Source: Mobula hypostoma (Eukaryota). From it: a stretch of 64,000 nucleotides of DNA. Below are positions 1-64,000 of the stretch, in pieces. A program made the translations under genes and the position numbers. Under the pieces are notes generated by a model. That model had not been told where the DNA came from and did no database searches. It saw only the letters and a program-made list of their open reading frames with translations. The first letter of the stretch is position 1. Each line of letters begins with the position of its first letter. Location: contig NC_086124.1 in NCBI RefSeq assembly GCF_963921235.1, positions 16,368,001 to 16,432,000 on the forward strand. Reading direction: 5' to 3'.

Positions 1-1890
1 CCTGTCTGCGGACCGGGAAGCTTGCCACCAGTGACAGTTCTACGTGGCGCTTATTACGACAGCAGGGATAGGAGGGTAGAGAGAAAAGTTGTGGCTGACA
101 TTAAACATAGGAAAACGTAAAATGGAATTGCAGGAGAAATAAACTCACATTCGGATAAAAAGTTCAGTTAATTTATTATCAATATAAATATATGTCACCA
201 TCAAGAAGCACAATTCATTTTCTGGCGGGCAAAATAACCATTCCTGTCTTGATCACTGACTGAGAAGACAGCATGTCCTCCTGGGTAGTGTTATACTAAT
301 AAAAAATTAGTTTGGCCGTCTCTGGAGTGGAGTCTAGACCTCTTCTGGAGTCGTATAAAACTCTAGTTGGGCCTCCTCTGGCGTGCTGTTCAAAAATCTA
401 GTTCAGCCTTTTCAAAGCTTAAAGTTCGAAGCACATTTTACTATCAAGGTATGCATAAATTATTCAATCTTGGGGTTTGTCTGCTTACAGGCAACCACAG
501 TATCCAATATTAAAAAAGATCAACACCCAATCTACAGAGAGATAAACAAAACAAATCAATTTGTGAAAACAATAAAGCAAATATCACCATTCAGAATGAA
601 ATTGAGTCCATAAACCTTGAAGCCAAAGAGGATTAGAGTATAAAAGTCCAGTTCAGCCTCCTCTGGAAAACTACATCTAGTCTGGTTGTTGCATTATAGG
701 AAATAATTGAAGACTTTGGAGAGGATTCAGAATAGATTTAGACAATAAGAACAGAAATAGGTCATTCGGTCCATCGATTTTGCTCTGTCATTCCATCATA
801 TCGGAGTTAATATCCCTGTCAATCACGTTTTTCAGCATTCTCTCTGTGACCTTTTGTCTCCCTGACTAATCAAAAACCTATATCGCAAAGCCGGAAAAAC
901 AAGCTTTTCCCTCAGTGTTTACTCTTCCCTGTCTGGCCTGCTGAGTTCCTCCAGCATTTTGTGTGTGTTGCAAGCATGTGAAGAAGATTGGTTGATAGGC
1001 AATGAGCAGAGTAGGAATAAAGGAGGCCTTTTATGGTTGCCCGATCCTCTTAATAGCTGCTAGGAAAATTATTAACACTTTCCTTAAACAGGAATTTTTC
1101 CAGGTGTCTTCAAATCTGTGGCTGTAAAACCCCTACTTACTAACTACAGGCATAGATCAAAACTTCCCTTCCTGGGCAAGTTTCTTGAGAAAGACATATT
1201 TAAACAGCACAACTTTTTGAATGAGCCCATTACATCAATACCAATCAGTTGGAATACATCCATATTTATCCCTTCTACCAGCACTTGTCCTGTAACCTGG
1301 GTAATTGAAGTGATTGACAAGACATTTCTAAAATACCATTAGGCACTCTGCTTTCACCACTTTCTCTGGTAGAGTGTTCCAGTTACTCACCCTCAATTTA
1401 CACCCCCCCCCCACCATGTCCTGCAGGTCTATCTACTTCTGATATGGGGGAAAGTTCTCTGCAACCTACCCGATCTCAACCCCTGATTATTTACTACACC
1501 TAAATTATCTCCCCTCTTCAGCATGGATCATGGCTGGGTCAGTGAATGTTTGCCATCTACATCAAATATTGTCTGGATGATAATATTTTAACACCGAACA
1601 ACAAATTTGCTGATAGCAGCAAGATTGGGGATGTAGTGGACAATGAGGAAGCTATTGAAGCTTGCAGTGTGATTTGGGAATTATTGCGTGAATGTGGAGT
1701 CGCAGGTAGCGAGCCCACAGAGAGAGTTCTAAGCACATTGGCCTTCATAAATAAAAACATTGGGTACAGAAGTTGGGATGGGGTAATGAAAGGAGATTAT
1801 GAGAGTAAATACATTTTTGCCAGGAAAATATACAATTAATCATGCTCTCCAAATGCTCACAGACGGCAAAATATTGCAGACACTGTGAGT

Positions 1891-1906
1891 GGCTCTAAAA
1901 AGAGCC
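1891..1906 (-). terminator. Retained histone stem-loop of H2A pseudogene 1
   Basis: GGCTCT-TTTT-AGAGCC with a fully paired stem; no recognisable HDE. Confidence 0.85.
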
Positions 1907-1937
1907 TTTGGGTAGCTGGGTTTCATATTCTGCCTCT

Positions 1938-2195
1938 TCACTTACTGGCTCCGCCGTTTTTCTTGGTGCGGCCTCGTTACCGGGTGATCGTCACCTCTCC
2001 ATATGATGAGGGCCTTCTTGTTGTCCCTAGCCGCGTTGCCAGCCAGTTCAAGAATTTCAGCCGTCAGATACTGGAACACAGAGCCCAGAAAGACCGAGGC
2101 TCCGTCACCCACTCACTCAGCATAGTTGCCCTTTCTCAAGAGGAAATGGGCCGGGGACGAGCTTTCCTGCTGGTTTTACTCTGTCCACTCTTTTG
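1938..2195 (-). pseudogene. H2A pseudogene, unit 1
   Basis: Aligns to the intact H2A ([18 protein letters not shown]; ends KKNGGASK-stop) but has lost the ATG and carries several internal deletions, including [18 protein letters not shown]. Confidence 0.95.
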
Positions 2196-2758
2196 AACAA
2201 GCTCAGCAATACTCAGAGAATGAGAAAATTCTTCCGGCCCTCGGCTTCTTTGTATACCCTGTGGGGATGCAATCAGACAATCAGGATTGGTGCGGAAACG
2301 CTTAAGCTGAATGGAGAACAAATAAACCAGCGAGAAAGCCGATTTATTCACTCATCAAAATCAAAAGCGCAGAAGTAACTTCTTACCCGCCGAAAATAAA
2401 CTGAAACATGAAAACAGCCCGCCAAAAATCCTTTCTTCAAACCGAATCTAAAATAATCATTACTGATCTGCTTGTGGAATAATTCCCCGCATTAACCCAT
2501 TAATAAAGTCCGCCACATCTAATGTTTGCGTAGCTAATATTGCATAAGTGTTTGGGTATTTCATTTAACGATATGTCCACTCTGAGAGAACAAAATCGTT
2601 TTTCAGTTGCTGTTCCCGGTCATTGAGTAAACTGCATGATGTTACGAGTTGCTCTTCGCAAACTACGGCTGGAGTTTAGCCTGCAATTTTGAAAAATATA
2701 TTGGTGAAAATACCGCCTGGCATTGAAATTGAATTAAAAGAATATGACGAAAAAATTG

Positions 2759-2799
2759 CAGCTCTGTTAACGAAATAGTGAGTGGCTCTTAAAAGAGCC
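2759..2799 (-). terminator. Histone 3' stem-loop (2784-2799) and U7 histone downstream element, H2B unit 1
   Basis: Minus strand reads cccaaa GGCTCTTTTAAGAGCC actca ... AACAGAGCTG. Confidence 0.95.
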
Positions 2800-2831
2800 T
2801 TTGGGTTTTCGGTTTGTTTTGGCAGCACTCT

Positions 2832-3203
2832 TCACTTGGAGCTGGTGTACTTGGTCACCGCCTTTGTCCCCTCCGACACGGCGTGCTTGGCCAGCTCCCC
2901 GGGCAGCAGCAGGCGCACTGCGGTCTGGATCTCCCGAGAGCTGATGGTGGATCGCTTGTTGTAATGGGCTAAGCGGGAAGCCTCGCCAGCGATGCGCTCG
3001 AAAATATCATTCACGAACGAGTTCATGATGCTCATGGCCTTGGAGGAGATGCCGGTATCGGGGTGAACCTGCTTCATCACTTTGTAGATATAGATGGAGT
3101 AACTCTCCTTCCTCAGCCTCCTGCGCTTCTTGCCAGTCTTGCCTGATGGTTTCGGCAGCGCTTTCTTAGCGCCCTTCTTGGGAGCAGGCTTCTGATCGGG
3201 CAT
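2832..3203 (-). CDS. H2B: Replication-dependent histone H2B, unit 1 (123 aa, intronless)
   Basis: [17 protein letters not shown]...[26 protein letters not shown]...AVTKYTSSK. The ATG is at 3203 (the ORF track begins at an upstream non-ATG codon). A stem-loop and HDE lie downstream; TATA, octamer and CCAAT motifs lie upstream. Confidence 0.98.
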
Positions 3204-3255
3204 TTCTTCCGTCGATTTCAGACTCAAATAAACAGGATTTCCGTCGGAGCACGTC

Positions 3256-3415
3256 TTAAATAGGAAAGGCTGACGTCAGTATGCTAATCAAGGAATGGAG
3301 CACTTGAGAATGTTCATTGGCTACCTTGAGAGACGAATCATCATCAAATTATTACGAGAAATACTCTATTTGGATATCAGAGGCTACAAATACAGTCACT
3401 CGCTCCTCTAATTGG
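3256..3415 (-). promoter_or_regulatory. H2B promoter, unit 1: TATA, CRE, octamer variant, CCAAT boxes
   Basis: TATTTAA at 3256-3262, TGACGTCA at 3271-3278, ATTAGCAT (plus strand ATGCTAAT) at 3281-3288, CCAAT at 3316-3320. Confidence 0.85.
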
Positions 3416-3490
3416 AAGCCCCTCCCAGTCTGCGGACTAGGAAATTTGCAGGCCCGTGATGTTCTCCGTGCCGTTCATTGCGACATGGGT

Positions 3491-6400
3491 TAGAAACATA
3501 GAAAGCCTGCAGCACAATATACGCCCTTCGGCTCACAAAGCTGTGCCGAACATGTACTTACCTTATAACTACGTAGGCTTACCCATAGCCCTCTATTTTT
3601 CTGAGCTTCATGCATCCACCCAGGAGTCTCTTAAGAGACCCTATCGTTTCCGCCTCCACCACCGCCGCCGGCAGCCCATTCCACGCACTCACCACTCTCT
3701 GCGTTAAAAAAAAACTTACCACTGACATCTCCTCTGTATCTACTTCCAAACACCTTAAAAATATGTCTGCCATTTCAGCACTGGGAAAAAGCCTCTGACT
3801 ATCCACACGGCAATGCCTCTTATTATCTTGTACACCTCTATGAGGTCAGCTTTCATCCTCCGTCGCTCCAAGGAGAAAAGACCGAGTTCACTCAACCTAT
3901 TCTCATAAGGCATGCTCCCCAATACAGGCAAGACCTTGTAAATCTCCACTGCACTCTTTCTATGGTTTCCACGTCCTTCCTGTAGTGAGACGACCAGAAT
4001 TGAGCTCAGTACTTCAAGTGGGAGCTGACCAAGGTCCTATATAGCTGCAACATTACCACGCGGCGCTCTTAAACTGAATCCCACGATTGATGAAGGCCAA
4101 TGCACCGTATTGTGTCCGACGGACTAGGACCCCAAGATCTCTCTGATCGTCCACACTGCAAGAGTCTTGCCATTCTGCCATCATATTTGACCTACCAAAA
4201 TGAACCACCTCACATTTTTCTGGGTTAAACTCCATCTGCCTCTTCCCAGTCCAGTTTCGCTTCCTATCAATGTCCCATTGTAACCTCTGCCAGCCCTACA
4301 CACTATCCACAACACCCCAAACCTTTGTGTCATCAACAAATTTACTAACCCATCCCCTCACCCCGCACTTCCTCATACAGGTCATTTATAAAAATCATGA
4401 AGGGTAGGGGTCCCAGAACAAATCCGTGAGGCCCACCACTTGTCACCGGCCTCCATGCAGAATATGACCCATCTACAACCACTCTTTTCCTTCTGTGGGC
4501 AAGCCAGTTCTGGACCCACAAAGCAATGTCCCCTTGGATCCCATGCCTCCTTACTTTCTCAATAAGCCTTGCATGGGGCACCTTATCAAGTGCCTCGGTG
4601 AAATCCATATACACTACATCTACGGCTCTACCTTCATCAATGTGTTTAGTCGTATCCTCAAAAAGTTCAATCAGGTTAGTAAGGCATGACCTGCATTTGA
4701 CAAAGCCATGCTGACTATTTCTAATTATCTTATGCCGCTCCAAGTGTTCATAAATCCTGCCTCTCAGGATCTTCTGCATCAATGTACCAACCACTGAAGT
4801 AAGACTGTCTGGTCATTAATTTCCTGGGCTATCTCTACTCCCTTTTTTAAATAAGGGAAGAACATCCACAACTGTCCAATCCTCCGGAACCTCTCTCGTC
4901 CTCATTGATGAATCAAAGATCATCGCCAAAGGCTCAGAAATCTCCTCCCTTGCTTCCCACAATAGTCTAGGGTACAACCCGTCCGGTCCTGGTGACTTAT
5001 CCAACTTGATGCTTTCCAAAAGATCCAGCACATCCTCTTCCTTAATATCTACATGCTCAAGCTTTACAGTCCACTGCCAGTCATCCCTACAATCGCCAAG
5101 ATCGTTTTCCATATTGAATACTGAAACAAAGCATTCATTAAATATCTCTACCATCTCCTCCGGTTCCATACACACTTTTCTACTGTCACACTTGATTGGT
5201 CCTATTCTCTCACATCTTATCTTCTTGCTCTTCACATACTTGTAGAATGCCTTGGAGTTTTCCTTAATCCTGTCCACCAAAGCCTTCTCATGGCCCTTTC
5301 TGGCTATCCTAATTTCATTCTTAAATTCCTTCCTGCAGGCCTTATAATCTTCTAGATCTCTATCATTACCTAGTTTTTTGAACCTTTCATAAGCTCCTCT
5401 TTTCTTCTTGACTAGATTTACAATAGCCTTTTTTACACTACAGTTCCTGTACGCTACCATCCTTTCCATGTCTCATTGGAACGTATTTACACAGAACCCC
5501 ATGCAAATATGGCCTGAACATTTGCCACAATTCTTCCGTACATTTCCCTGAAAACATCTGTTTCCAATTTATCCCTCTAAGTTCCTGCCTGATAGCCTCA
5601 TATTTCCCCTTATTCCAATTAAACGTTTCCCTAACTTGTCTGTTCCCATCCCTCTCCAATGCTATGGTAAAGGAGATAGAATTGCGATCACCATCTCCAA
5701 AATGGTCTCCCACTGAGAGACCTGACACCTGACCAGGTACATTTCCCAATATCTGATCAAGTATAGCCTCTCCTCTTGATAGATTATCTACATATTGTGT
5801 CAAGAAACCTTCCTGAACACACCTAACAAACTCCACCCCATCTAAACCCCTCACCCTTCCTATTCCTAACTTCCACCCACAGAGACACCATAGACAACCC
5901 CTCCATGACTTCCTCCTTTTCTGCAGCTGTGACACTATCTGTGATCAACAGTGCCACACCCACATCTCTTTTGCCTCCCTCCTTGTCCTTTCTGAAACAT
6001 CTAAAGCCTGGCGATAGAAGTAGCCATTCCTGTCCGTGCACCATCCAAGTCTCTTTAATGGCCACAACATCATAGCTCCAAATGCTGATCCACGGTCTAA
6101 GCTCATCCACTTTATTCATAATACTCTTTGCATTAAAATAGACACATCCGAAACCATCGGTCTGAGTGTGTCCCTTTACTATCACCTGCCTATCCTCCCT
6201 TTTGCACTGTCTCCAAGCTTTCTCAGTTTGTGAGCCAACCTCACTTTCCTCCATCACTTCCGTTCAGTTCACACTCCCCAGCAATTCAAGTTTAAACTCT
6301 CTCCAATAGTCTTTGCAAACCTCCCTGCCAGGATATTGGCCCCCCCAGACTCAAGTGCAACCCGTCCTTTTTGTACAAGTCACACCTGCCCCAGATGAGG

Positions 6401-6522
6401 TCGCAATGATCCAGAAACCTGAATCCCTGCTCCCTGCTCCAGTCCCTCTGCCACGCATTTATCCTCCACCTCATTCTATTCCTATACTCACTGTCATGTG
6501 GGACAGCCAGTAATCCCGAGAT
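3491..6522 (-). mobile_element. CR1 LINE: end of ORF1 SGNH-esterase plus internally deleted ORF2 (APE, RT), decayed
   Basis: ORFs 6292-6474 (GFRFLDH...YKKDGLHL), 5823-6257 (YFNAKSIMNK...ETW) and 4345-4794 (SQHGFVK...YMDF), with a tagaaacatagaaa 3' tail at 3491. Absent from the paralogous sites near 31100 and 41150. Confidence 0.92.
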
Positions 6523-6764
6523 TGTAGCTGATATTAAACAGAGGAAAATGTAAAATACAAATACAGATGAAATAGACGCACATTCAGTTCAAAGTTCAAA
6601 TTAGATTATCAAAATACATATATATCACCAAGCATGATTCACTTTCTTGCGAGCATAATAATAATTCCTGAAACTGATGGTGTAAGTCCTGAGGCTCTTT
6701 TACCTTTGTCCTGATAGCAGACTGAGAAGAGAGTATGTCCTGGGTGGCTCTATACTAATAAAAA

Positions 6765-6940
6765 ATCAGTTAGGCCATCTTTGAAGTGGAATCTAGGCCT
6801 CTTCTGGAATCCTATAAAATACTAGTTAGGCCTCCTCTGGAGTACAGCCAAAAGTCTAGTTAGGACTCCTGTGGAGTTGAGCTAAGAGTCTAGTTAAGCC
6901 TTCTCTGGAGTGCTATTGAAAAATCTAGTTCAGCCTTCTC
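6765..6940. repeat. Degenerate ~33-bp minisatellite (ctagttaggcctcctctggagt core)
   Basis: Five to six imperfect copies; paralogous arrays at ~305-412 and ~31290-31463. Confidence 0.75.
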
Positions 6941-7269
6941 AAAGTTGAAAGTACATTTTATTATCAAAGTATGTATAAATTATCCAATCATGGGATTCGT
7001 CTGCATACAGGCAGCCACAAAACTGAATTTAAAGAAAAGACCACACCCAATCTATAGAGAGTTTAAAAAAAAATCAATTCATGCAAACAATAGAGCAAGC
7101 GTCAGTATTCAGAATGAAGGCAAAGATTAGAGAATGAAATTCCAGTTAGGTCTCCTCTGGAATAGAGTCTAAGAGACTAGTTAGGCCTCGTCCAGAATAC
7201 TACATTCTAGTCTGGTTGGTACTTTACAAGAAAGAACTGAAGACTTTGGAGAAGATTCAGAATAGATTT

Positions 7270-9443
7270 AGTCCATTAGAACAGAAATAGGTCTGTCAGT
7301 ACATCTATTTTACTCTGCCATTTCATCATATCTGAGATTATCCCTGTCAATCACTTTCTTTGGCCTTCTCCCTTGTAACCTTTGACTCCCTGACTAATCA
7401 AGCACCTATCATATTCCATTTTAAATATGCTCAATGACTTGGCCTCCACACATGTCTGTGACAGTGAATTCCACTGAATAACTACCTGCTGGCTCAAGAA
7501 AGTCCTCCTCATCTCTGTTCTCAATAGTAATCTCTCTATTCTGTAGCTGTGCCATTTGATCCTAAGCTCACCCACTACAGGAAACATCCTCACCATATCT
7601 ACTGTATTCATGCCTTTTAATATTTGATAGGTTTTAATAAGATCACCCCTTATTCTTCTGAATTCCAATGAGTTGAGGCCCAGAACCATCAAAGACACAA
7701 AATATATCCACACTGTCACTCCTGGAATCGTTCCTGTGAACTTCCTCTGGACCAACTCAAATGCCAGCACAACTCTTCTCAGATAATAGGATAAAAACTG
7801 CTCATAATACTGAAGTGCTATCTAACCAATGCCTTATAAAAAAGACTCAGCTTTACATGCTTGCTTTTATATTCTCATCCTGTCAAAATGAATACGAACA
7901 TTGAAATTCCCTTCCTTACCATTGACTCAAATGGCAAGATAACCCTTATGGAATCCTGCACAAGTATTCCCAAGTGCCTTCGTACCTCTGATTTTTGAAT
8001 CTTCTCCCTCTTTAGAAAACAGTCTATGCCTTTTTTTCTTCCACCAACGTACATGATCAAACACTTCAAAACACTCTATTGCAACTGAAACTTCTTTGCC
8101 CATTCTTCAAATCTGTCTAAGTCCTTTTGCAGACTCCCAGCTTCTTTAAAACTGACTGCCTCTCCATCTATATTTGTATCATCCATTACTAGGTCTGAAA
8201 GAAGTTTCAGAGGGTTATAAATCAGGTCAGCTCCATCTTGGTTACCAGCCTACAAAGGACGCAGGACATCTTCAAAGAGCAGTGTCTCAAAAGACAGTAT
8301 CCATTATTAAGGACCTCCAGCACCCACGGCATGCCTCAGGTAGGAGGTACAGAAGCCTAAAAGCACACACTCAGTGATTCAGGAAAAGCTCCTGAATAAG
8401 CCCCCCTGCCATTCGATTCCTAAGTACTATCTCAATTTTTAATATAATGTACCTCTGGTTTCTGCACATTTATTAAAAACTATTCAATAAACTGTAATTG
8501 ATTTACTTCTTTCTTTATTATTTTTTTTTATTTTTTTCCCTCTTCTAGATTATGTATTGCATTGAACTGCTGCTGCTAATTTATCAAATTTCATGTCACA
8601 TGCCAGTGATAATAAACCTGATTCTTATTTTGATTCTGAACCTGGCCACAAAAGCCATCAATTCCATCATCCAAACAATTTACATATAACATGAAAAGGA
8701 GTAGTCTCAACACTAAACCTTGCAGTAAAGCACTAGTCACTGGCAGTTAACCAGAAAATGCCTCCATTATTTCCATTCTTTGCCTCCTGCTCTTTGGACA
8801 ATCTTCTATCCATACTGGTACCTTTCCTGTAATACCATGGGTTCTTACCTTCTTAAGCAACCTCATGTTCAGCAACTTGCACAAGCCTTTCTGAAAATCT
8901 GAATAAACAACATTTACTGACTCTCCTTTGTCTATTTTGTCTGTTATTTCCTCAAAGAATTGCAACAGGTTTGTCAGGCAAGATTTCTCCTTTTGAAAAC
9001 CCTGCTGACTTTGGCCGATTTTATCATGTGCCTTCAAAATTCATCAATAACAATGGACTCCAACATCTACCCAACCACTGAAGTCAGACTAACTGGTCTA
9101 TAATTTCCTTCCTACTGCCTCCTTCCGTTCTTAAGAGTGGAATGACATTTCCAAATTTCCAGTTCTCTGGAACTATTCCTGAATCTAGTGATTCTTGAAA
9201 GATCATTATTAATGCCTCCACAATTTCTTCAATTAACTCTTTCAGAATCCAATTGGTCCAGTTGACTTATCTACATTAAGACATTCCAATTCCCCAAGCA
9301 CCTTCTCCTTCCAATAGCAACTGCATTCACTTATATCCCAACACTCTCCAACTTCCATCATACTGCTCGTTTCTTCTACTGTGAAGACTGATGCCAAATC
9401 GTTATTCAGTTAATCTGTAATTCTCTTGTGCTCCATTACTACC
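7270..9443 (-). mobile_element. Old CR1 LINE RT/3' fragment with a nested plus-strand Rex-like 3' end (~8190-8640)
   Basis: ORFs 7351-7770 and 8747-9037 (SQQGFQKEKSCLTNLL). The nested piece reads SIIKDLQHP...SGRRYRSLK and ends in a gattct-type tail. Confidence 0.85.
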
Positions 9444-10450
9444 TGATATTGATCAGCTCAGCATAGGTGCGCAAAGCTATTGGGCAGAAGAAACTGCAGT
9501 TTGATGGACAGGGGAAGCAGACGATCCAGTTGTCTTTATTTCACCCTTTTTGTGGACTCTAAACTAATTCTTGCGGTTGGATAATCTAATCAGAAGAACT
9601 GAATGTGGACACAGAAAGCTTCAAGGAACGATTTGCTGAACCTGAGACCATTCTCTGACAAGTAGTCACTTGTTATGTAAAGAGCGTGGACTCTAATCTG
9701 ATTCTTGACTCTGGGACAATCTAATCAGAGCAACAAACCTGAGACCATTCGCAAAGGAGTAGCTACTTGTCATGTAAAATGGCAGACCAATCTGTAATCT
9801 CATTAGACTCTGTCTGCGTTGCCTCATTTAACTGGTTTGGACCAGTCAGAGTGTAAAGGCATAAATACAAAAGGCTGGGGTGGGCAGAGCCATGAAACAA
9901 TATTGGTTGTAGCCCTGTACAGTGACCAGTAAGCAGGTGACCCAGGTACATCACGTGACCTGAGCCAATAGGATGGAGATGCAATGGTTCAATTGATGAG
10001 GAACAGTATAAGACTCAGGAGCTCTAAGTAAGCAGGGGCGTATTTAGAACCCTCTCCAACAGCCATACACCAACCATTGTGGATAAGGAGGACCCCACAG
10101 ACACGTGGAGATTGGAACCATGAGGAATCCCTGTCCAGTGTAGACTCATTTCCCGGGTAATACCTTTTCTCTTCATTGACGGTTCACGGATTGTCAGGGG
10201 TTCTAGTAGAGAGCACAAAGGTAGATAGGAGTGTGAACCCACATGCTTTTTAGTTGAAATAATAAAAGTTACTTGTTGACACATACAGATTTTCTGTGCC
10301 TCACTGATCATTATTAAAAGGGGTGATTCTTGTAACAGAATTGGTGTCCCTGGCTGGGCTCGATGATAAATCTCTTTGTTCAGCAGGAGACTTGAGTCGG
10401 ACCATGTGAGTGAGGTGCAGAGATTTGGGGCTGGGTAGTTATCGGTTACT
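9444..10450 (+). mobile_element. 5' LTR (9444-10337), tRNA-Asn PBS (10342-10363) and leader of an LTR retroelement; internal region deleted
   Basis: TG...TGTAACA ends, duplicated U3 block, CCAAT at ~9965, TATAA at ~10007, AATAAA at 10261, then TGGTGTCCCTGGCTGGGCTCGA. Confidence 0.85.
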
Positions 10451-10540
10451 GGCTGTTATCAGGGTGAACCTGCTTCATCACCTTGTACACGTAGATGGAG
10501 TAAAAGCTTCAGGCTTTTCTTAAATGAGTTTCAGACACAG
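10450..10540 (-). pseudogene. H2B remnant ([15 protein letters not shown]), paralogous to 26043-26411
   Basis: agggtgaacctgcttcatcaccttgtacacgtagatggagtaa, followed by the same upstream sequence (tcagacacagaatgaaa) as at 26425. Confidence 0.9.
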
Positions 10541-10739
10541 AATGAAATGGAACTGGTTGCATCGCCAATTTAATTGGCAATGTGGTCCCCACCTGTAGTA
10601 ATGAGGAATCAGCAAAATAAGGTTCTTATCAGTAGATTTGGACAAATGAAAGCTAACGTTTCAATCCAACCCTTTTATTGGACAATAGACCAATCACAGC
10701 CTAGGCTGTCCACAGTCAACAGGGGTTAGCAATGGGTCA

Positions 10740-12090
10740 TTGGTTAACTTAAGGAGACATAAAGTTGGTTATCCAATATTGTCAACATTAGTAGAGCGTT
10801 GGGAGTACTTCATTCATAAGGTCTTCAGTTCTGTGTGGATGGGAAATGTATGTGTACAAAATATTGGCTTGTTTCATATGAAAGATGATCCCAGTATACC
10901 CCTTTTTGTTACTCCATGGTTGATTTAAGCCTTCAAGAAAATATCATTGTGAAGAATGATTGTATGTCAGTATCACAGGTAGTTCCATCATATATGCAAA
11001 GCAGACGTGATAGATTCTTGCACTCTACACAGATGGTTCAGAAGATACAGTTACAGGTCCTTCAGGTGTTTCAGTTTTGTTCCAAAGTTTCAGGTGACTA
11101 TTAAGAAAAAAAAATTATCAGATGAAGTATCAGAATTAACGTCAAAAATATTTGCTATCATTTCAGCCTTGGAATGGGTTGAAGAATTATGCCCCAAATC
11201 TGTCCATCTGTACTTTGATTCTTTTTCTGTTTTGTTTATTATGTGAAGTGTTGTATGACGTTGGTGATCATAGTCTTTCCATGCTCATGACTACTCTTAG
11301 CAAATTTTTCTACAGAAGTAGGTTGCTGTTGCCTTCTTCTGGTTAATGCCTTTACAAGTTTCAAGCTTGCCATCTATTAATATTGAACTATAGGCCAAAA
11401 ATTCTTCTTTGGATTGGACAGCAGGTTACAGGATCCAGGCTGGCGTATACAAACAAAGTGGCAGATATTATAGCCAACCAGTCATTTAAACTTAAGGATA
11501 TCAAAGTAGAAATATGAGAGATGAAATCTATAATTAAAAGGTCAATTTGATCACCATAACAACAAAGATTGGATAAGAATGGCATTTATATCAGATTTAG
11601 CTGGTGAGTACTCAACTAGGAAATTGTGTATAAAAGGAGGAAATAATTTATACTTACATATTGGACATACGAGATTGAATAACTCCTTGTTTTCAATTAA
11701 CATGGGTGATATGGACATTTGGAAAGAGAGCATATTATGGGCACTTGCATAGAGAGAGCTTGTCAAGAAAGAATGCAACATGCATTTTTTCAATGCAGTT
11801 CCTATGAGGTTCAAAGGAAGCACCTAATTGCTAAATTGAGATCTTGGGATGGATGCAATTTAACATGGAGGTATTGTTAGGATATCACTATCATTTTAAT
11901 GTAAACAAGTCTATTTTTGACGTTCTGAAAATAATGGACATTTTGATATTATTTGAGGTTAATTTTTTGGATGGCGAATGCAGTGGGTATACTTCCTGCC
12001 TCATTATTCCACAATCCAACTCAGTAGGTGGTGGTATTGCATCTTGTGTTACTCTGCCAATCACCAATCAACCTTACAAAAACAAAATTA
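10740..12090 (+). mobile_element. Heavily decayed RNase H-bearing I/Nimb-type LINE 3' part (paralogues at ~26590-29100 and ~33870-35240)
   Basis: YTDGS-like (tacacagatggttca) and FAIISALEWVEE remnants; 3' end cagtaggtggtggtattgca. Confidence 0.7.
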
Positions 12091-13866
12091 GTCGGGCTTT
12101 TTTTCCTTAAGATACTCTTGACTCAATTTGATTGGAATGTTTTTAAGAGGTGACAAATATAGAGGGTAGTTTGTGAGTTTGACTCTACAATTTGAGGGGG
12201 AGAAATTCAAGATATATCTATCCATATTACAGTGGAGTAAATGAAATTACAGAGGCATGAGAGAGGAGCTGATCAACATCAAATGAAAGGTGGCACAAGC
12301 AGAGATGACAGCATTGCAGCAATGGCTGGAGTTTATAGGAGCAATCTGGAAGGCACAAAACAGTTGTATCACAAAATTGTAAAAACAAGCTTTTCCTTCA
12401 GTGTTTACTCTTCTGCATAGATGCTTTCTGGCCTGCTGACTTCCTCCAGCATTTTGTGTGTGTTGCAAGCATGTAAAGAAGATTGGTTGATTGGCAATGA
12501 GCAGAGTAGGAATAAAGGAGGCTTTTATGATTGTCAGATCCTCTGAATAGCTGCTAGGAAAATTATTAACACATCCCATTAACAGGAATTTTTTCAGGTG
12601 CCTTCAAGTCTGTGGCTGTAAAACCCCTACTTACTAGCTACAGGAATAGATGAAAACTTCCCTTCCTGGGAAAGGTTTCTGAGAAAGACATAATCAAACG
12701 ACACAACTTTCTGAATGAGCCCATTACACTGATACCAATCAGTTGGAATCCATCCATATTCATCCCAACTGCCAGCACTTGTCCTGTAACCTGGGTAATT
12801 CAAGTGATTGCAAGACATTTCTAAAGTACTAAAGGAACTCTGCTTTCACTACTCCCTCGGGTAGAGTGTTCCAGTTACTCACCCTCAACTTACCTCCCAT
12901 GTCCTGCAGGTCTATCTACTCCCGACATGGAGGAAAGCTCTTTGCAACCTATCCGATCTCAACCCCTGATAATTTCATACAACTAAATAATTTCCCCTCT
13001 TAAGCAGGGATTGTGCTGGGTCAGTGCATGTTTGCCATTTACAGCAACTATATGGATGATAATACTGTAATACCGATCAACAAATTTGCGGATGGCACCA
13101 AAATTGAGGGTGTAGGGGACAACGAGGAAGGCTGTTGAAGCTTGCAGTGTAACTTGGGAATTATTGCGTGAATGTGGAGTCACAGGTAGCGAGCACACAG
13201 AGAGCTCTTGGCACATTGACCTTCATAAATGAGTACATAAGTTAGGATGATATGATGAAATTGCAAGAGGCCTAATTCAGAGTAGGGTGTGCAGTTCTAG
13301 TCACCTACCGACAGTTTAACATCTGTCCCAGAAAAGATTTGAAGGTCTAAGAGAGGCGGGAATGTAAGTAGTGAAAATGGGGTAATGAAGGGTGATTATG
13401 GGAATAAATACATTTATGCAAGTTAAATATGCAATTAAGCATGTTCAAAAACAACAAAACATTATCTGATGAAGGGCTGAAGAGTTTTTATATCAGTTAT
13501 TCAGGACTTTCGGTAGTAATGTTACAGACTAACCTTCAATATTGAAGCGGAGTGAAAATAAAACTGACCCCAACCATCTCTCCGGGGAGCATACACACAC
13601 ACACACACAGCAGAAAACTTCAGCTCCGGAAACGATTTAGAAAACCAGCTCGGCACATCCCAACTCGCCTTTTTTTTAAAAGCAAAAAAAAAAATACCTG
13701 TAGAATATACATTAGTATGATTTTCGTATTTCTGTAAAAAGTACTTCCTCATTCTCTTTTGCTGTGACCAAACAGCATTCTCTTTCTTAAGAACTTTCGC
13801 AGCGAGAGCGAAACCCGAATCCTTTCCTGCGCACTTATGGAATGCCCCTTCACAGACACTGTGAGT

Positions 13867-13882
13867 GGCTCTGAAAAGAGCC
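13867..13882 (-). terminator. Retained histone stem-loop of H2A pseudogene 2
   Basis: GGCTCTTTTCAGAGCC, identical to the intact H2A stem-loop; HDE degenerate (GAAGGGGCA). Confidence 0.85.
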
Positions 13883-13913
13883 TTTGGGTAGCCGGGTTTC
13901 ATATTCTCTGTCT

Positions 13914-14212
13914 TCCCTTACTGGATCCTCCGTTTCTTTTGGGTAACAACACGGCCTGGATATTGAGTAACACAACGTCCTGGGCGATCGTCACCCCTCC
14001 TGATGACGCGGTCCTTCTTGTTGTCCCTGGCCGCGTTGCCAGCCAGTTCAAGAATTTAGGCCGTCAGATACTCGAGCACAGAACCCAGAGAGACCGAAGC
14101 TCCGGCACCCACTTGCTCAGCATAGTTGCCCTTTCTCAAGAGCTTATTAACACGGCCCAATAGGAACTGGGCCGGGGACAAGTTCTTCTGCTGGTTTTAC
14201 TTCCTCCATATC
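13914..14212 (-). pseudogene. H2A pseudogene, unit 2
   Basis: H2A homology with the same N-terminal and alpha3/alphaC deletions; start and stop codons are mutated. Confidence 0.95.
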
Positions 14213-14757
14213 AACAAGCTAAGCAACACCCAGCGAATGAGAAAATGCTTCCCGTCCGCGGCCTTCTTGTATGGCCCTGAGGGGATGCAGTGAGACATTC
14301 AGGATTGGTGCATCAACGCTTAAATTCATTGGAGAACAAATAGACCAACAAGAGAGCCGACTTATTTACCAATCAAAATCAAAAGCGCGAAAGTAACTTC
14401 TTACCCGCCGAAAATAAACTGAAACTTGATACCAGCCCGCCAAAAATCCTTTGTTCAAACCTAATCTAAAATCAAATAATTGCAGATCTGCTTGTGGAAT
14501 AATTCTCCGAATTAACCCATCACTGAAGTCTGACATATCTAATGTTTGAGTGCAGCTAATATTGCAGAAGTGTCTCGGGATTTCATTTAACGATATCTCT
14601 ACCCAGAACAAAATTCGATTCTCAGATGCTGTCCCCGTCAGACATTATGTGAACTGCATCATGTTACGGCCGAATTCTTCTCAATCTACGGCTTGAGTTT
14701 AGCCTGCAGTTTGGACAAATTATTGGTTGAAGTACCGTCTGGCATTGAAATTGAATG

Positions 14758-14798
14758 CAGCTCTGTTAACGATATAGTGAGTGGCTCTTAAAAGAGCC
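14758..14798 (-). terminator. Histone stem-loop and HDE, H2B unit 2
   Basis: GGCTCTTTTAAGAGCC at 14783-14798 followed by AACAGAGCTG. Confidence 0.95.
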
Positions 14799-14830
14799 TT
14801 TGGGCTTTCGGTTTGTTTTGGCAACACTCT

Positions 14831-15202
14831 TCACTTGGAGCTGGTGTACTTGGTCACTGCCTTTGTCCCCTCCGACACGGCGTGCTTGGCCAGCTCCCCG
14901 GGCAGCAGTAGGCGCACTGCGGTCTGGATCTCCCGAGAGCTGATGGTCGATCGCTTGTTGTAATGGGCTAGGCGGGAAGCCTCGCCAGCGATGCGCTCGA
15001 AAATGTCATTCACGAACGAGTTCATGATGCTCATGGCTTTGGAGGAGATGCCGGTGTCAGGGTGAACCTGCTTCATCACTTTGTAGATATAGATGGAGTA
15101 ACTCTCCTTCCTCAGCCTCCTGCGCTTCTTACCAGACTTGCCTGATGGCTTCGGCAGCGCTTTCTTGGCGCCCTTCTTGGGAGCAGGTTTCTGATCGGGC
15201 AT
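14831..15202 (-). CDS. H2B: Replication-dependent histone H2B, unit 2
   Basis: Intact 123-aa H2B ORF with stem-loop at 14783-14798 and a conserved promoter. Confidence 0.98.
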
Positions 15203-15254
15203 TTTTTCACTCGAGTTCAGACTTGGACAAGCGGTAGTGCCATCGGAGCGCGTA

Positions 15255-15401
15255 TTAAATAGGAAATGCGACGTCGGTATGCTAATCAGGGAATGGAGTA
15301 TCAGAGGATGTTCATTGGCTACATTAGGAGACGAATCACCATCGAAATTTCAACGACAAATCCTATATTTGGATATCAGAACAATCGCTCGCTCCACCAA
15401 T
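15255..15401 (-). promoter_or_regulatory. H2B promoter, unit 2
   Basis: TATTTAA at 15255-15261, GACGTC core, ATGCTAAT at 15279-15286, CCAAT boxes in both orientations. Confidence 0.85.
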
Positions 15402-15484
15402 CAGAAGCCTCTCCCAGCCGACTGACCCGGAACCATGCCGGGAAGTGACTGTTCTCCGTGCCCTTCATTGCGACTGCAGGGGTA

Positions 15485-16640
15485 CAGTAAGAAGGTAGAG
15501 AGATGCTGGGTGTTGAGCAAGCTCAGGCCCGCAGGATACGTAGTGGTGCATTCAGAACATCACCTATATCAGCTCTCCAAGTCGAAATGGGGGAAATGCC
15601 ATAAAGACTTAGAAGAATAAAGCTAAGAATAAGCTAATTACTGGGTTAACATCATCATGGGACATAACTACTCACATCCAGCTAAAGCTATATTAAAAGA
15701 CTTCTGGGAACATAATAAGTCAATTTATAATAGCTTTGGATGGATCGGAGATGCAGCAGCAGAAAAATATGGTCTACACGAAACGGAATATAGCCCTACA
15801 GTTCCAAAATCTGATGTTCCTCCTTGGCTCTTTACAATGCATACAGTAGATAAAAACCTGCTACAACCTTTAAAAAAGTCTAACTGTGGAATCAAACAGA
15901 TAGTACAAAAATATATAGATTCACATTTTAGAAATGAACTTGTAATATTTACAGATGGATCAAAACACCCTAGATCTCGCCACACAGGTATTGCAGTCTA
16001 CATTCCTCAGAGCAAAACTAGTAACAGGAAAAGAACATCAAACCATTTATTAGTGTATACAACAGAATTAATGGCAATATTAGATTATGAAGACACTCAG
16101 TCCTCATTTATTGTCATTTAGAAATGCATGTATTATCTTATGTTTTGAGTGCATTATCTTGGATAGAAGAAAATAATATCAAAAAGGCTGTAATCTGTTC
16201 AGACAGTTGATCTGCATTAATCTCAATCAAATCAAGAAAATCAGAAAGTAGACAGGATATTTCATTGGAGATTTTATGCAAGTTATATACACTGACCAAA
16301 AATGAGGTAGAAGTAAGCTTTCTTTGGGTTCCTGCTCATTGTGGAGTGGAGGGTAATGAAAAGGTGGATAGTACAGCTAAACAGTCGCTCAAATCGTCTA
16401 TAATAGAGGTCCAGATCCCTCTCAGCAAAGTGGAAGTCAAAAGTATTGAGGAGACATGGCAGAAGCATTGGGATGAGAGTGAAACAGGGAGACAACTGTA
16501 CAAAATAGAGAGGCAAGTCAGATACAGAACATTGTCAAGTGGATATAGAAAGACAGAAGTGATCATCAGTCATTTGAGAATCGGACACACTAATCTTAAT
16601 TATACATTACACAAAATAGGGAAACATCCAACTGGACATC
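15485..16640 (+). mobile_element. I/Nimb-type LINE fragment (RT C-terminus and RNase H)
   Basis: ORF 15657-16121 (IFTDGSK...TELMAI) and ORF 16265-16771 (FLWVPAHCGVEGNEKVD...HLRIGHT). Confidence 0.88.
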
Positions 16641-16985
16641 TTCTCACCCTGTCTCTTGCACTCACAGCTATCTGGACTATTCCTCTTCTCACCCTGTCTC
16701 TTGCAAAAATGCCATCCCCTTCTTGCAATTCCTCCGTCTCCACCACATCTGCTCTCAGGATGAGTCTTTAAAATTCCAGGACGAGGGAAATGTCCTCCTT
16801 TTTTAAAGAAAGGGGCTTCCCTTCCACCACCATCAACTCTGCTCTCAAACGCATCTCCCCCATTTCACGCACATCTGCTCTCACTCCATCCTCCCGCCAC
16901 CCCACTAGGAATAGGGTTCCCCTGGTCCTCACCTACCACCCCCCAGCCTCCGGCTCCAACATATTATTCTCTGTAACTTCCGCCA
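16640..16985 (+). mobile_element. Penelope-like element internal fragment (RT C-terminal/linker region)
   Basis: YLDYSSSHPVSCKNAIPF..FLRL and MSSFFKERGFPSTTINSAL...RVPLVLTYHP. Confidence 0.8.
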
Positions 16986-17259
16986 CAAAACCCAATTTAA
17001 AAAAAGATGATCACCCAATCTACATAGAGAGTAAAAAAACAAATCAATTCATGCAAACAATAAAGCAAGCATCAGTTTTCAGAATGAAATTGAGTCTATA
17101 AACCTGAAGCCAAAGAGGATGAGACTACGCAAGTCCAGTTCAGCCTCCTCTGGATTAGAGTTAAGAGACTAGTTTGGCCTCCTATGGAATACTCCATTCT
17201 AATCCAGTTGGTGCATTATAGGAAAGAATTGAAGATTTTGGAGAGGATTCAGATTTAGG

Positions 17260-19492
17260 CCACAAAAACAGAAAAAGGTCATTCAGTCCATCGATTTTGC
17301 TCTGTTATTCCATCATATCTGAGTTATTAACCCTGTCAATCACATTTTTTCGGCCTTATCTCTGTAATCTTTGACTCCCAACAAATCAAAAACCTATCTA
17401 ATTGCGCTTATATATGCTCAGTTACTTGGCCTCCACAGATGTCTGTGACAAAAAAAAAACACTGAATAACTACCCACTGGCTCGAGAGATTCCTCCTCAT
17501 TTCTGTTCTCAACAGCAATCTCTTTATTCCGTGGCTGTGCCACCTGGTCCTCAACTCACCCAGTACAGAAACATCCTCACCACATCTTCTGTATTCAGGC
17601 CTTTTCATATTCGATAGATTTCAATAAGATCACGCCTCATACTTCTGAACTCCAATGAGTTGAGGCCCAGAGCCATTAAGTGCACAAAATGCATTCACAC
17701 TTTCACTCCTGGAATCATTCTTGTGAACCTCCTCTGGATCCTCTTGAACACCAGCACAACCCTTCTTAGATAATAGACTGAAAACTGCTCACAACACAGC
17801 AAGTGCAGTCTAACCAATGCCTTATAAAAAAGCTTCAGCTTTACATCCTTGTTTTTTTGTTCTTGTCCTGTCAAAATGAATACTAACATTGAATTTCCCT
17901 TCCTTACCACTGACTCAACCAGCAAGATGTGATTTACGGAATCCTGCACAAGTACTCCCAAGTCCCTTTGCACCTCTGACTTTTTAATCTTCTCCCTCTT
18001 TAGAAAACAGTCTATACTTTCCTTTTCCTTCTACCAAAGTACAATATCATACACTATATTGCATCTGAAACTCCTTTGTCCATTCTCAAAATCTGTCTAA
18101 CTCCTTTTGTAGACTCCCAGCTTCTTCAAAACTTCCTGCCTCCCATCCATAATTGTATCATCAATTAACAGGACTGAAAGAAGCTGCAGAAGGTTATAAA
18201 TCTAGTCAGTTCCATCTTGGTTACTAGCCCACAAAGTACGCAGGACATCTGCAGGGAGCAGTGTCTCAAAAGACAGCATCCATTATTAAGGACCTTCAGC
18301 AACCAGGGCATGCTCTCTTCTCACTGTGACCATCAGGTAGGAGGTACAATAGCCTGAAAGCACACACTCAGCGATTCAGGAAAAGCTTCTGAAACAGCCC
18401 CTCTGCCATTCAATTCCTAAATGGACATTGAATCCTTGGACACTACCTCACATTTATTTTTAATACAAAGTATTCTGGTTTTTTGCACTTTTTAAAATCT
18501 ATTCAATATACGTATACTGTAATTGATTTACTTGTTTATTTATTATTATTTTTTATTTTATTTATTGTTATTATTTTTTCTCTCTTCCAGATTATGTGTT
18601 GTATTGAACTGCTGCTGCTAAATTATCAAATTTCACGTCACATGCCGTTGATAATAAACCTGATTCTGATTTTGATTTTGAACCTGGCCATAATGCCATC
18701 AATTCTATCATCCAAATCATTTACATAAGATGAAAAGGAGTTGTCCCACCACATAAATTGCAGTAAACCACCAGTTACTGGCAGATACCCAGAATATGCC
18801 TCCATTATTCCCATTCTTTGGCTCGTGATCTTCAGCCAATCTTCTATCCATACTAGTACCTTTCCTATAATACCATGGGTTCTTACCTTCTTAAGCAACC
18901 GCATATTTAGCAACTTGCACAAGCCTTTCTGAAAATCCAAATAAACAACACCTACCGACTCTCCTTTGTCTATTTTGCCTGTTATTTCCTCAAAGACTTG
19001 CAACAGGTTTGTCAGGCAAGATTTCTCCTTTTGAAAACCCTGCTGACTTTGCCCTAGCTTATCATGTGCCTTCAAGTACTTTGAAAATTCATCAATGACA
19101 ATGGACTCCAACATCTACCCAACCACTGAGTCAGACTAACTGGTCTATAACTTCCTTCCTTCTGCCTCCCTCCCTTCTTAAAATTGTAATGGCATTTTCA
19201 ATTTTCCAGTTCTCTGGAACCATACCTGAATATAGTGATTCTTGAAAGATCATTATTAATGCCTTCACAATCTCTTCAGCTAACTCTTTCAGAACCCATT
19301 TAGTCCAGTTGACTTATCTACCTTAAAGCATTCCAATTGCCTAAGCACCTTCTCCCTCCAGTAGCAACTGCATTCACTTATATCCCCTGACACTCTCCAA
19401 TTTCCATCATACTGCTAGTTTCTTCTACAGTGAAGACTGATGCAAAATAATTATTCAGTTGATCTGTAATTTTCTTGTCCCCCGTTACTACC
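17260..19492 (-). mobile_element. Paralogous CR1 fragment with the same nested Rex-like 3' end (~18170-18680)
   Basis: ORFs 17695-17973 and 18638-19114; collinear with 7270-9443. Confidence 0.85.
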
Positions 19493-22400
19493 TGATATTG
19501 ATCAGCTCAGCAGAGGTGTACGAAGCTGTCGACCAGAGGAAACTGCAGTCTAATCAAGGACAGGGGAAGCAAACAATCCAGTTGTCTTTGTTTCACCCTT
19601 TTTGTGGACTCTAAACTGATTCTTGCAGTTGGGTAATCTAATCAGAGCAACTGAATGTGGAGCCAGGAAGCTTCTAGTAATGAACTGCTAAACCTGACAC
19701 CATTCTCAAGCAAGTAGCCGTTTGTTATGCCATGGCATGGACTGTGATCTGATTCTTCACTCTGGGACAATCTAATCAAAGCAAGAAATATGAGACCGTT
19801 CTCAGAGGAGTAGCTACTTGTCATGTAAAATACCAGACCTGCAGTCTGTAGTCTCATTAGACTCTGTCTGCGTTGCCTCATTTAACTGGTTTGGACCAGT
19901 CAGAGTGTAAAGGCACAAATACAAAAGGCTGGGGTGGGCAGAACCATGAAACGTTGTTGGTTGTCACCTGTACAATGATCAGTAAGCAGGTGATCCAGGT
20001 ACATCAGGTGACCGATAGCCAATTGGATGGAGATGCAATGGTTCAATTGATGTGAAATAGTACAAGACTCAAGAGCTCCGAAAGCAAAGGGCAATCACTC
20101 TCCAGCAGCCAGAGAGCAACCACTGAGGATAAGGAGGACCCCAAAGACACGTGGAGATTGGGACCATGAGGAACGCCAGTCCAGTGCAGACTCCTTTCCC
20201 AGGTAATACCTTTTCTCTTCATTGACTGTTCATAGAGTATCAGGAATTCTAGCAGGGAGCACACAGGTAGATAAGGGTGTGAACCCACATGCTTTTTAAA
20301 TGAAATAATAAAAGTTACTTGTTGCCAAATACAAATTTTCTGTGCCTTACTGATCATTATTACAAGGGGCAATTCTTGTAACAGAATTGGCATCCCTGGG
20401 TGGGCTCGAGGAAAAAATCTCTTTGTTCAGCAGGAGCCTCGAGTCAGACCACGTGCTTGAGGTACATAGATCTGGGGCTGGGTAATTATTGGTTACTCAC
20501 CCAGGATAAAGTATTCAGGAAATTCCGCAAGTCCACAGGTGGATTATTTTGATGCAAGGGGATACCTCCAGAGATACATGTTGGGGTAAATGGCCACATT
20601 ATGAGAAGTTTGTCGTTCACCCTGTCCATGAACGGAAAACTGCTGGTGATGCCCTGTGGAAAATCGCCCAAGGGAAGCTGTTGAACAGGAAGTTTAAACA
20701 ATTACAAAAACCAGTAGCAGTTGGTTGTTTTACTGAGGATTTGATAGAGTTACAACAAAATGCTAAAGAAGAATGGCATAGATTACAAACAGAAAATGAA
20801 TGTCGGCATAAAGCAGAGGCTGAGCAAGATAGGTTACAATAGGCAATCCTAGAATATCTCCAAAATGCTGAAACCCGGTGAGACATGTTACCGCAGGAAA
20901 TCCTAGAATATCAGCTGAAAGCTGAAGCCAAGCGAGATAGGTTAGAAGGAGAACTCAAATTATTCCATAAGGAAGTAGAATCCTTTAGAGAAAGGGTTAT
21001 TGATTAATAGTGTCAGAGAGAGATTGACTTGATGTCGATGAGCCAGTTTCAGTTAAAGTCTGAGAGAGAGAAAGCAAGCGAGAGCGTGAGAGAGCGCGCG
21101 AGCAACCACGAGAGAGAGAGAGCGCGATCCAGAGAGCGCCATGGCAGAGTGTTCAAAACCAAAAAGAAAATATGAAACATATGTCACCCCAGACTACACT
21201 AAAGTGTACCCCTGCCTAATAGGGATCAAAAATAATGACAGTGTTGCTCGCTGCACTGTTTGCAACAGTGACTTTTCTATTGCCCATGGTGGGTTAAGAC
21301 TGTAAAAGACACGTTGAGGTGAGTTTAACAGGTGTCATTCGTTCATTAGCATAGCTAACATTATTTAAACTAGCTGGCTAGCTGCTAAGGAGCTACTCTC
21401 TTGCAGATATCCCACCTCTCCGGGAAGTTCCAGGAATCTCCCGCAAATTGTGGTGCTACCTCCCTGAAATGATTTTTGCAGGGTGGGATGTCTGTTAAGG
21501 AATCAGTGAAGTGATTTAAAAATGGCTATGAATATGATTCAGAAATCAGCACAGGAAAGGAAGAGTAACACTAGCGATCATGCAAAGTGTTTAAAACATA
21601 TTCAAAAACTGCAGGACCAACTTACACAGCAAGGTATAATATGTGCTTTTGGATCTGAAAAAGGGAAAGAAGGTGAATATGGACATTGATTGGCATGATT
21701 TAGCAGACAAAGCTACTAGATACGCTGACAATAATTACAGAGCATCATTTCCGGAGGAACTCCCACCAACACCATACTAACGGGAGCCGGTCCTACCATC
21801 TGCACAATTGGCACCCCTAGTTACTCTCAGAGGGGGGGGAACAGGGGAGCAAATCAAAATCAGAATAGAACAAACACCACACCATTTGGGATACAGCAGC
21901 TTAGAGATATTGCTAAGGATATGGGAACATGTGTGCTCGGGGAGGACACGAGAGATTTTCCAAGCAATTAGTCATCAGAGAATAATACATTGACTAGACG
22001 ATTCTGAGGAAAGGAAAAAGATTATAATATGCTTTTAAAAAATAATAATATGCTTACACACAAGTATACACTCACCTTTGTCAGATATACAATGACATGG
22101 TGGGGGAACAAGTGAGGGACTGTAAAACACAATAATGAGTGTCATGGGTGTTAATAAAGGGGACCCAGTAGATGTGCTAGCCAAATGTTACCAGAGGAGA
22201 GGTGAACATCCTGGTTATGGACTGTGTTCCAAGGGGTTTATTGGACAGCATTAGAGCAGGACCCTTTTGGACCAGAGGTCTCAAATAGATGGTTGAGGGC
22301 ACTGGTGTCTCACTGTACTAATGAATCTAAAAAGGCAGTGGAAATGTTTGATCCTTTTGAACTCATACATACTGAGGCATGGGTACTGAGGAAAATGTGT

Positions 22401-23230
22401 AGAGCGTGGGAAAAAGAGATACAAAGCCCAAATAAACTCGCTAATGGATGGTGACGCCTATTAAAAGTCAGGTACCTGCATGGAGAAATGAGGGTAGGGG
22501 ACCTACAGCGAGGGCCTCCCTGCCGCACTATCAAGGGACAAGGAAGAGCAGAGGAAATGGAACAGGCAGAACTGAAGGTGCAGTAATTAAATGCTACAAC
22601 TGTGGTCAAAAGGGGCACATTAAGAGAGAATGTCCAATCCAGAGACGAGAAAGAACAGAGCAATGCGGTTTGCCCTTGGAGGGGCCAGAAAGGTGGAGCC
22701 TACAAAATAACATAGCTGAGACACCTCCATCTAGGGAATTGTACTCTGGGCTTCAATGATGGAGTCAGGCCTCACCAACCTGGGTGTGTGACACAAGGTG
22801 GGATGAAACCGGAAGACCTCCAGTGAGTGGTAGGGCCAGAGGACACACTGTTACCTTTTTGGGGGATACTGCAGGATCCCAAACCACTGTCAGCATCACT
22901 AATATAAATAATGTAAATTGGAAGATACAAGGTAAAATTATCCAAAGTGGATTCACAGGACATTCACAATTGGGACATGTGAGTGTACCATTGGAAGTTA
23001 GAATAGGAGCCATATCATTGAAGCATTCAATAGTGTTGGTGAAATTACCCAGGGAGCAGGACCATATACAGGGGTGTGATTATATGGCCAAAGCGGGGCT
23101 TTGCTTTGACCCAGTTAATTGTATGATTTGGCAGATGCCAGTTGGCATGAATAACATGCGTGCGCAGCTCTCCAGTGAAAATGATATTGTGTCCGTAAAA
23201 TAGGGGCCGTGGACAATTTTGATTTGATGG
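19493..23230 (+). mobile_element. Retrovirus-like LTR element: LTR (19493-20383), tRNA-Asn PBS (20388-20409), decayed gag and protease; 3' truncated
   Basis: PBS TGGCATCCCTGGGTGGGCTCGA; coiled-coil ORF 20549-20842; CYNCGQKGHIKREC knuckle in ORF 22448-22759; aspartic protease FLGDTAGS...HIQGCD in ORF 22784-23203. Confidence 0.9.
21010..21494 (+). mobile_element. Non-autonomous hAT-like DNA transposon remnant inserted in gag, with a BED-finger-like exon and terminal inverted repeat
   Basis: GA-rich tract, then gcgccATGg at 21141 reading MAECSKPK...ARCTVCNSDFSIAHGG/DCKRHVE, donor gtgagt at 21319, and inverted repeat cagatatcccacc...ggtgggatgtctg at 21404-21494. Confidence 0.65.
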
Positions 23231-23757
23231 AGAATGGACGTAAAAGCACAGAGGAACATCTGGAGAAATTTCTGAAACGCCCGTTCGCTGCTATCGTTAC
23301 TGTGTGGTCGTGAATCTTTTGGAGGGTAGGCCTCAAAATCCCCGGCCTTGCCTGCTTTTGGTGACCAAGAAGGAGGTCAAATTGTTCGGACAGAGATGGC
23401 GCTCAGTACTCGGTGTCGGAGAGCTGATCAGAGCCCAAAATTTTCGGATGACTCAGAGTCCGATTGTGGTAGGCATGGCAGGGAGAGTTTTTCTTCCTTC
23501 TCCTGTCTGCGTGAGATGTGGGACATTTGAGAAACTTTGAACTTTACAGTGCTCACGGACTTCTTCAAGTTATGGTATTGTTACCCTGTTTGTAACTATA
23601 TGTTATAATTATGTTGTTTTGTCAGTTTTTTCAGTCTCGGTTTGTCCTGTGTATTGTGATATCACACCGGAGGAAATAATGTATCATTTCTTAATGCATG
23701 CATTACTAAATGACAATAAAAGAGGAATATGTGTCTTCATAATCATCATAGTCATAA
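23230..23757 (+). mobile_element. Unclassified SINE-like retroposon ending in AATAAA and a short (cataat)-like tail
   Basis: CpG-rich body that replaces the pol region of the LTR element. A reverse-complement copy of its 3' end lies at 16083-16130. Confidence 0.5.
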
Positions 23758-24042
23758 CATACACAACATGCAGACCCAGCAGGAGTATATCGGGATAGAA
23801 TACGCACAACGGGTGAAATGTGGGTAAAACTGGAGGAGATGAGCAATGATCAGAAGGTGCAGCAAATCATTGCACAGAACTCGCAGGGATTGCAACGCAC
23901 AAGCATGACTGCAGAAAGACGGCTGCAGACTTGTCTGCTTCCCCTGTCCTTGACTAGACTGCAGTTTCTTCTGGCCAACAAAGCAGAACCAATACAGTTA
24001 TTGATGTGGCACAAGATGAGATGGACAGCATTACCAGTGAAG

Positions 24043-24486
24043 CAACACACATCAAAGTTGCTGGTGAACGCAGCAGGCCAGGTAGCATCTCCAGGAAGAG
24101 GTACAGTCGACGTTTCAGGCCGAGACCCTTCGTCAGGACTAACTGAAGGAAGAGCTAGTAAGAGATTTGAAAGTGGGAGGGGGAGGGGGAGATCCAAAAT
24201 GATAGGAGAAGACAGGAGGGGGAGGGATGGAGCCAACAGCTGGACAGGTGATTGGCAAAAAGGATATGACAAGATCATGGGACAGGAGGCCCAGGGAGAA
24301 GGAAAAGGGGGAGGGGGGGAAACCCAGAGGATGGGCAAGGGGTATAGTCAGAGGGACAGAAGGAGAAAAAGGAGAGAGAGGAAAAGAATGTGGGTATATA
24401 AATAAATAAGCAAAGGGGTACGAGGGGGAGGTGGGGCATTAGCGGAAGTTAGAGAAGTCAATGTTCATAGCAGAAGTTAGAGAAGC
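24043..24486 (-). mobile_element. Penelope-like element 3' end/pseudo-LTR with an 11-bp flanking direct repeat
   Basis: caacacacatcaaagttgctggtgaacgcagcaggcc motif, hammerhead core and purine-rich tract; taccagtgaag at 24032-24042 and 24487-24497. Confidence 0.85.
24105..24140 (-). ncRNA. Minimal type I hammerhead ribozyme (Penelope-associated), core intact
   Basis: Minus strand AGUC-CUGACGA-agggucucggccu-GAAA-CG-UC^-GACU: stem I AGUC/GACU, all core nucleotides present, palindromic ACGU stem III. Confidence 0.8.
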
Positions 24487-24559
24487 TACCAGTGAAGGCT
24501 AGGAAGATGGACTGTTCCACGTACCTATGACCAATCACTTTATAGTCAGTCCTTGTTTC

Positions 24560-24980
24560 CACCCACCACCCCAACCTATCTATTATGGCAATATCCCTCT
24601 TTCATTTCAGTCCTAAAGAAGGGTCTCAGTCTGAAATGCCGACGGTTTATTCATGCCCATAGATGCTGCCTGACCTGCCAAATTTCCAGCACTTTTTATT
24701 TGAGTGTTGCAGGATCTGCAGGATCTCTTCGTGTTTAGCAAATTCTGAATTCAGAGTTGCGAAAAGACTGGGATCCCTTGTGCAGGATTCTGCAAAATTT
24801 AACTTGCAGCTTCAGCTAAGGAAGACAATAGCGTTAGCATTCATTTCCAGAGGACCCAAATATAATAAGATACTGCATGGTGGAAATCCAGATTAGCTCA
24901 TACAAAATGCTGGAAGATCTCAGCTATTTAGACAGCATCTCTGGAAAGAAATAATCAATCGATGTTTCCGGCTGAGACTT
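24560..24980. mobile_element. Older degenerate Penelope pseudo-LTR fragments in both orientations
   Basis: agtcctaaagaagggtctcagtctgaaatgccgac (mutated hammerhead) at ~24609 and caaaatgctggaagatctcagc at ~24903. Confidence 0.6.
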
Positions 24981-26042
24981 TATGCACAAAAAAAAATTAG
25001 ATCAGGAATGCCATGCTAAGGCTCTATGAGGCACTGGTCAGACAGCATTTGGGGTATTGTGAGCAGTTAAGAGTCCCTTATGTAAGAAAGTTTGGAATGC
25101 TGAACATAGAACAGCATATCACAGGAAAAGGCCCTTTGTCCCTCAATGTTTTGTTGAACTAATTAAATTAGTAATCAAATGACCAAAGAAATATCTGTCT
25201 ATATATTACCCAGATACTTCCTCACATTCACTTACTTATATGAACTCTCTGAACAAACATCTGCCTTTGCTATCACCCCAGCATGCGCCACACTCTGTAA
25301 AAAAAAATTTTAAAAAAACCCTCACATCTCCTTTGTAATGACACCTTTACATGATTGCTTCTGGTATTAGACATTTCAAACCTGAGAATATTATCTGCAT
25401 GCTCTACGTATGTCTCTCACAATCTTATGAACCTATCATATCTTCCCTCAGCCACTGCCACTCCAAAGAAAACAACCCAATTTTGACCAACTTCTCATTG
25501 TAGCACATGCCTTCTAATGCAGGCAACATTCAGAATCAGAATCAGGTTTAATATCACTAGCATGTATTGAGAAAATAGCTGTAAACCTCTTTTCTCACCT
25601 TCTCCAAAGCCCCAACATCCTTCTATCAATGGGGCAACCAGAACTGTATGCAATACTCCAGATGAGGCAGAACCAGCATTCTATAAAGTTGAAACATAAT
25701 AGTTAATACATCGTATTCACAGCAATTAAATCACTTCAGCAACAGCAAACACCTTCATCTCTATCTACTCTACGTGTAAAGTTTTGTGTGAGAAAATCGC
25801 ACAAACTGACTGAAGTGAGAAGGCAAAATGTCTGTGTTGGAGCAATGCGCAGGAGCAGCGACAACAGGATTGTACCAAGCAATGGAAAGATTCATCAACA
25901 TAAACATCTACCTCCAAGAGTAAAACCTTCAAGACAAGCTTGTAGCGATCCAATATCGAATTACGAGTACAACTCTTTCCACATAAGCTGTAAGTGGCTC
26001 TTAAAAGTGCTGTTGGGTTTGTCTTCTCAGCACTCAGCCGCT

Positions 26043-26411
26043 TCACTTTGAACTGGTGTACTTGGTCACTGCTTTTGTCCCTTCCGACATGGTGTACTTG
26101 ACCACCTCCCCGGGTAGCAGCAGGCATACCGCAGTCTGGACCTCCCAGGAGCTGATGGTCAATTGCTTGTCGTAGCAGGTTAGATGGGAAGCCTCACCCA
26201 CGATGAACTCGAAAATTTCATTCATCGTTGAGCTCTTGATGCTCATGGCATTGGAGGAGATGCTGGTATCAGAGTGAACCTGCTTCATCACCTTGTACAC
26301 GTAGATGAAGTAAGTCTCCTTCCTCATCCTTTTGCACTTGTACCTCTTGCTTTGAGCTTTGGACACTGTTTTCTTGGCATGCTTCTTAGCAGCTTTGGAT
26401 AGTTCAGGCAT
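26043..26411 (-). pseudogene. Divergent H2B-like gene with an open 122-aa frame, probably a pseudogene
   Basis: Full H2B-length ORF with many substitutions at invariant residues (R>H, R>Q, R>W, R>C, A>V, A>T). The stem-loop is broken (AGCACTTTTAAGAGCC, 25996-26011) and the TATA region is deleted relative to the paralogue at ~10540-10600. Confidence 0.8.
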
Positions 26412-27251
26412 TTCTTAAATCTGTTTCAGACACAGAATGAAAGTCCCTTCCCTGTAGTAATGAGGATTCGGCAGAAATAAGGTTCTCATTAGTAGATTTG
26501 GACAAATGAAAGCTAACATTTCAATCTAACCCTTCGATTGGGCAATGTGAACAGATCAACCACAGCCCAGGCTGACCAAAGTCAAAAAGGTTTACCAATG
26601 GTTATTTGGTTAATACAAGGAGACTTAAATTTGGGTATCCAATATTGGTAACATTACTGGAGTATTGTGAGCACTTCATTCACAAGGTCTTCAGTTCTGG
26701 GTGGATGGGAAATAAATAGGTACAAAATACTAGCTTGTTTCATGTGAAATATGATCCCAGTGCACCCCTTTCTGTCACTCCATGGTTTGCCTGTGGATGA
26801 TTTTAGCCCTTCAAGAAAATGTCATGACGAAGAATGATTGTATGTCAGTAGCACAGGTATTTCAGTGATATACACAAAGCAGACATAATAGTTTCTTACA
26901 CTCTACAAGGATGGTTCATAAGATCCAGTGACGGGTCGTTCAGGTGTTTCAGTTTTGTTCCAAAGTTTCAGGTTTCTATGAAGCAAAAAATATCAGATAA
27001 AGTATCAGAATTCACAGCAAAGATATTTGCTATCATTTCAGCCTTGGAATGGGTTGAAGAAGTATGCCCCGATTCTGGACAACTGTGCTTTGATTCATTT
27101 TCGGTTTTGTTTATTATGTGAAGTGTTGTATGACATAGGTGATCATAGTCTTTCCATGCTCAGGACTGCTCTTAGCAAATTTTTCTACAGAAGTAGCTTG
27201 CCGTTGCCATCTTCTGGTCAATGTCTTTACAAGTTTCAGGCTTACCAGCTA

Positions 27252-28859
27252 CAAACCCCATTTCCAGAAAAGTTGGGATATTTTCCAAAGTGCAATAAAA
27301 ACAAAAATCTGTGATACGTTAATTCACGTGAACCTTTATTTAACTGATAAAAGTACAAAGAAAAGATTTTCAATAGTTTTACTGACCAACTTAATTGTAT
27401 TTTGTAAATATACACAAATTATGAATTTGATGGCTGCAACACAGTCAACAAAAGTTGGGACAGAATTAAAATAAGATTGAAAAGTGCACAGAATATTCAA
27501 GTAACACCGGTTTGGAAGACTCCACATTAAGCTGGCTAATTGGTAGCAGGTGAGGTAGCATGACTGGGTATAAAAGTAGCGTCCATCAAAGGCTCAGTCT
27601 TTGAAAGCAAGGATGGGTCATGGCTCACCCCTTTGTGCCAAAATTCGTGAGAGAATTGTTAGTCAGTTCAAAAGGAACATTTCTCAACGCAAGATTGCAG
27701 AGAATTTAGGTCTTTCAACATCTACAGTACATAATATTGTGAAAAGATTCAGAGAATTCAGAGACATCTCAGTGCGTAAAGGGCAAGGTCAAAAACCACT
27801 GTTGAATGTGCGTGATCTTCGAGTCCTCAGGCAGCACTGTCTAAGAAACCGTCATGCTACTGTGACAATTACAGCCACCTGGGCTCAGGAGTACTTTGGA
27901 AAACCATTGTCACTCAACACAGTCCGTCGCTGTATCCAGAAATGCAACTTGAAACTGTATTACGCAAGGAGGAAGCCATACATCAACTCTATGCAGAAAT
28001 GCCGGCGAGTTCTCCGGGCCCGAGCTCATCTCAGATGGACCGAAAAACTGTGGAACCGTGTGCTGTGGTCAGATGAGTCCACATTTCAGCTAGTTTTCGG
28101 AAAACAAAAAACAGGCGTCGAGTTCTCCGTGCCAAAGATGAAAACGACCATCCAGATTGTTATCAGCAAAAGGTGCATAAGCCAGCATCTGTGATGGTAT
28201 GGGGGTGCATCAGTGCTCACGGCATGGGTGAGTTGCATGTATGTGAAGGTACTATTGACTCTGAGGCGTATATTAGGATTTTAGAGAGACATATGTTGCC
28301 ATCAAGGCGACGTCTCTTCCCGGGACGTCCATGCTTATTTCAGCAGGACAATGCCAGACCACATTCTGCACAGGCTACAACAGCGTGGCTTTGTAGTCAT
28401 AGAGTGTGTGTGCTTGACTGGTCTGCTGCCATCCAGATCTATCTCCTATTGAAAATGTATGGCGCATCATGAAGAGGAGAATCAGACAACGGAGACCACG
28501 GATTGTTGAGCAGCTGAAGTCTTATATCAAGCAAGAATGGACAAAATTTCCAATTGCAAAACTACTACAATTAGTATCCTCAGTTCCAAAACGATTAAAA
28601 AGTGTTAGTAAAAGGAAAGGTGATGTAACACAATGGTAAACTTGCCTCTGTCCCAACTTTTGTTGAGTGTGTTGCAGCCATCAAATTCTAAAATTGTGTA
28701 TGTTTACAAAATACAATTAAGTTGGTCAGTAAAACTATTGAAAATCTTTTCTTTGTACTTTTGTCAGTTAAATAAAGGTTCACGTGAATTAACATATCAC
28801 AGATTTTTGTTTTTATTGCATTTTGGAAAATATCCCAACTTTTCTGGAAATCAGGTTTG
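27252..28859 (+). mobile_element. Full-length Tc1 DD34E transposon with ~210-bp IR/DR-type TIRs and TA target duplication; transposase frameshifted
   Basis: TA|caaaccccatttccagaaaagttggga ... tcccaacttttctggaaatcaggtttg|TA. ORFs 27601-28194 (HTH, WSDES) and 28173-28472 (QQDNARPH). There are 34 codons from D to the E of PIE after restoring a 1-nt deletion. The empty site is visible at ~34528. Confidence 0.96.
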
Positions 28860-29497
28860 TATTAAAACAGGTATATTGAACTATATTTTCCTTGGCATTG
28901 GACAAGTCATTGAGGTTACATCTAGGCTTCTGTATAAAATAAAGTGGCAGTTATTCCAGCCAATCAATCATTTAAACTTAAGGACATCAAAGTAGTGTTG
29001 CCTTTGGAAATATGAGCGATGAAAGCTATAATTAAAATTTAAATTTCATCATTGTGGCAACGAAGATTGGATAAGGAAAGTATGGCATTCATATCAAAAT
29101 TATGTCGAGTTCCTCCACCATTTTTCCAGAATATCTTTTGATTAATTTTCGGAGAAATGAGCACAAATCTGAAGAGATTTTCTATCAGTTATTCAGGACG
29201 TTCGGCAGTAATGTTACAGACTAACCTTCAATATGGAACCGGAGTGAAAATAAAATTGATCCCAACCATCCCTTCGGGGAACATACACACGCAGCAGAAA
29301 ACTTCATAAAACCACCTCGGCACATCCCAGCTCGCTTTTTAAAAGAAAAACAATAACTTGTAGAAGATAAATTAGTATGATTTTCGTGTTTCTTTAAAAA
29401 GAACTTCCTCAGAAATCTTTCACAGTCACAGCAAAACCCGAGTCCTTTCCTCCGCACTCATGGTATCCCAGGGGAACCCCTCTACGTACCTGTGAAT

Positions 29498-29513
29498 GGC
29501 TCTGAGAAGAGCC
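29498..29513 (-). terminator. Retained histone stem-loop of H2A pseudogene 3
   Basis: GGCTCT-TCTC-AGAGCC with a fully paired stem. Confidence 0.8.
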
Positions 29514-29544
29514 TTTGGGTAGCTGGGTTTCATATTCGGACTCC

Positions 29545-29821
29545 TCAGTTACTGCCTCCGCCGTTTTTCTCGGTGCGGCCTGGTTATTGGGTAACACTCT
29601 ACCCCTACATATGACGCGGGCCTTCTTGTTGTCCCTGGCCGCGTTGCCAGCCAGTTCAAGAATTTCAGCCGTCAGATCCTCGAGCACAGAAGCCAGAAAG
29701 TCCAAGACTTCGGCACCCAGTCGCTCTGCATAGTAGCCCTTTCTCAAGAACCTATCAACACGGCCCAATGGAAACTGGGCCGGAGGCGAGCTTTCCTGCC
29801 TGTTTTACTTCATCGACTCAT
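29545..29821 (-). pseudogene. H2A pseudogene, unit 3
   Basis: The ATG at 29821 is out of frame with the histone-fold segment (ORF 29409-29768, [15 protein letters not shown]...[18 protein letters not shown]), and the alpha3 region is deleted. Confidence 0.95.
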
Positions 29822-30377
29822 TTCAGCAAGATCAGGAACACCCAGGCAAGGAGGAAATACTTCCGTCCCTTGGCCATCTTGCATGTCTTGAGGGAATACA
29901 GTGAGACTTCCATGATTGGTGCAACAGCGCATAAACTCAATGGAGAAAAAAATTAACCAGTGAGAGTGCCGATTTCCAATCAAAATCAAAAGCACGGAAG
30001 TAACTGCTTACCTGCCGAAAATAAACAAACTGGAAAACAGCCCGCCAAAAATTCTTTGTTCAAACCTAATCTAAAATCAAATAATTTGCAGAACAGCTTG
30101 TGGAATAATTCTCCGCATTAACCCATTACTGAAGTCTGCCATATTTAATATTTGAGTGTAGCTAAAATTGAAGATGTGTCTGGGGATTTCATTTAACGAT
30201 TTCCCTACTCAGAACAAAATTGGATTCTCAGTTATTGTCCCCGGTCAGATATTGTGTGAACTGCATCATATTACGACCGAGTTGCTCTTCTCAATCTACG
30301 GCTGGAGTTTAGACAAATTATTGGTTGAAGTACCGTCCGGCATTGAAATTGAATTCAGAGAACATGACGAAACAATG

Positions 30378-30418
30378 CAGCTCTGTTCACGAAAGATTGA
30401 GTGGCTCTTAAAAGAGCC
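30378..30418 (-). terminator. Histone stem-loop and HDE, H2B unit 3
   Basis: GGCTCTTTTAAGAGCC at 30403-30418 followed by AACAGAGCTG. Confidence 0.95.
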
Positions 30419-30450
30419 TTTGGGTTTTCGGTTTGTTTTGGCAACACTCT

Positions 30451-30822
30451 TCATTTGGAGCTGGTGTACTTGGTCACCGCTTTTGTCCCTTCTGACACGG
30501 CGTGCTTGGCCAGCTCCCCGGGCAGCAGTAGGCGCACTGCGGTCTGGATCTCCCGGGAGCTGATGGTGGATCGCTTGTTGTAATGGGCTAGACGGGAAGC
30601 CTCGCCAGCGATGCGCTCGAAAATATCATTCACGAACGAATTCATGATGCTCATGGCCTTGGATGAGATGCCGGTGTCGGGGTGAACCTGCTTCATCACT
30701 TTGTAGATATAAATGGAGTAACTCTCCTTCCTCAGCCTCCGACGCTTCTTGCCAGACTTGCCTGATGGTTTCGGCAGCGTTTTCTTAGCGCCCTTCTTGG
30801 GAGCAGGCTTCTGATCGGGCAT
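30451..30822 (-). CDS. H2B: Replication-dependent histone H2B, unit 3
   Basis: Intact 123-aa H2B ORF with one tail change (KKTL versus KKAL) and stem-loop at 30403-30418. Confidence 0.98.
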
Positions 30823-30871
30823 TTCTTCAGTCGAGTTCAGACTAAAATAAGTAGAGTAAGCAGAGCGCTGA

Positions 30872-31030
30872 TTAAATAGGAAACGCTGACGGCGGTATGC
30901 TAATCAAGGAATGGAGTATGCGAGAATGTTCATTGGCTACACTGTGAGACGAATCACCATCGAAATAACAACGTCAAATTCTATATTTGGATATCAGAAG
31001 TTACAAATACAGTGGCTCGGTCCACCAATC
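30872..31030 (-). promoter_or_regulatory. H2B promoter, unit 3
   Basis: TATTTAA, half-CRE TGACG, ATGCTAAT at 30897-30904, CCAAT boxes. Confidence 0.85.
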
Positions 31031-31794
31031 AGAAGCCTCTCCCAGCCTATTGACCCGGAACCTTGCCGGGAAGTGACCGTTCTTCGCGCTAGCAGGGTAA
31101 GAGGGTAAAGGGAAAGTTGTGGCTGACATTAAACAAAGGAAAACGTAAAATACAAATGCAGATGAAAGGTTCAAACTAAATTTATTATCTAAGTACATAT
31201 ATTTCACCATCAAGAAGCATGATTCATTTTCTTGTGGGCATAAACAGACTGAGAAGAGAGTATGTCCTGGGCGGTGTTAAACTAATAATATTAGTTAGGC
31301 CGTCTCTGGAGCGGAGGCTAGTCCTCTTCTGGACTCGTATAAAATTCTAGTTAGGCCTCCTCGGATAAGAGACTAAAGTCTAGTTAGGACTCCTGGGGAT
31401 TTGAGCTAAAAGTCTAGTTAAGCCTTCTCTGGAGTGCTGTTCAAAAATCTAGGTCAGCCTTCTCAAAGTTGAAAGCTCAAAGTACATTTTATTATCAAAA
31501 TATGTATAAATTATACAATCTTTGGATTTGTCTGCTTACAGGCAGCCACAATACCCAATTAAAAAAAAATCAACACCCAATCTACAGAGAGAGAAAAACA
31601 TAAATCAATTCATGCAAACAATAGAGCAAGCATCAGATTTCAGAATGAAATGCGTTCATAAACCTGAAGCTGGAGAGGATTAGGGTATAAAAGTCCATTT
31701 CAGCCTCCACCGGAATACTACATTCAAGTCTGGTTGGGGCATTAGAGGAAAGAACTGAAGACTTTGGAGAGGATTCGGAATAGATTTAGGCTAT

Positions 31795-33544
31795 AAGAAC
31801 AGAAATACGTCATGCAGTCCATAGATTTTGCTCTGTCATTCCATCATATCTGAGTTATTAGCCCTGTCAATCACACTCTTCGGCCTTCTCCCTGTAACCT
31901 TTGACTCCTGACTAATCAAGCACCTATCATATTCCAAAAATTCATCAGTAACAATGGGCTCCAACATCTACCCAACCACTGAAGTAACCACAGTAATTGG
32001 CCAATGACTTGGCCTCCGCAGCTGTCTGTGACAATGAATTCCACTAAGTAACTACCTGCTGGCTCAATAAAGTCCTCCTCATCTCTGTTCTCAATAGACA
32101 TCTCTCTCTTCTGTGACTGTGCTATTTCTTTCTAGATTCACCCACTACAGGAAGCATCCTCACCACATCTACTTTGTTCAGGCCTTTTAATATTTGATAG
32201 GTTTCAATAAGATCACCCCTCAGTCTTCTGAACCCCAATGAGTTGAAGCCCAGAGCCATCAAATGCAGAAAATACATTCACACTTTCACTCCTGGAATCA
32301 TTCTTGTGAACCTCCTCTGGACCTTCTCGAACACCAGTGCAACTCTTCTTAGATAATAAGCTAAAAACTACTCACAATATAGCAAGAGTAGTCTAACCAA
32401 TGCCTTACAAAAAAAGCCTCAGCTTTACATCCTTGCTTTTACATTCTCATTCTGTCAAAATGCATACTAGCATTCAATTTCCCTTCTTTAGCACTGGCTC
32501 AACTGGCAAGTTAGCCTTTACAGAATCCTGCACAAGTAGTTCCAATTCCCTTTGCACCTCTGATTTTGAATCTTCTCCCTCTTTAGAAAATAGTTTGTTT
32601 TATTTTTTTTCTACCAAAGTACATGACCATACACTATATTGCGTCTGCAATTTCTTTGTCTATTCTCCAAATCTCTCCAAGTCTTTTTGCAGACTCCTAT
32701 CTTCTTCAAAACTTCCTGTCTCTCCACCTATATTTGTATCCGCCAATAATCTGGTCAAAAAGCCATCAATTACATCATCCAAGTCACTTACATATAACAT
32801 GAGAAGTAGTGGTCTCATTGGTCACTGGCAGCTACCCAGAAAAGGCCTCCGTTGTTCCCATTCTTTGCCTCCTGCTCTTCACCCAATTTTCTATCCATAC
32901 TAGTGCCTTTCCTATAATACTGTGGGTTCATACCTTCTTAAGCAACCACACATTCAACAACTTGCACAAGCCTTTCTGAAAATCCTAATTAACAATATCT
33001 ACTGACTCTCCTTTGTCTACTATGCCCCTTATGTCCTGAAAGAATTGCAACAGGTATGTCAGGCAAAATTTCTTCTTTAGAAAATCCTGCTGACCTTGAC
33101 CTAGCTTATCATGTGCCTTCAAGTACCTCGAAAATTCATCAATAACAATGGACTCCAACATCTACCCAACCACTGAAGTTAGACTAATTGGTCTATAATT
33201 TCCTTCTTTCTGCCTCTCTCCCTTCTTAAAAATGGAATAACATTTTCAATTTCCCAGTCCTCTGGAGCTATTCCTGAATCTAGTGATTCTTGAAAGATCA
33301 TTATTAATGCCTCCACAATCTCTTCAATTAACTCTTTCAGAACCCATTTGTTCCACTTGACTTATCTAACTTAAGACATTCCAATTGCCCAAGCACCTTC
33401 TCCCTCCAGTAGCAATTGTATTCACTTATGTCCCCTGACACTCCTCAACTTCCATCATACTGCTACTTTCTTCTACAGTGAAGACTGATGCAAAATACAG
33501 TAATGATTTACTTGATCTGTAATCCCCTTGCCCCCATTATTACC
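31795..33544 (-). mobile_element. Paralogous CR1 fragment lacking the Rex-like insertion
   Basis: Collinear with 7270-9443 and uninterrupted at ~32745. Confidence 0.85.
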
Positions 33545-33855
33545 TGATATTGCTCATTTCAGCATGGGTGCATGAAGCTGCTGGCCAGAGGAAACAGCAG
33601 TCTAATATAGGACAAGTGATGCAGACATCCAGTTTTCTTTGTTTCACCCTTTTGTCAAATCCAAACTGATTCTTGCAGTTGGATAATCTAATCAGAGGAA
33701 CTGAATGTGGACACAGGAAGCTTCAAGTAATGATCTGCTAAACCTGAGACCATTCTCAAACAAGTAGCCATTTGTTATATAATGGCATGGACTATGATCT
33801 GATTCTTGACTCTGGGACAATCTAATCAGAGAAACCAACCTGAGCCCATTCTCAG
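33545..33855 (+). mobile_element. Truncated third copy of the same LTR (U3 part only)
   Basis: Matches ~9444-9750, then jumps to sequence homologous to ~10714. Confidence 0.8.
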
Positions 33856-36808
33856 TCAACAGGGCTTAGCAATGGTTCATTTGTTAACATGAGGAGACAT
33901 AAAGTTAATTACCTAATATTGGCAACATTAGTAGAGTGTTGGGAGCATTTCATTCAGAAGGTCTTCAGTTCTGAGTGGATGGGAAATGTATGGGTACAAA
34001 ATATTGGCTTGTATCATGTGAAATATGATCCCAGTGTACCCCTTTCTGTCACTCCATGGATTTTCCCTGTGCTTGTGTTGATTTAAGCCTTCAAGAAAAT
34101 ATCATGATGAAGGATGATCGTATATCAGTAGCACAGGTATTTCAGTGATATATGCAAAGCAGATATAATAGGTTCTTACACTCTACACAGATGGTTTGAA
34201 GCATTCAGTGACAGGCCATTCAGGTGTTTCAGTTTTGTTCCGAAGTTTCAGGTGACTATTAAGAAAAATATTATCAGATAAAATATCAGAATTCACATCA
34301 AAGATATTTATTATCATTTCAGCCTTGAAATGGGTTGAAGCATACCCCGATTCTGTACATCTGTGCTTTGATTATTTTTGGGTTTTCTTTATTATGTGAA
34401 GTGTTGTATGAAATTGGTGATCACAATCTTCCCATGATCATGACTGTTCTTAGCAAATTTTTCTACAGAGGTAGCATGCCATTGCCTTCTTCTGGTCAAT
34501 GCCTTTACAAGTTTCAGGTCTGCCATCTATTAAAACAGGTATATTGAACTATAGGCCAAAAATTCTTCTTTGGATTGGAGAACAATCATGGAGGTTACAG
34601 GATCTAGGCTTGTGTATAAAATAAAGTGGCAGATGTTCTTGCCAACCAACCATTTAGACTTCAGGATATCATTGTAATGTGGCCTTTGGAAATACGAGAG
34701 ATGAAAATTATAATTAAAAGGTTAATTTGGTCACTGTGGCAACAAAGTTTTGATAATGAAAGGATGGCATTTATATCAGATGTATATAAAAAGAGGGAAG
34801 AATTTATACTTACATTTTGGACATACAAGGTCGAATAAATCCCTATTTTCAATTAATATGGATTATGTGGGCATTTGTATAGAGAGCATATTATGGGTAT
34901 TTGTATAGAAAGAACTTGCCAAGAAATGGTGCAATGTGCATTTTTTTCAATACAGTTCCTATGAAGTGCAAAGGAAGCACCTAATTCCTAAATTGAGTTC
35001 TTTGGGACAAACACAATTTAACATGGAAGGCTTGTTAGATTATCAGTGCCATTGTAATGTATGCAAGTCTATATTTGATGTTCTGAAAAGCAATATGCAT
35101 TTTGATATGATTTGTGTTTAAATTTTTGGAGGAAGAATTTAGTGGGTATACTTCCTGACTCTTAATTCCACAATCCAACTCAGTAGGTGCTGGTATTGCA
35201 CCTTATCTAACTCTGCCAGTCATCATTAAACCTAACAAGGACAATTATCAGGGTTTTTTTCCTTCAGATACCCTCAGCCTAGTTTGAGTGGAATAAATTT
35301 ACGAGGTTTACAGTATATATTGATGAGGGTAATTTGTGAGTTTGACTCTACAATTTGAGGAGGAGAAATTCGAGCTAGATCAGTCCATATTACAGTGAAG
35401 TAAATGGAATTACAGAGGAACAAGATGGGAGCTCATCAAAGTCAAATGAAAGGTGACACTAGCAGGGATGACAACAGTACAGCAGTGGCTGGAGTTTACG
35501 GGAGTAATTTGGAAGGCACAAAATAGATATATCACAAAGTTGGAAAAGCAAGCTTTTTCTTCAGTATTTACTCTTCGCAATTGATGCTGTCTGGCCTGCT
35601 GAGATCCTTCAGCACTTTGTGTGTGTTGCAAGCATGTCAGGAAGATTTGTTGATTGGCAGAGAGCTGAGTAGGAAAAAAGGAGGTCTCTTATGGTTGCCT
35701 GACTCTCTTAATAGCTGCTATTAAAATTATTAACACTTCCCTTGAACTGCAATTTTTCCAGGTGCCTTCAAAACTGGGCTGTAAAATCTCTACTTACTAA
35801 CAACAGGCATAGATCAAAACTTCCCTTCCGGGGCAAGGTCCTTGAGAAATACACATTTGAACAACACAACTTTCTGAATGAGAGCAATATTCGAGAAACA
35901 TTTCGGTGTCCCTTATCAAAATTGTCAGCAACCTTATGTTCAGCACTGAAAGCGGAGGAGTGTGACCATTCAAGTCAGAATTTGGAAACTGAGGGTAAAG
36001 CAAGTTTGTTTTAATTTGCAGAAAAGAATGGTGGAGAAATTGATGGAATGAAATAAGTATCGGTGTATAGCAGATCCAGCTGGAACAGGTTAATGGGGTT
36101 ATCATTTTTATCAATTTCACACGATTCTAGTAGCAGAGATTCATTGATTCCCACTTTTACAGAATGTTACAGCACTCTAACAGGCCATTTGACCCATTAC
36201 ATCGATATTCATCCATTCTACCAGTTCTTGTCCTGTAGCCTGGGTAATTCACGTGATTGACAAGATATTTCTAAATTACCATCAGCGACTCAGCTTTCAC
36301 AACTCTCTCTGGTAGTGTGTTCCAGTTCCCATCCCTCAAACTAACTCCCACGTCCTGCAGGTCTACCTACTCCTGATATGGGGAAAAAACACTCGGCAAC
36401 CTACCCTAACTCTCCCCGTGATAATATTCTATACCTAAATCATCATAAAGATGCTTATGTGAGAATGTTGTTCTTGGACTACAGTTCAGCATTCAACACC
36501 ATTGTTTCATCCAGGCTCGACAAGAAGCTCAGAGACTCCGGCCTTGACCCTGTCTTGTGCAGCTGGATCCTGGACTGCCTGTCAGATCGCCAGCAGGTTG
36601 TAAAAGTGGATTTCCTCACCTTCACCCTTGTAACCCTCAACACAAGAGCCCCTCGGGGGCTTCATACTGTCCCTTCCTTTACTCCCTGTATACCATTGAC
36701 TGTGTAGCCACCCGCAGCTCTCATCTGCTAATTAACTTTGCCAATGACACTACATTGATTGGCCTAATTTCAAACAATAAAGAGGTGGCATACAGGGAAG
36801 AAGTTATC

Positions 36809-37138
36809 CTTTCTTCACAGAAGCCTCAAGAAAGCTGACATTGCCCCATCAACATGGGAGGATCTGGCTTAAGATCGCTCACAGTGGAGGGACACCATCA
36901 GAAAAGGTGTGGCCGCTGCTGAGAACAAGCTCAACGAGGCAAGGAGGAAAGGCACAGGAAGCGCCACAACAGAGCTTCTGACCCTGCTGCCCCTCCAGGC
37001 CCCACCTGCAAAGTTTGTGGCAAGCACTGCCTGTCGAGGATCAGCCTGTACAGCCACTCCAGGACACACATATCAAACCCCTCTAACTGACTGAAAGGAA
37101 CCATCATCATCCTATGGGTCGGATAGCCAGAGAGAGAG
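36809..37138 (+). mobile_element. RTE-like LINE 3' end nested in Rex
   Basis: TWEDLA.DRSQWR and PTCKVCGKHCLSRISLYSHSRTH, a (GA)n tail, and tatc on both sides. Confidence 0.7.
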
Positions 37139-37542
37139 TATCGTCTGACACAGCGGTGTCAAGAAAACAACCTCTCCCTCATGTCACAAAAACAAAGGAG
37201 CTGGTTGTGGATTACAGGAGGAATGGAGACGGGCTAACCCCTCTTAACATCAATGGATCTGGGGTTGAGAGGGTAAACAGCTTAAGTTCCTTGGCATCCA
37301 CATCACCGAGGACCTCACATGGCCTGTACACACCAGCTGTGTGGTGAAAAAAGCACAACGGACGGTTGAGGAAGTTTGGTATGGGCCCCCAAATCCCAAG
37401 AACTTTCTACAGAGGCACAAGTGAGAGCATCCTGACTGGCTGCATCACTGCCTGGTATGGGAACTGTACCTCCCTTAATCACAGGACTCTGCAGAGAGTT
37501 GTGCGCACAGCCCAGCCTATCTGTAATTGTGAACGTGCCATG

Positions 37543-38312
37543 AAAACAGATTATTATCTGAATGGTGGCCGATTAGAAAAAGGGGAGGTGCAACGAGACC
37601 TGGGTGTCATTATACACCAGTCATTGAAAGTGGGCATGCAGGTACAGCAGGCGGTGAAAAAGGCGAATGGTATGCTGGCATTTATAGCGAGAGGATTCGA
37701 GTACAGGAGCAGAGAGGTACTACTGCAGTTGTACAAGGCCTTGGTGAGACCACACCTGGAGTATTGTGTGCAGTTTTGGTCCCCTAATCTGAGGAAAGAC
37801 ATCCTTGCCATAGAGGGAGTACAAAGAAGGTTCACCAGATTGATTCCTGGGATGGCAGGACTTTCATATGAAGAAAGACTGGATGAACTGGGCTTGTAGT
37901 CGTTGGAATTTAGAAGATTGAGGGGGGATCTAATTGAAACGTATAAGATCCTAAAGGGATTGAGCAGGCTGGATGCAGGAAGATTGTTCCCAATGTTGGG
38001 GAAGTCCAGAACAAGGGGCCACAGTTTGAGGATAAAGGGGAAGCCTTTTAGGACCGAGATTAGGAAAAACTTCTTCACACAGAGAGTGGTGAATCTGTGG
38101 AATTCTCTGCCACAGGAAACAGTTGAGACCAGTTCATTGGCTATATTTAACAGGGAGTTAGATATGGCCCTTGTGGCTACGGGGATCAGGGGGTATGGAG
38201 GGAAGGCTGGGGCGGGGTTCTGAGTTGGATGATCAGCCATGATCATAATAAATGGCGGTGCAGGCTCGAAGGGCCGAATGGCCTACTCCTGCACCTATTT
38301 TCTATGTTTCTA
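37543..38312 (+). mobile_element. Young 5'-truncated CR1 insertion nested in Rex
   Basis: RDLGVIIHQSLK...LVRPHLEYCVQFWSP...NFFTQRVVNLWNSLP with only one stop; ttctatgtttctatg tail. Confidence 0.92.
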
Positions 38313-39593
38313 TGATTCAGGACATTTACAAGGACTGGTGTTCATTGGGGACCCAAGCCATCCCGACCAGAATCAGTTCCAGCTGCTACCATCCGGGAAG
38401 TGGTTCTGCAGACTGATGAACTCACGCTGATTTGTGTGTACTCTACACTGACTGTTCTATTTATTATAAATTACTGATTCCACATTGCACATTTAGGTGC
38501 AAACGTAACGTAAAGATTTTTACTCCTCATTAATGTGAAGGATGTAAGAAATAAAGTGAATTTAATTCAATCTCCCCTCTTTAGCAGGGATCGGTGCTTG
38601 GTCAGTGTCTGTTTGTCATTACGTCAACGATCTGGATGACAATACTATAACATCGATCAACAAATTTGCGGATTGGCACTAAGATTGGGGATGTAGCGGA
38701 CAACGAGGAAGCTTTTGAAACTTGCAGTGTGATCTGGGAATTATTCGGTAAGGTGGTGTCACAGGTAGCGAGCCCATAGAGAGAACTCCAGGCGCATTGG
38801 CCTTCATAAATCAAAACATTGAGTGCAGAAGTTGGGATGTTATACTGAAGTTGAATAATACATTGATAAGGCCTAATTTAGAGTACTATGTGCAGTTCCG
38901 GTCACCTACCTACAGTTTAACATCTGCCCCAGAAAACATTTGAGGCTCTAACAAAGAGAGGCGGGAATGTAAGTAGTGAAGATGAGGCAATGAGGGGAGA
39001 TTATGGGAGTAAATGCATTTTTGCAAGTTAACTATGCAACTAAGCATGTTCTCTAAATGTTCACAGACAAAAGAATATTATCTGAAGAGGCTGAAAGATT
39101 AACAGCTTTTACATTTGCTGCCCGAGCTGTGTTTTACCTGAATTTCAGGACTCTGGTCTCCGCGTTTGTTCTTTTTCCAGAATATCAGTGATTAATTTTC
39201 GGAGAAATGAGTACAAACCTTAAGAATTTTTATATCAGTTATTCAGGACGTTCGGTAGTAATGTTACAGACTAACCTACCATATGGAACCGAAGTGAAAA
39301 TAAAATTGATCCCAACCATCTCTCCGGGGAACATACACAACAAAAAAACCTCCCCAGCTCCGGAAGCAATTCAGAAAACCACCTCGGTTTGTTTAGAAAA
39401 AAAACTGTAGAAAATAAATTACAATGATTTTCGTGTTTCTCTAAAAAGAAATTCCTCAGATATTTTTCGCAGTGACAGGGAAACCCAGTCCTTTCCTCAG
39501 CACTCATGGTATGCGCAGGACAGCCTCTTCACAGACACTGTGAGTGGCTCTGAAAAGAACTTTTAGGTAAGCTGGGTCTCATATTCTGTCCCC

Positions 39594-39952
39594 TCACTTA
39601 TTAGTTCCGCCGGTTTTCTTGGGCAACAACACGGCCTGGATCTAGGTTAACACTCCACCCTGGGCAATTGGCATTCCATCCAGCAGCTTGTTTAGCTTCT
39701 CGTCTTTGCGGTCTGCCAGCTGCAGATGCCTGGGGATGCTGCGGGTCTTTTTGTCGTCCCGGGCCACGTTGCCGGCCAGCTCAAGGATTTCAGTCGTCAG
39801 ATACTCGAGCACAGCGGCCAGAAGAACCAAGGCTCCGACACCCACCCGCTCAGCATAGTTGCCCTTTCTCAAGAGCCTATGAACACCACCCAATGTGAAC
39901 TGCAGTCCGGCCCGGAACGAGCTTTCCTACCGGTTTTTCTTTATCCATTCAT
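39594..39952 (-). pseudogene. H2A pseudogene, unit 4 (least deleted)
   Basis: ATG AAT GGA TAA gives a stop at codon 4. It also has a ~22-nt frameshifting N-terminal deletion, a premature TAG at 39642-39644 and a broken stem-loop at 39546-39561, but it retains PRHLQL...KLL. Confidence 0.95.
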
Positions 39953-40421
39953 TTCAACGAGATCAGCACACAGAGAATAAGGAAATGTTTCCGGCCGTCG
40001 GCCTTCTTGTATTTCCTGCGGGGATGCCAGGAAACATTTAGGATTGGTGCAACAACGCCTAATCTCATTGGAGAGAGCTAATAAACCAATAAGAGAGCCG
40101 ACTTATTTACCAATCAAAATCAAAAGCGCGGAATTAACTGCTTACCCGCCGAAAATTAACTGAAACTTGAGAACAGCCCGCCAAAAACCTTCGTTGAAAA
40201 TTAGTCAAACCATTGCAGATATTTGTCGATTAATTCTCTGCATTATTCCATTACTGAAGTTCGCCACATCTAATGTTTGAGAGTAGCTAATATTACAGAA
40301 GTGTCTGGAGATTTCATTGCTCTTCTCAAATTATGGTTGGAATTTTGCGTAGTTTTAACAAATTATAGGTGAAAGAACCATTTGGCATTGAAATCGGATT
40401 CACAGAACATGGCCAGATATG

Positions 40422-40462
40422 CAGCTCTGTTAACGATATAGTGAGTGGCTCTTAAAAGAGCC
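40422..40462 (-). terminator. Histone stem-loop and HDE, H2B unit 4
   Basis: GGCTCTTTTAAGAGCC at 40447-40462 followed by AACAGAGCTG. Confidence 0.95.
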
Positions 40463-40494
40463 TTTGGGTTTTCGGTTTGTTTTGGCAGCACTCT

Positions 40495-40866
40495 TCACTT
40501 GGAGCTGGTGTACTTGGTCACTGCTTTTGTCCCTTCCGACACGGCGTGCTTGGCCAGCTCCCCGGGCAGCAGCAGGCGCACGGCGGTCTGGATCTCCCGG
40601 GAGCTGATGGTCGACCGCTTGTTGTAATGGGCTAGACGGGAAGCCTCGCCAGCGATGCGCTCGAAAATATCGTTCACGAACGAGTTCATGATGCTCATAG
40701 CCTTGGATGAGATGCCGGTGTCGGGATGAACCTGCTTCATCACTTTGTAGATGTAGATGGAGTAACTCTCCTTCCTCAGCCTCCTACGCTTCTTGCCAGA
40801 CTTGCCGGATGGTTTCGGCAGCGCTTTCTTAGCGCCCTTCTTGGGAGCGGGCTTCTGATCGGGCAT
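40495..40866 (-). CDS. H2B: Replication-dependent histone H2B, unit 4
   Basis: Intact 123-aa H2B ORF from the ATG at 40866, with stem-loop at 40447-40462. Confidence 0.98.
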
Positions 40867-40917
40867 TTCTTCCGTGGAGTTCAGATTCAATTAAAAGAAG
40901 AACCTGCGGAGTGGCAC

Positions 40918-41075
40918 TTAAATAGGAAACGCTGACGGTGGTATGCTAATACAGGAATGGGGTTTCCGAGCATATTCATTGGATACTTGGAGAAACGAAT
41001 CAACCATCGAATTTATTTCCACAAATCATTTCATTGGATATCAAAGATTAAAAATATAGTCGCTCGCACCACCAA
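40918..41075 (-). promoter_or_regulatory. H2B promoter, unit 4
   Basis: TATTTAA, half-CRE TGACG, ATGCTAAT at 40943-40950, CCAAT boxes. Confidence 0.85.
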
Positions 41076-42411
41076 TCAGAAGCTTCGCCCAGACTGCGGA
41101 CCTGGACCCATGCCAACCCGTGGCGTTTCTCTGTGCCGTTTACTGCGGCATGAGGGATAAGAGGGTAAAGCGAGAGTTGTGGCTGACATTAAACAAAGGA
41201 AAATGTTAAATACAAATGGACTTCAAATAAACTCACATTCAGATGAAAAGTTCAAAATAAATTTATTATCGAAGTGCATATATGTTACCATCAACAAGCA
41301 TGGTTCATTTTCTTGCGGGCAGACTCCATACATTGATAACAGAATACTAGGTTTCATAGAATAAATGGGAGATTGCATCAATCTGGGCATTTAACCAGTG
41401 TGCAAAAGAAACAAATAAAAAAGAAAGATAATATTAATAAATAATAAGCAATATACATTGAGAATATGAGTTGAAGGGTCGCTGAAAGTGAGATCAAGTT
41501 GAGTTAACGTTTCAATGATGAAGTGAATTTATCCCCTTTGGTTCAAGAGTCTGATGTTTGAGGAATAATAACCATTCCTGAAACCAATGGTGTGAGTCCT
41601 GAGGCTTTTAACTTTGTCCTGATAGCAGAGTGAGAAAAGAGCATGTCCTGGGTGGTGGGGGTCCCTGCGATGGAGTCCCTGCGATGGAGTCACTTTTAAG
41701 GAGCTATGATCTTGGATCCCAAGATTTCCATGCTAAGCAACAATGTTGAGGACCTGTACTGTAAGTTGCTTATTTCATGGTCAAGGGCTGCAAGAGACCG
41801 ACTGAGAAAATTCAGTTATCAGAAGGGCAAAGGGACTTGTACAAGTTTCCAAAAGGCTAACTTGCAAATTCTGTCAAAGGTAAGGAAGTGAAATGAAAAG
41901 TTTCTATTCATTTCAAGATGCTTAAAATATAAATGCAAGGAAATAATATTGAGGCATAATAAAGCATTTGTCATTCCGCTTGAGTACCATAAGCAGTTTT
42001 GAACCCTTCATCTAAGAAAGGATGGGCTGGCATTGGACAGTGTCTAGAGGAGCTTCGCGAAATTTATCATGGGAATGAAAATGTTAATGTTTGAGGAGAG
42101 TTTATTGGCTCTGGCCCAGTACTGGAGCACTTACCAATATCTTTAACTTCTCACTTTGGCAGTCTGAGTTATCCATCTGCTTCAAGCAGGCTTCAATCAT
42201 ACCGATGCCTCAGAAGAACGTGGTAATATGCCTTATTGTTTACCATCCAGTAGCACTTACATCCACTGTGGTGAAGTGCTTTGAGAGGTTGATAATGAAG
42301 CACACCAACTCTGGCCTGATAAGTGACTTGGATTTGTTCCATTTTGCCTGTAGCACAATAGATCCACACTAATGGTATTGCATTGGCTCATCACTTTACC
42401 CTGGAACCTCA

Positions 42412-43500
42412 ACATAGAACATAAAACAGTGCAGCATTGAAACAGGCTATTTCACCCACAATGTTGTTTCAAACCAGCTAAAAGTCAAATCAAAAACACC
42501 TAAACACTAATCCCTCCTACATAGAGCACCATCCATCTTCCTTCTGTCCATGTGCCTATCCAAGCATCTCTTAAAGTCCCCAAATGTATTTGCCTCTACC
42601 ACCATAGCAAGGAATGCATCCCAGACAACTACAATTCTCTGAGTTAAAAACTTCCCCCTCTCAGCTTCAATGCATGTCCTCTGGAATTAGGCATTTCAAC
42701 CCTGGGAAACAGATACTCTCTGTCCACTCTATCTATGCCTGTCATAATCTTGTGAACCTCTATCAGATCTTCCCTCAGCCTCTGGCACTCCAGAGAAAGC
42801 AAGCCGTTTATCCGGCTTCTTATAATAGGCATGCCCTCTAAACCAGGCAGCATTCTGGTAAACCTGTTCTGTGGCTAAAGGGATCAGGGGGTATGGAGGG
42901 AAGGCTGGTGCAGGGCTCTGAGTTGGGTGGTCAGCCATGATCATACTGAATGGCGGTGCAGGCTCGAAGGGCTGAATGGCCTACTCCTGCACCTATTTTC
43001 TATGTTTCTATGTACCCTCTCCAAAACCTCAACATCCCTCCTGTAGAAGGACCTCCAGAACTGTGTGAAACAATTCAGGCGTGGCCTAACTAGAGTTTTA
43101 TAAAGTTGCAATGTAACCTCCTGACTTTTGAACTCAATGCCTTCTTTAATAAAAGCAAACATTCTATAAGCCCTCTTACAATCCATTTTGTGTAGCCAGT
43201 TTCAAGGAGCTATGAACTTTGATCTGAAGATCTCTCTGTTCAGCAACACTGTCAAAGATCTTCCCCTTAACATTTGCCCTACCAAAATGCAACACATTAC
43301 ATTTACCTGGGTTAAACTCCATCTGCCATTTCTCAGCCAATAGTGTGAGGTCTGCCCACAATGATTCAACACTTTCCAACCCTATGTCACCTCTTTCTAA
43401 TGATTTCATTACATTGTTTTTTACCAACAGAGTCACACCACCCACTCTGCCTACCTCCCTCTTCTTTTGATACCACGTGCATCCTTACACATTAAGCTAC
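42412..43500 (-). mobile_element. Nested CR1 3' fragments
   Basis: ORFs 42644-42853, 42941-43186 and 43176-43445; a plus-strand CR1 3' UTR at ~42868-43012. Confidence 0.75.
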
Positions 43501-43546
43501 CAGCTATAATCTTCTTTCAACATGATCCAGTGATGCCAACATCACA

Positions 43547-43875
43547 CAAGTGGTGATTGATAAGTTCGTGGCCTAAGGTAGAAGAAGTCAATCTTAGAAA
43601 ACCTAGCACATTTATCTTTCAATATAGTCCCCTCTTACATTTACACACTTAGTCCAGTGGTCGTGGAGCATACGGATCCCTTCTTTGTAGAAGTCGGCAT
43701 CTTGGACCTCCAGAAAGTGGTCCACAGCAGGGATGATTTATACGTTTGTGGCCTATGGTAGAAGGAGATGAGTAATTAACCTCAAACTATCTGCATAATC
43801 ACTCAAACAGTTGAACTGCACGTGCATGTAACGAGAGTGGTATTACTCATCTCCTTCTACCTTACGCCACAAACT
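43547..43875 (-). mobile_element. Non-autonomous mariner derivative (transposase C-terminus plus TIR copies)
   Basis: Minus strand reads AVDHFLEVQDADFYKEGIRMLHDHWTKCVNVRGDYIER-stop. The TIR-like gtggcctaaggtagaag occurs at ~43568 and ~43748 and is inverted at ~43852-43871. Confidence 0.75.
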
Positions 43876-45060
43876 CCCCAGTGCAAACTCACTGATGTAG
43901 CTCTAGTTCAAATGACAGAGTGAATCCTTTCACGCAGTCTCAAAAGGTGAAAGACCTCAGCCCAATGTGAACTGACTGGTGTGTCAGTCGTTGAGATGAA
44001 CAGGCAAATCCTTTTCCTCAGTCAGAGCAGTTTGACAGCCTCTGCCCGGTGTGAACTGATTGGTGTCTCTGTAGACTGGATGACTGAGTGAACCCCCTCC
44101 CACACATAGAACAGGTGAACAGTCTCTTCCCAGTGTGAACTCACTGGTGTTTCTGTATGGTGGATAATTGTGCAAATCCCTTCCCACAATCTAAGCAGAT
44201 GAAAGGCTTCTCTCAAGTGTGAACTAACTGGTGTGCCTGTAGTTGAGATGACTAAGTGAATCTCTTCCCGCAGTCTGAGCAGGCAAATGCCTTCTCCCCA
44301 GTGTGAATTCGCTAATGCATCTTCAGTTGGGATGACTGAGTGAATCCCTTCCCACAGTCTGAGCAGATGAACGGTCTCTCTCCAGTGTGAACTCACTGAT
44401 GTGCCAGTAGTTGAGATGACAGGATAAATCCCTTCCTACTGTCTGAGCAGGTGAATGATCTGTCCCCAGTGTGAACTCGCTGGAGTCTGTGTAGGTTGAT
44501 TAACTGAGTGAACCTTTTCCCACATTCTGAGCAGGAGAATGGTCTCTCTCCAGTGTGAACTCGCTGGTGTGCCAGTAGGTCAGATGAATGGTTGAATGCC
44601 TTCCTACAGTCTGAGCAGGTAACCCGCTTCTCTCAAGTGTGAATTCGCTGATGTACCTTCAGTTGAGATGACCGAGTGAATCCCTTCCCACAATCCGGAC
44701 AGGTGAACAGCTTCTCTCCAGTGTGAATTTGCTGGTGTCTCTGTGCTTTGGATGACTGAGTAACTCCCATCCCACAATCTGAACAGATGAACAGACTCTC
44801 CCCAGTATGAACTCATCGATGTCTCTGTAGGTCAGGTGACCAAATGACTGTCTTAACACAGTCTGAGCAGGTGAACGGCCATTCCTCAGTGTGAACTCGC
44901 TGGCGTCTCCGCAGATGGCAGGACTATGTAGATCCTTTCCCACAGTTCTCTATCAATTCTCTGGCATCATTTCAGCTGCCAGACGCAGTGAATCCCTCAC
45001 ACAGTCAATGCACTTAAAGGACTGATCTCTGGTGAACAAAAGCTGATGTGATCTCAGCTC
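43876..45060 (-). pseudogene. C2H2 zinc-finger tandem array (~13 fingers), pseudogene
   Basis: An 84-bp period encodes [19 protein letters not shown]. In-frame stops occur (e.g. GST-stop near 44925), and the ORF track has no long ORF in the finger frame. Confidence 0.9.
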
Positions 45061-47169
45061 CCTGGTTCCAGTCGATTACACTGAATTACAATAGAAAACT
45101 TCATTTCAGATACAAAGAACATTTCCAACTGGGATGAAATAACATCATCTCCAAGGATCAATAACAAATATATTGATAAACCAAAGGAAATATCTGGTCA
45201 CTTCATAATTATCTGGACAGAGACGGCAAAACAGACGGGTTGTTGTGTTTGCAAGTCCCCAGCCCAAATGCTTTGCCGTTACCAATCTAAAAAAATTACA
45301 AAAGACATCAATGTGTGAAGTATGACATTTTAAATGAGATAATTTTCATCTCTAGGCTGAGATCTAAGATCACGCATTACAGCAAGTGATCCTGGAGACA
45401 TCACTTGATCCCAGATGCAGATACCTGACATCTGCCTCCTCCATTTCCCTAAGCAGTGCCCATTTATCCCCCATCACCGAGTGCTTAACATTGGCACTTT
45501 GCCCTTCACTCTAAGAGGAAAATGCTGAGTTTGAACACTCATCAGGAAAACATTCTCCACTTGATAGACATTGCTTCACTTGGAAACAGCCTCTCGCAAT
45601 CAGCCTGTTCCCGTTTTTGTTTTAGATATCTGAAATTTGCAGCTCATTTGAACTTCATGTGTTTCTACAACTGGTCGTAGTAAAGATCTGTGCCCTTACA
45701 GTACAATGCCATTGATGTTTATTAGTTATTCGTGTTGTATTTTGTTAAATCTCTGTACTTGTATTAGAAAGCTGCATGTTGTACTAGTCTGTGACCTCAC
45801 TGGCCGTTGCTGTGCTCGGGCAGGTCAGTACATTTTCAATAGTGTCAGTGTTTTTTATAGAATCAGAATTATTATCACCAGCATATGTCAGGAAACTTGT
45901 TAACTTGCAGTATAAGTACAATGCAATACATGATAGATATATTTTGAAAAGAAGAAATTAAAATAAGTTGTGCAAAAACAGAAACAAGAGAAGTAGTGAG
46001 ATAGTGTTCATGGGTTCAATGTCCATTTAAAAATTGGTTTGTAGAAGGGAAGAAGCAGTTCTTGAATTGCTGAATGTGTGTTTTCAGGCTCCTGTACTTC
46101 CTGATGGTAAGAACAAGAAGAAGGCATGTCCTGGGTGGTGGAGGGTCCTTAATGATGGATGACGTCTTTACGAGGCATCACTCCTTGAAGATATCTTGGA
46201 TGGTACAGAAGCTAGTACTGATGATGGAGCTGACTAATTTTATCTCAATGTTCTGCAGCTTACTTCAGTCCTGTGTAGTAGCTCCCATACCAGATGCATT
46301 CCTGGCCTCCCCAAAAGTAAGTGCTGTTTAATTTCATGGCTGCAGTTACCACCAAAAGCTAACCCACTATAAAAGACAAGTTCCTAAGGTTGTCGTAGCT
46401 GGGATGGTAGTAGGGATAAGCTCCCACTCTATAGCATGCAACTCTAATAGCCTCTGATAACAAAGTCCAACTCTTGGTATTCACATGTAGCTTTGCTACT
46501 AGGGCTGACGGAACTGTTTATACTGACAAAAGGAGGGGCAAAGGTGGACCAGTGGTGCCTCAAAACCAGTTGCTTTGGGCAGTTTGATGTCATCTACATC
46601 TTCACTCTGGCAACTTCTGTGATGATACTGGTGCCAGGCTGCATCAGTGCTTGTCCTTCTCTTGGACTACTTCAGCGACACGGAGAGGGGGAGCCTGCTG
46701 CATGGGCAATAGCCAGTTCTTCAAATCTTCACACGCAGGCTTGTGCCCTGGAGAGGACATAGTCCCCCAGAGACGTAAACCCATGATCCCCTGGGATCAA
46801 CAGCTGCCTACTGCTACTATCAAAGACACATAGACAGAAAGATGCCGCAAGAAAGCCAGCAATATAATGAAGGATCCCTAATCTGTTTATGGACTGTTTG
46901 TCCCACTCCAATCAGAGAAGAGGCTACACAACATCGGCACTAAACTCAATACCAGTTACTTCCCTTAAGCCTGAAGGTTGATCAACACATCCAGCCATTA
47001 ACCCCTCCACTACCGCTACATTTACCTCACCATTGACCCCCTCACTACCAGTACAGGCTTGGTTACAATTTCGATTTCCTTCCCCAGATACTGCTTTTGC
47101 ATGGAAATATCTCCTTATGAAGACTTATTTTGCAAGAAAGCTTCAGTAATTGATGTACGATAGTTCCAA

Positions 47170-47360
47170 TGGCTCCTCTGATTGACAGCTCACTCCGCCA
47201 CTCTTTTGGCTCCAATCACGCGAGGCACTGCGCTTGCCGAACAATTTGAGAGTTGACATCAGAAAGCAATCTAAGTCCTGTTGTCGTTCCCCGGCAACTG
47301 GCCAGTGAGTGGGCGAATCCCGGTACCGGAAGCATAGCTGTTGAGGATTGGACTACATTA
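47170..47360. promoter_or_regulatory. CpG-rich promoter-like patch (CCAAT, RFX X-box, ETS)
   Basis: ccaat at ~47212, GTTCCCCGGCAAC at 47286-47298 and ACCGGAAG at 47325-47332, with local CpG retention. Confidence 0.5.
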
Positions 47361-47629
47361 TGAGTTGTATGGAGGAAGGCCAGTGGCAGGTTTCTTTGAA
47401 ATGGAAATATCAGTGACAGATTGAGGATTGTCATGGTTTAACGTCCGGTCACATAGGCAAGTAGACAGGATGTAAGTAAGAAAAGGAAACGAGACGTTTC
47501 ACTAGATATTTGAATGCACATGTGACAAATAACGATAAACGTTAAAAAAGAAGGAAGAGTTAAAGGTAGAAAACAGGATTTAAATTAAGTAGGAAGGAAG
47601 AGTTTAAAAACACAAGATATTCTACAGAT

Positions 47630-47830
47630 CTTAAACACGAGAAATTCTCAAATGCTGGAAGTCAAAGCAACACACACAAAATGCTGGAGGAACTCATCAG
47701 ATCAGGTAGCATCTATGGAAGTGCATAAACAGTCGTTTCGTGCCGAGACCCTTCATCGGGACTGGAAAGGAAGAGGGAATATGTCAGAATAAAAAGTTGG
47801 GAAGGAGGAGAAGCTGGAAGGAGATAGCTG
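47630..47830 (-). mobile_element. Penelope pseudo-LTR fragment with degenerate hammerhead
   Basis: gcaacacacacaaaatgctggaggaactc...gtttcgtgccgagacccttcatcgggact. Confidence 0.7.
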
Positions 47831-48659
47831 GGTGGGGGAGGAGGTATCGAGAGAGAGACTGAAAGAGATATTGTGGGTGCAAAACCTTTAAGGGATGAAG
47901 GCAGTATTAGTGTTTTTTAAAGACAAGTTTCAATAGGTGCATTTAATGTCAGAGAAATTGATACAATATACATCCTGAAATTCTTTTTCTTTGCAAACAT
48001 CAACAAAAAGAAAGGAGCCCCCCAAAGTATGAATGACAGTTAAACGTTAGTAAGCAATGAGAGAAATCTTTTCGGTTAAAAGCTGTGGGAAGAAACGAAG
48101 TAGCACCAAGTAATTATATGAGATGACAGTGGCTTTGGGGAGTAATCACAGGAATGTCTCCAGATAAAAATAATTTACTTTGGGGAAAAGTTGTGGATGC
48201 CAAATGTTTAAATGTGTTTCATGGCAGAGTAAGGACAGATAGCTCATTGGTGTTGATTAAATTTGATGGAATAAAGTTGCCTGATAGGATTTATCAAGGT
48301 AATATGAGTTATATGTTTCAATTATATCAGTTATATGAGGTGTTTTCATAGCCAGAAGTTTGGCAGCTGTTTGTAAGGGTAAAATGTGGTGTGACTCCCA
48401 TCTAATCATGGGACAATTTATGTTTATGATGGAGAGGGGTGGAGAAGGCAGAGATGGAACTGCTGAGCTGCTACTTGCTTTTTCCCTTTATGGGAATGGA
48501 CTGGTGGAGCTGACTTTTTCTCCACTGTGGGCATCTGCCTCTTCTCGTCCTGACTGCTGACCAGGAACAGTGAGTGGCTGTCAGTGCTTTACTGCACCGC
48601 CTCCCTGCCTCAGGTTACCTATTTTCACTGTTGGGATCACATTCCTCCTTGAAATCTAT

Positions 48660-49550
48660 AAATCTGTTGAGGATACAACCGTTGTTGGTAGAATCTTAAA
48701 TGGTGACGAGAGGGTGTACAGGGGTGAGATATGCCTACTAGTGGAATGGTGCCGCAGCAACAACCTGGCACTCAACGTCAATAAGATGAAAGAATTGATT
48801 GTGGACTTCTGGAAGGGTAAGACGAAGGAACACATACCAATCCTCATAGAGGGATCAGAAGTGGAGAGAGTGAGCAGCTTCAAGTTCCTGGGTGTCAAGA
48901 TCTCTGAGGATCTAATGTGGACCCAACGTATCAATGTAGTTACAAAGAAGGCAAGGCAGCGGCAAAACTTTGTTAGGAGCTTGAAGAGACTTGGCATGTT
49001 ACAAATACACTCAGAAACTTCTATAGCTGTCCTGTGGAGAGCATTCTGACAGGCTACATCACTGTCTGGTATGGAGGGGCTACTGCACAGGACCGAAAGA
49101 AGCTGCAGAAAGTTATAAATCTAGTCATCTCCCTCTTGGGCACCAGCCTACAAAGTATCCAGGACATCTTCAGGGAGCGGTGTCTCAGAAAATCAGCGTC
49201 CATTATTAAGGACCTCCAGCAGCCAGGGCATGCCCTTTTCTCACTGTTACCATCAGGTAGGAGATACAGAAGCCTAAAGGCACACACTCAGAGATTCAGG
49301 AACAGCTTCTTCCCCTCTGCCATCTGATTTCTCAATGGACATTGAAGCTTTGGGCACTACCTCATTTTTAAAAAAAATATGCAGTATTTGTGTTTTTGCA
49401 TGTGTTTAAATATATTCAATATATGTAGTTGATTTATTTATTTATTATTATGTTTTTTTTCTCTCTGCTAGATTATGTATTGTACTGAACTGCTGCTGCT
49501 AAGTTAACAAATTTCACATCATATGCTGGTGATAATAAACCTGATTCTGG
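48660..49550 (+). mobile_element. Rex1/Babar-type LINE 3' end
   Basis: EDTTVVGRI...LALNVNKMKELIVDF...FKFLGV, ESILTGYITVWYG and SGRRYRSLK..TQRFRNSFFP; gattct tail. Confidence 0.88.
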
Positions 49551-49904
49551 TCCTCACCCACTTACTCCCTCTGTAACCTCCTCCCATCCTGGCTACCACT
49601 CAACTCTGCTCTCCACTGTCTCTGGTTCTATTTGTATCCTCATGTCCCTGACTTGTTTGTCTGTAGGCCTGTGACCAGCGGTGCACCACAGGGATCAGCA
49701 CTGATACCTGTACTCTCTTATTTTGTCATTTCTGTTAATGATATGGATGAGGATGTGGATAGCATGAATGATAAGTTTACAGTTAACATGAAAATTGGTG
49801 CAAGGTTCCAAATACCACATAGATGAATCCAGGAGGGTGGGCAAAGGAATGGGGATGATATCTAAGTTACACAGGTGCAAAACATTACATTTTGGGCAGT
49901 TACA

Positions 49905-50828
49905 TTTTGTCTTGTCTCCCTTTCTCTTCACTACTTACACCTCAGACTTCAACTACTGCACAGAGTCTTGTCATCTTCAGAAGTTTTCTGATGACTCTAC
50001 CATAGCTGGATGCATTAGCAAGGGAGATGAGGCTGAGTACAGGGCTACAGTAGGAAACTTTGTCACATGGTGTGAGCAAAATTATCTGCAGCTTAATGTG
50101 AAAAAGACTAAGGAGTTGGTGGTAGACCTGAGGAGAGCTAAGGTACCGGTGACCCCTGTTTCCATCCAGGGGGTCAGTGTGGACATGGTGGAGGATTACA
50201 AATACCTGGGGATACAAATTGACAAAAAACTGGACTGGTCAAAGAACACTGAGGCTGTCTACAAGAAGGGTCAGAGCCGTCTCTACTTCCTGAGGAGACT
50301 GAGGTCCTTTAACATCTGCCGGACGATGCTGAGGATGTTCTACGAGTCTGGGGTGGCCAGTGCTATCATGTTTGCTGTTGTGTGCTGGGGCAGCAGACAC
50401 CAACAGAATCAACAAACTCATTCGTAAGGCCAGTGATGTTGTGGGGATGGAACTGGACTCTCTGACAGTGGTGTCTGAAAAGAGGATGCTGTCCAAGTTG
50501 CATGCCATCTTGGACAATGTCTCCCATCCACTTCATAATGTACTGGTTGGGCACAGGAGTACATTCAGCCAGAGACTCATTCCACCAAGATGCAACACAG
50601 GGCGTCATAGGAAGTCATTCCTGCCTGTGGCCATCAAACTTTACAACTCCTCCCTTGGAGGGTCAGACACCCTGAGCCAATAGGCTGGTCCTGGACTTAT
50701 TTCCTGGCATAATTTACATATTACTATTTAACTCTTTATGGTTTTAATACTATTTATTATTTATGGTGCAACTGTAACAAAAACCAATTTCCCCCGGGAT
50801 CAATAAAGTATGATTATGACTATGACTA
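49905..50828 (+). mobile_element. Second Rex1/Babar-type LINE 3' end with a (TGACTA)n tail
   Basis: LSPFLFTTYTSDF...QKFSDD...LNVKKTKELVVD...YKYLG; caataaagtatgattatgactatgacta. Confidence 0.9.
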
Positions 50829-51090
50829 AACTAGGACAAGCTTAGCAAAGTGAATGGCAGGGCCCTGGGTAGTATTGTAGAGCAGAGAGAGCTAGGGTAC
50901 AAGTACACAGTTCCCTGATAGTGGTGACACAGGTTGATGACAGTGTAGAAGGCATTTAGCACATTTGCCTTCTTTGGCTACGGCACCAAGTACAACAGTT
51001 AAGATCTCATGGTAGATCATTGTCCTCACTGCTCTCTTCAGTATATTTGGTTATCTCTTATAAAAGGCCACAATATGCCAAACAGTATTT

Positions 51091-51918
51091 TCTCACGTAC
51101 CCTGTGACGGGAATAAAGAACGAGCAGAAATAGAAAACACTTTGGAGTCCAGTATTGCTATTAGCTAATTATATTTATTAGTAACTACGCAATACAGTAA
51201 TAAAATGTAGATAAATCAAACAGGTTAGTAATGATTATATATGTATATCAATAACTGTGGATATATATATATATGAAAAACCAAGCTTCTTCAAGTCTAG
51301 GGGTAGAAAGATCCAGTCTTATGATGATGAGAAAAGTTCAGTTCATTTCAGTTCATGGTATTGAGTTGAGTAGTGATGGAGAGAGAGAAAAGGAGAGATC
51401 TGAGTCTTCAGTTGAGCTGACACCATCGATCTTCTTGTTGTCCTTCAAAATCCATTAAAAGTCACTGACTGTGACCACAACAAAGGGGACCGGTTTTCTG
51501 TGGTGGAGCTATCACCCAGGCAAGGGTGGACACATGGACAACTCCCCACCGGTCACTGCCTTTTCTTTTCACTGCAAGAGCCACTGATCGATCTGCCTGA
51601 TTGATCCTCCAAAAAACACTTCTTCTGTGGGCACAACAAAGCTCATTCAGTTCCCAAAACATGTGTTTGAGGTCTATATCATCTGACCTCCTATTTATCT
51701 CACTGTACTGGATACCAGCTGTCATTCAAATAACTCCTCCTTCCTCTCTTTGTGTAAGAAGTGCCGGCAGGCGAATGTTCTTGAAGAAAATATAAACAAC
51801 CTGTGAGCAGTCTTCATCTCTCGCTCTCTCTCTATCAAAACACATGTCGGTGTTAAATAACTCTCTCTCTCTCTTTTCCAAAGCACAGTTCATAGGGGTA
51901 ATTCAGAACCCCATCACA
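51091..51918 (-). mobile_element. Probable solo LTR
   Basis: Minus strand begins TGTGATGGGG and ends GGGTACGTGAGA (one mismatch from the inverse end). About 830 bp, non-coding; no TSD seen. Confidence 0.5.
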
Positions 51919-53139
51919 GTCCCACTGACCAATTCCTACATACTACCCCTGATCAATCCCTGCTTTTCAAAGTGCAAAATATTCATGTCCCTCAGAATAT
52001 CATCCGACTAATCTCCATATCATAGATTTTAAACAAACTGGCTTAGAATTCTCCGGCTTTTCGCTGTTATTTTTCTTGAATAATTATCACACATATGCTG
52101 TCTTCTAGTCACCTGGTATCTCAGTTGTGGCCAGTGAATGCTCCATCAGTGGCCCAGACTCTCTCCTGTTTTCTCTCACAGCAGCCTGGAATATATCTCA
52201 CCAGACCCTGGACACTTATAAGACCATAAGACATTGGAGAAGAATTAGGCTATTCAGCCCACTAAGTCTGCTCCACTATTCTATCATAGCTAATCTTGGA
52301 TCCCTCAACCCCATACACCTGCATTCTGGCCAGATCCTTTGATGCCCTGACCAATCAACTTCCGCCTTAAACATACCCACATACTTGGCCTCCTCCACAG
52401 TCTGTGGCAGAACATTCTACCAACTTAATACTCCCTGGCTAAAAAAAAAATTCCTGCTTACCTCTGTTCTAGAGGATCACCCTCAATTTTGAGGCTATGC
52501 CTTCTAGTTCTGGATACCCCAACACAGGAAACATCCTCTCCGCATCCACCGTATCTAGTCCTTTCAACATTCGGTAGGTTTCAATGACAATGACAGTAGG
52601 GTTGAAATGTCTAATACCAGAGGGCACGCATTCAAGAGAAGGGGTAGTTTCAAAGGGGTTGTAGGGTAAGTTTTTTTACTTAGAATGGTGGATTCCTGGA
52701 ATGTGCTGCATGGTATGGTGGTAGAGACAAATACATTAGAGGTTTTTAAGAGACATTTAGATTTGGAGAGGCACATGAATATGAGGAAGATGGAGGGATA
52801 TGATATTGTGCAGGTAGGAGGGGTCAGTGTTTGGGTGCTTTTGATTTGCTTTTTAGCTGGTTCAGCAAAACATTGTTGGCCAAAAAGCCTTTTCCTGTGC
52901 TGTACTGATCTATGTTCTATCACACCGCCTCAGTCGGGGACAAAGTACTGTAGACTGGGGAGGCCCTTCAACAGTATAGAGAGTGTGTGGAGAGTTTGGA
53001 AGAAGAAATTAGAAGGGAAAAGACAAGTCAGAAATTATCAGTGTAAGCTAAGATTAAGGGAATGATCAACGAATGTTAGATACAGATAGGATAAATGCAA
53101 TCATACGGCTTTTTCCACTGAGGTTGGGTGAGACTAGAA

Positions 53140-56014
53140 CTAGAGGCCACAGGTTCCTGGCTCTGTAACTTAGATGGGGAGGGAGGAGTAGAGGCACAGT
53201 GTGGCAATAAGGGACTAATTAGGGGAACGAGCAGTGAGCGAGAATGAGCTTCCCAGATCGTATGCTGCATGCTGGGTGCCAGGATCCGAGGTAGCGTATA
53301 TTGAGTCCTCAGAAAGTGGGAGGGTAAACAGCCAGAAGTTGTGCTCCATGTAATTACCAATGACATGGGCAGGATGAGTGACAAAGTTCTGTATAGGTAG
53401 GTCTAGGAATTAAGTGTTATGTTAAAGAGCAGGACCTCCAAAATTGTAATCTCAGGGCTGCAACCCATGCCACATGCTAATGAGGCTAGAAGTAGGAAGG
53501 TTATCTGATTTAATATGTGGCTAAGGAGTTGGTGTAGGAGGGAGGGCATAAGATTTATGATCATTAGACTCTTTTCCAGGGAAGCTGGGACCGGTTCTAA
53601 TGGCCCAGTTTGCACTGAACTGGAGGGGAATGAATATCCTAGTGGGAACGTTTGGTAATGCTACACTGTTGTAAGTGGATAAGTTATGGAGGTTTGAAGT
53701 AAGTTAGAAATTAAAAGATTAAGCATGGTGCAACTGGTGTCCTGATCTGCATATATTTCACTGCAAGAGGTATCATAGGGAAGGTGGTTAATAGTGCTGA
53801 AGATCAGGTAGCTAGTTTACAAACAGAGGCAATGTATAGTGAGAAGAGGCTGCTGATGATGCAAAATTGCAGTCAACAGGATGAGGTGCAACATAAAAGG
53901 CAGACAAAATTGAAAAGGGTGAGTACAGGACTGAATGTGCGCAGTATATGGAATAACATAGATGAACTTGTAGCACAATTTCAGATAGGCAGATATGCTG
54001 TAGGTATCACTGAATCATTTCTGAAAGATTATAGCTGGGAACTTCATGTCCAAAGATGCATATTATACCAGAAGGACAGGCAGGAAGGCATAAGGGGTGG
54101 TAATGCCCTTTCAGTAAAAAAATGAAATCAAATCATTAGAAAGAAGTGACATAGGGTCAAAAGGCAGAAGAAATTAGGAGAGCCAGAAGGGGACATGAGA
54201 AGGCCTTGGCGGTTAGGATTAAGGAAAAGCCCAAGGCATTCTACAAGTGTGTGAAGAACAAGAGGATAAGACGTGAGAGAATAGGACCCATCAAGTATGA
54301 CAGTGGAAAAGTGTGTATGGAACCGGAGGATATAGCAGAGATACTTAATGAATACTTTGCTTCAGTATTCACTACAGAAAAGGATCTTGGCGGTTGTAGG
54401 GATGACTTGCAGCAGATTGAAAAGCTTGAGCATGTAGATATTAAGGAAGAGGATGTGCTGGACGTTTTGGAAACCATCAAGTTGGATAAGTCACCAGGAC
54501 CAGATGGGATGTACCCCAGGCTACAGTGGGAAGTGAGCGAGGAGATTGCTGAGCGCCTGGCAATGGTCTTTGCATCATCAATGAGGATGGGAGAGGTTCC
54601 GGAGGATTGGAGGGTTGTGGATTTTGTTCCTTTATTCAAGGAAGGGTGTAGGGATAGCCCAGGATATTATACAACAGTGAGTCTTACTTCAGTGGTTGGT
54701 AAGCTGATGGAGAAGATCCTGAGAGGCAGGATTTATGAACATTTGGAGAGGCATAATATAGTTAGCATAATATGGTTAAGAATAGTCAGCATGGCTTTGT
54801 CAAAGGCAAGTCGTGCCTTACGAGCCCGATTGAATTTTTTAAGGATGTGACTAAGCACATTGATGAAGGTAGAGCCATAGATGTAGTGTATATGGATTTC
54901 AGCAAGGCATTTGATAAGGTACTCCATGCAAGGCTTATTGAGAAAGTAAGGAGGCATGGGATCCAAGGGGACATTGCTTTATGGGTCCAGAGCTGGCTTA
55001 CCCACAGAAGGCAGAGAGTGGTTGTAGATGGGTCATATTCTGCATGGAGGCCGGTGACGACTGGTGTGCCTCTGGGAACATTTCTGGGACCCCTACTCTT
55101 TGTGATTTTTCTAAATGACTTGGATGAAGAAATGGAGATATGGGTTAGTAAATTTGCTGATGACACAAAGGTTAGGGGTGTTGTGGATAGTGTGGAGGGC
55201 TGTCAGAAGTTAAAGTGGGACATTGATAGGGTGCAAAACTGGCCTGAGAAGTCGCAGATGGAGTTCAACCCAGATAAGTGTGAGAAGGTTCATTTTCGTA
55301 GGTCAAATATGATGGCAGTATTAATGGCAAGATTCTTGGCAGTGTGGAGGATCAGAGGGATCTTGGGGCCCGAGTCCATAGGACACTCAAAGCTGCTACC
55401 AGGTTGACTGTGTGGTTAAGAAGGCATACAGTGCATTGGCCTTGATCAATCGTGGGATTGAGTTTAAGAGCTGAGAGGTAATGTTGCAGATCTATAGGAC
55501 CCTGGTCAGACCCCACTTGGAGTACTGTGCTCAGTTCTCATTGCCTCACTACAGGAAGGACATAGAAACTATAGAAGGGGCGCAGAGGAGATTTACAAGG
55601 ATGTTGCCTGGATTGGGGAACATGCCTTATGATAATAGGTTGAGTGAACTCGGCCTTTTCTCCTTGGAGCAACGGAGGATTGGAAGTGACCTGATAGAGG
55701 TGTACAAGATAATGAGAGGCATTGATCGTGTTGATGGTCAGAGGCTTTTTCCCAGAGCTGAAATGACTAGCATGAGAGGGCATATTTTTAAGGTGCCTGA
55801 AAGTAGGTACAGAGGACATGTCAGGGGTAAGTTTTTTACAGCAGCGGTGGAGGTGGAAACGATAGGGTCTTTTAAGAGACTCCTGGATGGATACATGGAG
55901 CTTAGAAAAATAGAGGGCAATGGGTAAGCCTAGGTAGTTCTAAGGTAAGGACAAGTTTGGCACAGCTTTATGGGCTGAAGGGCCTGTATTGTGCCATAGG
56001 TTTTCTATGTTTCT
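53140..56014 (+). mobile_element. CR1 LINE composite: ORF1 esterase remnant, APE remnant, RT and 3' tail
   Basis: ORFs 54206-54850, 54772-55407 (SKFADDTK) and 55481-55927; ttctatgtttcta tail. Same subfamily as 3491-6522 but in the opposite orientation. Confidence 0.92.
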
Positions 56015-56541
56015 AAAGGAAACTAGAGACTAGTTAGTCTGAGCTCAGTGATTGGGAAGATGTTAGAGTTGATTATTAAGGATTAGGCACATGATAAAAT
56101 AAGGCTAGTTTTCATCAAGGGAAAATATTGCCTAACAAATCTGTTGGAATTCTTTGAAGAAATAGCAATCAGGACTGACAAAGGAGAGTCTGTTGATGTT
56201 GTGCACTTGGATTTTCAGAAGGCCTTTGAGAAAGTGCCAGTCATACACATCGGTAGCTGGGCACAGATGACGCTCACCTCGCTCGCAATTGCTCTGGAAA
56301 AGGCGGCTGTTTGAAATCGATTACGTCGATAGCACCAGTGGAGCCTTACAATAGGTGCAGCCGGGGCGGATCAAATCCAACAGTCGGTGGAGGACCCAGC
56401 TCCGATATTTCAGACTGTACACCCACCACTAAAACTGCGAGTTTCACACCAGCAGAGAATTTCAAGGCGCCTTGCCAAATAATTAGTACAAAAATCTAAT
56501 CCGAATCTGAGCCCTATCCCCCGGCTCATGATATCCGCAGA

Positions 56542-56583
56542 ACAGCTCTTCCACAGACACTGTGAGTGGCTCTGAAAAGAGCC
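56542..56583 (-). terminator. Histone stem-loop and HDE of the intact H2A
   Basis: GGCTCTTTTCAGAGCC at 56568-56583 followed by GAAGAGCTG. Confidence 0.95.
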
Positions 56584-56613
56584 TTTGGGTCACTGGGTTC
56601 AGATTCTGTGTCT

Positions 56614-57245
<632 letters not shown>

Positions 57246-57755
57246 TCGTTTAAACCTAATCTAAAATCAACTCATACAGCTCTCTTTGTCGACTTGGTCC
57301 TTCCATTCACCCATTACTGAAGTCCGCCACATTGAATTTAAGTATAGCTATTATTGTAATAATATCTAGCGATTTAATTCGCCGATTTCTTTCAACGAAT
57401 AAACGTTCAGAACAAAAATCGATTGGCAAGTTCCGTTCGCGGTCAATGCATGAACCGCATCAGTTTATAAATGATTTTTTTTCAAACTGCGACTGGAGTT
57501 TTGCCTGCAGTTTTTGCAATGAAAAGGGGAACAAATGAAGTCAAAGTCAAATTGTAAATACATAAAAGGGCATATACTGGAGCAAACATTAGTGGGGTTA
57601 GAGGATTGGAAAAGAAAACTAAAGTCATGACGATGGAATCGGAATGTAAGCTAACCAATAATACTACAGAGGAAAAGTTTCTTCAGAAATATAAAGAGTA
57701 AAAGAGAGACAAGTGGCTGATGCTGTTCCACAAGGGTCTGTGTTGGGACCTATTC

Positions 57756-59975
57756 ATGCCAATTTTAATAGGAATCTCTTCCACTGCAGTATGATGAATA
57801 ACATAACCTTTTATTACAAAATCCACATCATCCTCAACATTTAGCCCTGACAGACGTTCGTCACATAAATCCTTAAACCTTTCCCGATTTGCTTTACCAA
57901 ATTTTCACCTCTTAAAAGTGGCTTCCTGTCCCCTATAAATCCAAACCTAAGCTTATAAATATAGAAAAATGATCATTCCTCAATGTTTCATCTCCCATGG
58001 CATCCCACTCACTTACTTCAGCTAGAATGATCAAAACTATAGTTAAACCTATAGCAGTTTCAGAACTATTATGAACATTAAATCTCATAGCCCTCCCATC
58101 AATAAGGCACACACGATGGGAAATATCTAAAAATTCTTCTGCAAACCATTACCAGCATTCTGTGAACAATCCCCACACCATACAACCCTTAGTGCGCAAA
58201 AGATACATATACTTTTCAGCAAATCAAAAGTTTTCCACAAGAGTTGTAAAAACTTACCACTTAATATCCCTAAACAACAGGAATTCTGCAGATGCTGGAA
58301 ATTCAAGCAACACACATCAAAGTTGCTGGTGAACGCAGCAGGCCAGGCAGCATCTGATGAGTCCTGAGGAAGGGTCTCGGCCTGCAACGTCGACTGTACC
58401 TCGTCCTAGAGATGCTGCCTAGCCTGCTGCATTCACCAGCCACTTTGATGTGTGTTACTTAATATCCCTACCTGCTGAATCAAATATTTCTGTTGTAAGT
58501 GCTTCATGCACTTCATTCACCTCAACAACTCTATATCCTTTCCCTTTCCTTATAAAACTTGCAATACCAGCCCCTCTACCAATTAACCCATTACACCCAA
58601 TTACAATATAATGTTGCAAAGAAAAATTTAAATGTGCTAACAGCCAGGTTTTCTGAGTTCAAATAACATCAGGTGGATTTGATAAATCTGAAATAAACTT
58701 CTTAAACTCTTGACCATTAGAAATCAGGATTCTCGCATTCCACTGCAATATTCTTAATCCCATTAGGTACCTTCACAAGGAGACTGAAATACAGATACAC
58801 CACCCATTAGAGCTTTATTTACAGTTTCCCACATAACACTAGTTATACAAAGTTTAATTTTACAATTTTGATTTTCTCAGTACGACTAGATGTCTGAGCA
58901 ATACAATTCACCACATCTGTTATAAACATCACAAACTTTATTTTATTAACTAACAAAATATTTTTAGTAAGCGAACTATGATGCCAACATATAGCCTCTG
59001 ACTTCACATTCTGTTCTCTGACTGGTAGTTGATCAAATTTGGTTTAACTTTTGCAAGGCCTCTGAATAAGACACACTTAACTGTACTTTAACGTTTTGAA
59101 CTTCAGCTGCCTTCATAAGCATTTCACATCATTTATAAGCTGCACTATGCTCTCCTACACAATTACAAAAATTAAACTTCATGTCTTCACAATCTTCATA
59201 CTTATGTTCCCCTCACCACTTGCTACATCTTAGTTTCCCATGACATACTGCTACTCCATGCCCAAACCTCTGAAATTTGTAAGATTTCAGCAGAGGTGGA
59301 AGATAAACTCGAAGATTATAACTAACATACCCCAAACGAACTTTATCAGGGAGTTTCACCACATTAAAATATATCAGTATAGATAATCTATCCACCCTGT
59401 TCACATTTCTGACTACTTGCAATCTCTTTTACCTCCTCAACTTTGCCTCCCAACAAATGAAAATTAACCTCTGCTAATAAAATCTCCACCAGAATACCCA
59501 TTATAACAGCCCTAATGCCTCTGTTTTTATTAGGCAACATAGATACTATCTTTTTGCAAAGTAAAGTCTTCAATCATAATGCCTTCTCAAACTGTTTTCT
59601 TATCCTTACAAACGATTAACAGATTGCCTCTTCTTAAAGTACATATAGCAGATTTCAACTTTGTAGTTAATTTCATAGGATATAGAAGGATGTTCCGGGT
59701 CAAATTGAAACAATACAATGTTTCCTTTTTCCCACCAAAAGACTCCGCCCTTCCTCTCCAACACTTGAAATCATTCCAATATTATGTTTCTTTTTTCCGT
59801 TTTCCAGATCTGGATAGTATTTCATTCTAACCTCCTCCCGCCAACCCACACTCACCCGAACCCATCATTTGCGGTTCTTTACCCAGATCCTCCCCCTACC
59901 TGAACCTACACTATTTCCCAACATCCCCACACAGTCACAGCCAGCGCCACCAGTCGCGCTGCTGAGCCATAACAG
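57756..59975 (-). mobile_element. I/Nimb-type LINE 5' half (ORF1 with degenerate zinc knuckles, APE endonuclease)
   Basis: ORF 59213-59422 (LPDKVRLGY...YKFQRFGHGVAVC...RC); ORF2 start MGLRILQWNARILISNGQEFKKFI near 58763. Confidence 0.8.
58273..58456. mobile_element. Fold-back Penelope pseudo-LTR insertion with a 14-bp direct repeat and a mutated hammerhead in the loop
   Basis: Arms of ~50 bp at ~58306-58355 and ~58410-58459 are near-perfect reverse complements; acttaatatcccta occurs at 58259-58272 and 58457-58470. Confidence 0.85.
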
Positions 59976-60077
59976 TGGCAAGGCCAAGCCAACACCAACA
60001 CTAGGGAAGAAGTTTTTCTTCTAACTTTTAATGGTGGTTGGCAACCCAACTTAAAGGTCCATTGCTGAGAGAAGTAG

Positions 60078-62645
60078 TTCTTCTTCTTCTATTTCGGGCT
60101 GTTTAGACAAAACTAGGCATATTACAGCCCTCTACAGGATGTATAATTAATTATAGAACTTCAAGGAACTCAAATTCTCGAATACAACCTAGTCTCACGT
60201 ATAAACTGAATAACAGACTCTTCAATCAAATGTTGATTCTCTTGATGGCCAAACAAATATTTAATAGAAAACCAAAATAAATTTAAGCCAGATCGCCTCT
60301 TGAACATGCTTCTTTCAATTTTGTATGGATTACAGCTCAGTAAAACATGCTGGACTGTCTCTGGACTACCACAGTCACATAATCCAGTAGGATATTTTCC
60401 TATTATCTTTAAATAATAGTTGAGCCCACAAAGCCCCAAACTAAGTCTTGTAAATTTCACCACATCTCTACGACTTAAAAGGTAACAGTCTGAGACCTTT
60501 TTAACTAGTGGGTGACTAGAAAAATAATGCCTGCCCCTTAATTCATTTTTCCAAACCTCCGGCTACTTCTTCTCTATACCTTTTTTAATCCTACTTCTCA
60601 ATTCTGCTCTGCCTAGGGGAACTCTAATTTCTACTTGCCTGCTTTGTAAGGAAGACTTTGCAATGGCATCCACAATTTCATTTCCCTCCACCCCAGCATG
60701 CCCAGGTAGCCATGAAAGTCTAACTGCACAACCCAACTTCCCTACTCTAAACAACACTAAGAGAATCTCAATAACTATGTCAGGATGAGCTTTTGATTTA
60801 CTCCCTTTTATAGACTCTAAGGCAGCAACAGAATCCAAACAGATGATAACCCTACATGGTCGAGAGTCTTCTATCCACCATAAGGCCCAGAGGCTTGCTA
60901 ATAATTCTGTTGCAAAGACAGAAACGCCATCTGTAACCCGTTGACTAATCTTAACTCCAAGTTGAGACACATACATCTCAAATTCTGCCCAACTGCTCTC
61001 TGGGTCCACTGAGCCATCAGTAAAAATCTTCAGATAAGATTCCCATTTATTATTTAAATATTCATTTGTGATCAATGCTGATGAAATTGCACTGCTTCCT
61101 TTCAGCTGAAAAAGGAGGAATAGGTCTACTTCTGGTTCTGGAAAGAGCCAAAAAGGGATGGGTGGTAAGCAAATTTGGTCCATTATGTCTTCCTCGGTCA
61201 GTTTCAATTTCACAGCCCAGTTATTAACCAAATCTAAAAATGTGTATCTTTTAATTTTACTTTGGTGCTCCGACTTCCCCTGCAAAAAGACACTTTGATA
61301 GACAGCTGTGATTGAATCCATTTAGTTTTACCCAATACTGCAGGCCCAACTGAATTTGTCTTAAATGCAGGGCACTTCTCCCATCTCCGCACATAATGCC
61401 GGGACTGATGTTGTTCTAAAAGCTCCACAACAGAGTCTAACTGCTTTGGACTGCACAGTGCCTAGTTTTCCAAGCACTGTCGTAGCAGCGGAACCATAAA
61501 CAATACAACCATAATCTATAACTGGTCTAATCATAGCTAGATATATTAAATACATAGTTTCCCGCCCTGCTCCCCAGTCACATCCAGCAATACTTCTCAT
61601 AACATTTAAAACTTTCTCACACTCCAATTGCTTTATCTATATGAACCCTCCAAGAAAGTCTTTCATCAAACCAAACACCTAAGAACTTGAATACCTTGCT
61701 CTTTCCAGTGGAGAATCATATAGACACAATTCACAATCAGGAATTTTTCTTCTAAAGCCAAAAATCATGTATTTGGACTTAGAAGCAGAAATCCTGAAAC
61801 CCCATTTATTAGCCCAGTTTTCAACTGATCTTAAAGCCTTTTGTACCTGCCTTAATATATACTTGATATTTCTTCCTCTTTTCCAGATTGCACCATCATC
61901 TGCAAACAATGATTTGCAAAATCCTGTCTCAACCTGATCAAAGATATCATCTATCATGACATTAAGAAGAACTAGACTAATGACACTTCCTTGAGGGGTA
62001 CCATTACCTATTTTAACTGACTTGGAGCTTGTTCCACCTATTTTTACTTGAACCATCCTTTCCTTAAGGAAATCTTTGATCCAATTAAACATTCTACCTT
62101 TAATTCCCGCATCATAGAGTTTAATTAATAACTTATCCTTCCATAGTGAGTCATGTGCTCTTTCAATATTTAGAAATACACTTAACATTACTTCTCTATT
62201 TTGAAACGCTTTTTTAATATCATGATCTAAAAGGGCAACAGATTCCATTGTTGATCTTCCAGTTCTAAAGCCATTTTGATAGGCAGCAAAATGTCCCTTA
62301 TTTTCCAAAAAATAAACAAGTCTGTTGGTGACCATTCGTTCCATAGTTTTACAAAGCACTGACGTTAAAGCTATAGGCCGATACGAACTAGGACTTGAGG
62401 CGTCCTTATCTGACTTTAAAACTGGAACTACCACCGCATGCTTCCATTCTACTGGTAATTTTCCTTCTTTCCACACTGAATTAAACAATGCTAGAATTCC
62501 TATTAATACAGAGTCATCTAAATGCTTAAGCAATGCATAACACAGTCCATCCCTACCAGGAGAAGTGTTTGAACCTGATTGAACAGCTTCCTGCAATTCC
62601 TGAAGGGAGAAAAACAAAATTCTGGAGCTATTATCATCCAAACTC
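60078..62645 (-). mobile_element. I/Nimb-type LINE 3' half: RT, RNase H, CCHC finger, (GAA)n tail
   Basis: ORF 61679-62713 (YRPIALTS...PQGSVIS...LFADD), ORF 60563-61321 (FTDGS...WLPGHAGVEGNE), ORF 60170-60463 (CDCGSPETVQHVLLSC); gaagaagaagaa tail. Confidence 0.93.
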
Positions 62646-64000
62646 CTGTCCAATTTCCAACTTAGACAGAAGTAGCTTCCTCTCACGTTCCCCTTAAATA
62701 TTTCACCTTTCACCCTTCACCATTCACCTCTAGTTGTCGTCCCACTCAACCCCAGAGAAAAAAAAACTGCTCTCATTTACCTTATCTATCTCCTCACAAT
62801 TTTCTAGCTCTCAGAAATCTCCCTTCAATCGTCCACGTTCCAATAAATAAAGTTCTAAACTATTCAATCTTTCCTTATACCTTGGGGCTAATGCGAAGGC
62901 GTGACGGTCACAGTTCGTTCTCAATATCACCCATGCGCTCAGTGGACAAAAGTCCTGGGAGAATCGGTAGCAGAAAGTAACAGGGCTCTGGGTGGGGGTT
63001 TATGAGCACCGGCGTCTGCACCATGACCCTGGGACAATCGCTGTGAGCCCGGACATGCTGTGGCCCAGCAGTCCGGAATAATCTCAGTTGTTTCCATCTG
63101 TTTCAGTGCCACGATCCGTACCCAGGCCCCGGGAAGCTTTTGCGGATGAGCGAAGGTACTCGCACCATTTCGCATGCGCATTGCTGGGGCACTGTGACAG
63201 GTAGATCGGCCTCTCCTTTGTGGTGCTTTCTGGGTAGAGAGGCAGCCATGGGTGACACTTCCACCGGTTTCCCCACCAGTCTGCAGTGCGTGTTTGGAAG
63301 CACGAACGGTGGAATGGAAGCGGATGGTTCTGCCAGACAATGTCGTACTCCACCTATCCAAGTCCAAGGATGAGTAACTCGTGACAAAATATAGAGAATC
63401 GTCCCGTTAATGGAAATGATTCTGCTGCATGGAAAAAAGAATACAATCTTTCCATCGGCTTTAATTTTTGAGAAAATCACCTTTGTTCGAGCTCTTCTTC
63501 TGGACCTTTCTACCTGTGAGAACAAGTTTTGCCCATCTCCTGGTACATAGGGGACATAATGGTATCAAACACCTTTGTCCTGAGTAACAAGTGACCTGCA
63601 GCTTTCACATCACAGAAGTGCCACACTCCAATGAGAAATCCTGCTGCCCTCCTCTTCATATTCATTGGCATTGCCACTGATTATTTTAACACTGTCAATC
63701 ACCTGTGTTTGGGGGTGGGGGGTAGAGGGAAAGGGAGTCAGATTAATTAGAAATTCTTAGGATTACCTGCCGTAACATAGAAACTAAAATTATTTCATCT
63801 GAGATGTCACCCTTCACACATCAATATTTTTTGTAATTCATTTTACAGGTTAGCAATGGCAAATAATTTGTGCAGGGGAATCTCAAACATAACAAAATGT
63901 TAGTTTTGCTGTCTCTGTCCAAATATTTAATGAGTGACCAAATATTTCCTCAGTAACGTCAATATATCTGGTATTGATTCTTGGAGATGACAAACCACCC

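What the first reader, a model, noticed from the sequence alone, without database searches (positions are those of the whole stretch)
1885..41160. H2B-only amplification: four conserved H2B genes, each carrying an H2A that was already dead
Seen: four tandem psiH2A-H2B cassettes. The H2B proteins differ by at most 2 residues and keep the full promoter, stem-loop and HDE, while the spacers are visibly diverged and full of indels. All four psiH2A copies share a ~22-nt frameshifting deletion of the SKAKSRS region, so H2A was inactivated before the unit was amplified. Established: H2A and H2B form a 1:1 dimer and are usually duplicated together. Inference: this array supplies extra dosage of one H2B subtype without its own H2A (4 intact H2B against 1 intact H2A in the window, and no H1, H3 or H4). 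It could serve H2A variants or H2A genes elsewhere, or a specific developmental stage.
Basis: partly seen in the sequence, partly recalled or inferred. Interest (0 to 1): 0.72.

Follow-up and report, generated by a model that had tools for sequence, protein, structure and literature searches.

The report
Ancient H2B-only histone array in stingrays
A devil-ray chromosome carries a long tandem array in which each repeat holds a well-preserved histone H2B gene next to the wreck of its H2A partner; this layout is shared with other stingrays, so it is an old, selected but fairly ordinary variation on how vertebrate histone clusters evolve.

Summary
The window is Mobula hypostoma OY992621.1:16,368,001-16,432,000. 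It holds four head-to-tail H2B -> psiH2A cassettes on the minus strand, one intact H2A, and no H1, H3 or H4. The array continues left of the window, giving at least 8 intact H2B genes over about 90 kb. Every array psiH2A shares the same 22-nt SKAKSRS frameshift deletion. This is true in M. hypostoma, M. birostris, Hypanus sabinus and Hemitrygon akajei. H2B->H2A cassettes outside the array lack it, so H2A died before the amplification. At least three units predate the Myliobatidae/Dasyatidae split. The H2B genes are under strong purifying selection (dN/dS about 0.03, no indels or stops in 16 copies). Their promoter blocks, stem-loop and HDE are conserved, whereas psiH2A drifts at the spacer rate. 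There is also some gene conversion limited to the coding sequence, but it cannot explain the pattern alone. The H2B protein is not a special subtype, because identical protein is encoded elsewhere on the chromosome. Related rays carry H2A/H4 tandem repeats, so H2A:H2B balance is probably set across the whole cluster. Expression and a genome-wide census remain untested. This is a new variant of a known kind, of moderate interest.

The parts
2832..3203 (-). H2B_1 coding sequence (123 aa, S23T). Promoter blocks lie about 3204-3435 and the stem-loop at 2759-2804.
   Evidence: ORF, tblastn 99% identity; Rfam RF00032, 37.7 bits; promoter and HDE alignment
1938..2192 (-). psiH2A_1. ATG changed to AAG; deletions of 28 (22+6), 21, 53, 17 and 7 nt. 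The relic stem-loop at 1867-1911 still scores.
   Evidence: alignment to intact H2A; 39.4 bits
14831..15202 (-). H2B_2 coding sequence (123 aa). Promoter about 15203-15435, stem-loop at 14758-14803.
   Evidence: The orthologue in M. birostris is L008:10001-10372.
13914..14209 (-). psiH2A_2. 4-nt deletion through the ATG, plus 28-nt and 53-nt deletions. Relic stem-loop at 13842-13887.
   Evidence: The same lesions are present in M. birostris L008.
30451..30822 (-). H2B_3 coding sequence (123 aa, A15T). Promoter about 30823-31055, stem-loop at 30378-30423.
29545..29821 (-). psiH2A_3. Stop at codon 4; deletions of 28, 53, 16 and 7 nt. The stem-loop has decayed (GGCTCTTCTCAGAGCC, below the Rfam threshold).
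40495..40866 (-). H2B_4 coding sequence (123 aa). Promoter about 40867-41100, stem-loop at 40422-40467.
39594..39952 (-). psiH2A_4, the least decayed copy. It has only the 22-nt deletion plus a stop at codon 4, and a decayed stem-loop. Its orthologue is Hemitrygon L018a.
26046..26411 (-). Old psiH2B from a different H2B lineage. Its 122-codon frame is still open by chance. It belongs to the ancestral repeat unit.
   Evidence: No Rfam stem-loop. The M. birostris orthologue is frameshifted and the paralogues carry stops.
10455..10556 (-). Fragment of the same psiH2B element in the neighbouring unit.
   Evidence: The orthologous fragment is at M. birostris L008:14748-14849.
56617..56994 (-). Intact H2A (126 aa) upstream of the array on the same strand. 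Stem-loop at 56543-56588. It sits in the same relative position as the H2A of an H3-H2A-H4 group beside the array in Hemitrygon (L015/L018); in Hypanus the matching group (L012) lies about 50 kb from the one sampled cassette (L017).
6..231 (-). Sequence homologous to the far-upstream flank of cassette 4 (41094-41321). It implies a further cassette just left of the window.
   Evidence: 77.7% over 229 nt. More cassettes were confirmed further left in L009, L003 and L010.

Best explanation
The region is the right-hand part of an old tandem array of segmental repeats. The units are 10-15 kb here, inflated by transposons. The array lies on a Mobula hypostoma chromosome that also carries other histone loci 0.4-0.8 Mb away.

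**Origin.** The ancestral unit was a head-to-tail H2B -> H2A cassette, and an older dead H2B also lay in the repeat unit. A 22-nt frameshift deletion killed the H2A. The unit was then amplified by unequal crossing-over. At least three units already existed in the common ancestor of Myliobatidae and Dasyatidae.

**Evolution since then.**
- Each H2B has been kept as a working replication-dependent gene by purifying selection. This covers the promoter with CCAAT, an octamer-like ATTAGCAT and TATA, an intronless 123-codon ORF, the stem-loop and the HDE.
- Occasional short gene conversion limited to the coding sequence is layered on top of that selection.
- The H2A relics drift neutrally.

**Function.** The inferred function is bulk S-phase H2B supply. 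The matching H2A would come from H2A-rich repeats (H2A/H4 units) and pairs elsewhere in the histone region. Balance would therefore be set cluster-wide and not within a unit.

**Shown versus inferred.**
- Shown: the anatomy, the shared deletion, orthology across species, the selective constraint, and neutral decay of psiH2A.
- Inferred: expression, the dosage role, and where the partner H2A comes from in M. hypostoma itself.
For: **Location and extent.**
- The window maps to OY992621.1 with an offset of 16,368,000.
- Eight intact H2B genes lie between 16,318,996 and 16,408,866.

**Shared deletion.** The 22-nt deletion is in all array psiH2A copies of four species. It is absent from non-array cassettes L006, L014, L016, L004 and L005.

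**Age of the units.** The noncoding tree gives orthologue groups that span families:
- (Mh_w4, Ha_L018a), support 99/99.
- (Ha_L018b, (Mh_w2, Mb_L008)), support 98/97.
- (Hs_L017, (Mb_L007a, Mh_L003a)), support 100/99.

**Neutral rate.** The M. hypostoma and M. birostris arrays are collinear with p = 0.028-0.030 over 10-18 kb. The 755-nt aligned segment that holds psiH2A_2 differs by 0.029; the psiH2A_2 region itself gives K = 0.041.

**Constraint on H2B.**
- Within M. hypostoma, dS averages 0.186 and dN 0.005, giving omega 0.027.
- Against dasyatid copies, dS is 0.305 and dN 0.024.
- The coding sequence has 0 gap events, against 18-36 per kb in the flanks.
- The motif set and its spacing are kept in 16 copies: CCAAT at -114 to -117 and TATTTAA ending at -49 to -52 from the ATG. 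The 3' UTR, stem-loop and HDE are almost invariant.
- Rfam stem-loops are found for all four H2B genes. Pfam confirms histone folds.

**H2A supply elsewhere.** H2A/H4 repeats occur in Hypanus L014 and Hemitrygon L016.
Against: - There are no expression data, so none of the copies is shown to be transcribed.
- Synonymous divergence between M. hypostoma and M. birostris orthologues is four times the flank rate (40 differences observed, 10.2 expected). All sampled M. birostris copies share V30, and three of the four share A36. The coding sequences therefore do exchange sequence, and part of their similarity is not independent evidence of selection on each copy.
- Within-species dS (mean 0.19) is lower than the spacer K (0.2-0.4).
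- A genome-wide H2A and H2B census was not possible. In the two other M. hypostoma loci sampled (L004, L005), intact H2B genes again outnumber intact H2A genes.
Confidence: 0.75

Rival explanations
1. Gene conversion alone. Under this view the array H2B copies are not individually useful. They look intact because conversion from functional donors keeps overwriting them.
For: - Orthologue synonymous divergence is in excess, with 33 of 51 differing sites toggling between states that are present in paralogues.
- M. birostris array copies carry a species-specific T81/G88/G106 haplotype.
- The coding-sequence tree groups copies by family (support 83/80). AU tests disfavour the orthologue clades, with p = 0.035, 0.117 and 0.063.
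Against: - dS among paralogues is 0.10-0.31, so the copies are not homogenised.
- The PHI test finds no tract structure (p about 0.5).
- Flanks follow strict orthology with no sign of conversion, yet the promoter motifs and spacing, the stem-loop and the HDE survive across K of 0.17-0.3.
- Conversion does not rescue the adjacent psiH2A.
- None of the 16 copies has a disabling lesion.
Confidence: 0.1
2. Specialised array. Under this view the array supplies H2B for a particular stage or partner (oocyte or cleavage stage, germline, or H2A variants) and not for general S-phase dosage.
For: - The array is physically separate from the mixed histone loci.
- It has been maintained for a long time.
- Array promoters carry a TGACGTCA/CGTCAGC element where non-array copies have CTGTGAGC or GTGTCA.
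Against: - The protein is identical to that of non-array copies.
- The overall promoter architecture and the 3' end are the same.
- The stem-loop and HDE argue for ordinary replication-dependent processing.
- No tissue data are available.
Confidence: 0.12
3. Assembly or annotation artefact. Under this view the repeats are collapsed or expanded haplotypes or a mis-assembly, and not real paralogues.
For: Histone arrays are often mis-assembled (general knowledge; also stated in PMC13525598).
Against: - Units differ by 15-25% and carry unit-specific transposon insertions.
- The array is collinear, unit for unit, in an independently assembled second species at about 3% divergence.
- Its units have orthologues in two further genera.
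- There are no N runs in the window or in the loci.
Confidence: 0.02

Closest known systems
In-situ H2A pseudogenes beside live H2B genes in the mammalian replication-dependent histone clusters (HIST1; e.g. H2AC2P, H2AC10P)
   Same: One member of an H2A/H2B pair decays in place while the neighbouring gene stays functional. PMC9526256 describes pseudogenisation in situ as a feature of these clusters, and PMC13525598 cites the HIST1 H2A pseudogenes.
   Different: In mammals these are scattered single events in divergent (head-to-head) pairs. Here one half-dead head-to-tail cassette was itself amplified into an array of at least 8 units and kept across families of rays.
Birth-and-death evolution of histone multigene families under strong purifying selection (Piontkivska, Rooney, Nei and colleagues, as reviewed in PMC13525598)
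   Same: dS far exceeds dN. Paralogues are older than the species and have orthologues across species. Pseudogenes lie within the cluster.
   Different: A layer of concerted evolution limited to the coding sequence is superimposed. The locus therefore shows both modes at once, as the review proposes for some genomes.
Tandem histone quintet or quartet arrays (Drosophila, sea urchin early genes)
   Same: Tandem repetition of a histone-bearing unit by unequal crossing-over. Copy number changes between species; one 8.1-kb unit is present in M. hypostoma and absent in M. birostris.
   Different: Those units carry all core histones, are nearly identical, and evolve in concert. These units carry one live gene type, are 15-25% diverged, differ in length, and are full of transposons.
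Solitary or 'orphon' histone genes and single-type histone arrays (recalled from the literature; not checked here)
   Same: Histone genes of one type are maintained away from their usual partners.
   Different: Here the fossil partner is still present in every unit, which records how the single-type array arose.

Membership tests
Replication-dependent (canonical) histone H2B gene | Histone-fold protein of H2B type with an intronless ORF of about 123-126 aa | tested here: met
   Pfam PF00125, 82 bits. Four uninterrupted 123-codon ORFs. The cluster members are named histone H2B in ray RefSeq records.
Replication-dependent (canonical) histone H2B gene | 3' stem-loop in place of a poly(A) signal | tested here: met
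   Rfam RF00032 scores 36.9-37.7 bits against a gathering score of 34, 27 nt after each stop codon (stem itself about 32 nt after).
Replication-dependent (canonical) histone H2B gene | Histone downstream element (U7 snRNA binding site) just 3' of the stem-loop | tested here: inconclusive
   A purine-rich block TTAACAGAGCTG lies 10-12 nt after the stem-loop and is conserved in 16 copies of four species. Pairing to the ray U7 snRNA was not tested.
Replication-dependent (canonical) histone H2B gene | H2B-type promoter with CCAAT, the octamer ATTTGCAT and TATA | tested here: inconclusive
   CCAAT and TATTTAA are present with fixed spacing. The octamer position reads ATTAGCAT, one mismatch from the consensus, in nearly all copies. 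Oct-1 binding was not tested.
Replication-dependent (canonical) histone H2B gene | S-phase-coupled expression | not testable with these tools
   No RNA data were available.
Unprocessed (duplicated) pseudogene: psiH2A | Disabling lesions in a copy that keeps the parent's flanking and promoter homology | tested here: met
   A 22-nt frameshift plus further deletions, lost ATGs or early stops, and a mutated TATA. The upstream region and stem-loop remain alignable to the intact H2A.
Unprocessed (duplicated) pseudogene: psiH2A | Evolves at the neutral rate | tested here: met
   M. hypostoma versus M. birostris: the 755-nt segment holding psiH2A_2 differs by 0.029 and the psiH2A_2 region gives K = 0.041, against 0.0295 for 18 kb of surrounding sequence. 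Only this one orthologue pair was measured.
Concertedly evolving tandem histone repeat (Drosophila or sea-urchin type) | Units nearly identical within a species, with paralogues closer than orthologues | tested here: not met
   Spacers are 80-85% identical. Noncoding parts cluster by orthology across families. Only the H2B coding sequence shows a weak grouping by species or family.
Concertedly evolving tandem histone repeat (Drosophila or sea-urchin type) | Each unit carries the full set of core histone genes | tested here: not met
   No H3, H4 or H1 in the window. Each unit has one live H2B.
Birth-and-death multigene family under purifying selection | dS far above dN, paralogues with orthologues across species, and pseudogenes in the cluster | tested here: met
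   omega of 0.027-0.08. Orthologue clades across families. psiH2A and psiH2B in every unit.
Specialised H2B variant (for example germline H2B variants) | Protein distinct from the canonical H2B of the same genome; usually no stem-loop | tested here: not met
   Protein identical to the H2B encoded at 15.59 and 15.88 Mb. The stem-loop is present.

The most novel reading that the evidence does not exclude
Stingrays may have divided their H2A and H2B supply between separate, long-lived sub-arrays: H2B-psiH2A repeats, and H2A/H4 repeats. H2A:H2B stoichiometry would then be set in trans at the level of the whole histone locus and not by paired genes. In that case the H2B array would be a dosage module whose copy number is itself under selection.
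Probability: 0.3. Interest if true: 0.5.

Novelty: new variant of a known kind. Interest (0 to 1): 0.38.

Why it matters
Histone clusters are usually discussed either as balanced repeats or as jumbled clusters with occasional dead genes. Here one half-dead H2B/H2A pair became the repeat unit of a long array. The live half has been kept for the whole history of at least two stingray families. Each unit holds a selected gene next to a neutral relic of the same age. That makes the array a clean natural experiment for three purposes:
- Measuring selection against neutral decay.
- Separating birth-and-death evolution from gene conversion at a fine scale.
- Asking how cells balance H2A and H2B when gene numbers are uncoupled locally.

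It does not overturn any current view.

Tried and rejected
- **PHI recombination test** on the 12 Mobula coding sequences was not significant (p about 0.5). Conversion tracts could therefore not be demonstrated as tracts.
- **AU tests** of orthologue clades on the coding sequence were marginal (p = 0.035, 0.117, 0.063). They suggest concerted evolution but are not decisive.
- **Exact-protein look-up of the window's H2A** returned only Hypanus and Hemitrygon places. The M. hypostoma annotation holds merged or spliced H2A models, so H2A genes could not be counted that way.
- **Look-up of the L004 H2A variant** led to a second Hypanus chromosome with 124-aa H2B -> H2A pairs, not to the M. hypostoma H2A/H4 repeat.
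- **Look-up of the 124-aa H2B of Pristis and Narcine** gave solitary H2B genes with no H2A relic within 10 kb. The array's origin deeper than Myliobatiformes stays open.
- **Unsampled gap.** The 14 kb between L009 and the window (record 16,354,039-16,368,000) could not be fetched, because no protein in it is known.
- **Look-ups deliberately not made.** H3 and H4 proteins were not used as look-up queries. The same proteins occur in human, and that could have pulled human contigs.
- **Rejected ideas.**
  - A distinct H2B subtype: rejected because the protein is identical elsewhere on the chromosome.
  - Divergent pair organisation: rejected because both genes are on one strand.
  - The 26-kb H2B-like ORF as a fifth live gene: rejected because its orthologue is frameshifted and it has no stem-loop or promoter.
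- the large protein searches and structure prediction.

Full report
**Source and rules**

Exact-protein look-ups place the window at Mobula hypostoma GCA_963921235.1, record OY992621.1, positions 16,368,001-16,432,000, in the record's orientation. H2B_2 and H2B_4 of the window coincide with loci L002 and L001.
- All loci fetched come from elasmobranch assemblies: M. hypostoma, M. birostris, Hypanus sabinus, Hemitrygon akajei, Narcine bancroftii and Pristis pectinata.
- No fetched contig was taken for human. H3 and H4 proteins were deliberately not used as look-up queries, because identical proteins occur in human.
- Neither the window nor any locus contains N.
- The annotation holds spliced or merged gene models: a 148-aa H2A model, 260-aa double-H2A models and a 139-aa model spanning two H2B genes. 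These were not rebuilt, and that joined step was left out.

**1. The observation**

tblastn with the window's own intact H2A and H2B and the ORF list give the following, all on the minus strand.
- Four intact H2B genes at 2832-3203, 14831-15202, 30451-30822 and 40495-40866.
- An H2A relic about 0.6 kb downstream of each H2B.
- One intact H2A at 56617-56994.
- A diverged H2B-like open frame at 26046-26411.
- An H2B fragment at 10455-10556.

Both genes of a cassette are on the same strand, with H2B upstream. The unit is therefore head-to-tail and not the divergent pair usual in vertebrates (PMC13525598).

The H2B proteins differ only by S23T (copy 1) and A15T (copy 3).

Alignment of the relics with the intact H2A shows the claimed deletion. 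Copy 4 lacks exactly the 22 nt that encode S-K-A-K-S-R-S. Copies 1-3 lack the same 22 nt plus the adjacent 6 nt, and they share a second deletion of 53-54 nt. Each copy also has private lesions: a lost ATG, a stop at codon 4, or further deletions. All four have lost the TATA box.

Rfam finds the histone stem-loop above the gathering score after all four H2B genes, after the intact H2A, and after psiH2A_1 and psiH2A_2.

No H3 or H4 is found with ray H3 and H4 as queries, and there is no H1-like lysine-rich frame. Pfam confirms the histone folds.

**2. The array is larger and older than the window shows**

Self-comparison shows tandem segmental units of 10-15 kb. Their spacers are 80-85% identical and are interrupted by unit-specific transposons. 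Window positions 6-231 match the far-upstream flank of cassette 4, which implies another cassette just to the left.

Fetching neighbouring DNA confirmed intact H2B genes at record positions 16,318,996, 16,334,071, 16,343,671 and 16,350,398. Each has a psiH2A downstream.
- There are therefore at least eight intact H2B genes over about 90 kb.
- One 14-kb stretch remains unsampled.
- A broken H2B at the left end (16,314,898-16,315,124) may mark the boundary of the array.

M. birostris has a collinear array. It differs by 2.8-3.0% over 10-18 kb of aligned sequence and lacks one 8.1-kb unit. Hypanus sabinus (L017) and Hemitrygon akajei (L018) also have H2B -> psiH2A cassettes.

All 13 array relics examined, in all four species, share the 22-nt deletion. 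The two sub-classes, with and without the extra 6-nt and 54-nt deletions, both occur in Mobula and in Hemitrygon.

H2B -> H2A cassettes outside the array lack the deletion. Their H2A is intact in Hypanus L014 and Hemitrygon L016, nearly intact in M. birostris L006, and broken in other ways in M. hypostoma L004 and L005.

A maximum-likelihood tree of spacer plus relic gives starred orthologue groups that span families, and it places all non-array cassettes in one separate clade.
- (Mh_w4, Ha_L018a).
- (Ha_L018b, (Mh_w2, Mb_L008)).
- (Hs_L017, (Mb_L007a, Mh_L003a)).

Two conclusions follow. H2A was dead before the amplification. At least three units predate the split of Myliobatidae and Dasyatidae (taxonomy).

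**3. Selection on H2B**

| Comparison | dS | dN | omega |
|---|---|---|---|
| Four window copies, pairwise | 0.15-0.31 | 0-0.007 | - |
| Eight M. hypostoma copies, mean | 0.186 | 0.005 | 0.027 |
| M. hypostoma vs dasyatid array copies | 0.305 | 0.024 | 0.08 |

- Of 64 variable coding sites in the 15 Mobula copies (12 array, 3 non-array), 57 are synonymous. Five of the seven replacement sites lie in the N-terminal 36 residues.
- The coding sequence has no indel in any copy, while the flanks show 18-36 gap events per kb.
- Outside the coding sequence the flanks follow orthology, yet the promoter keeps its blocks: a distal ATTGG, ATATCCAAAT, GATTCGTC, CCAATGAA, ATTAGCATA, (TGA)CGTCA and TATTTAA. 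Spacing is constant to within about 3 nt in 16 copies from four species.
- The 75 nt from the stop codon through the stem-loop to the HDE are nearly invariant.
- The relics evolve at about the local neutral rate. Between the two Mobula species the 755-nt segment that holds psiH2A_2 differs by 0.029 against 0.0295 for the surrounding 18 kb, and the psiH2A_2 region itself gives K = 0.041. Only this one orthologue pair was measured.

Together these results mean the H2B genes are maintained as functional genes. Expression itself was not tested.

**4. Gene conversion is present but is not the explanation**

Several results point to some exchange within the coding sequence.
- Between the four M. hypostoma / M. 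birostris orthologue pairs, synonymous differences number 40 where the flank rate predicts 10.2 (Poisson P about 1e-12).
- 33 of the 51 differing sites toggle between states seen in other paralogues.
- All four sampled M. birostris array copies carry T81 and G88 (V30), and three carry G106 (A36). All M. hypostoma copies carry L30 and S36, even though the units are one-to-one orthologues.
- The coding-sequence tree groups copies by family (support 83/80). AU tests disfavour the orthologue clades that the flanks support, with p = 0.035, 0.117 and 0.063.

A PHI test shows no tract structure, so hypermutable sites cannot be fully excluded.

Conversion cannot account for four things: the large remaining dS, the conserved signals outside the coding sequence, the absence of any lesion, and the lack of rescue of the adjacent H2A. 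The locus therefore shows birth-and-death evolution under purifying selection with a thin layer of concerted evolution in the coding sequence. The recent review proposes exactly this mixture (PMC13525598).

**5.

'Amplified after H2A died' is supported, and so is 'kept by selection'.

'One H2B subtype' is not supported. The identical protein, the same promoter plan and the same 3' end occur at 15.59 and 15.88 Mb in M. hypostoma and at 15.46 Mb in M. birostris.

The local imbalance is likely offset elsewhere.
- Hypanus L014 and Hemitrygon L016 each carry three H2A/H4 repeat units plus an H2B -> H2A pair, giving four H2A to one H2B in 20 kb.
- M. hypostoma L004 shows an H2A/H4 unit and a merged two-H2A gene model running off the locus.

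I could not complete a census in M. hypostoma, however. In L004 and L005, intact H2B genes again outnumber intact H2A genes.

The intact H2A in the window lies upstream of the array on the same strand. It matches the position of the H2A of an H3-H2A-H4 group beside the array in Hemitrygon (L015/L018). In Hypanus a like group (L012) lies about 50 kb from the one sampled cassette (L017).

**6. The extra H2B-like frame**

The open frame at 26046-26411 is on record as a protein, but it is an old pseudogene of another H2B lineage that travels with the repeat unit.
- It lacks the promoter blocks and a scoring stem-loop.
- Its M. birostris orthologue carries a 14-nt insertion that shifts the frame.
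- Its paralogues lack the start codon and contain stops.
- A decayed copy sits in the Hemitrygon array.

**7. Comparison with what is known, and verdict**

[quoted passage not shown] H2A pseudogenes beside live H2B genes are known in mammalian HIST1 (PMC9526256; PMC13525598).

What is unusual here is threefold:
- A half-dead, head-to-tail cassette became the unit of a long array.
- The array persists across stingray families.
- H2A appears to be amplified separately, with H4.

The review's survey of more than 250 species does not mention cartilaginous fishes. I found no paper describing this array.

I rate it a new variant of a known kind. It is of moderate interest as a natural experiment, and it is not a surprise to the field.

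Noticed in passing
window 26046-26411 (-); also 10455-10556 (-): A 122-codon H2B-like open frame that is on record as a protein. It appears to be an old pseudogene. It has no scoring stem-loop or promoter, its M. birostris orthologue is frameshifted, and its paralogues carry stops. The short fragment is the same element in the neighbouring unit.
   Followed up: yes
window 27250-28861: A Tc1/mariner-like transposon with 215-bp terminal inverted repeats that are 95% identical. Its transposase frame (27601-28472) is broken. It is inserted in one repeat unit only.
   Followed up: partly
window 43874-44946 (-): A degenerate tandem repeat of 84-bp period that reads as C2H2 zinc fingers (for example [24 protein letters not shown]). 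It is broken by stops and lies between the array and the intact H2A.
   Followed up: partly
L007, L008, L011 (M. birostris) against the window and L003, L009, L010: All four sampled M. birostris array H2B genes carry V30, and three carry A36. All M. hypostoma copies carry L30 and S36, although the units are one-to-one orthologues by their flanks. This is a sign of concerted change limited to the coding sequence.
   Followed up: partly
L009:6441-14543 (M. hypostoma record about 16,339,500-16,347,600): An 8.1-kb unit with a live H2B (record 16,343,671) and a psiH2A has no counterpart in M. birostris L007. Because the unit is old (K about 0.2 to all others), M. birostris probably lost it.
   Followed up: partly
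L014:1387-11313 (Hypanus) and L016:4987-11299 (Hemitrygon): Three tandem H2A/H4 units of about 2.5-2.7 kb (the third set apart by a larger gap), followed by an intact H2B -> H2A pair. These stretches are H2A-rich and are the mirror image of the H2B array.
   Followed up: partly
L004:11140-11477 and L005:11164-11505, L005:19771-20148 (M. hypostoma, 15.59-15.88 Mb): A second, independent lineage of H2B -> psiH2A cassettes with other lesions and without the 22-nt deletion. There is also a separate H2A with an in-frame stop at codon 57.
   Followed up: partly
L006:11570-11950 (M. birostris, 15.46 Mb): The H2A of this otherwise intact cassette has a 1-nt deletion three codons before the stop, which changes and extends the C-terminus.
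   Followed up: no
window about 49473-56994 (-); L004:1-1548; L014:1387-4505; L018:5678-16427: Public gene models splice or merge neighbouring histone genes: a 148-aa H2A model, 260-aa double-H2A models and a 139-aa model spanning two H2B genes. These are likely annotation artefacts, and they hide single genes from exact-protein look-ups.
   Followed up: no
L021 (Narcine) and L022 (Pristis), 10001-10375: Solitary 124-aa H2B genes with no H2A or H2A relic within 10 kb on either side.
   Followed up: no
window 22448-23203 (+), 61679-62713 (-), 3490-5321: A retroelement gag-like zinc knuckle, a LINE reverse transcriptase and other retrotransposon debris. Together these make up most of the spacer and differ between units.
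   Followed up: no

Follow-up and report, generated by a model that had tools for sequence, protein, structure and literature searches.

The window analysed here, a 64-kb stretch (G000:C80:16368001-16432000) of a 3.48-Gb searched genome, contains a retrovirus-like LTR element that breaks off after its protease, and it raises the question of which lineage an element belongs to when the reverse transcriptase (RT) that would place it is missing from the sequence at hand. A preliminary description, made from the window alone, had recognized a tRNA-Asn primer site, a coiled-coil Gag and a single zinc knuckle, and had likened the element to lokiretroviruses. We find instead that what survives in the window is very probably the defunct 5′ half of a single insertion (LTR, tRNA-Asn primer site, gag and protease), derived from an old, high-copy endogenous retrovirus (ERV) family. 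By its RT this family groups with snakehead retrovirus (SnRV); a cartilaginous fish is its likely host, and its Env is likely to be paramyxovirus-F-like.

The features of the window element and its local duplicates are collected in Table 1. The LTR end TGTAACA reported earlier lies at 20377-20383 and is followed by the 4-nt gap described for it, while both outer limits required correction. The LTR had been given as about 890 bp from 19493, whereas dispersed copies begin with TG at the base matching 19527; the element had been extended to 23230, and family homology ends before this point. Within Gag, the coiled-coil-type N-terminus, judged from the sequence and weak Pfam matches rather than with a dedicated predictor, and the DHAKCLKHIQKLQ segment (the DHAKC segment) are both present, as are the single CX2CX4HX4C knuckle and the protease that had been placed after Gag. 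The capsid is assigned within the second part of gag by position only, and a Pfam search of the window gag found no capsid family. Every frame of the window element is interrupted by stops and frameshifts. Other copies of the family have the same organization at this end, with one knuckle per copy in all seven copies scanned and a TGA at the gag-pol junction in five of the seven copies in which the junction pattern matched (17 copies tried).

Table 1. The window element, its duplicates and adjoining sequences, in window coordinates.
Feature	Position	Strand	Remarks
5′ LTR, TG...CA	19527..20383	+	857 bp; ends set by dispersed copies and solo LTRs
Spacer GAAT, 4 nt	20384-20387		between LTR end and primer site
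Primer-binding site for tRNA-Asn(GTT)	20388..20409	+	21/22 match to host tRNA-Asn genes plus CCA
gag, N-terminal part, coiled-coil-type repeats; broken, start codon not fixed	20510..21065	+	64% identical to equivalent region in another copy
429-bp insert splitting gag	21066..21494	no strand	gap in alignments to all 20 covering loci; without family match
Remaining gag (coiled-coil end, putative capsid, nucleocapsid); broken	21495..22756	+	
Single CX2CX4HX4C zinc knuckle	22592..22633	+	Pfam zf-CCHC PF00098, E 5.9e-9
In-frame TGA separating gag from pro-pol, likely read through	22757..22759	+	
Protease region	22760..23157	+	PF13975 E 0.0015, below Pfam cut-off; family homology ends at 23157
Unrelated dispersed repeat replacing rest of window element	23180..23760	no strand	also an insert within pol of other loci
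Inverted fragment, 5′ end of LTR	23931..23980	-	90% over 50 nt
Segmental duplicate of same LTR and primer site (10342-10363)	9478..10450	+	common upstream flank
Third duplicate: flank and first third of LTR	33047..33855	+	

The proposed complementarity of the primer site to the 3′ end of tRNA-Asn(GTT) plus CCA extends over 22 nt, with 20/22 matches in the copy at 10342; the best other 22-mer on the plus strand of the window reaches 14 matches, compared with 21 at the primer site. Comparison with host tRNA genes, which the preliminary description had called for, gave the corresponding match: the tRNA-side 19-mer has 22 exact matches in the genome and its reversed control none, and ARAGORN finds a tRNA-Asn(GTT) at 19 of these 22 sites. 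A run of pairing to tRNA position 55 is similar in foamy and lentiviral primer sites, so the 22-nt match is unsupported as a special feature. A primer variant longer by 1 nt is common to six of 13 primer sites (L002, L004, L008, L015, L016 and L040) and marks a subfamily; no host tRNA gene for this variant was found, three of its four genome matches being known element copies.

The second copy of the LTR and primer site, at 10342, differs from the first by opposite CpG changes, as had been noted, but it is not an independent element. It belongs to a duplicated block (7014-10450, 83% alike to 16982-20497) with an upstream flank in common. A fourth duplicate, L001, lies about 14 kb before the window and retains two RT pieces. 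The copies at 10342, at 33047-33855 and in L001 are duplicates of one insertion. The locus as a whole is a mosaic of segmental duplicates (window 7014-10450, 16982-20497 and 31245-33855, and L001), mostly spaced at 10-15 kb and about 80-87% alike, in which the LTR and its flank have been copied at least four times.

Genome-wide searches with the LTR and internal part, suggested as a means of recovering fuller copies, yielded copies with RT, integrase and env. A first look gave 1,993 candidates with the knuckle-protease part as query and 1,787 with the LTR (about 2,000), and the 40 scored in each set were 78-88% identical; 40 internal and 20 LTR loci were retrieved for analysis. Full copies elsewhere are arranged as LTR-gag-TGA-PR-RT-tether-RNase H-integrase-env-PPT-LTR, with Pfam matches to RVT_1 (E 2e-35) and, in one frame, to RT_RNaseH (the tether) followed by RNase_H, and with readable integrase motifs. 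Exact 4-bp target duplications flank 13 of 18 solo LTRs (the 18 of the 20 LTR loci with both ends and host flanks), and none of the 18 has a duplication of 3, 5 or 6 bp. The family is old: the two LTRs of a provirus differ by a K2P distance of 0.14-0.17 in three proviruses and 0.06-0.10 in two partial pairs, and ten solo LTRs differ by 0.12 on average. All copies read are decayed. At one further locus three element copies are repeated in tandem, about 23.8 kb from one to the next (G000:C9:200384370-200443230), and another copy has an inverted LTR-gag-pol segment of the family beside its own pol-env (L022:1-3915).

The RT of these other copies, with the motif LPQG...YVDD, allows the family to be placed. 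Compared by eye, it shares long word-for-word stretches with the SnRV RT printed in the supplement of PMC7947760, and by BLASTP it is 50% identical to SnRV, compared with 36-38% to Loki-type and 35-38% to gamma-type RTs. Identity to SnRV together with its amphibian and coelacanth relatives is 50-59%, the best database relatives being coelacanth, frog and unnamed Pols at 51-59%, and among PDB entries the RT ranks foamy virus (133 bits) above MLV (107) and Ty3 (87). In a first tree (61 rows, mixture model) the RT falls inside the canonical retroviruses (99/94) and within a 24-row clade that includes SnRV (88/76); a second tree (38 of the 61 rows, LG+G4), from which five host rows, two of them frameshifted, and redundant references were dropped, gives 99/97 and 92/82 for the same groupings. 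Among the rows, P0016 matches the printed SnRV RT, and P0042-44 and P0082 carry the Loki motif as judged by eye against the published alignment. Among these rows, which include no named foamy, ERV-L or HERV-S sequence and in which most neighbours are unnamed or misnamed database proteins, the family RT groups with SnRV, with support that is moderate and not starred. Gamma- and epsilon-type rows form a clade apart from it in both trees. The trees and the second RNase H thus bear out the earlier view of the element as retrovirus-like but outside both the gamma/epsilon ERVs and the Gypsy elements.

The same evidence could be read as a separate deep retrovirus lineage outside classes I and II, lying near SnRV, Ovex1, ERV4 or foamy-like ERVs and outside the SnRV clade proper. 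SnRV is the longest branch of the clade, whose support is moderate, the primer, target duplication length and Env type of the window family are unlike those of the SnRV-like element of elephant shark, and SnRV- and Ovex1-related ERVs are left unclassified in PMC4299795. We nevertheless consider such a lineage unlikely, given the RT wording in common with SnRV, the matching Gag and gag-pol anatomy, and the presence of a knuckle, which ERV4, ERV3 and foamy viruses lack according to PMC4299795.

A far less probable reading is that of the preliminary description, in which the family would be a lokiretrovirus. This would be the first in cartilaginous fishes, as six chondrichthyan genomes were screened and none is marked positive in Table S2 of PMC7947760, and the family has a dual RNase H and probably an Env resembling paramyxovirus F, both traits of lokiretroviruses, the latter published for them in that paper. 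The likely F-like Env is a Loki-like trait that turned up in other copies and is invisible from the window alone. The dual RNase H (tether and RNase H) is not Loki-specific; to our knowledge, it is common to all retroviruses. Against a lokiretrovirus, the RT motif is LPQG and not the PFG of all 24 published Loki RTs, RT identity is higher to the SnRV group, and the Loki rows fall outside the canonical retroviruses in a separate clade (100/99). A joint clade of host and Loki rows is rejected by an AU test that was set up after the first tree (p-AU 0.013; LG+G4, 38 of 61 rows). A search of the published Loki consensus set, in which line breaks can hide a match, did not find the tRNA-Asn primer string (PMC7947760). 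The lokiretrovirus reading had arisen because of the coiled-coil Gag and single knuckle, which are published SnRV traits (PMC2717909).

We give almost no credence to a Gypsy-type retrotransposon that, in the manner of errantiviruses, acquired an F-type env: although F-type env genes are widespread among metazoan Gypsy elements (PMC13524379) and Baculo_F and Gypsy env clusters are also among the ESM Atlas matches of this Env, the family has a tether and a second RNase H rather than the single RNase H of Ty3/Gypsy, and its RT lies inside the retroviruses, apart from the Gypsy rows (Metaviridae) in both trees. Two further placements were rejected. A class I (gamma/epsilon) ERV does not agree with an RT outside the class I clade, nor with the two long env frames described below (L085 and L084), in which a motif scan found no ISD, CX6-7CC or CXXC. 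An ERV3 or ERV4 is expected to have 5-bp target duplications and no zinc finger, compared with 4 bp and one knuckle here; the criteria are those of PMC4299795, where 4 bp is given for ERV1 and 5 bp for ERV3/ERV4.

The window family is thus new but belongs to a clade already known. Its primer is unusual, as its envelope probably is too, and it is not a lokiretrovirus. SnRV is primed by tRNA-Arg, and the window family differs from it in using a tRNA-Asn primer. The two are alike not only in RT but also in their coiled-coil Gag, single zinc knuckle, in-frame stop between gag and pol and dual RNase H (PMC12193657, PMC4977317, PMC2717909), and the last of these sources describes suppression of the gag stop in SnRV. 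SnRV-like ERVs have been reported in elephant shark (PMC4422223), and chondrichthyans are rich in clade III RTs (PMC11089739). Lineage I of these elephant-shark elements (CmiERV) likewise has an SnRV-like Pol in a cartilaginous fish and, by eye, a coiled-coil Gag with one knuckle and a TGA ending gag. It differs in its primer site and in its env, which in the printed DNA, read by eye, has a gamma-type immunosuppressive motif that the env of the window family lacks; it also differs in abundance, with three near-complete CmiERVs compared with about 2,000 window-family candidates (PMC4422223). Foamy viruses have a retroviral Env with F-like architecture (PMC11468914), as the family likely does, and they provide the best PDB match to its RT and, with their Env, a weak Foldseek match, whereas foamy Gag lacks a knuckle and foamy Pol is not made by read-through. 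Since SnRV-like ERVs of cartilaginous fish were already known by RT, the window element is no surprise in this respect, and it adds no new hosts to the lokiretroviruses. In the literature within reach, that is, outside subscription papers, Repbase and bioRxiv supplements, we found no account of the family, its Asn primer, its 4-bp target duplications or an F-like Env in the SnRV clade.

The envelope gene has lost about 1.6 kb in many copies. In a search of the 3′ region with the short form as query, about 24 loci run through one point at which another 11 break, and these 11 carry about 1.6 kb more, corresponding to env; one deletion junction is common to all six short copies printed. The env of the long form encodes a furin site, a hydrophobic fusion-peptide-like stretch, heptads, a cysteine-rich region and a transmembrane (TM) segment. 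Two long frames, L085 from the window family (548 aa) and L084 from a sister family (733 aa), are 41% identical, and about 400 residues separate the furin site from the TM segment in L084. The first ESM Atlas matches for both env queries, one of which is from the sister family, were PF00523 paramyxovirus F clusters (0.92, 203 features; 0.94, 200 features), these scores being computed from protein parts, for which no calibration is stated. Pfam found nothing significant on the env pieces, and neither did phmmer and profile searches against PDB, whose weak S2 spike rows (E 0.6-0.9) are not evidence; when the env pieces were compared by phmmer with all retrieved proteins, no env relative from Loki or Gypsy elements emerged. 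The sister-family Env ectodomain was modelled twice with AlphaFold2, and both models were poor (pLDDT 42 and 52, pTM 0.26). Foldseek at E<=0.001 returned no matches for the first and four for the second, with TM-scores under 0.2, and the matches of these poor models to F-like viral glycoproteins, granulovirus F, and foamy and WDSV Env were weak (TM-scores about 0.2 or less); VIA-align returned generic helical hairpins only. On the language-model evidence, with no sequence-profile support, the Env of the window family is likely F-type.

An F-like Env has been published for foamy viruses, with orthoretroviral Env placed in another subclass (PMC11468914), and env swaps are reported to be frequent in fish and amphibians (10.1101/2021.11.23.469661). 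All 10 env relatives looked up, out of 18, are shark proteins, from four shark genera, and they suggest that the host is a cartilaginous fish. In Heterodontus, an env-like piece of this env group is annotated inside an fbxo15 isoform, and a 317-aa relative is found on an equally long contig (P0215, P0207).

These features suggest a life history in which the ancestral virus would have primed minus-strand synthesis with tRNA-Asn, made Gag-Pol through read-through of the TGA, and integrated with a 4-bp target duplication. Its entry into cells may have relied on a class I fusogen that was cleaved by furin and had an extended TM ectodomain. Invasion of the germ line would have been followed by the wider spread of a form missing some 1.6 kb of env, a spread that was likely intracellular or helped in trans. 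The window copy has itself been copied together with its flank, interrupted by an insert and truncated past the protease.

The sister-family env is open over 733 codons (G000:C2:126459313-126461514; L084:2313-4514), with a signal-like N-terminus in addition to the furin site and TM segment, in a provirus whose gag-pol is riddled with stops and inserts. Its best genome relatives are 80-86% identical, and all five close sister copies retrieved are broken. Pairwise dN/dS is 0.36-0.47 for the open env against three sisters and 0.63-0.87 among the sisters, rough values from local alignments (two further sisters gave too few codons). The open env is also present in four other organisms. In run X2, possibly RNA, positions 2302-5400 of L084 are covered by two contigs of about 94-95% identity; their listed indels fall past the env stop and sum to 12 gap letters, with none listed within the frame. 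In one of the contigs the first 64 nt are unaligned, and this loose 5′ end begins to match at an AG immediately ahead of the start codon, as at a splice junction. No RNA dataset is listed as a holder among the records matching this env. A repeat beside the env was considered as an LTR pair and rejected on inspection, leaving the provirus without an LTR date. We regard the env as a candidate for a conserved, apparently spliced, co-opted gene, with the support for conservation and splicing coming from one run.

Chondrichthyans have many origins of live birth, and the open env is a candidate captured gene in this group. A survey of fish Envs started from gamma- or beta-type queries (10.1101/2021.11.23.469661), and a 2026 chondrichthyan syncytin screen required ISD and CX6-7C motifs (10.64898/2026.05.06.723177), so surveys of either kind would likely miss both the window family and the sister open env. 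If true, the pairing of an F-like Env with an SnRV-clade Pol is relevant to the question of what kind of envelope the earliest retroviruses carried. A wider proposal, tentative enough that we would sooner expect it to fail than to hold, is that sharks and rays harbour an SnRV-clade orthoretrovirus lineage with a paramyxovirus-F-like Env, not a gamma- or beta-type one, which would point to an F-type Env as ancestral in retroviruses, and that the sister-family env, open, spliced and conserved across related species, is a domesticated host gene invisible to gamma-type syncytin screens.

Elsewhere in the window, on the minus strand, there are a C2H2 zinc-finger array of 84-bp repeats with several stops, likely a pseudogene (43874-44950), and non-LTR retrotransposon open reading frames in which, by eye, motifs resembling RT and RNase H can be read (60170-62716).
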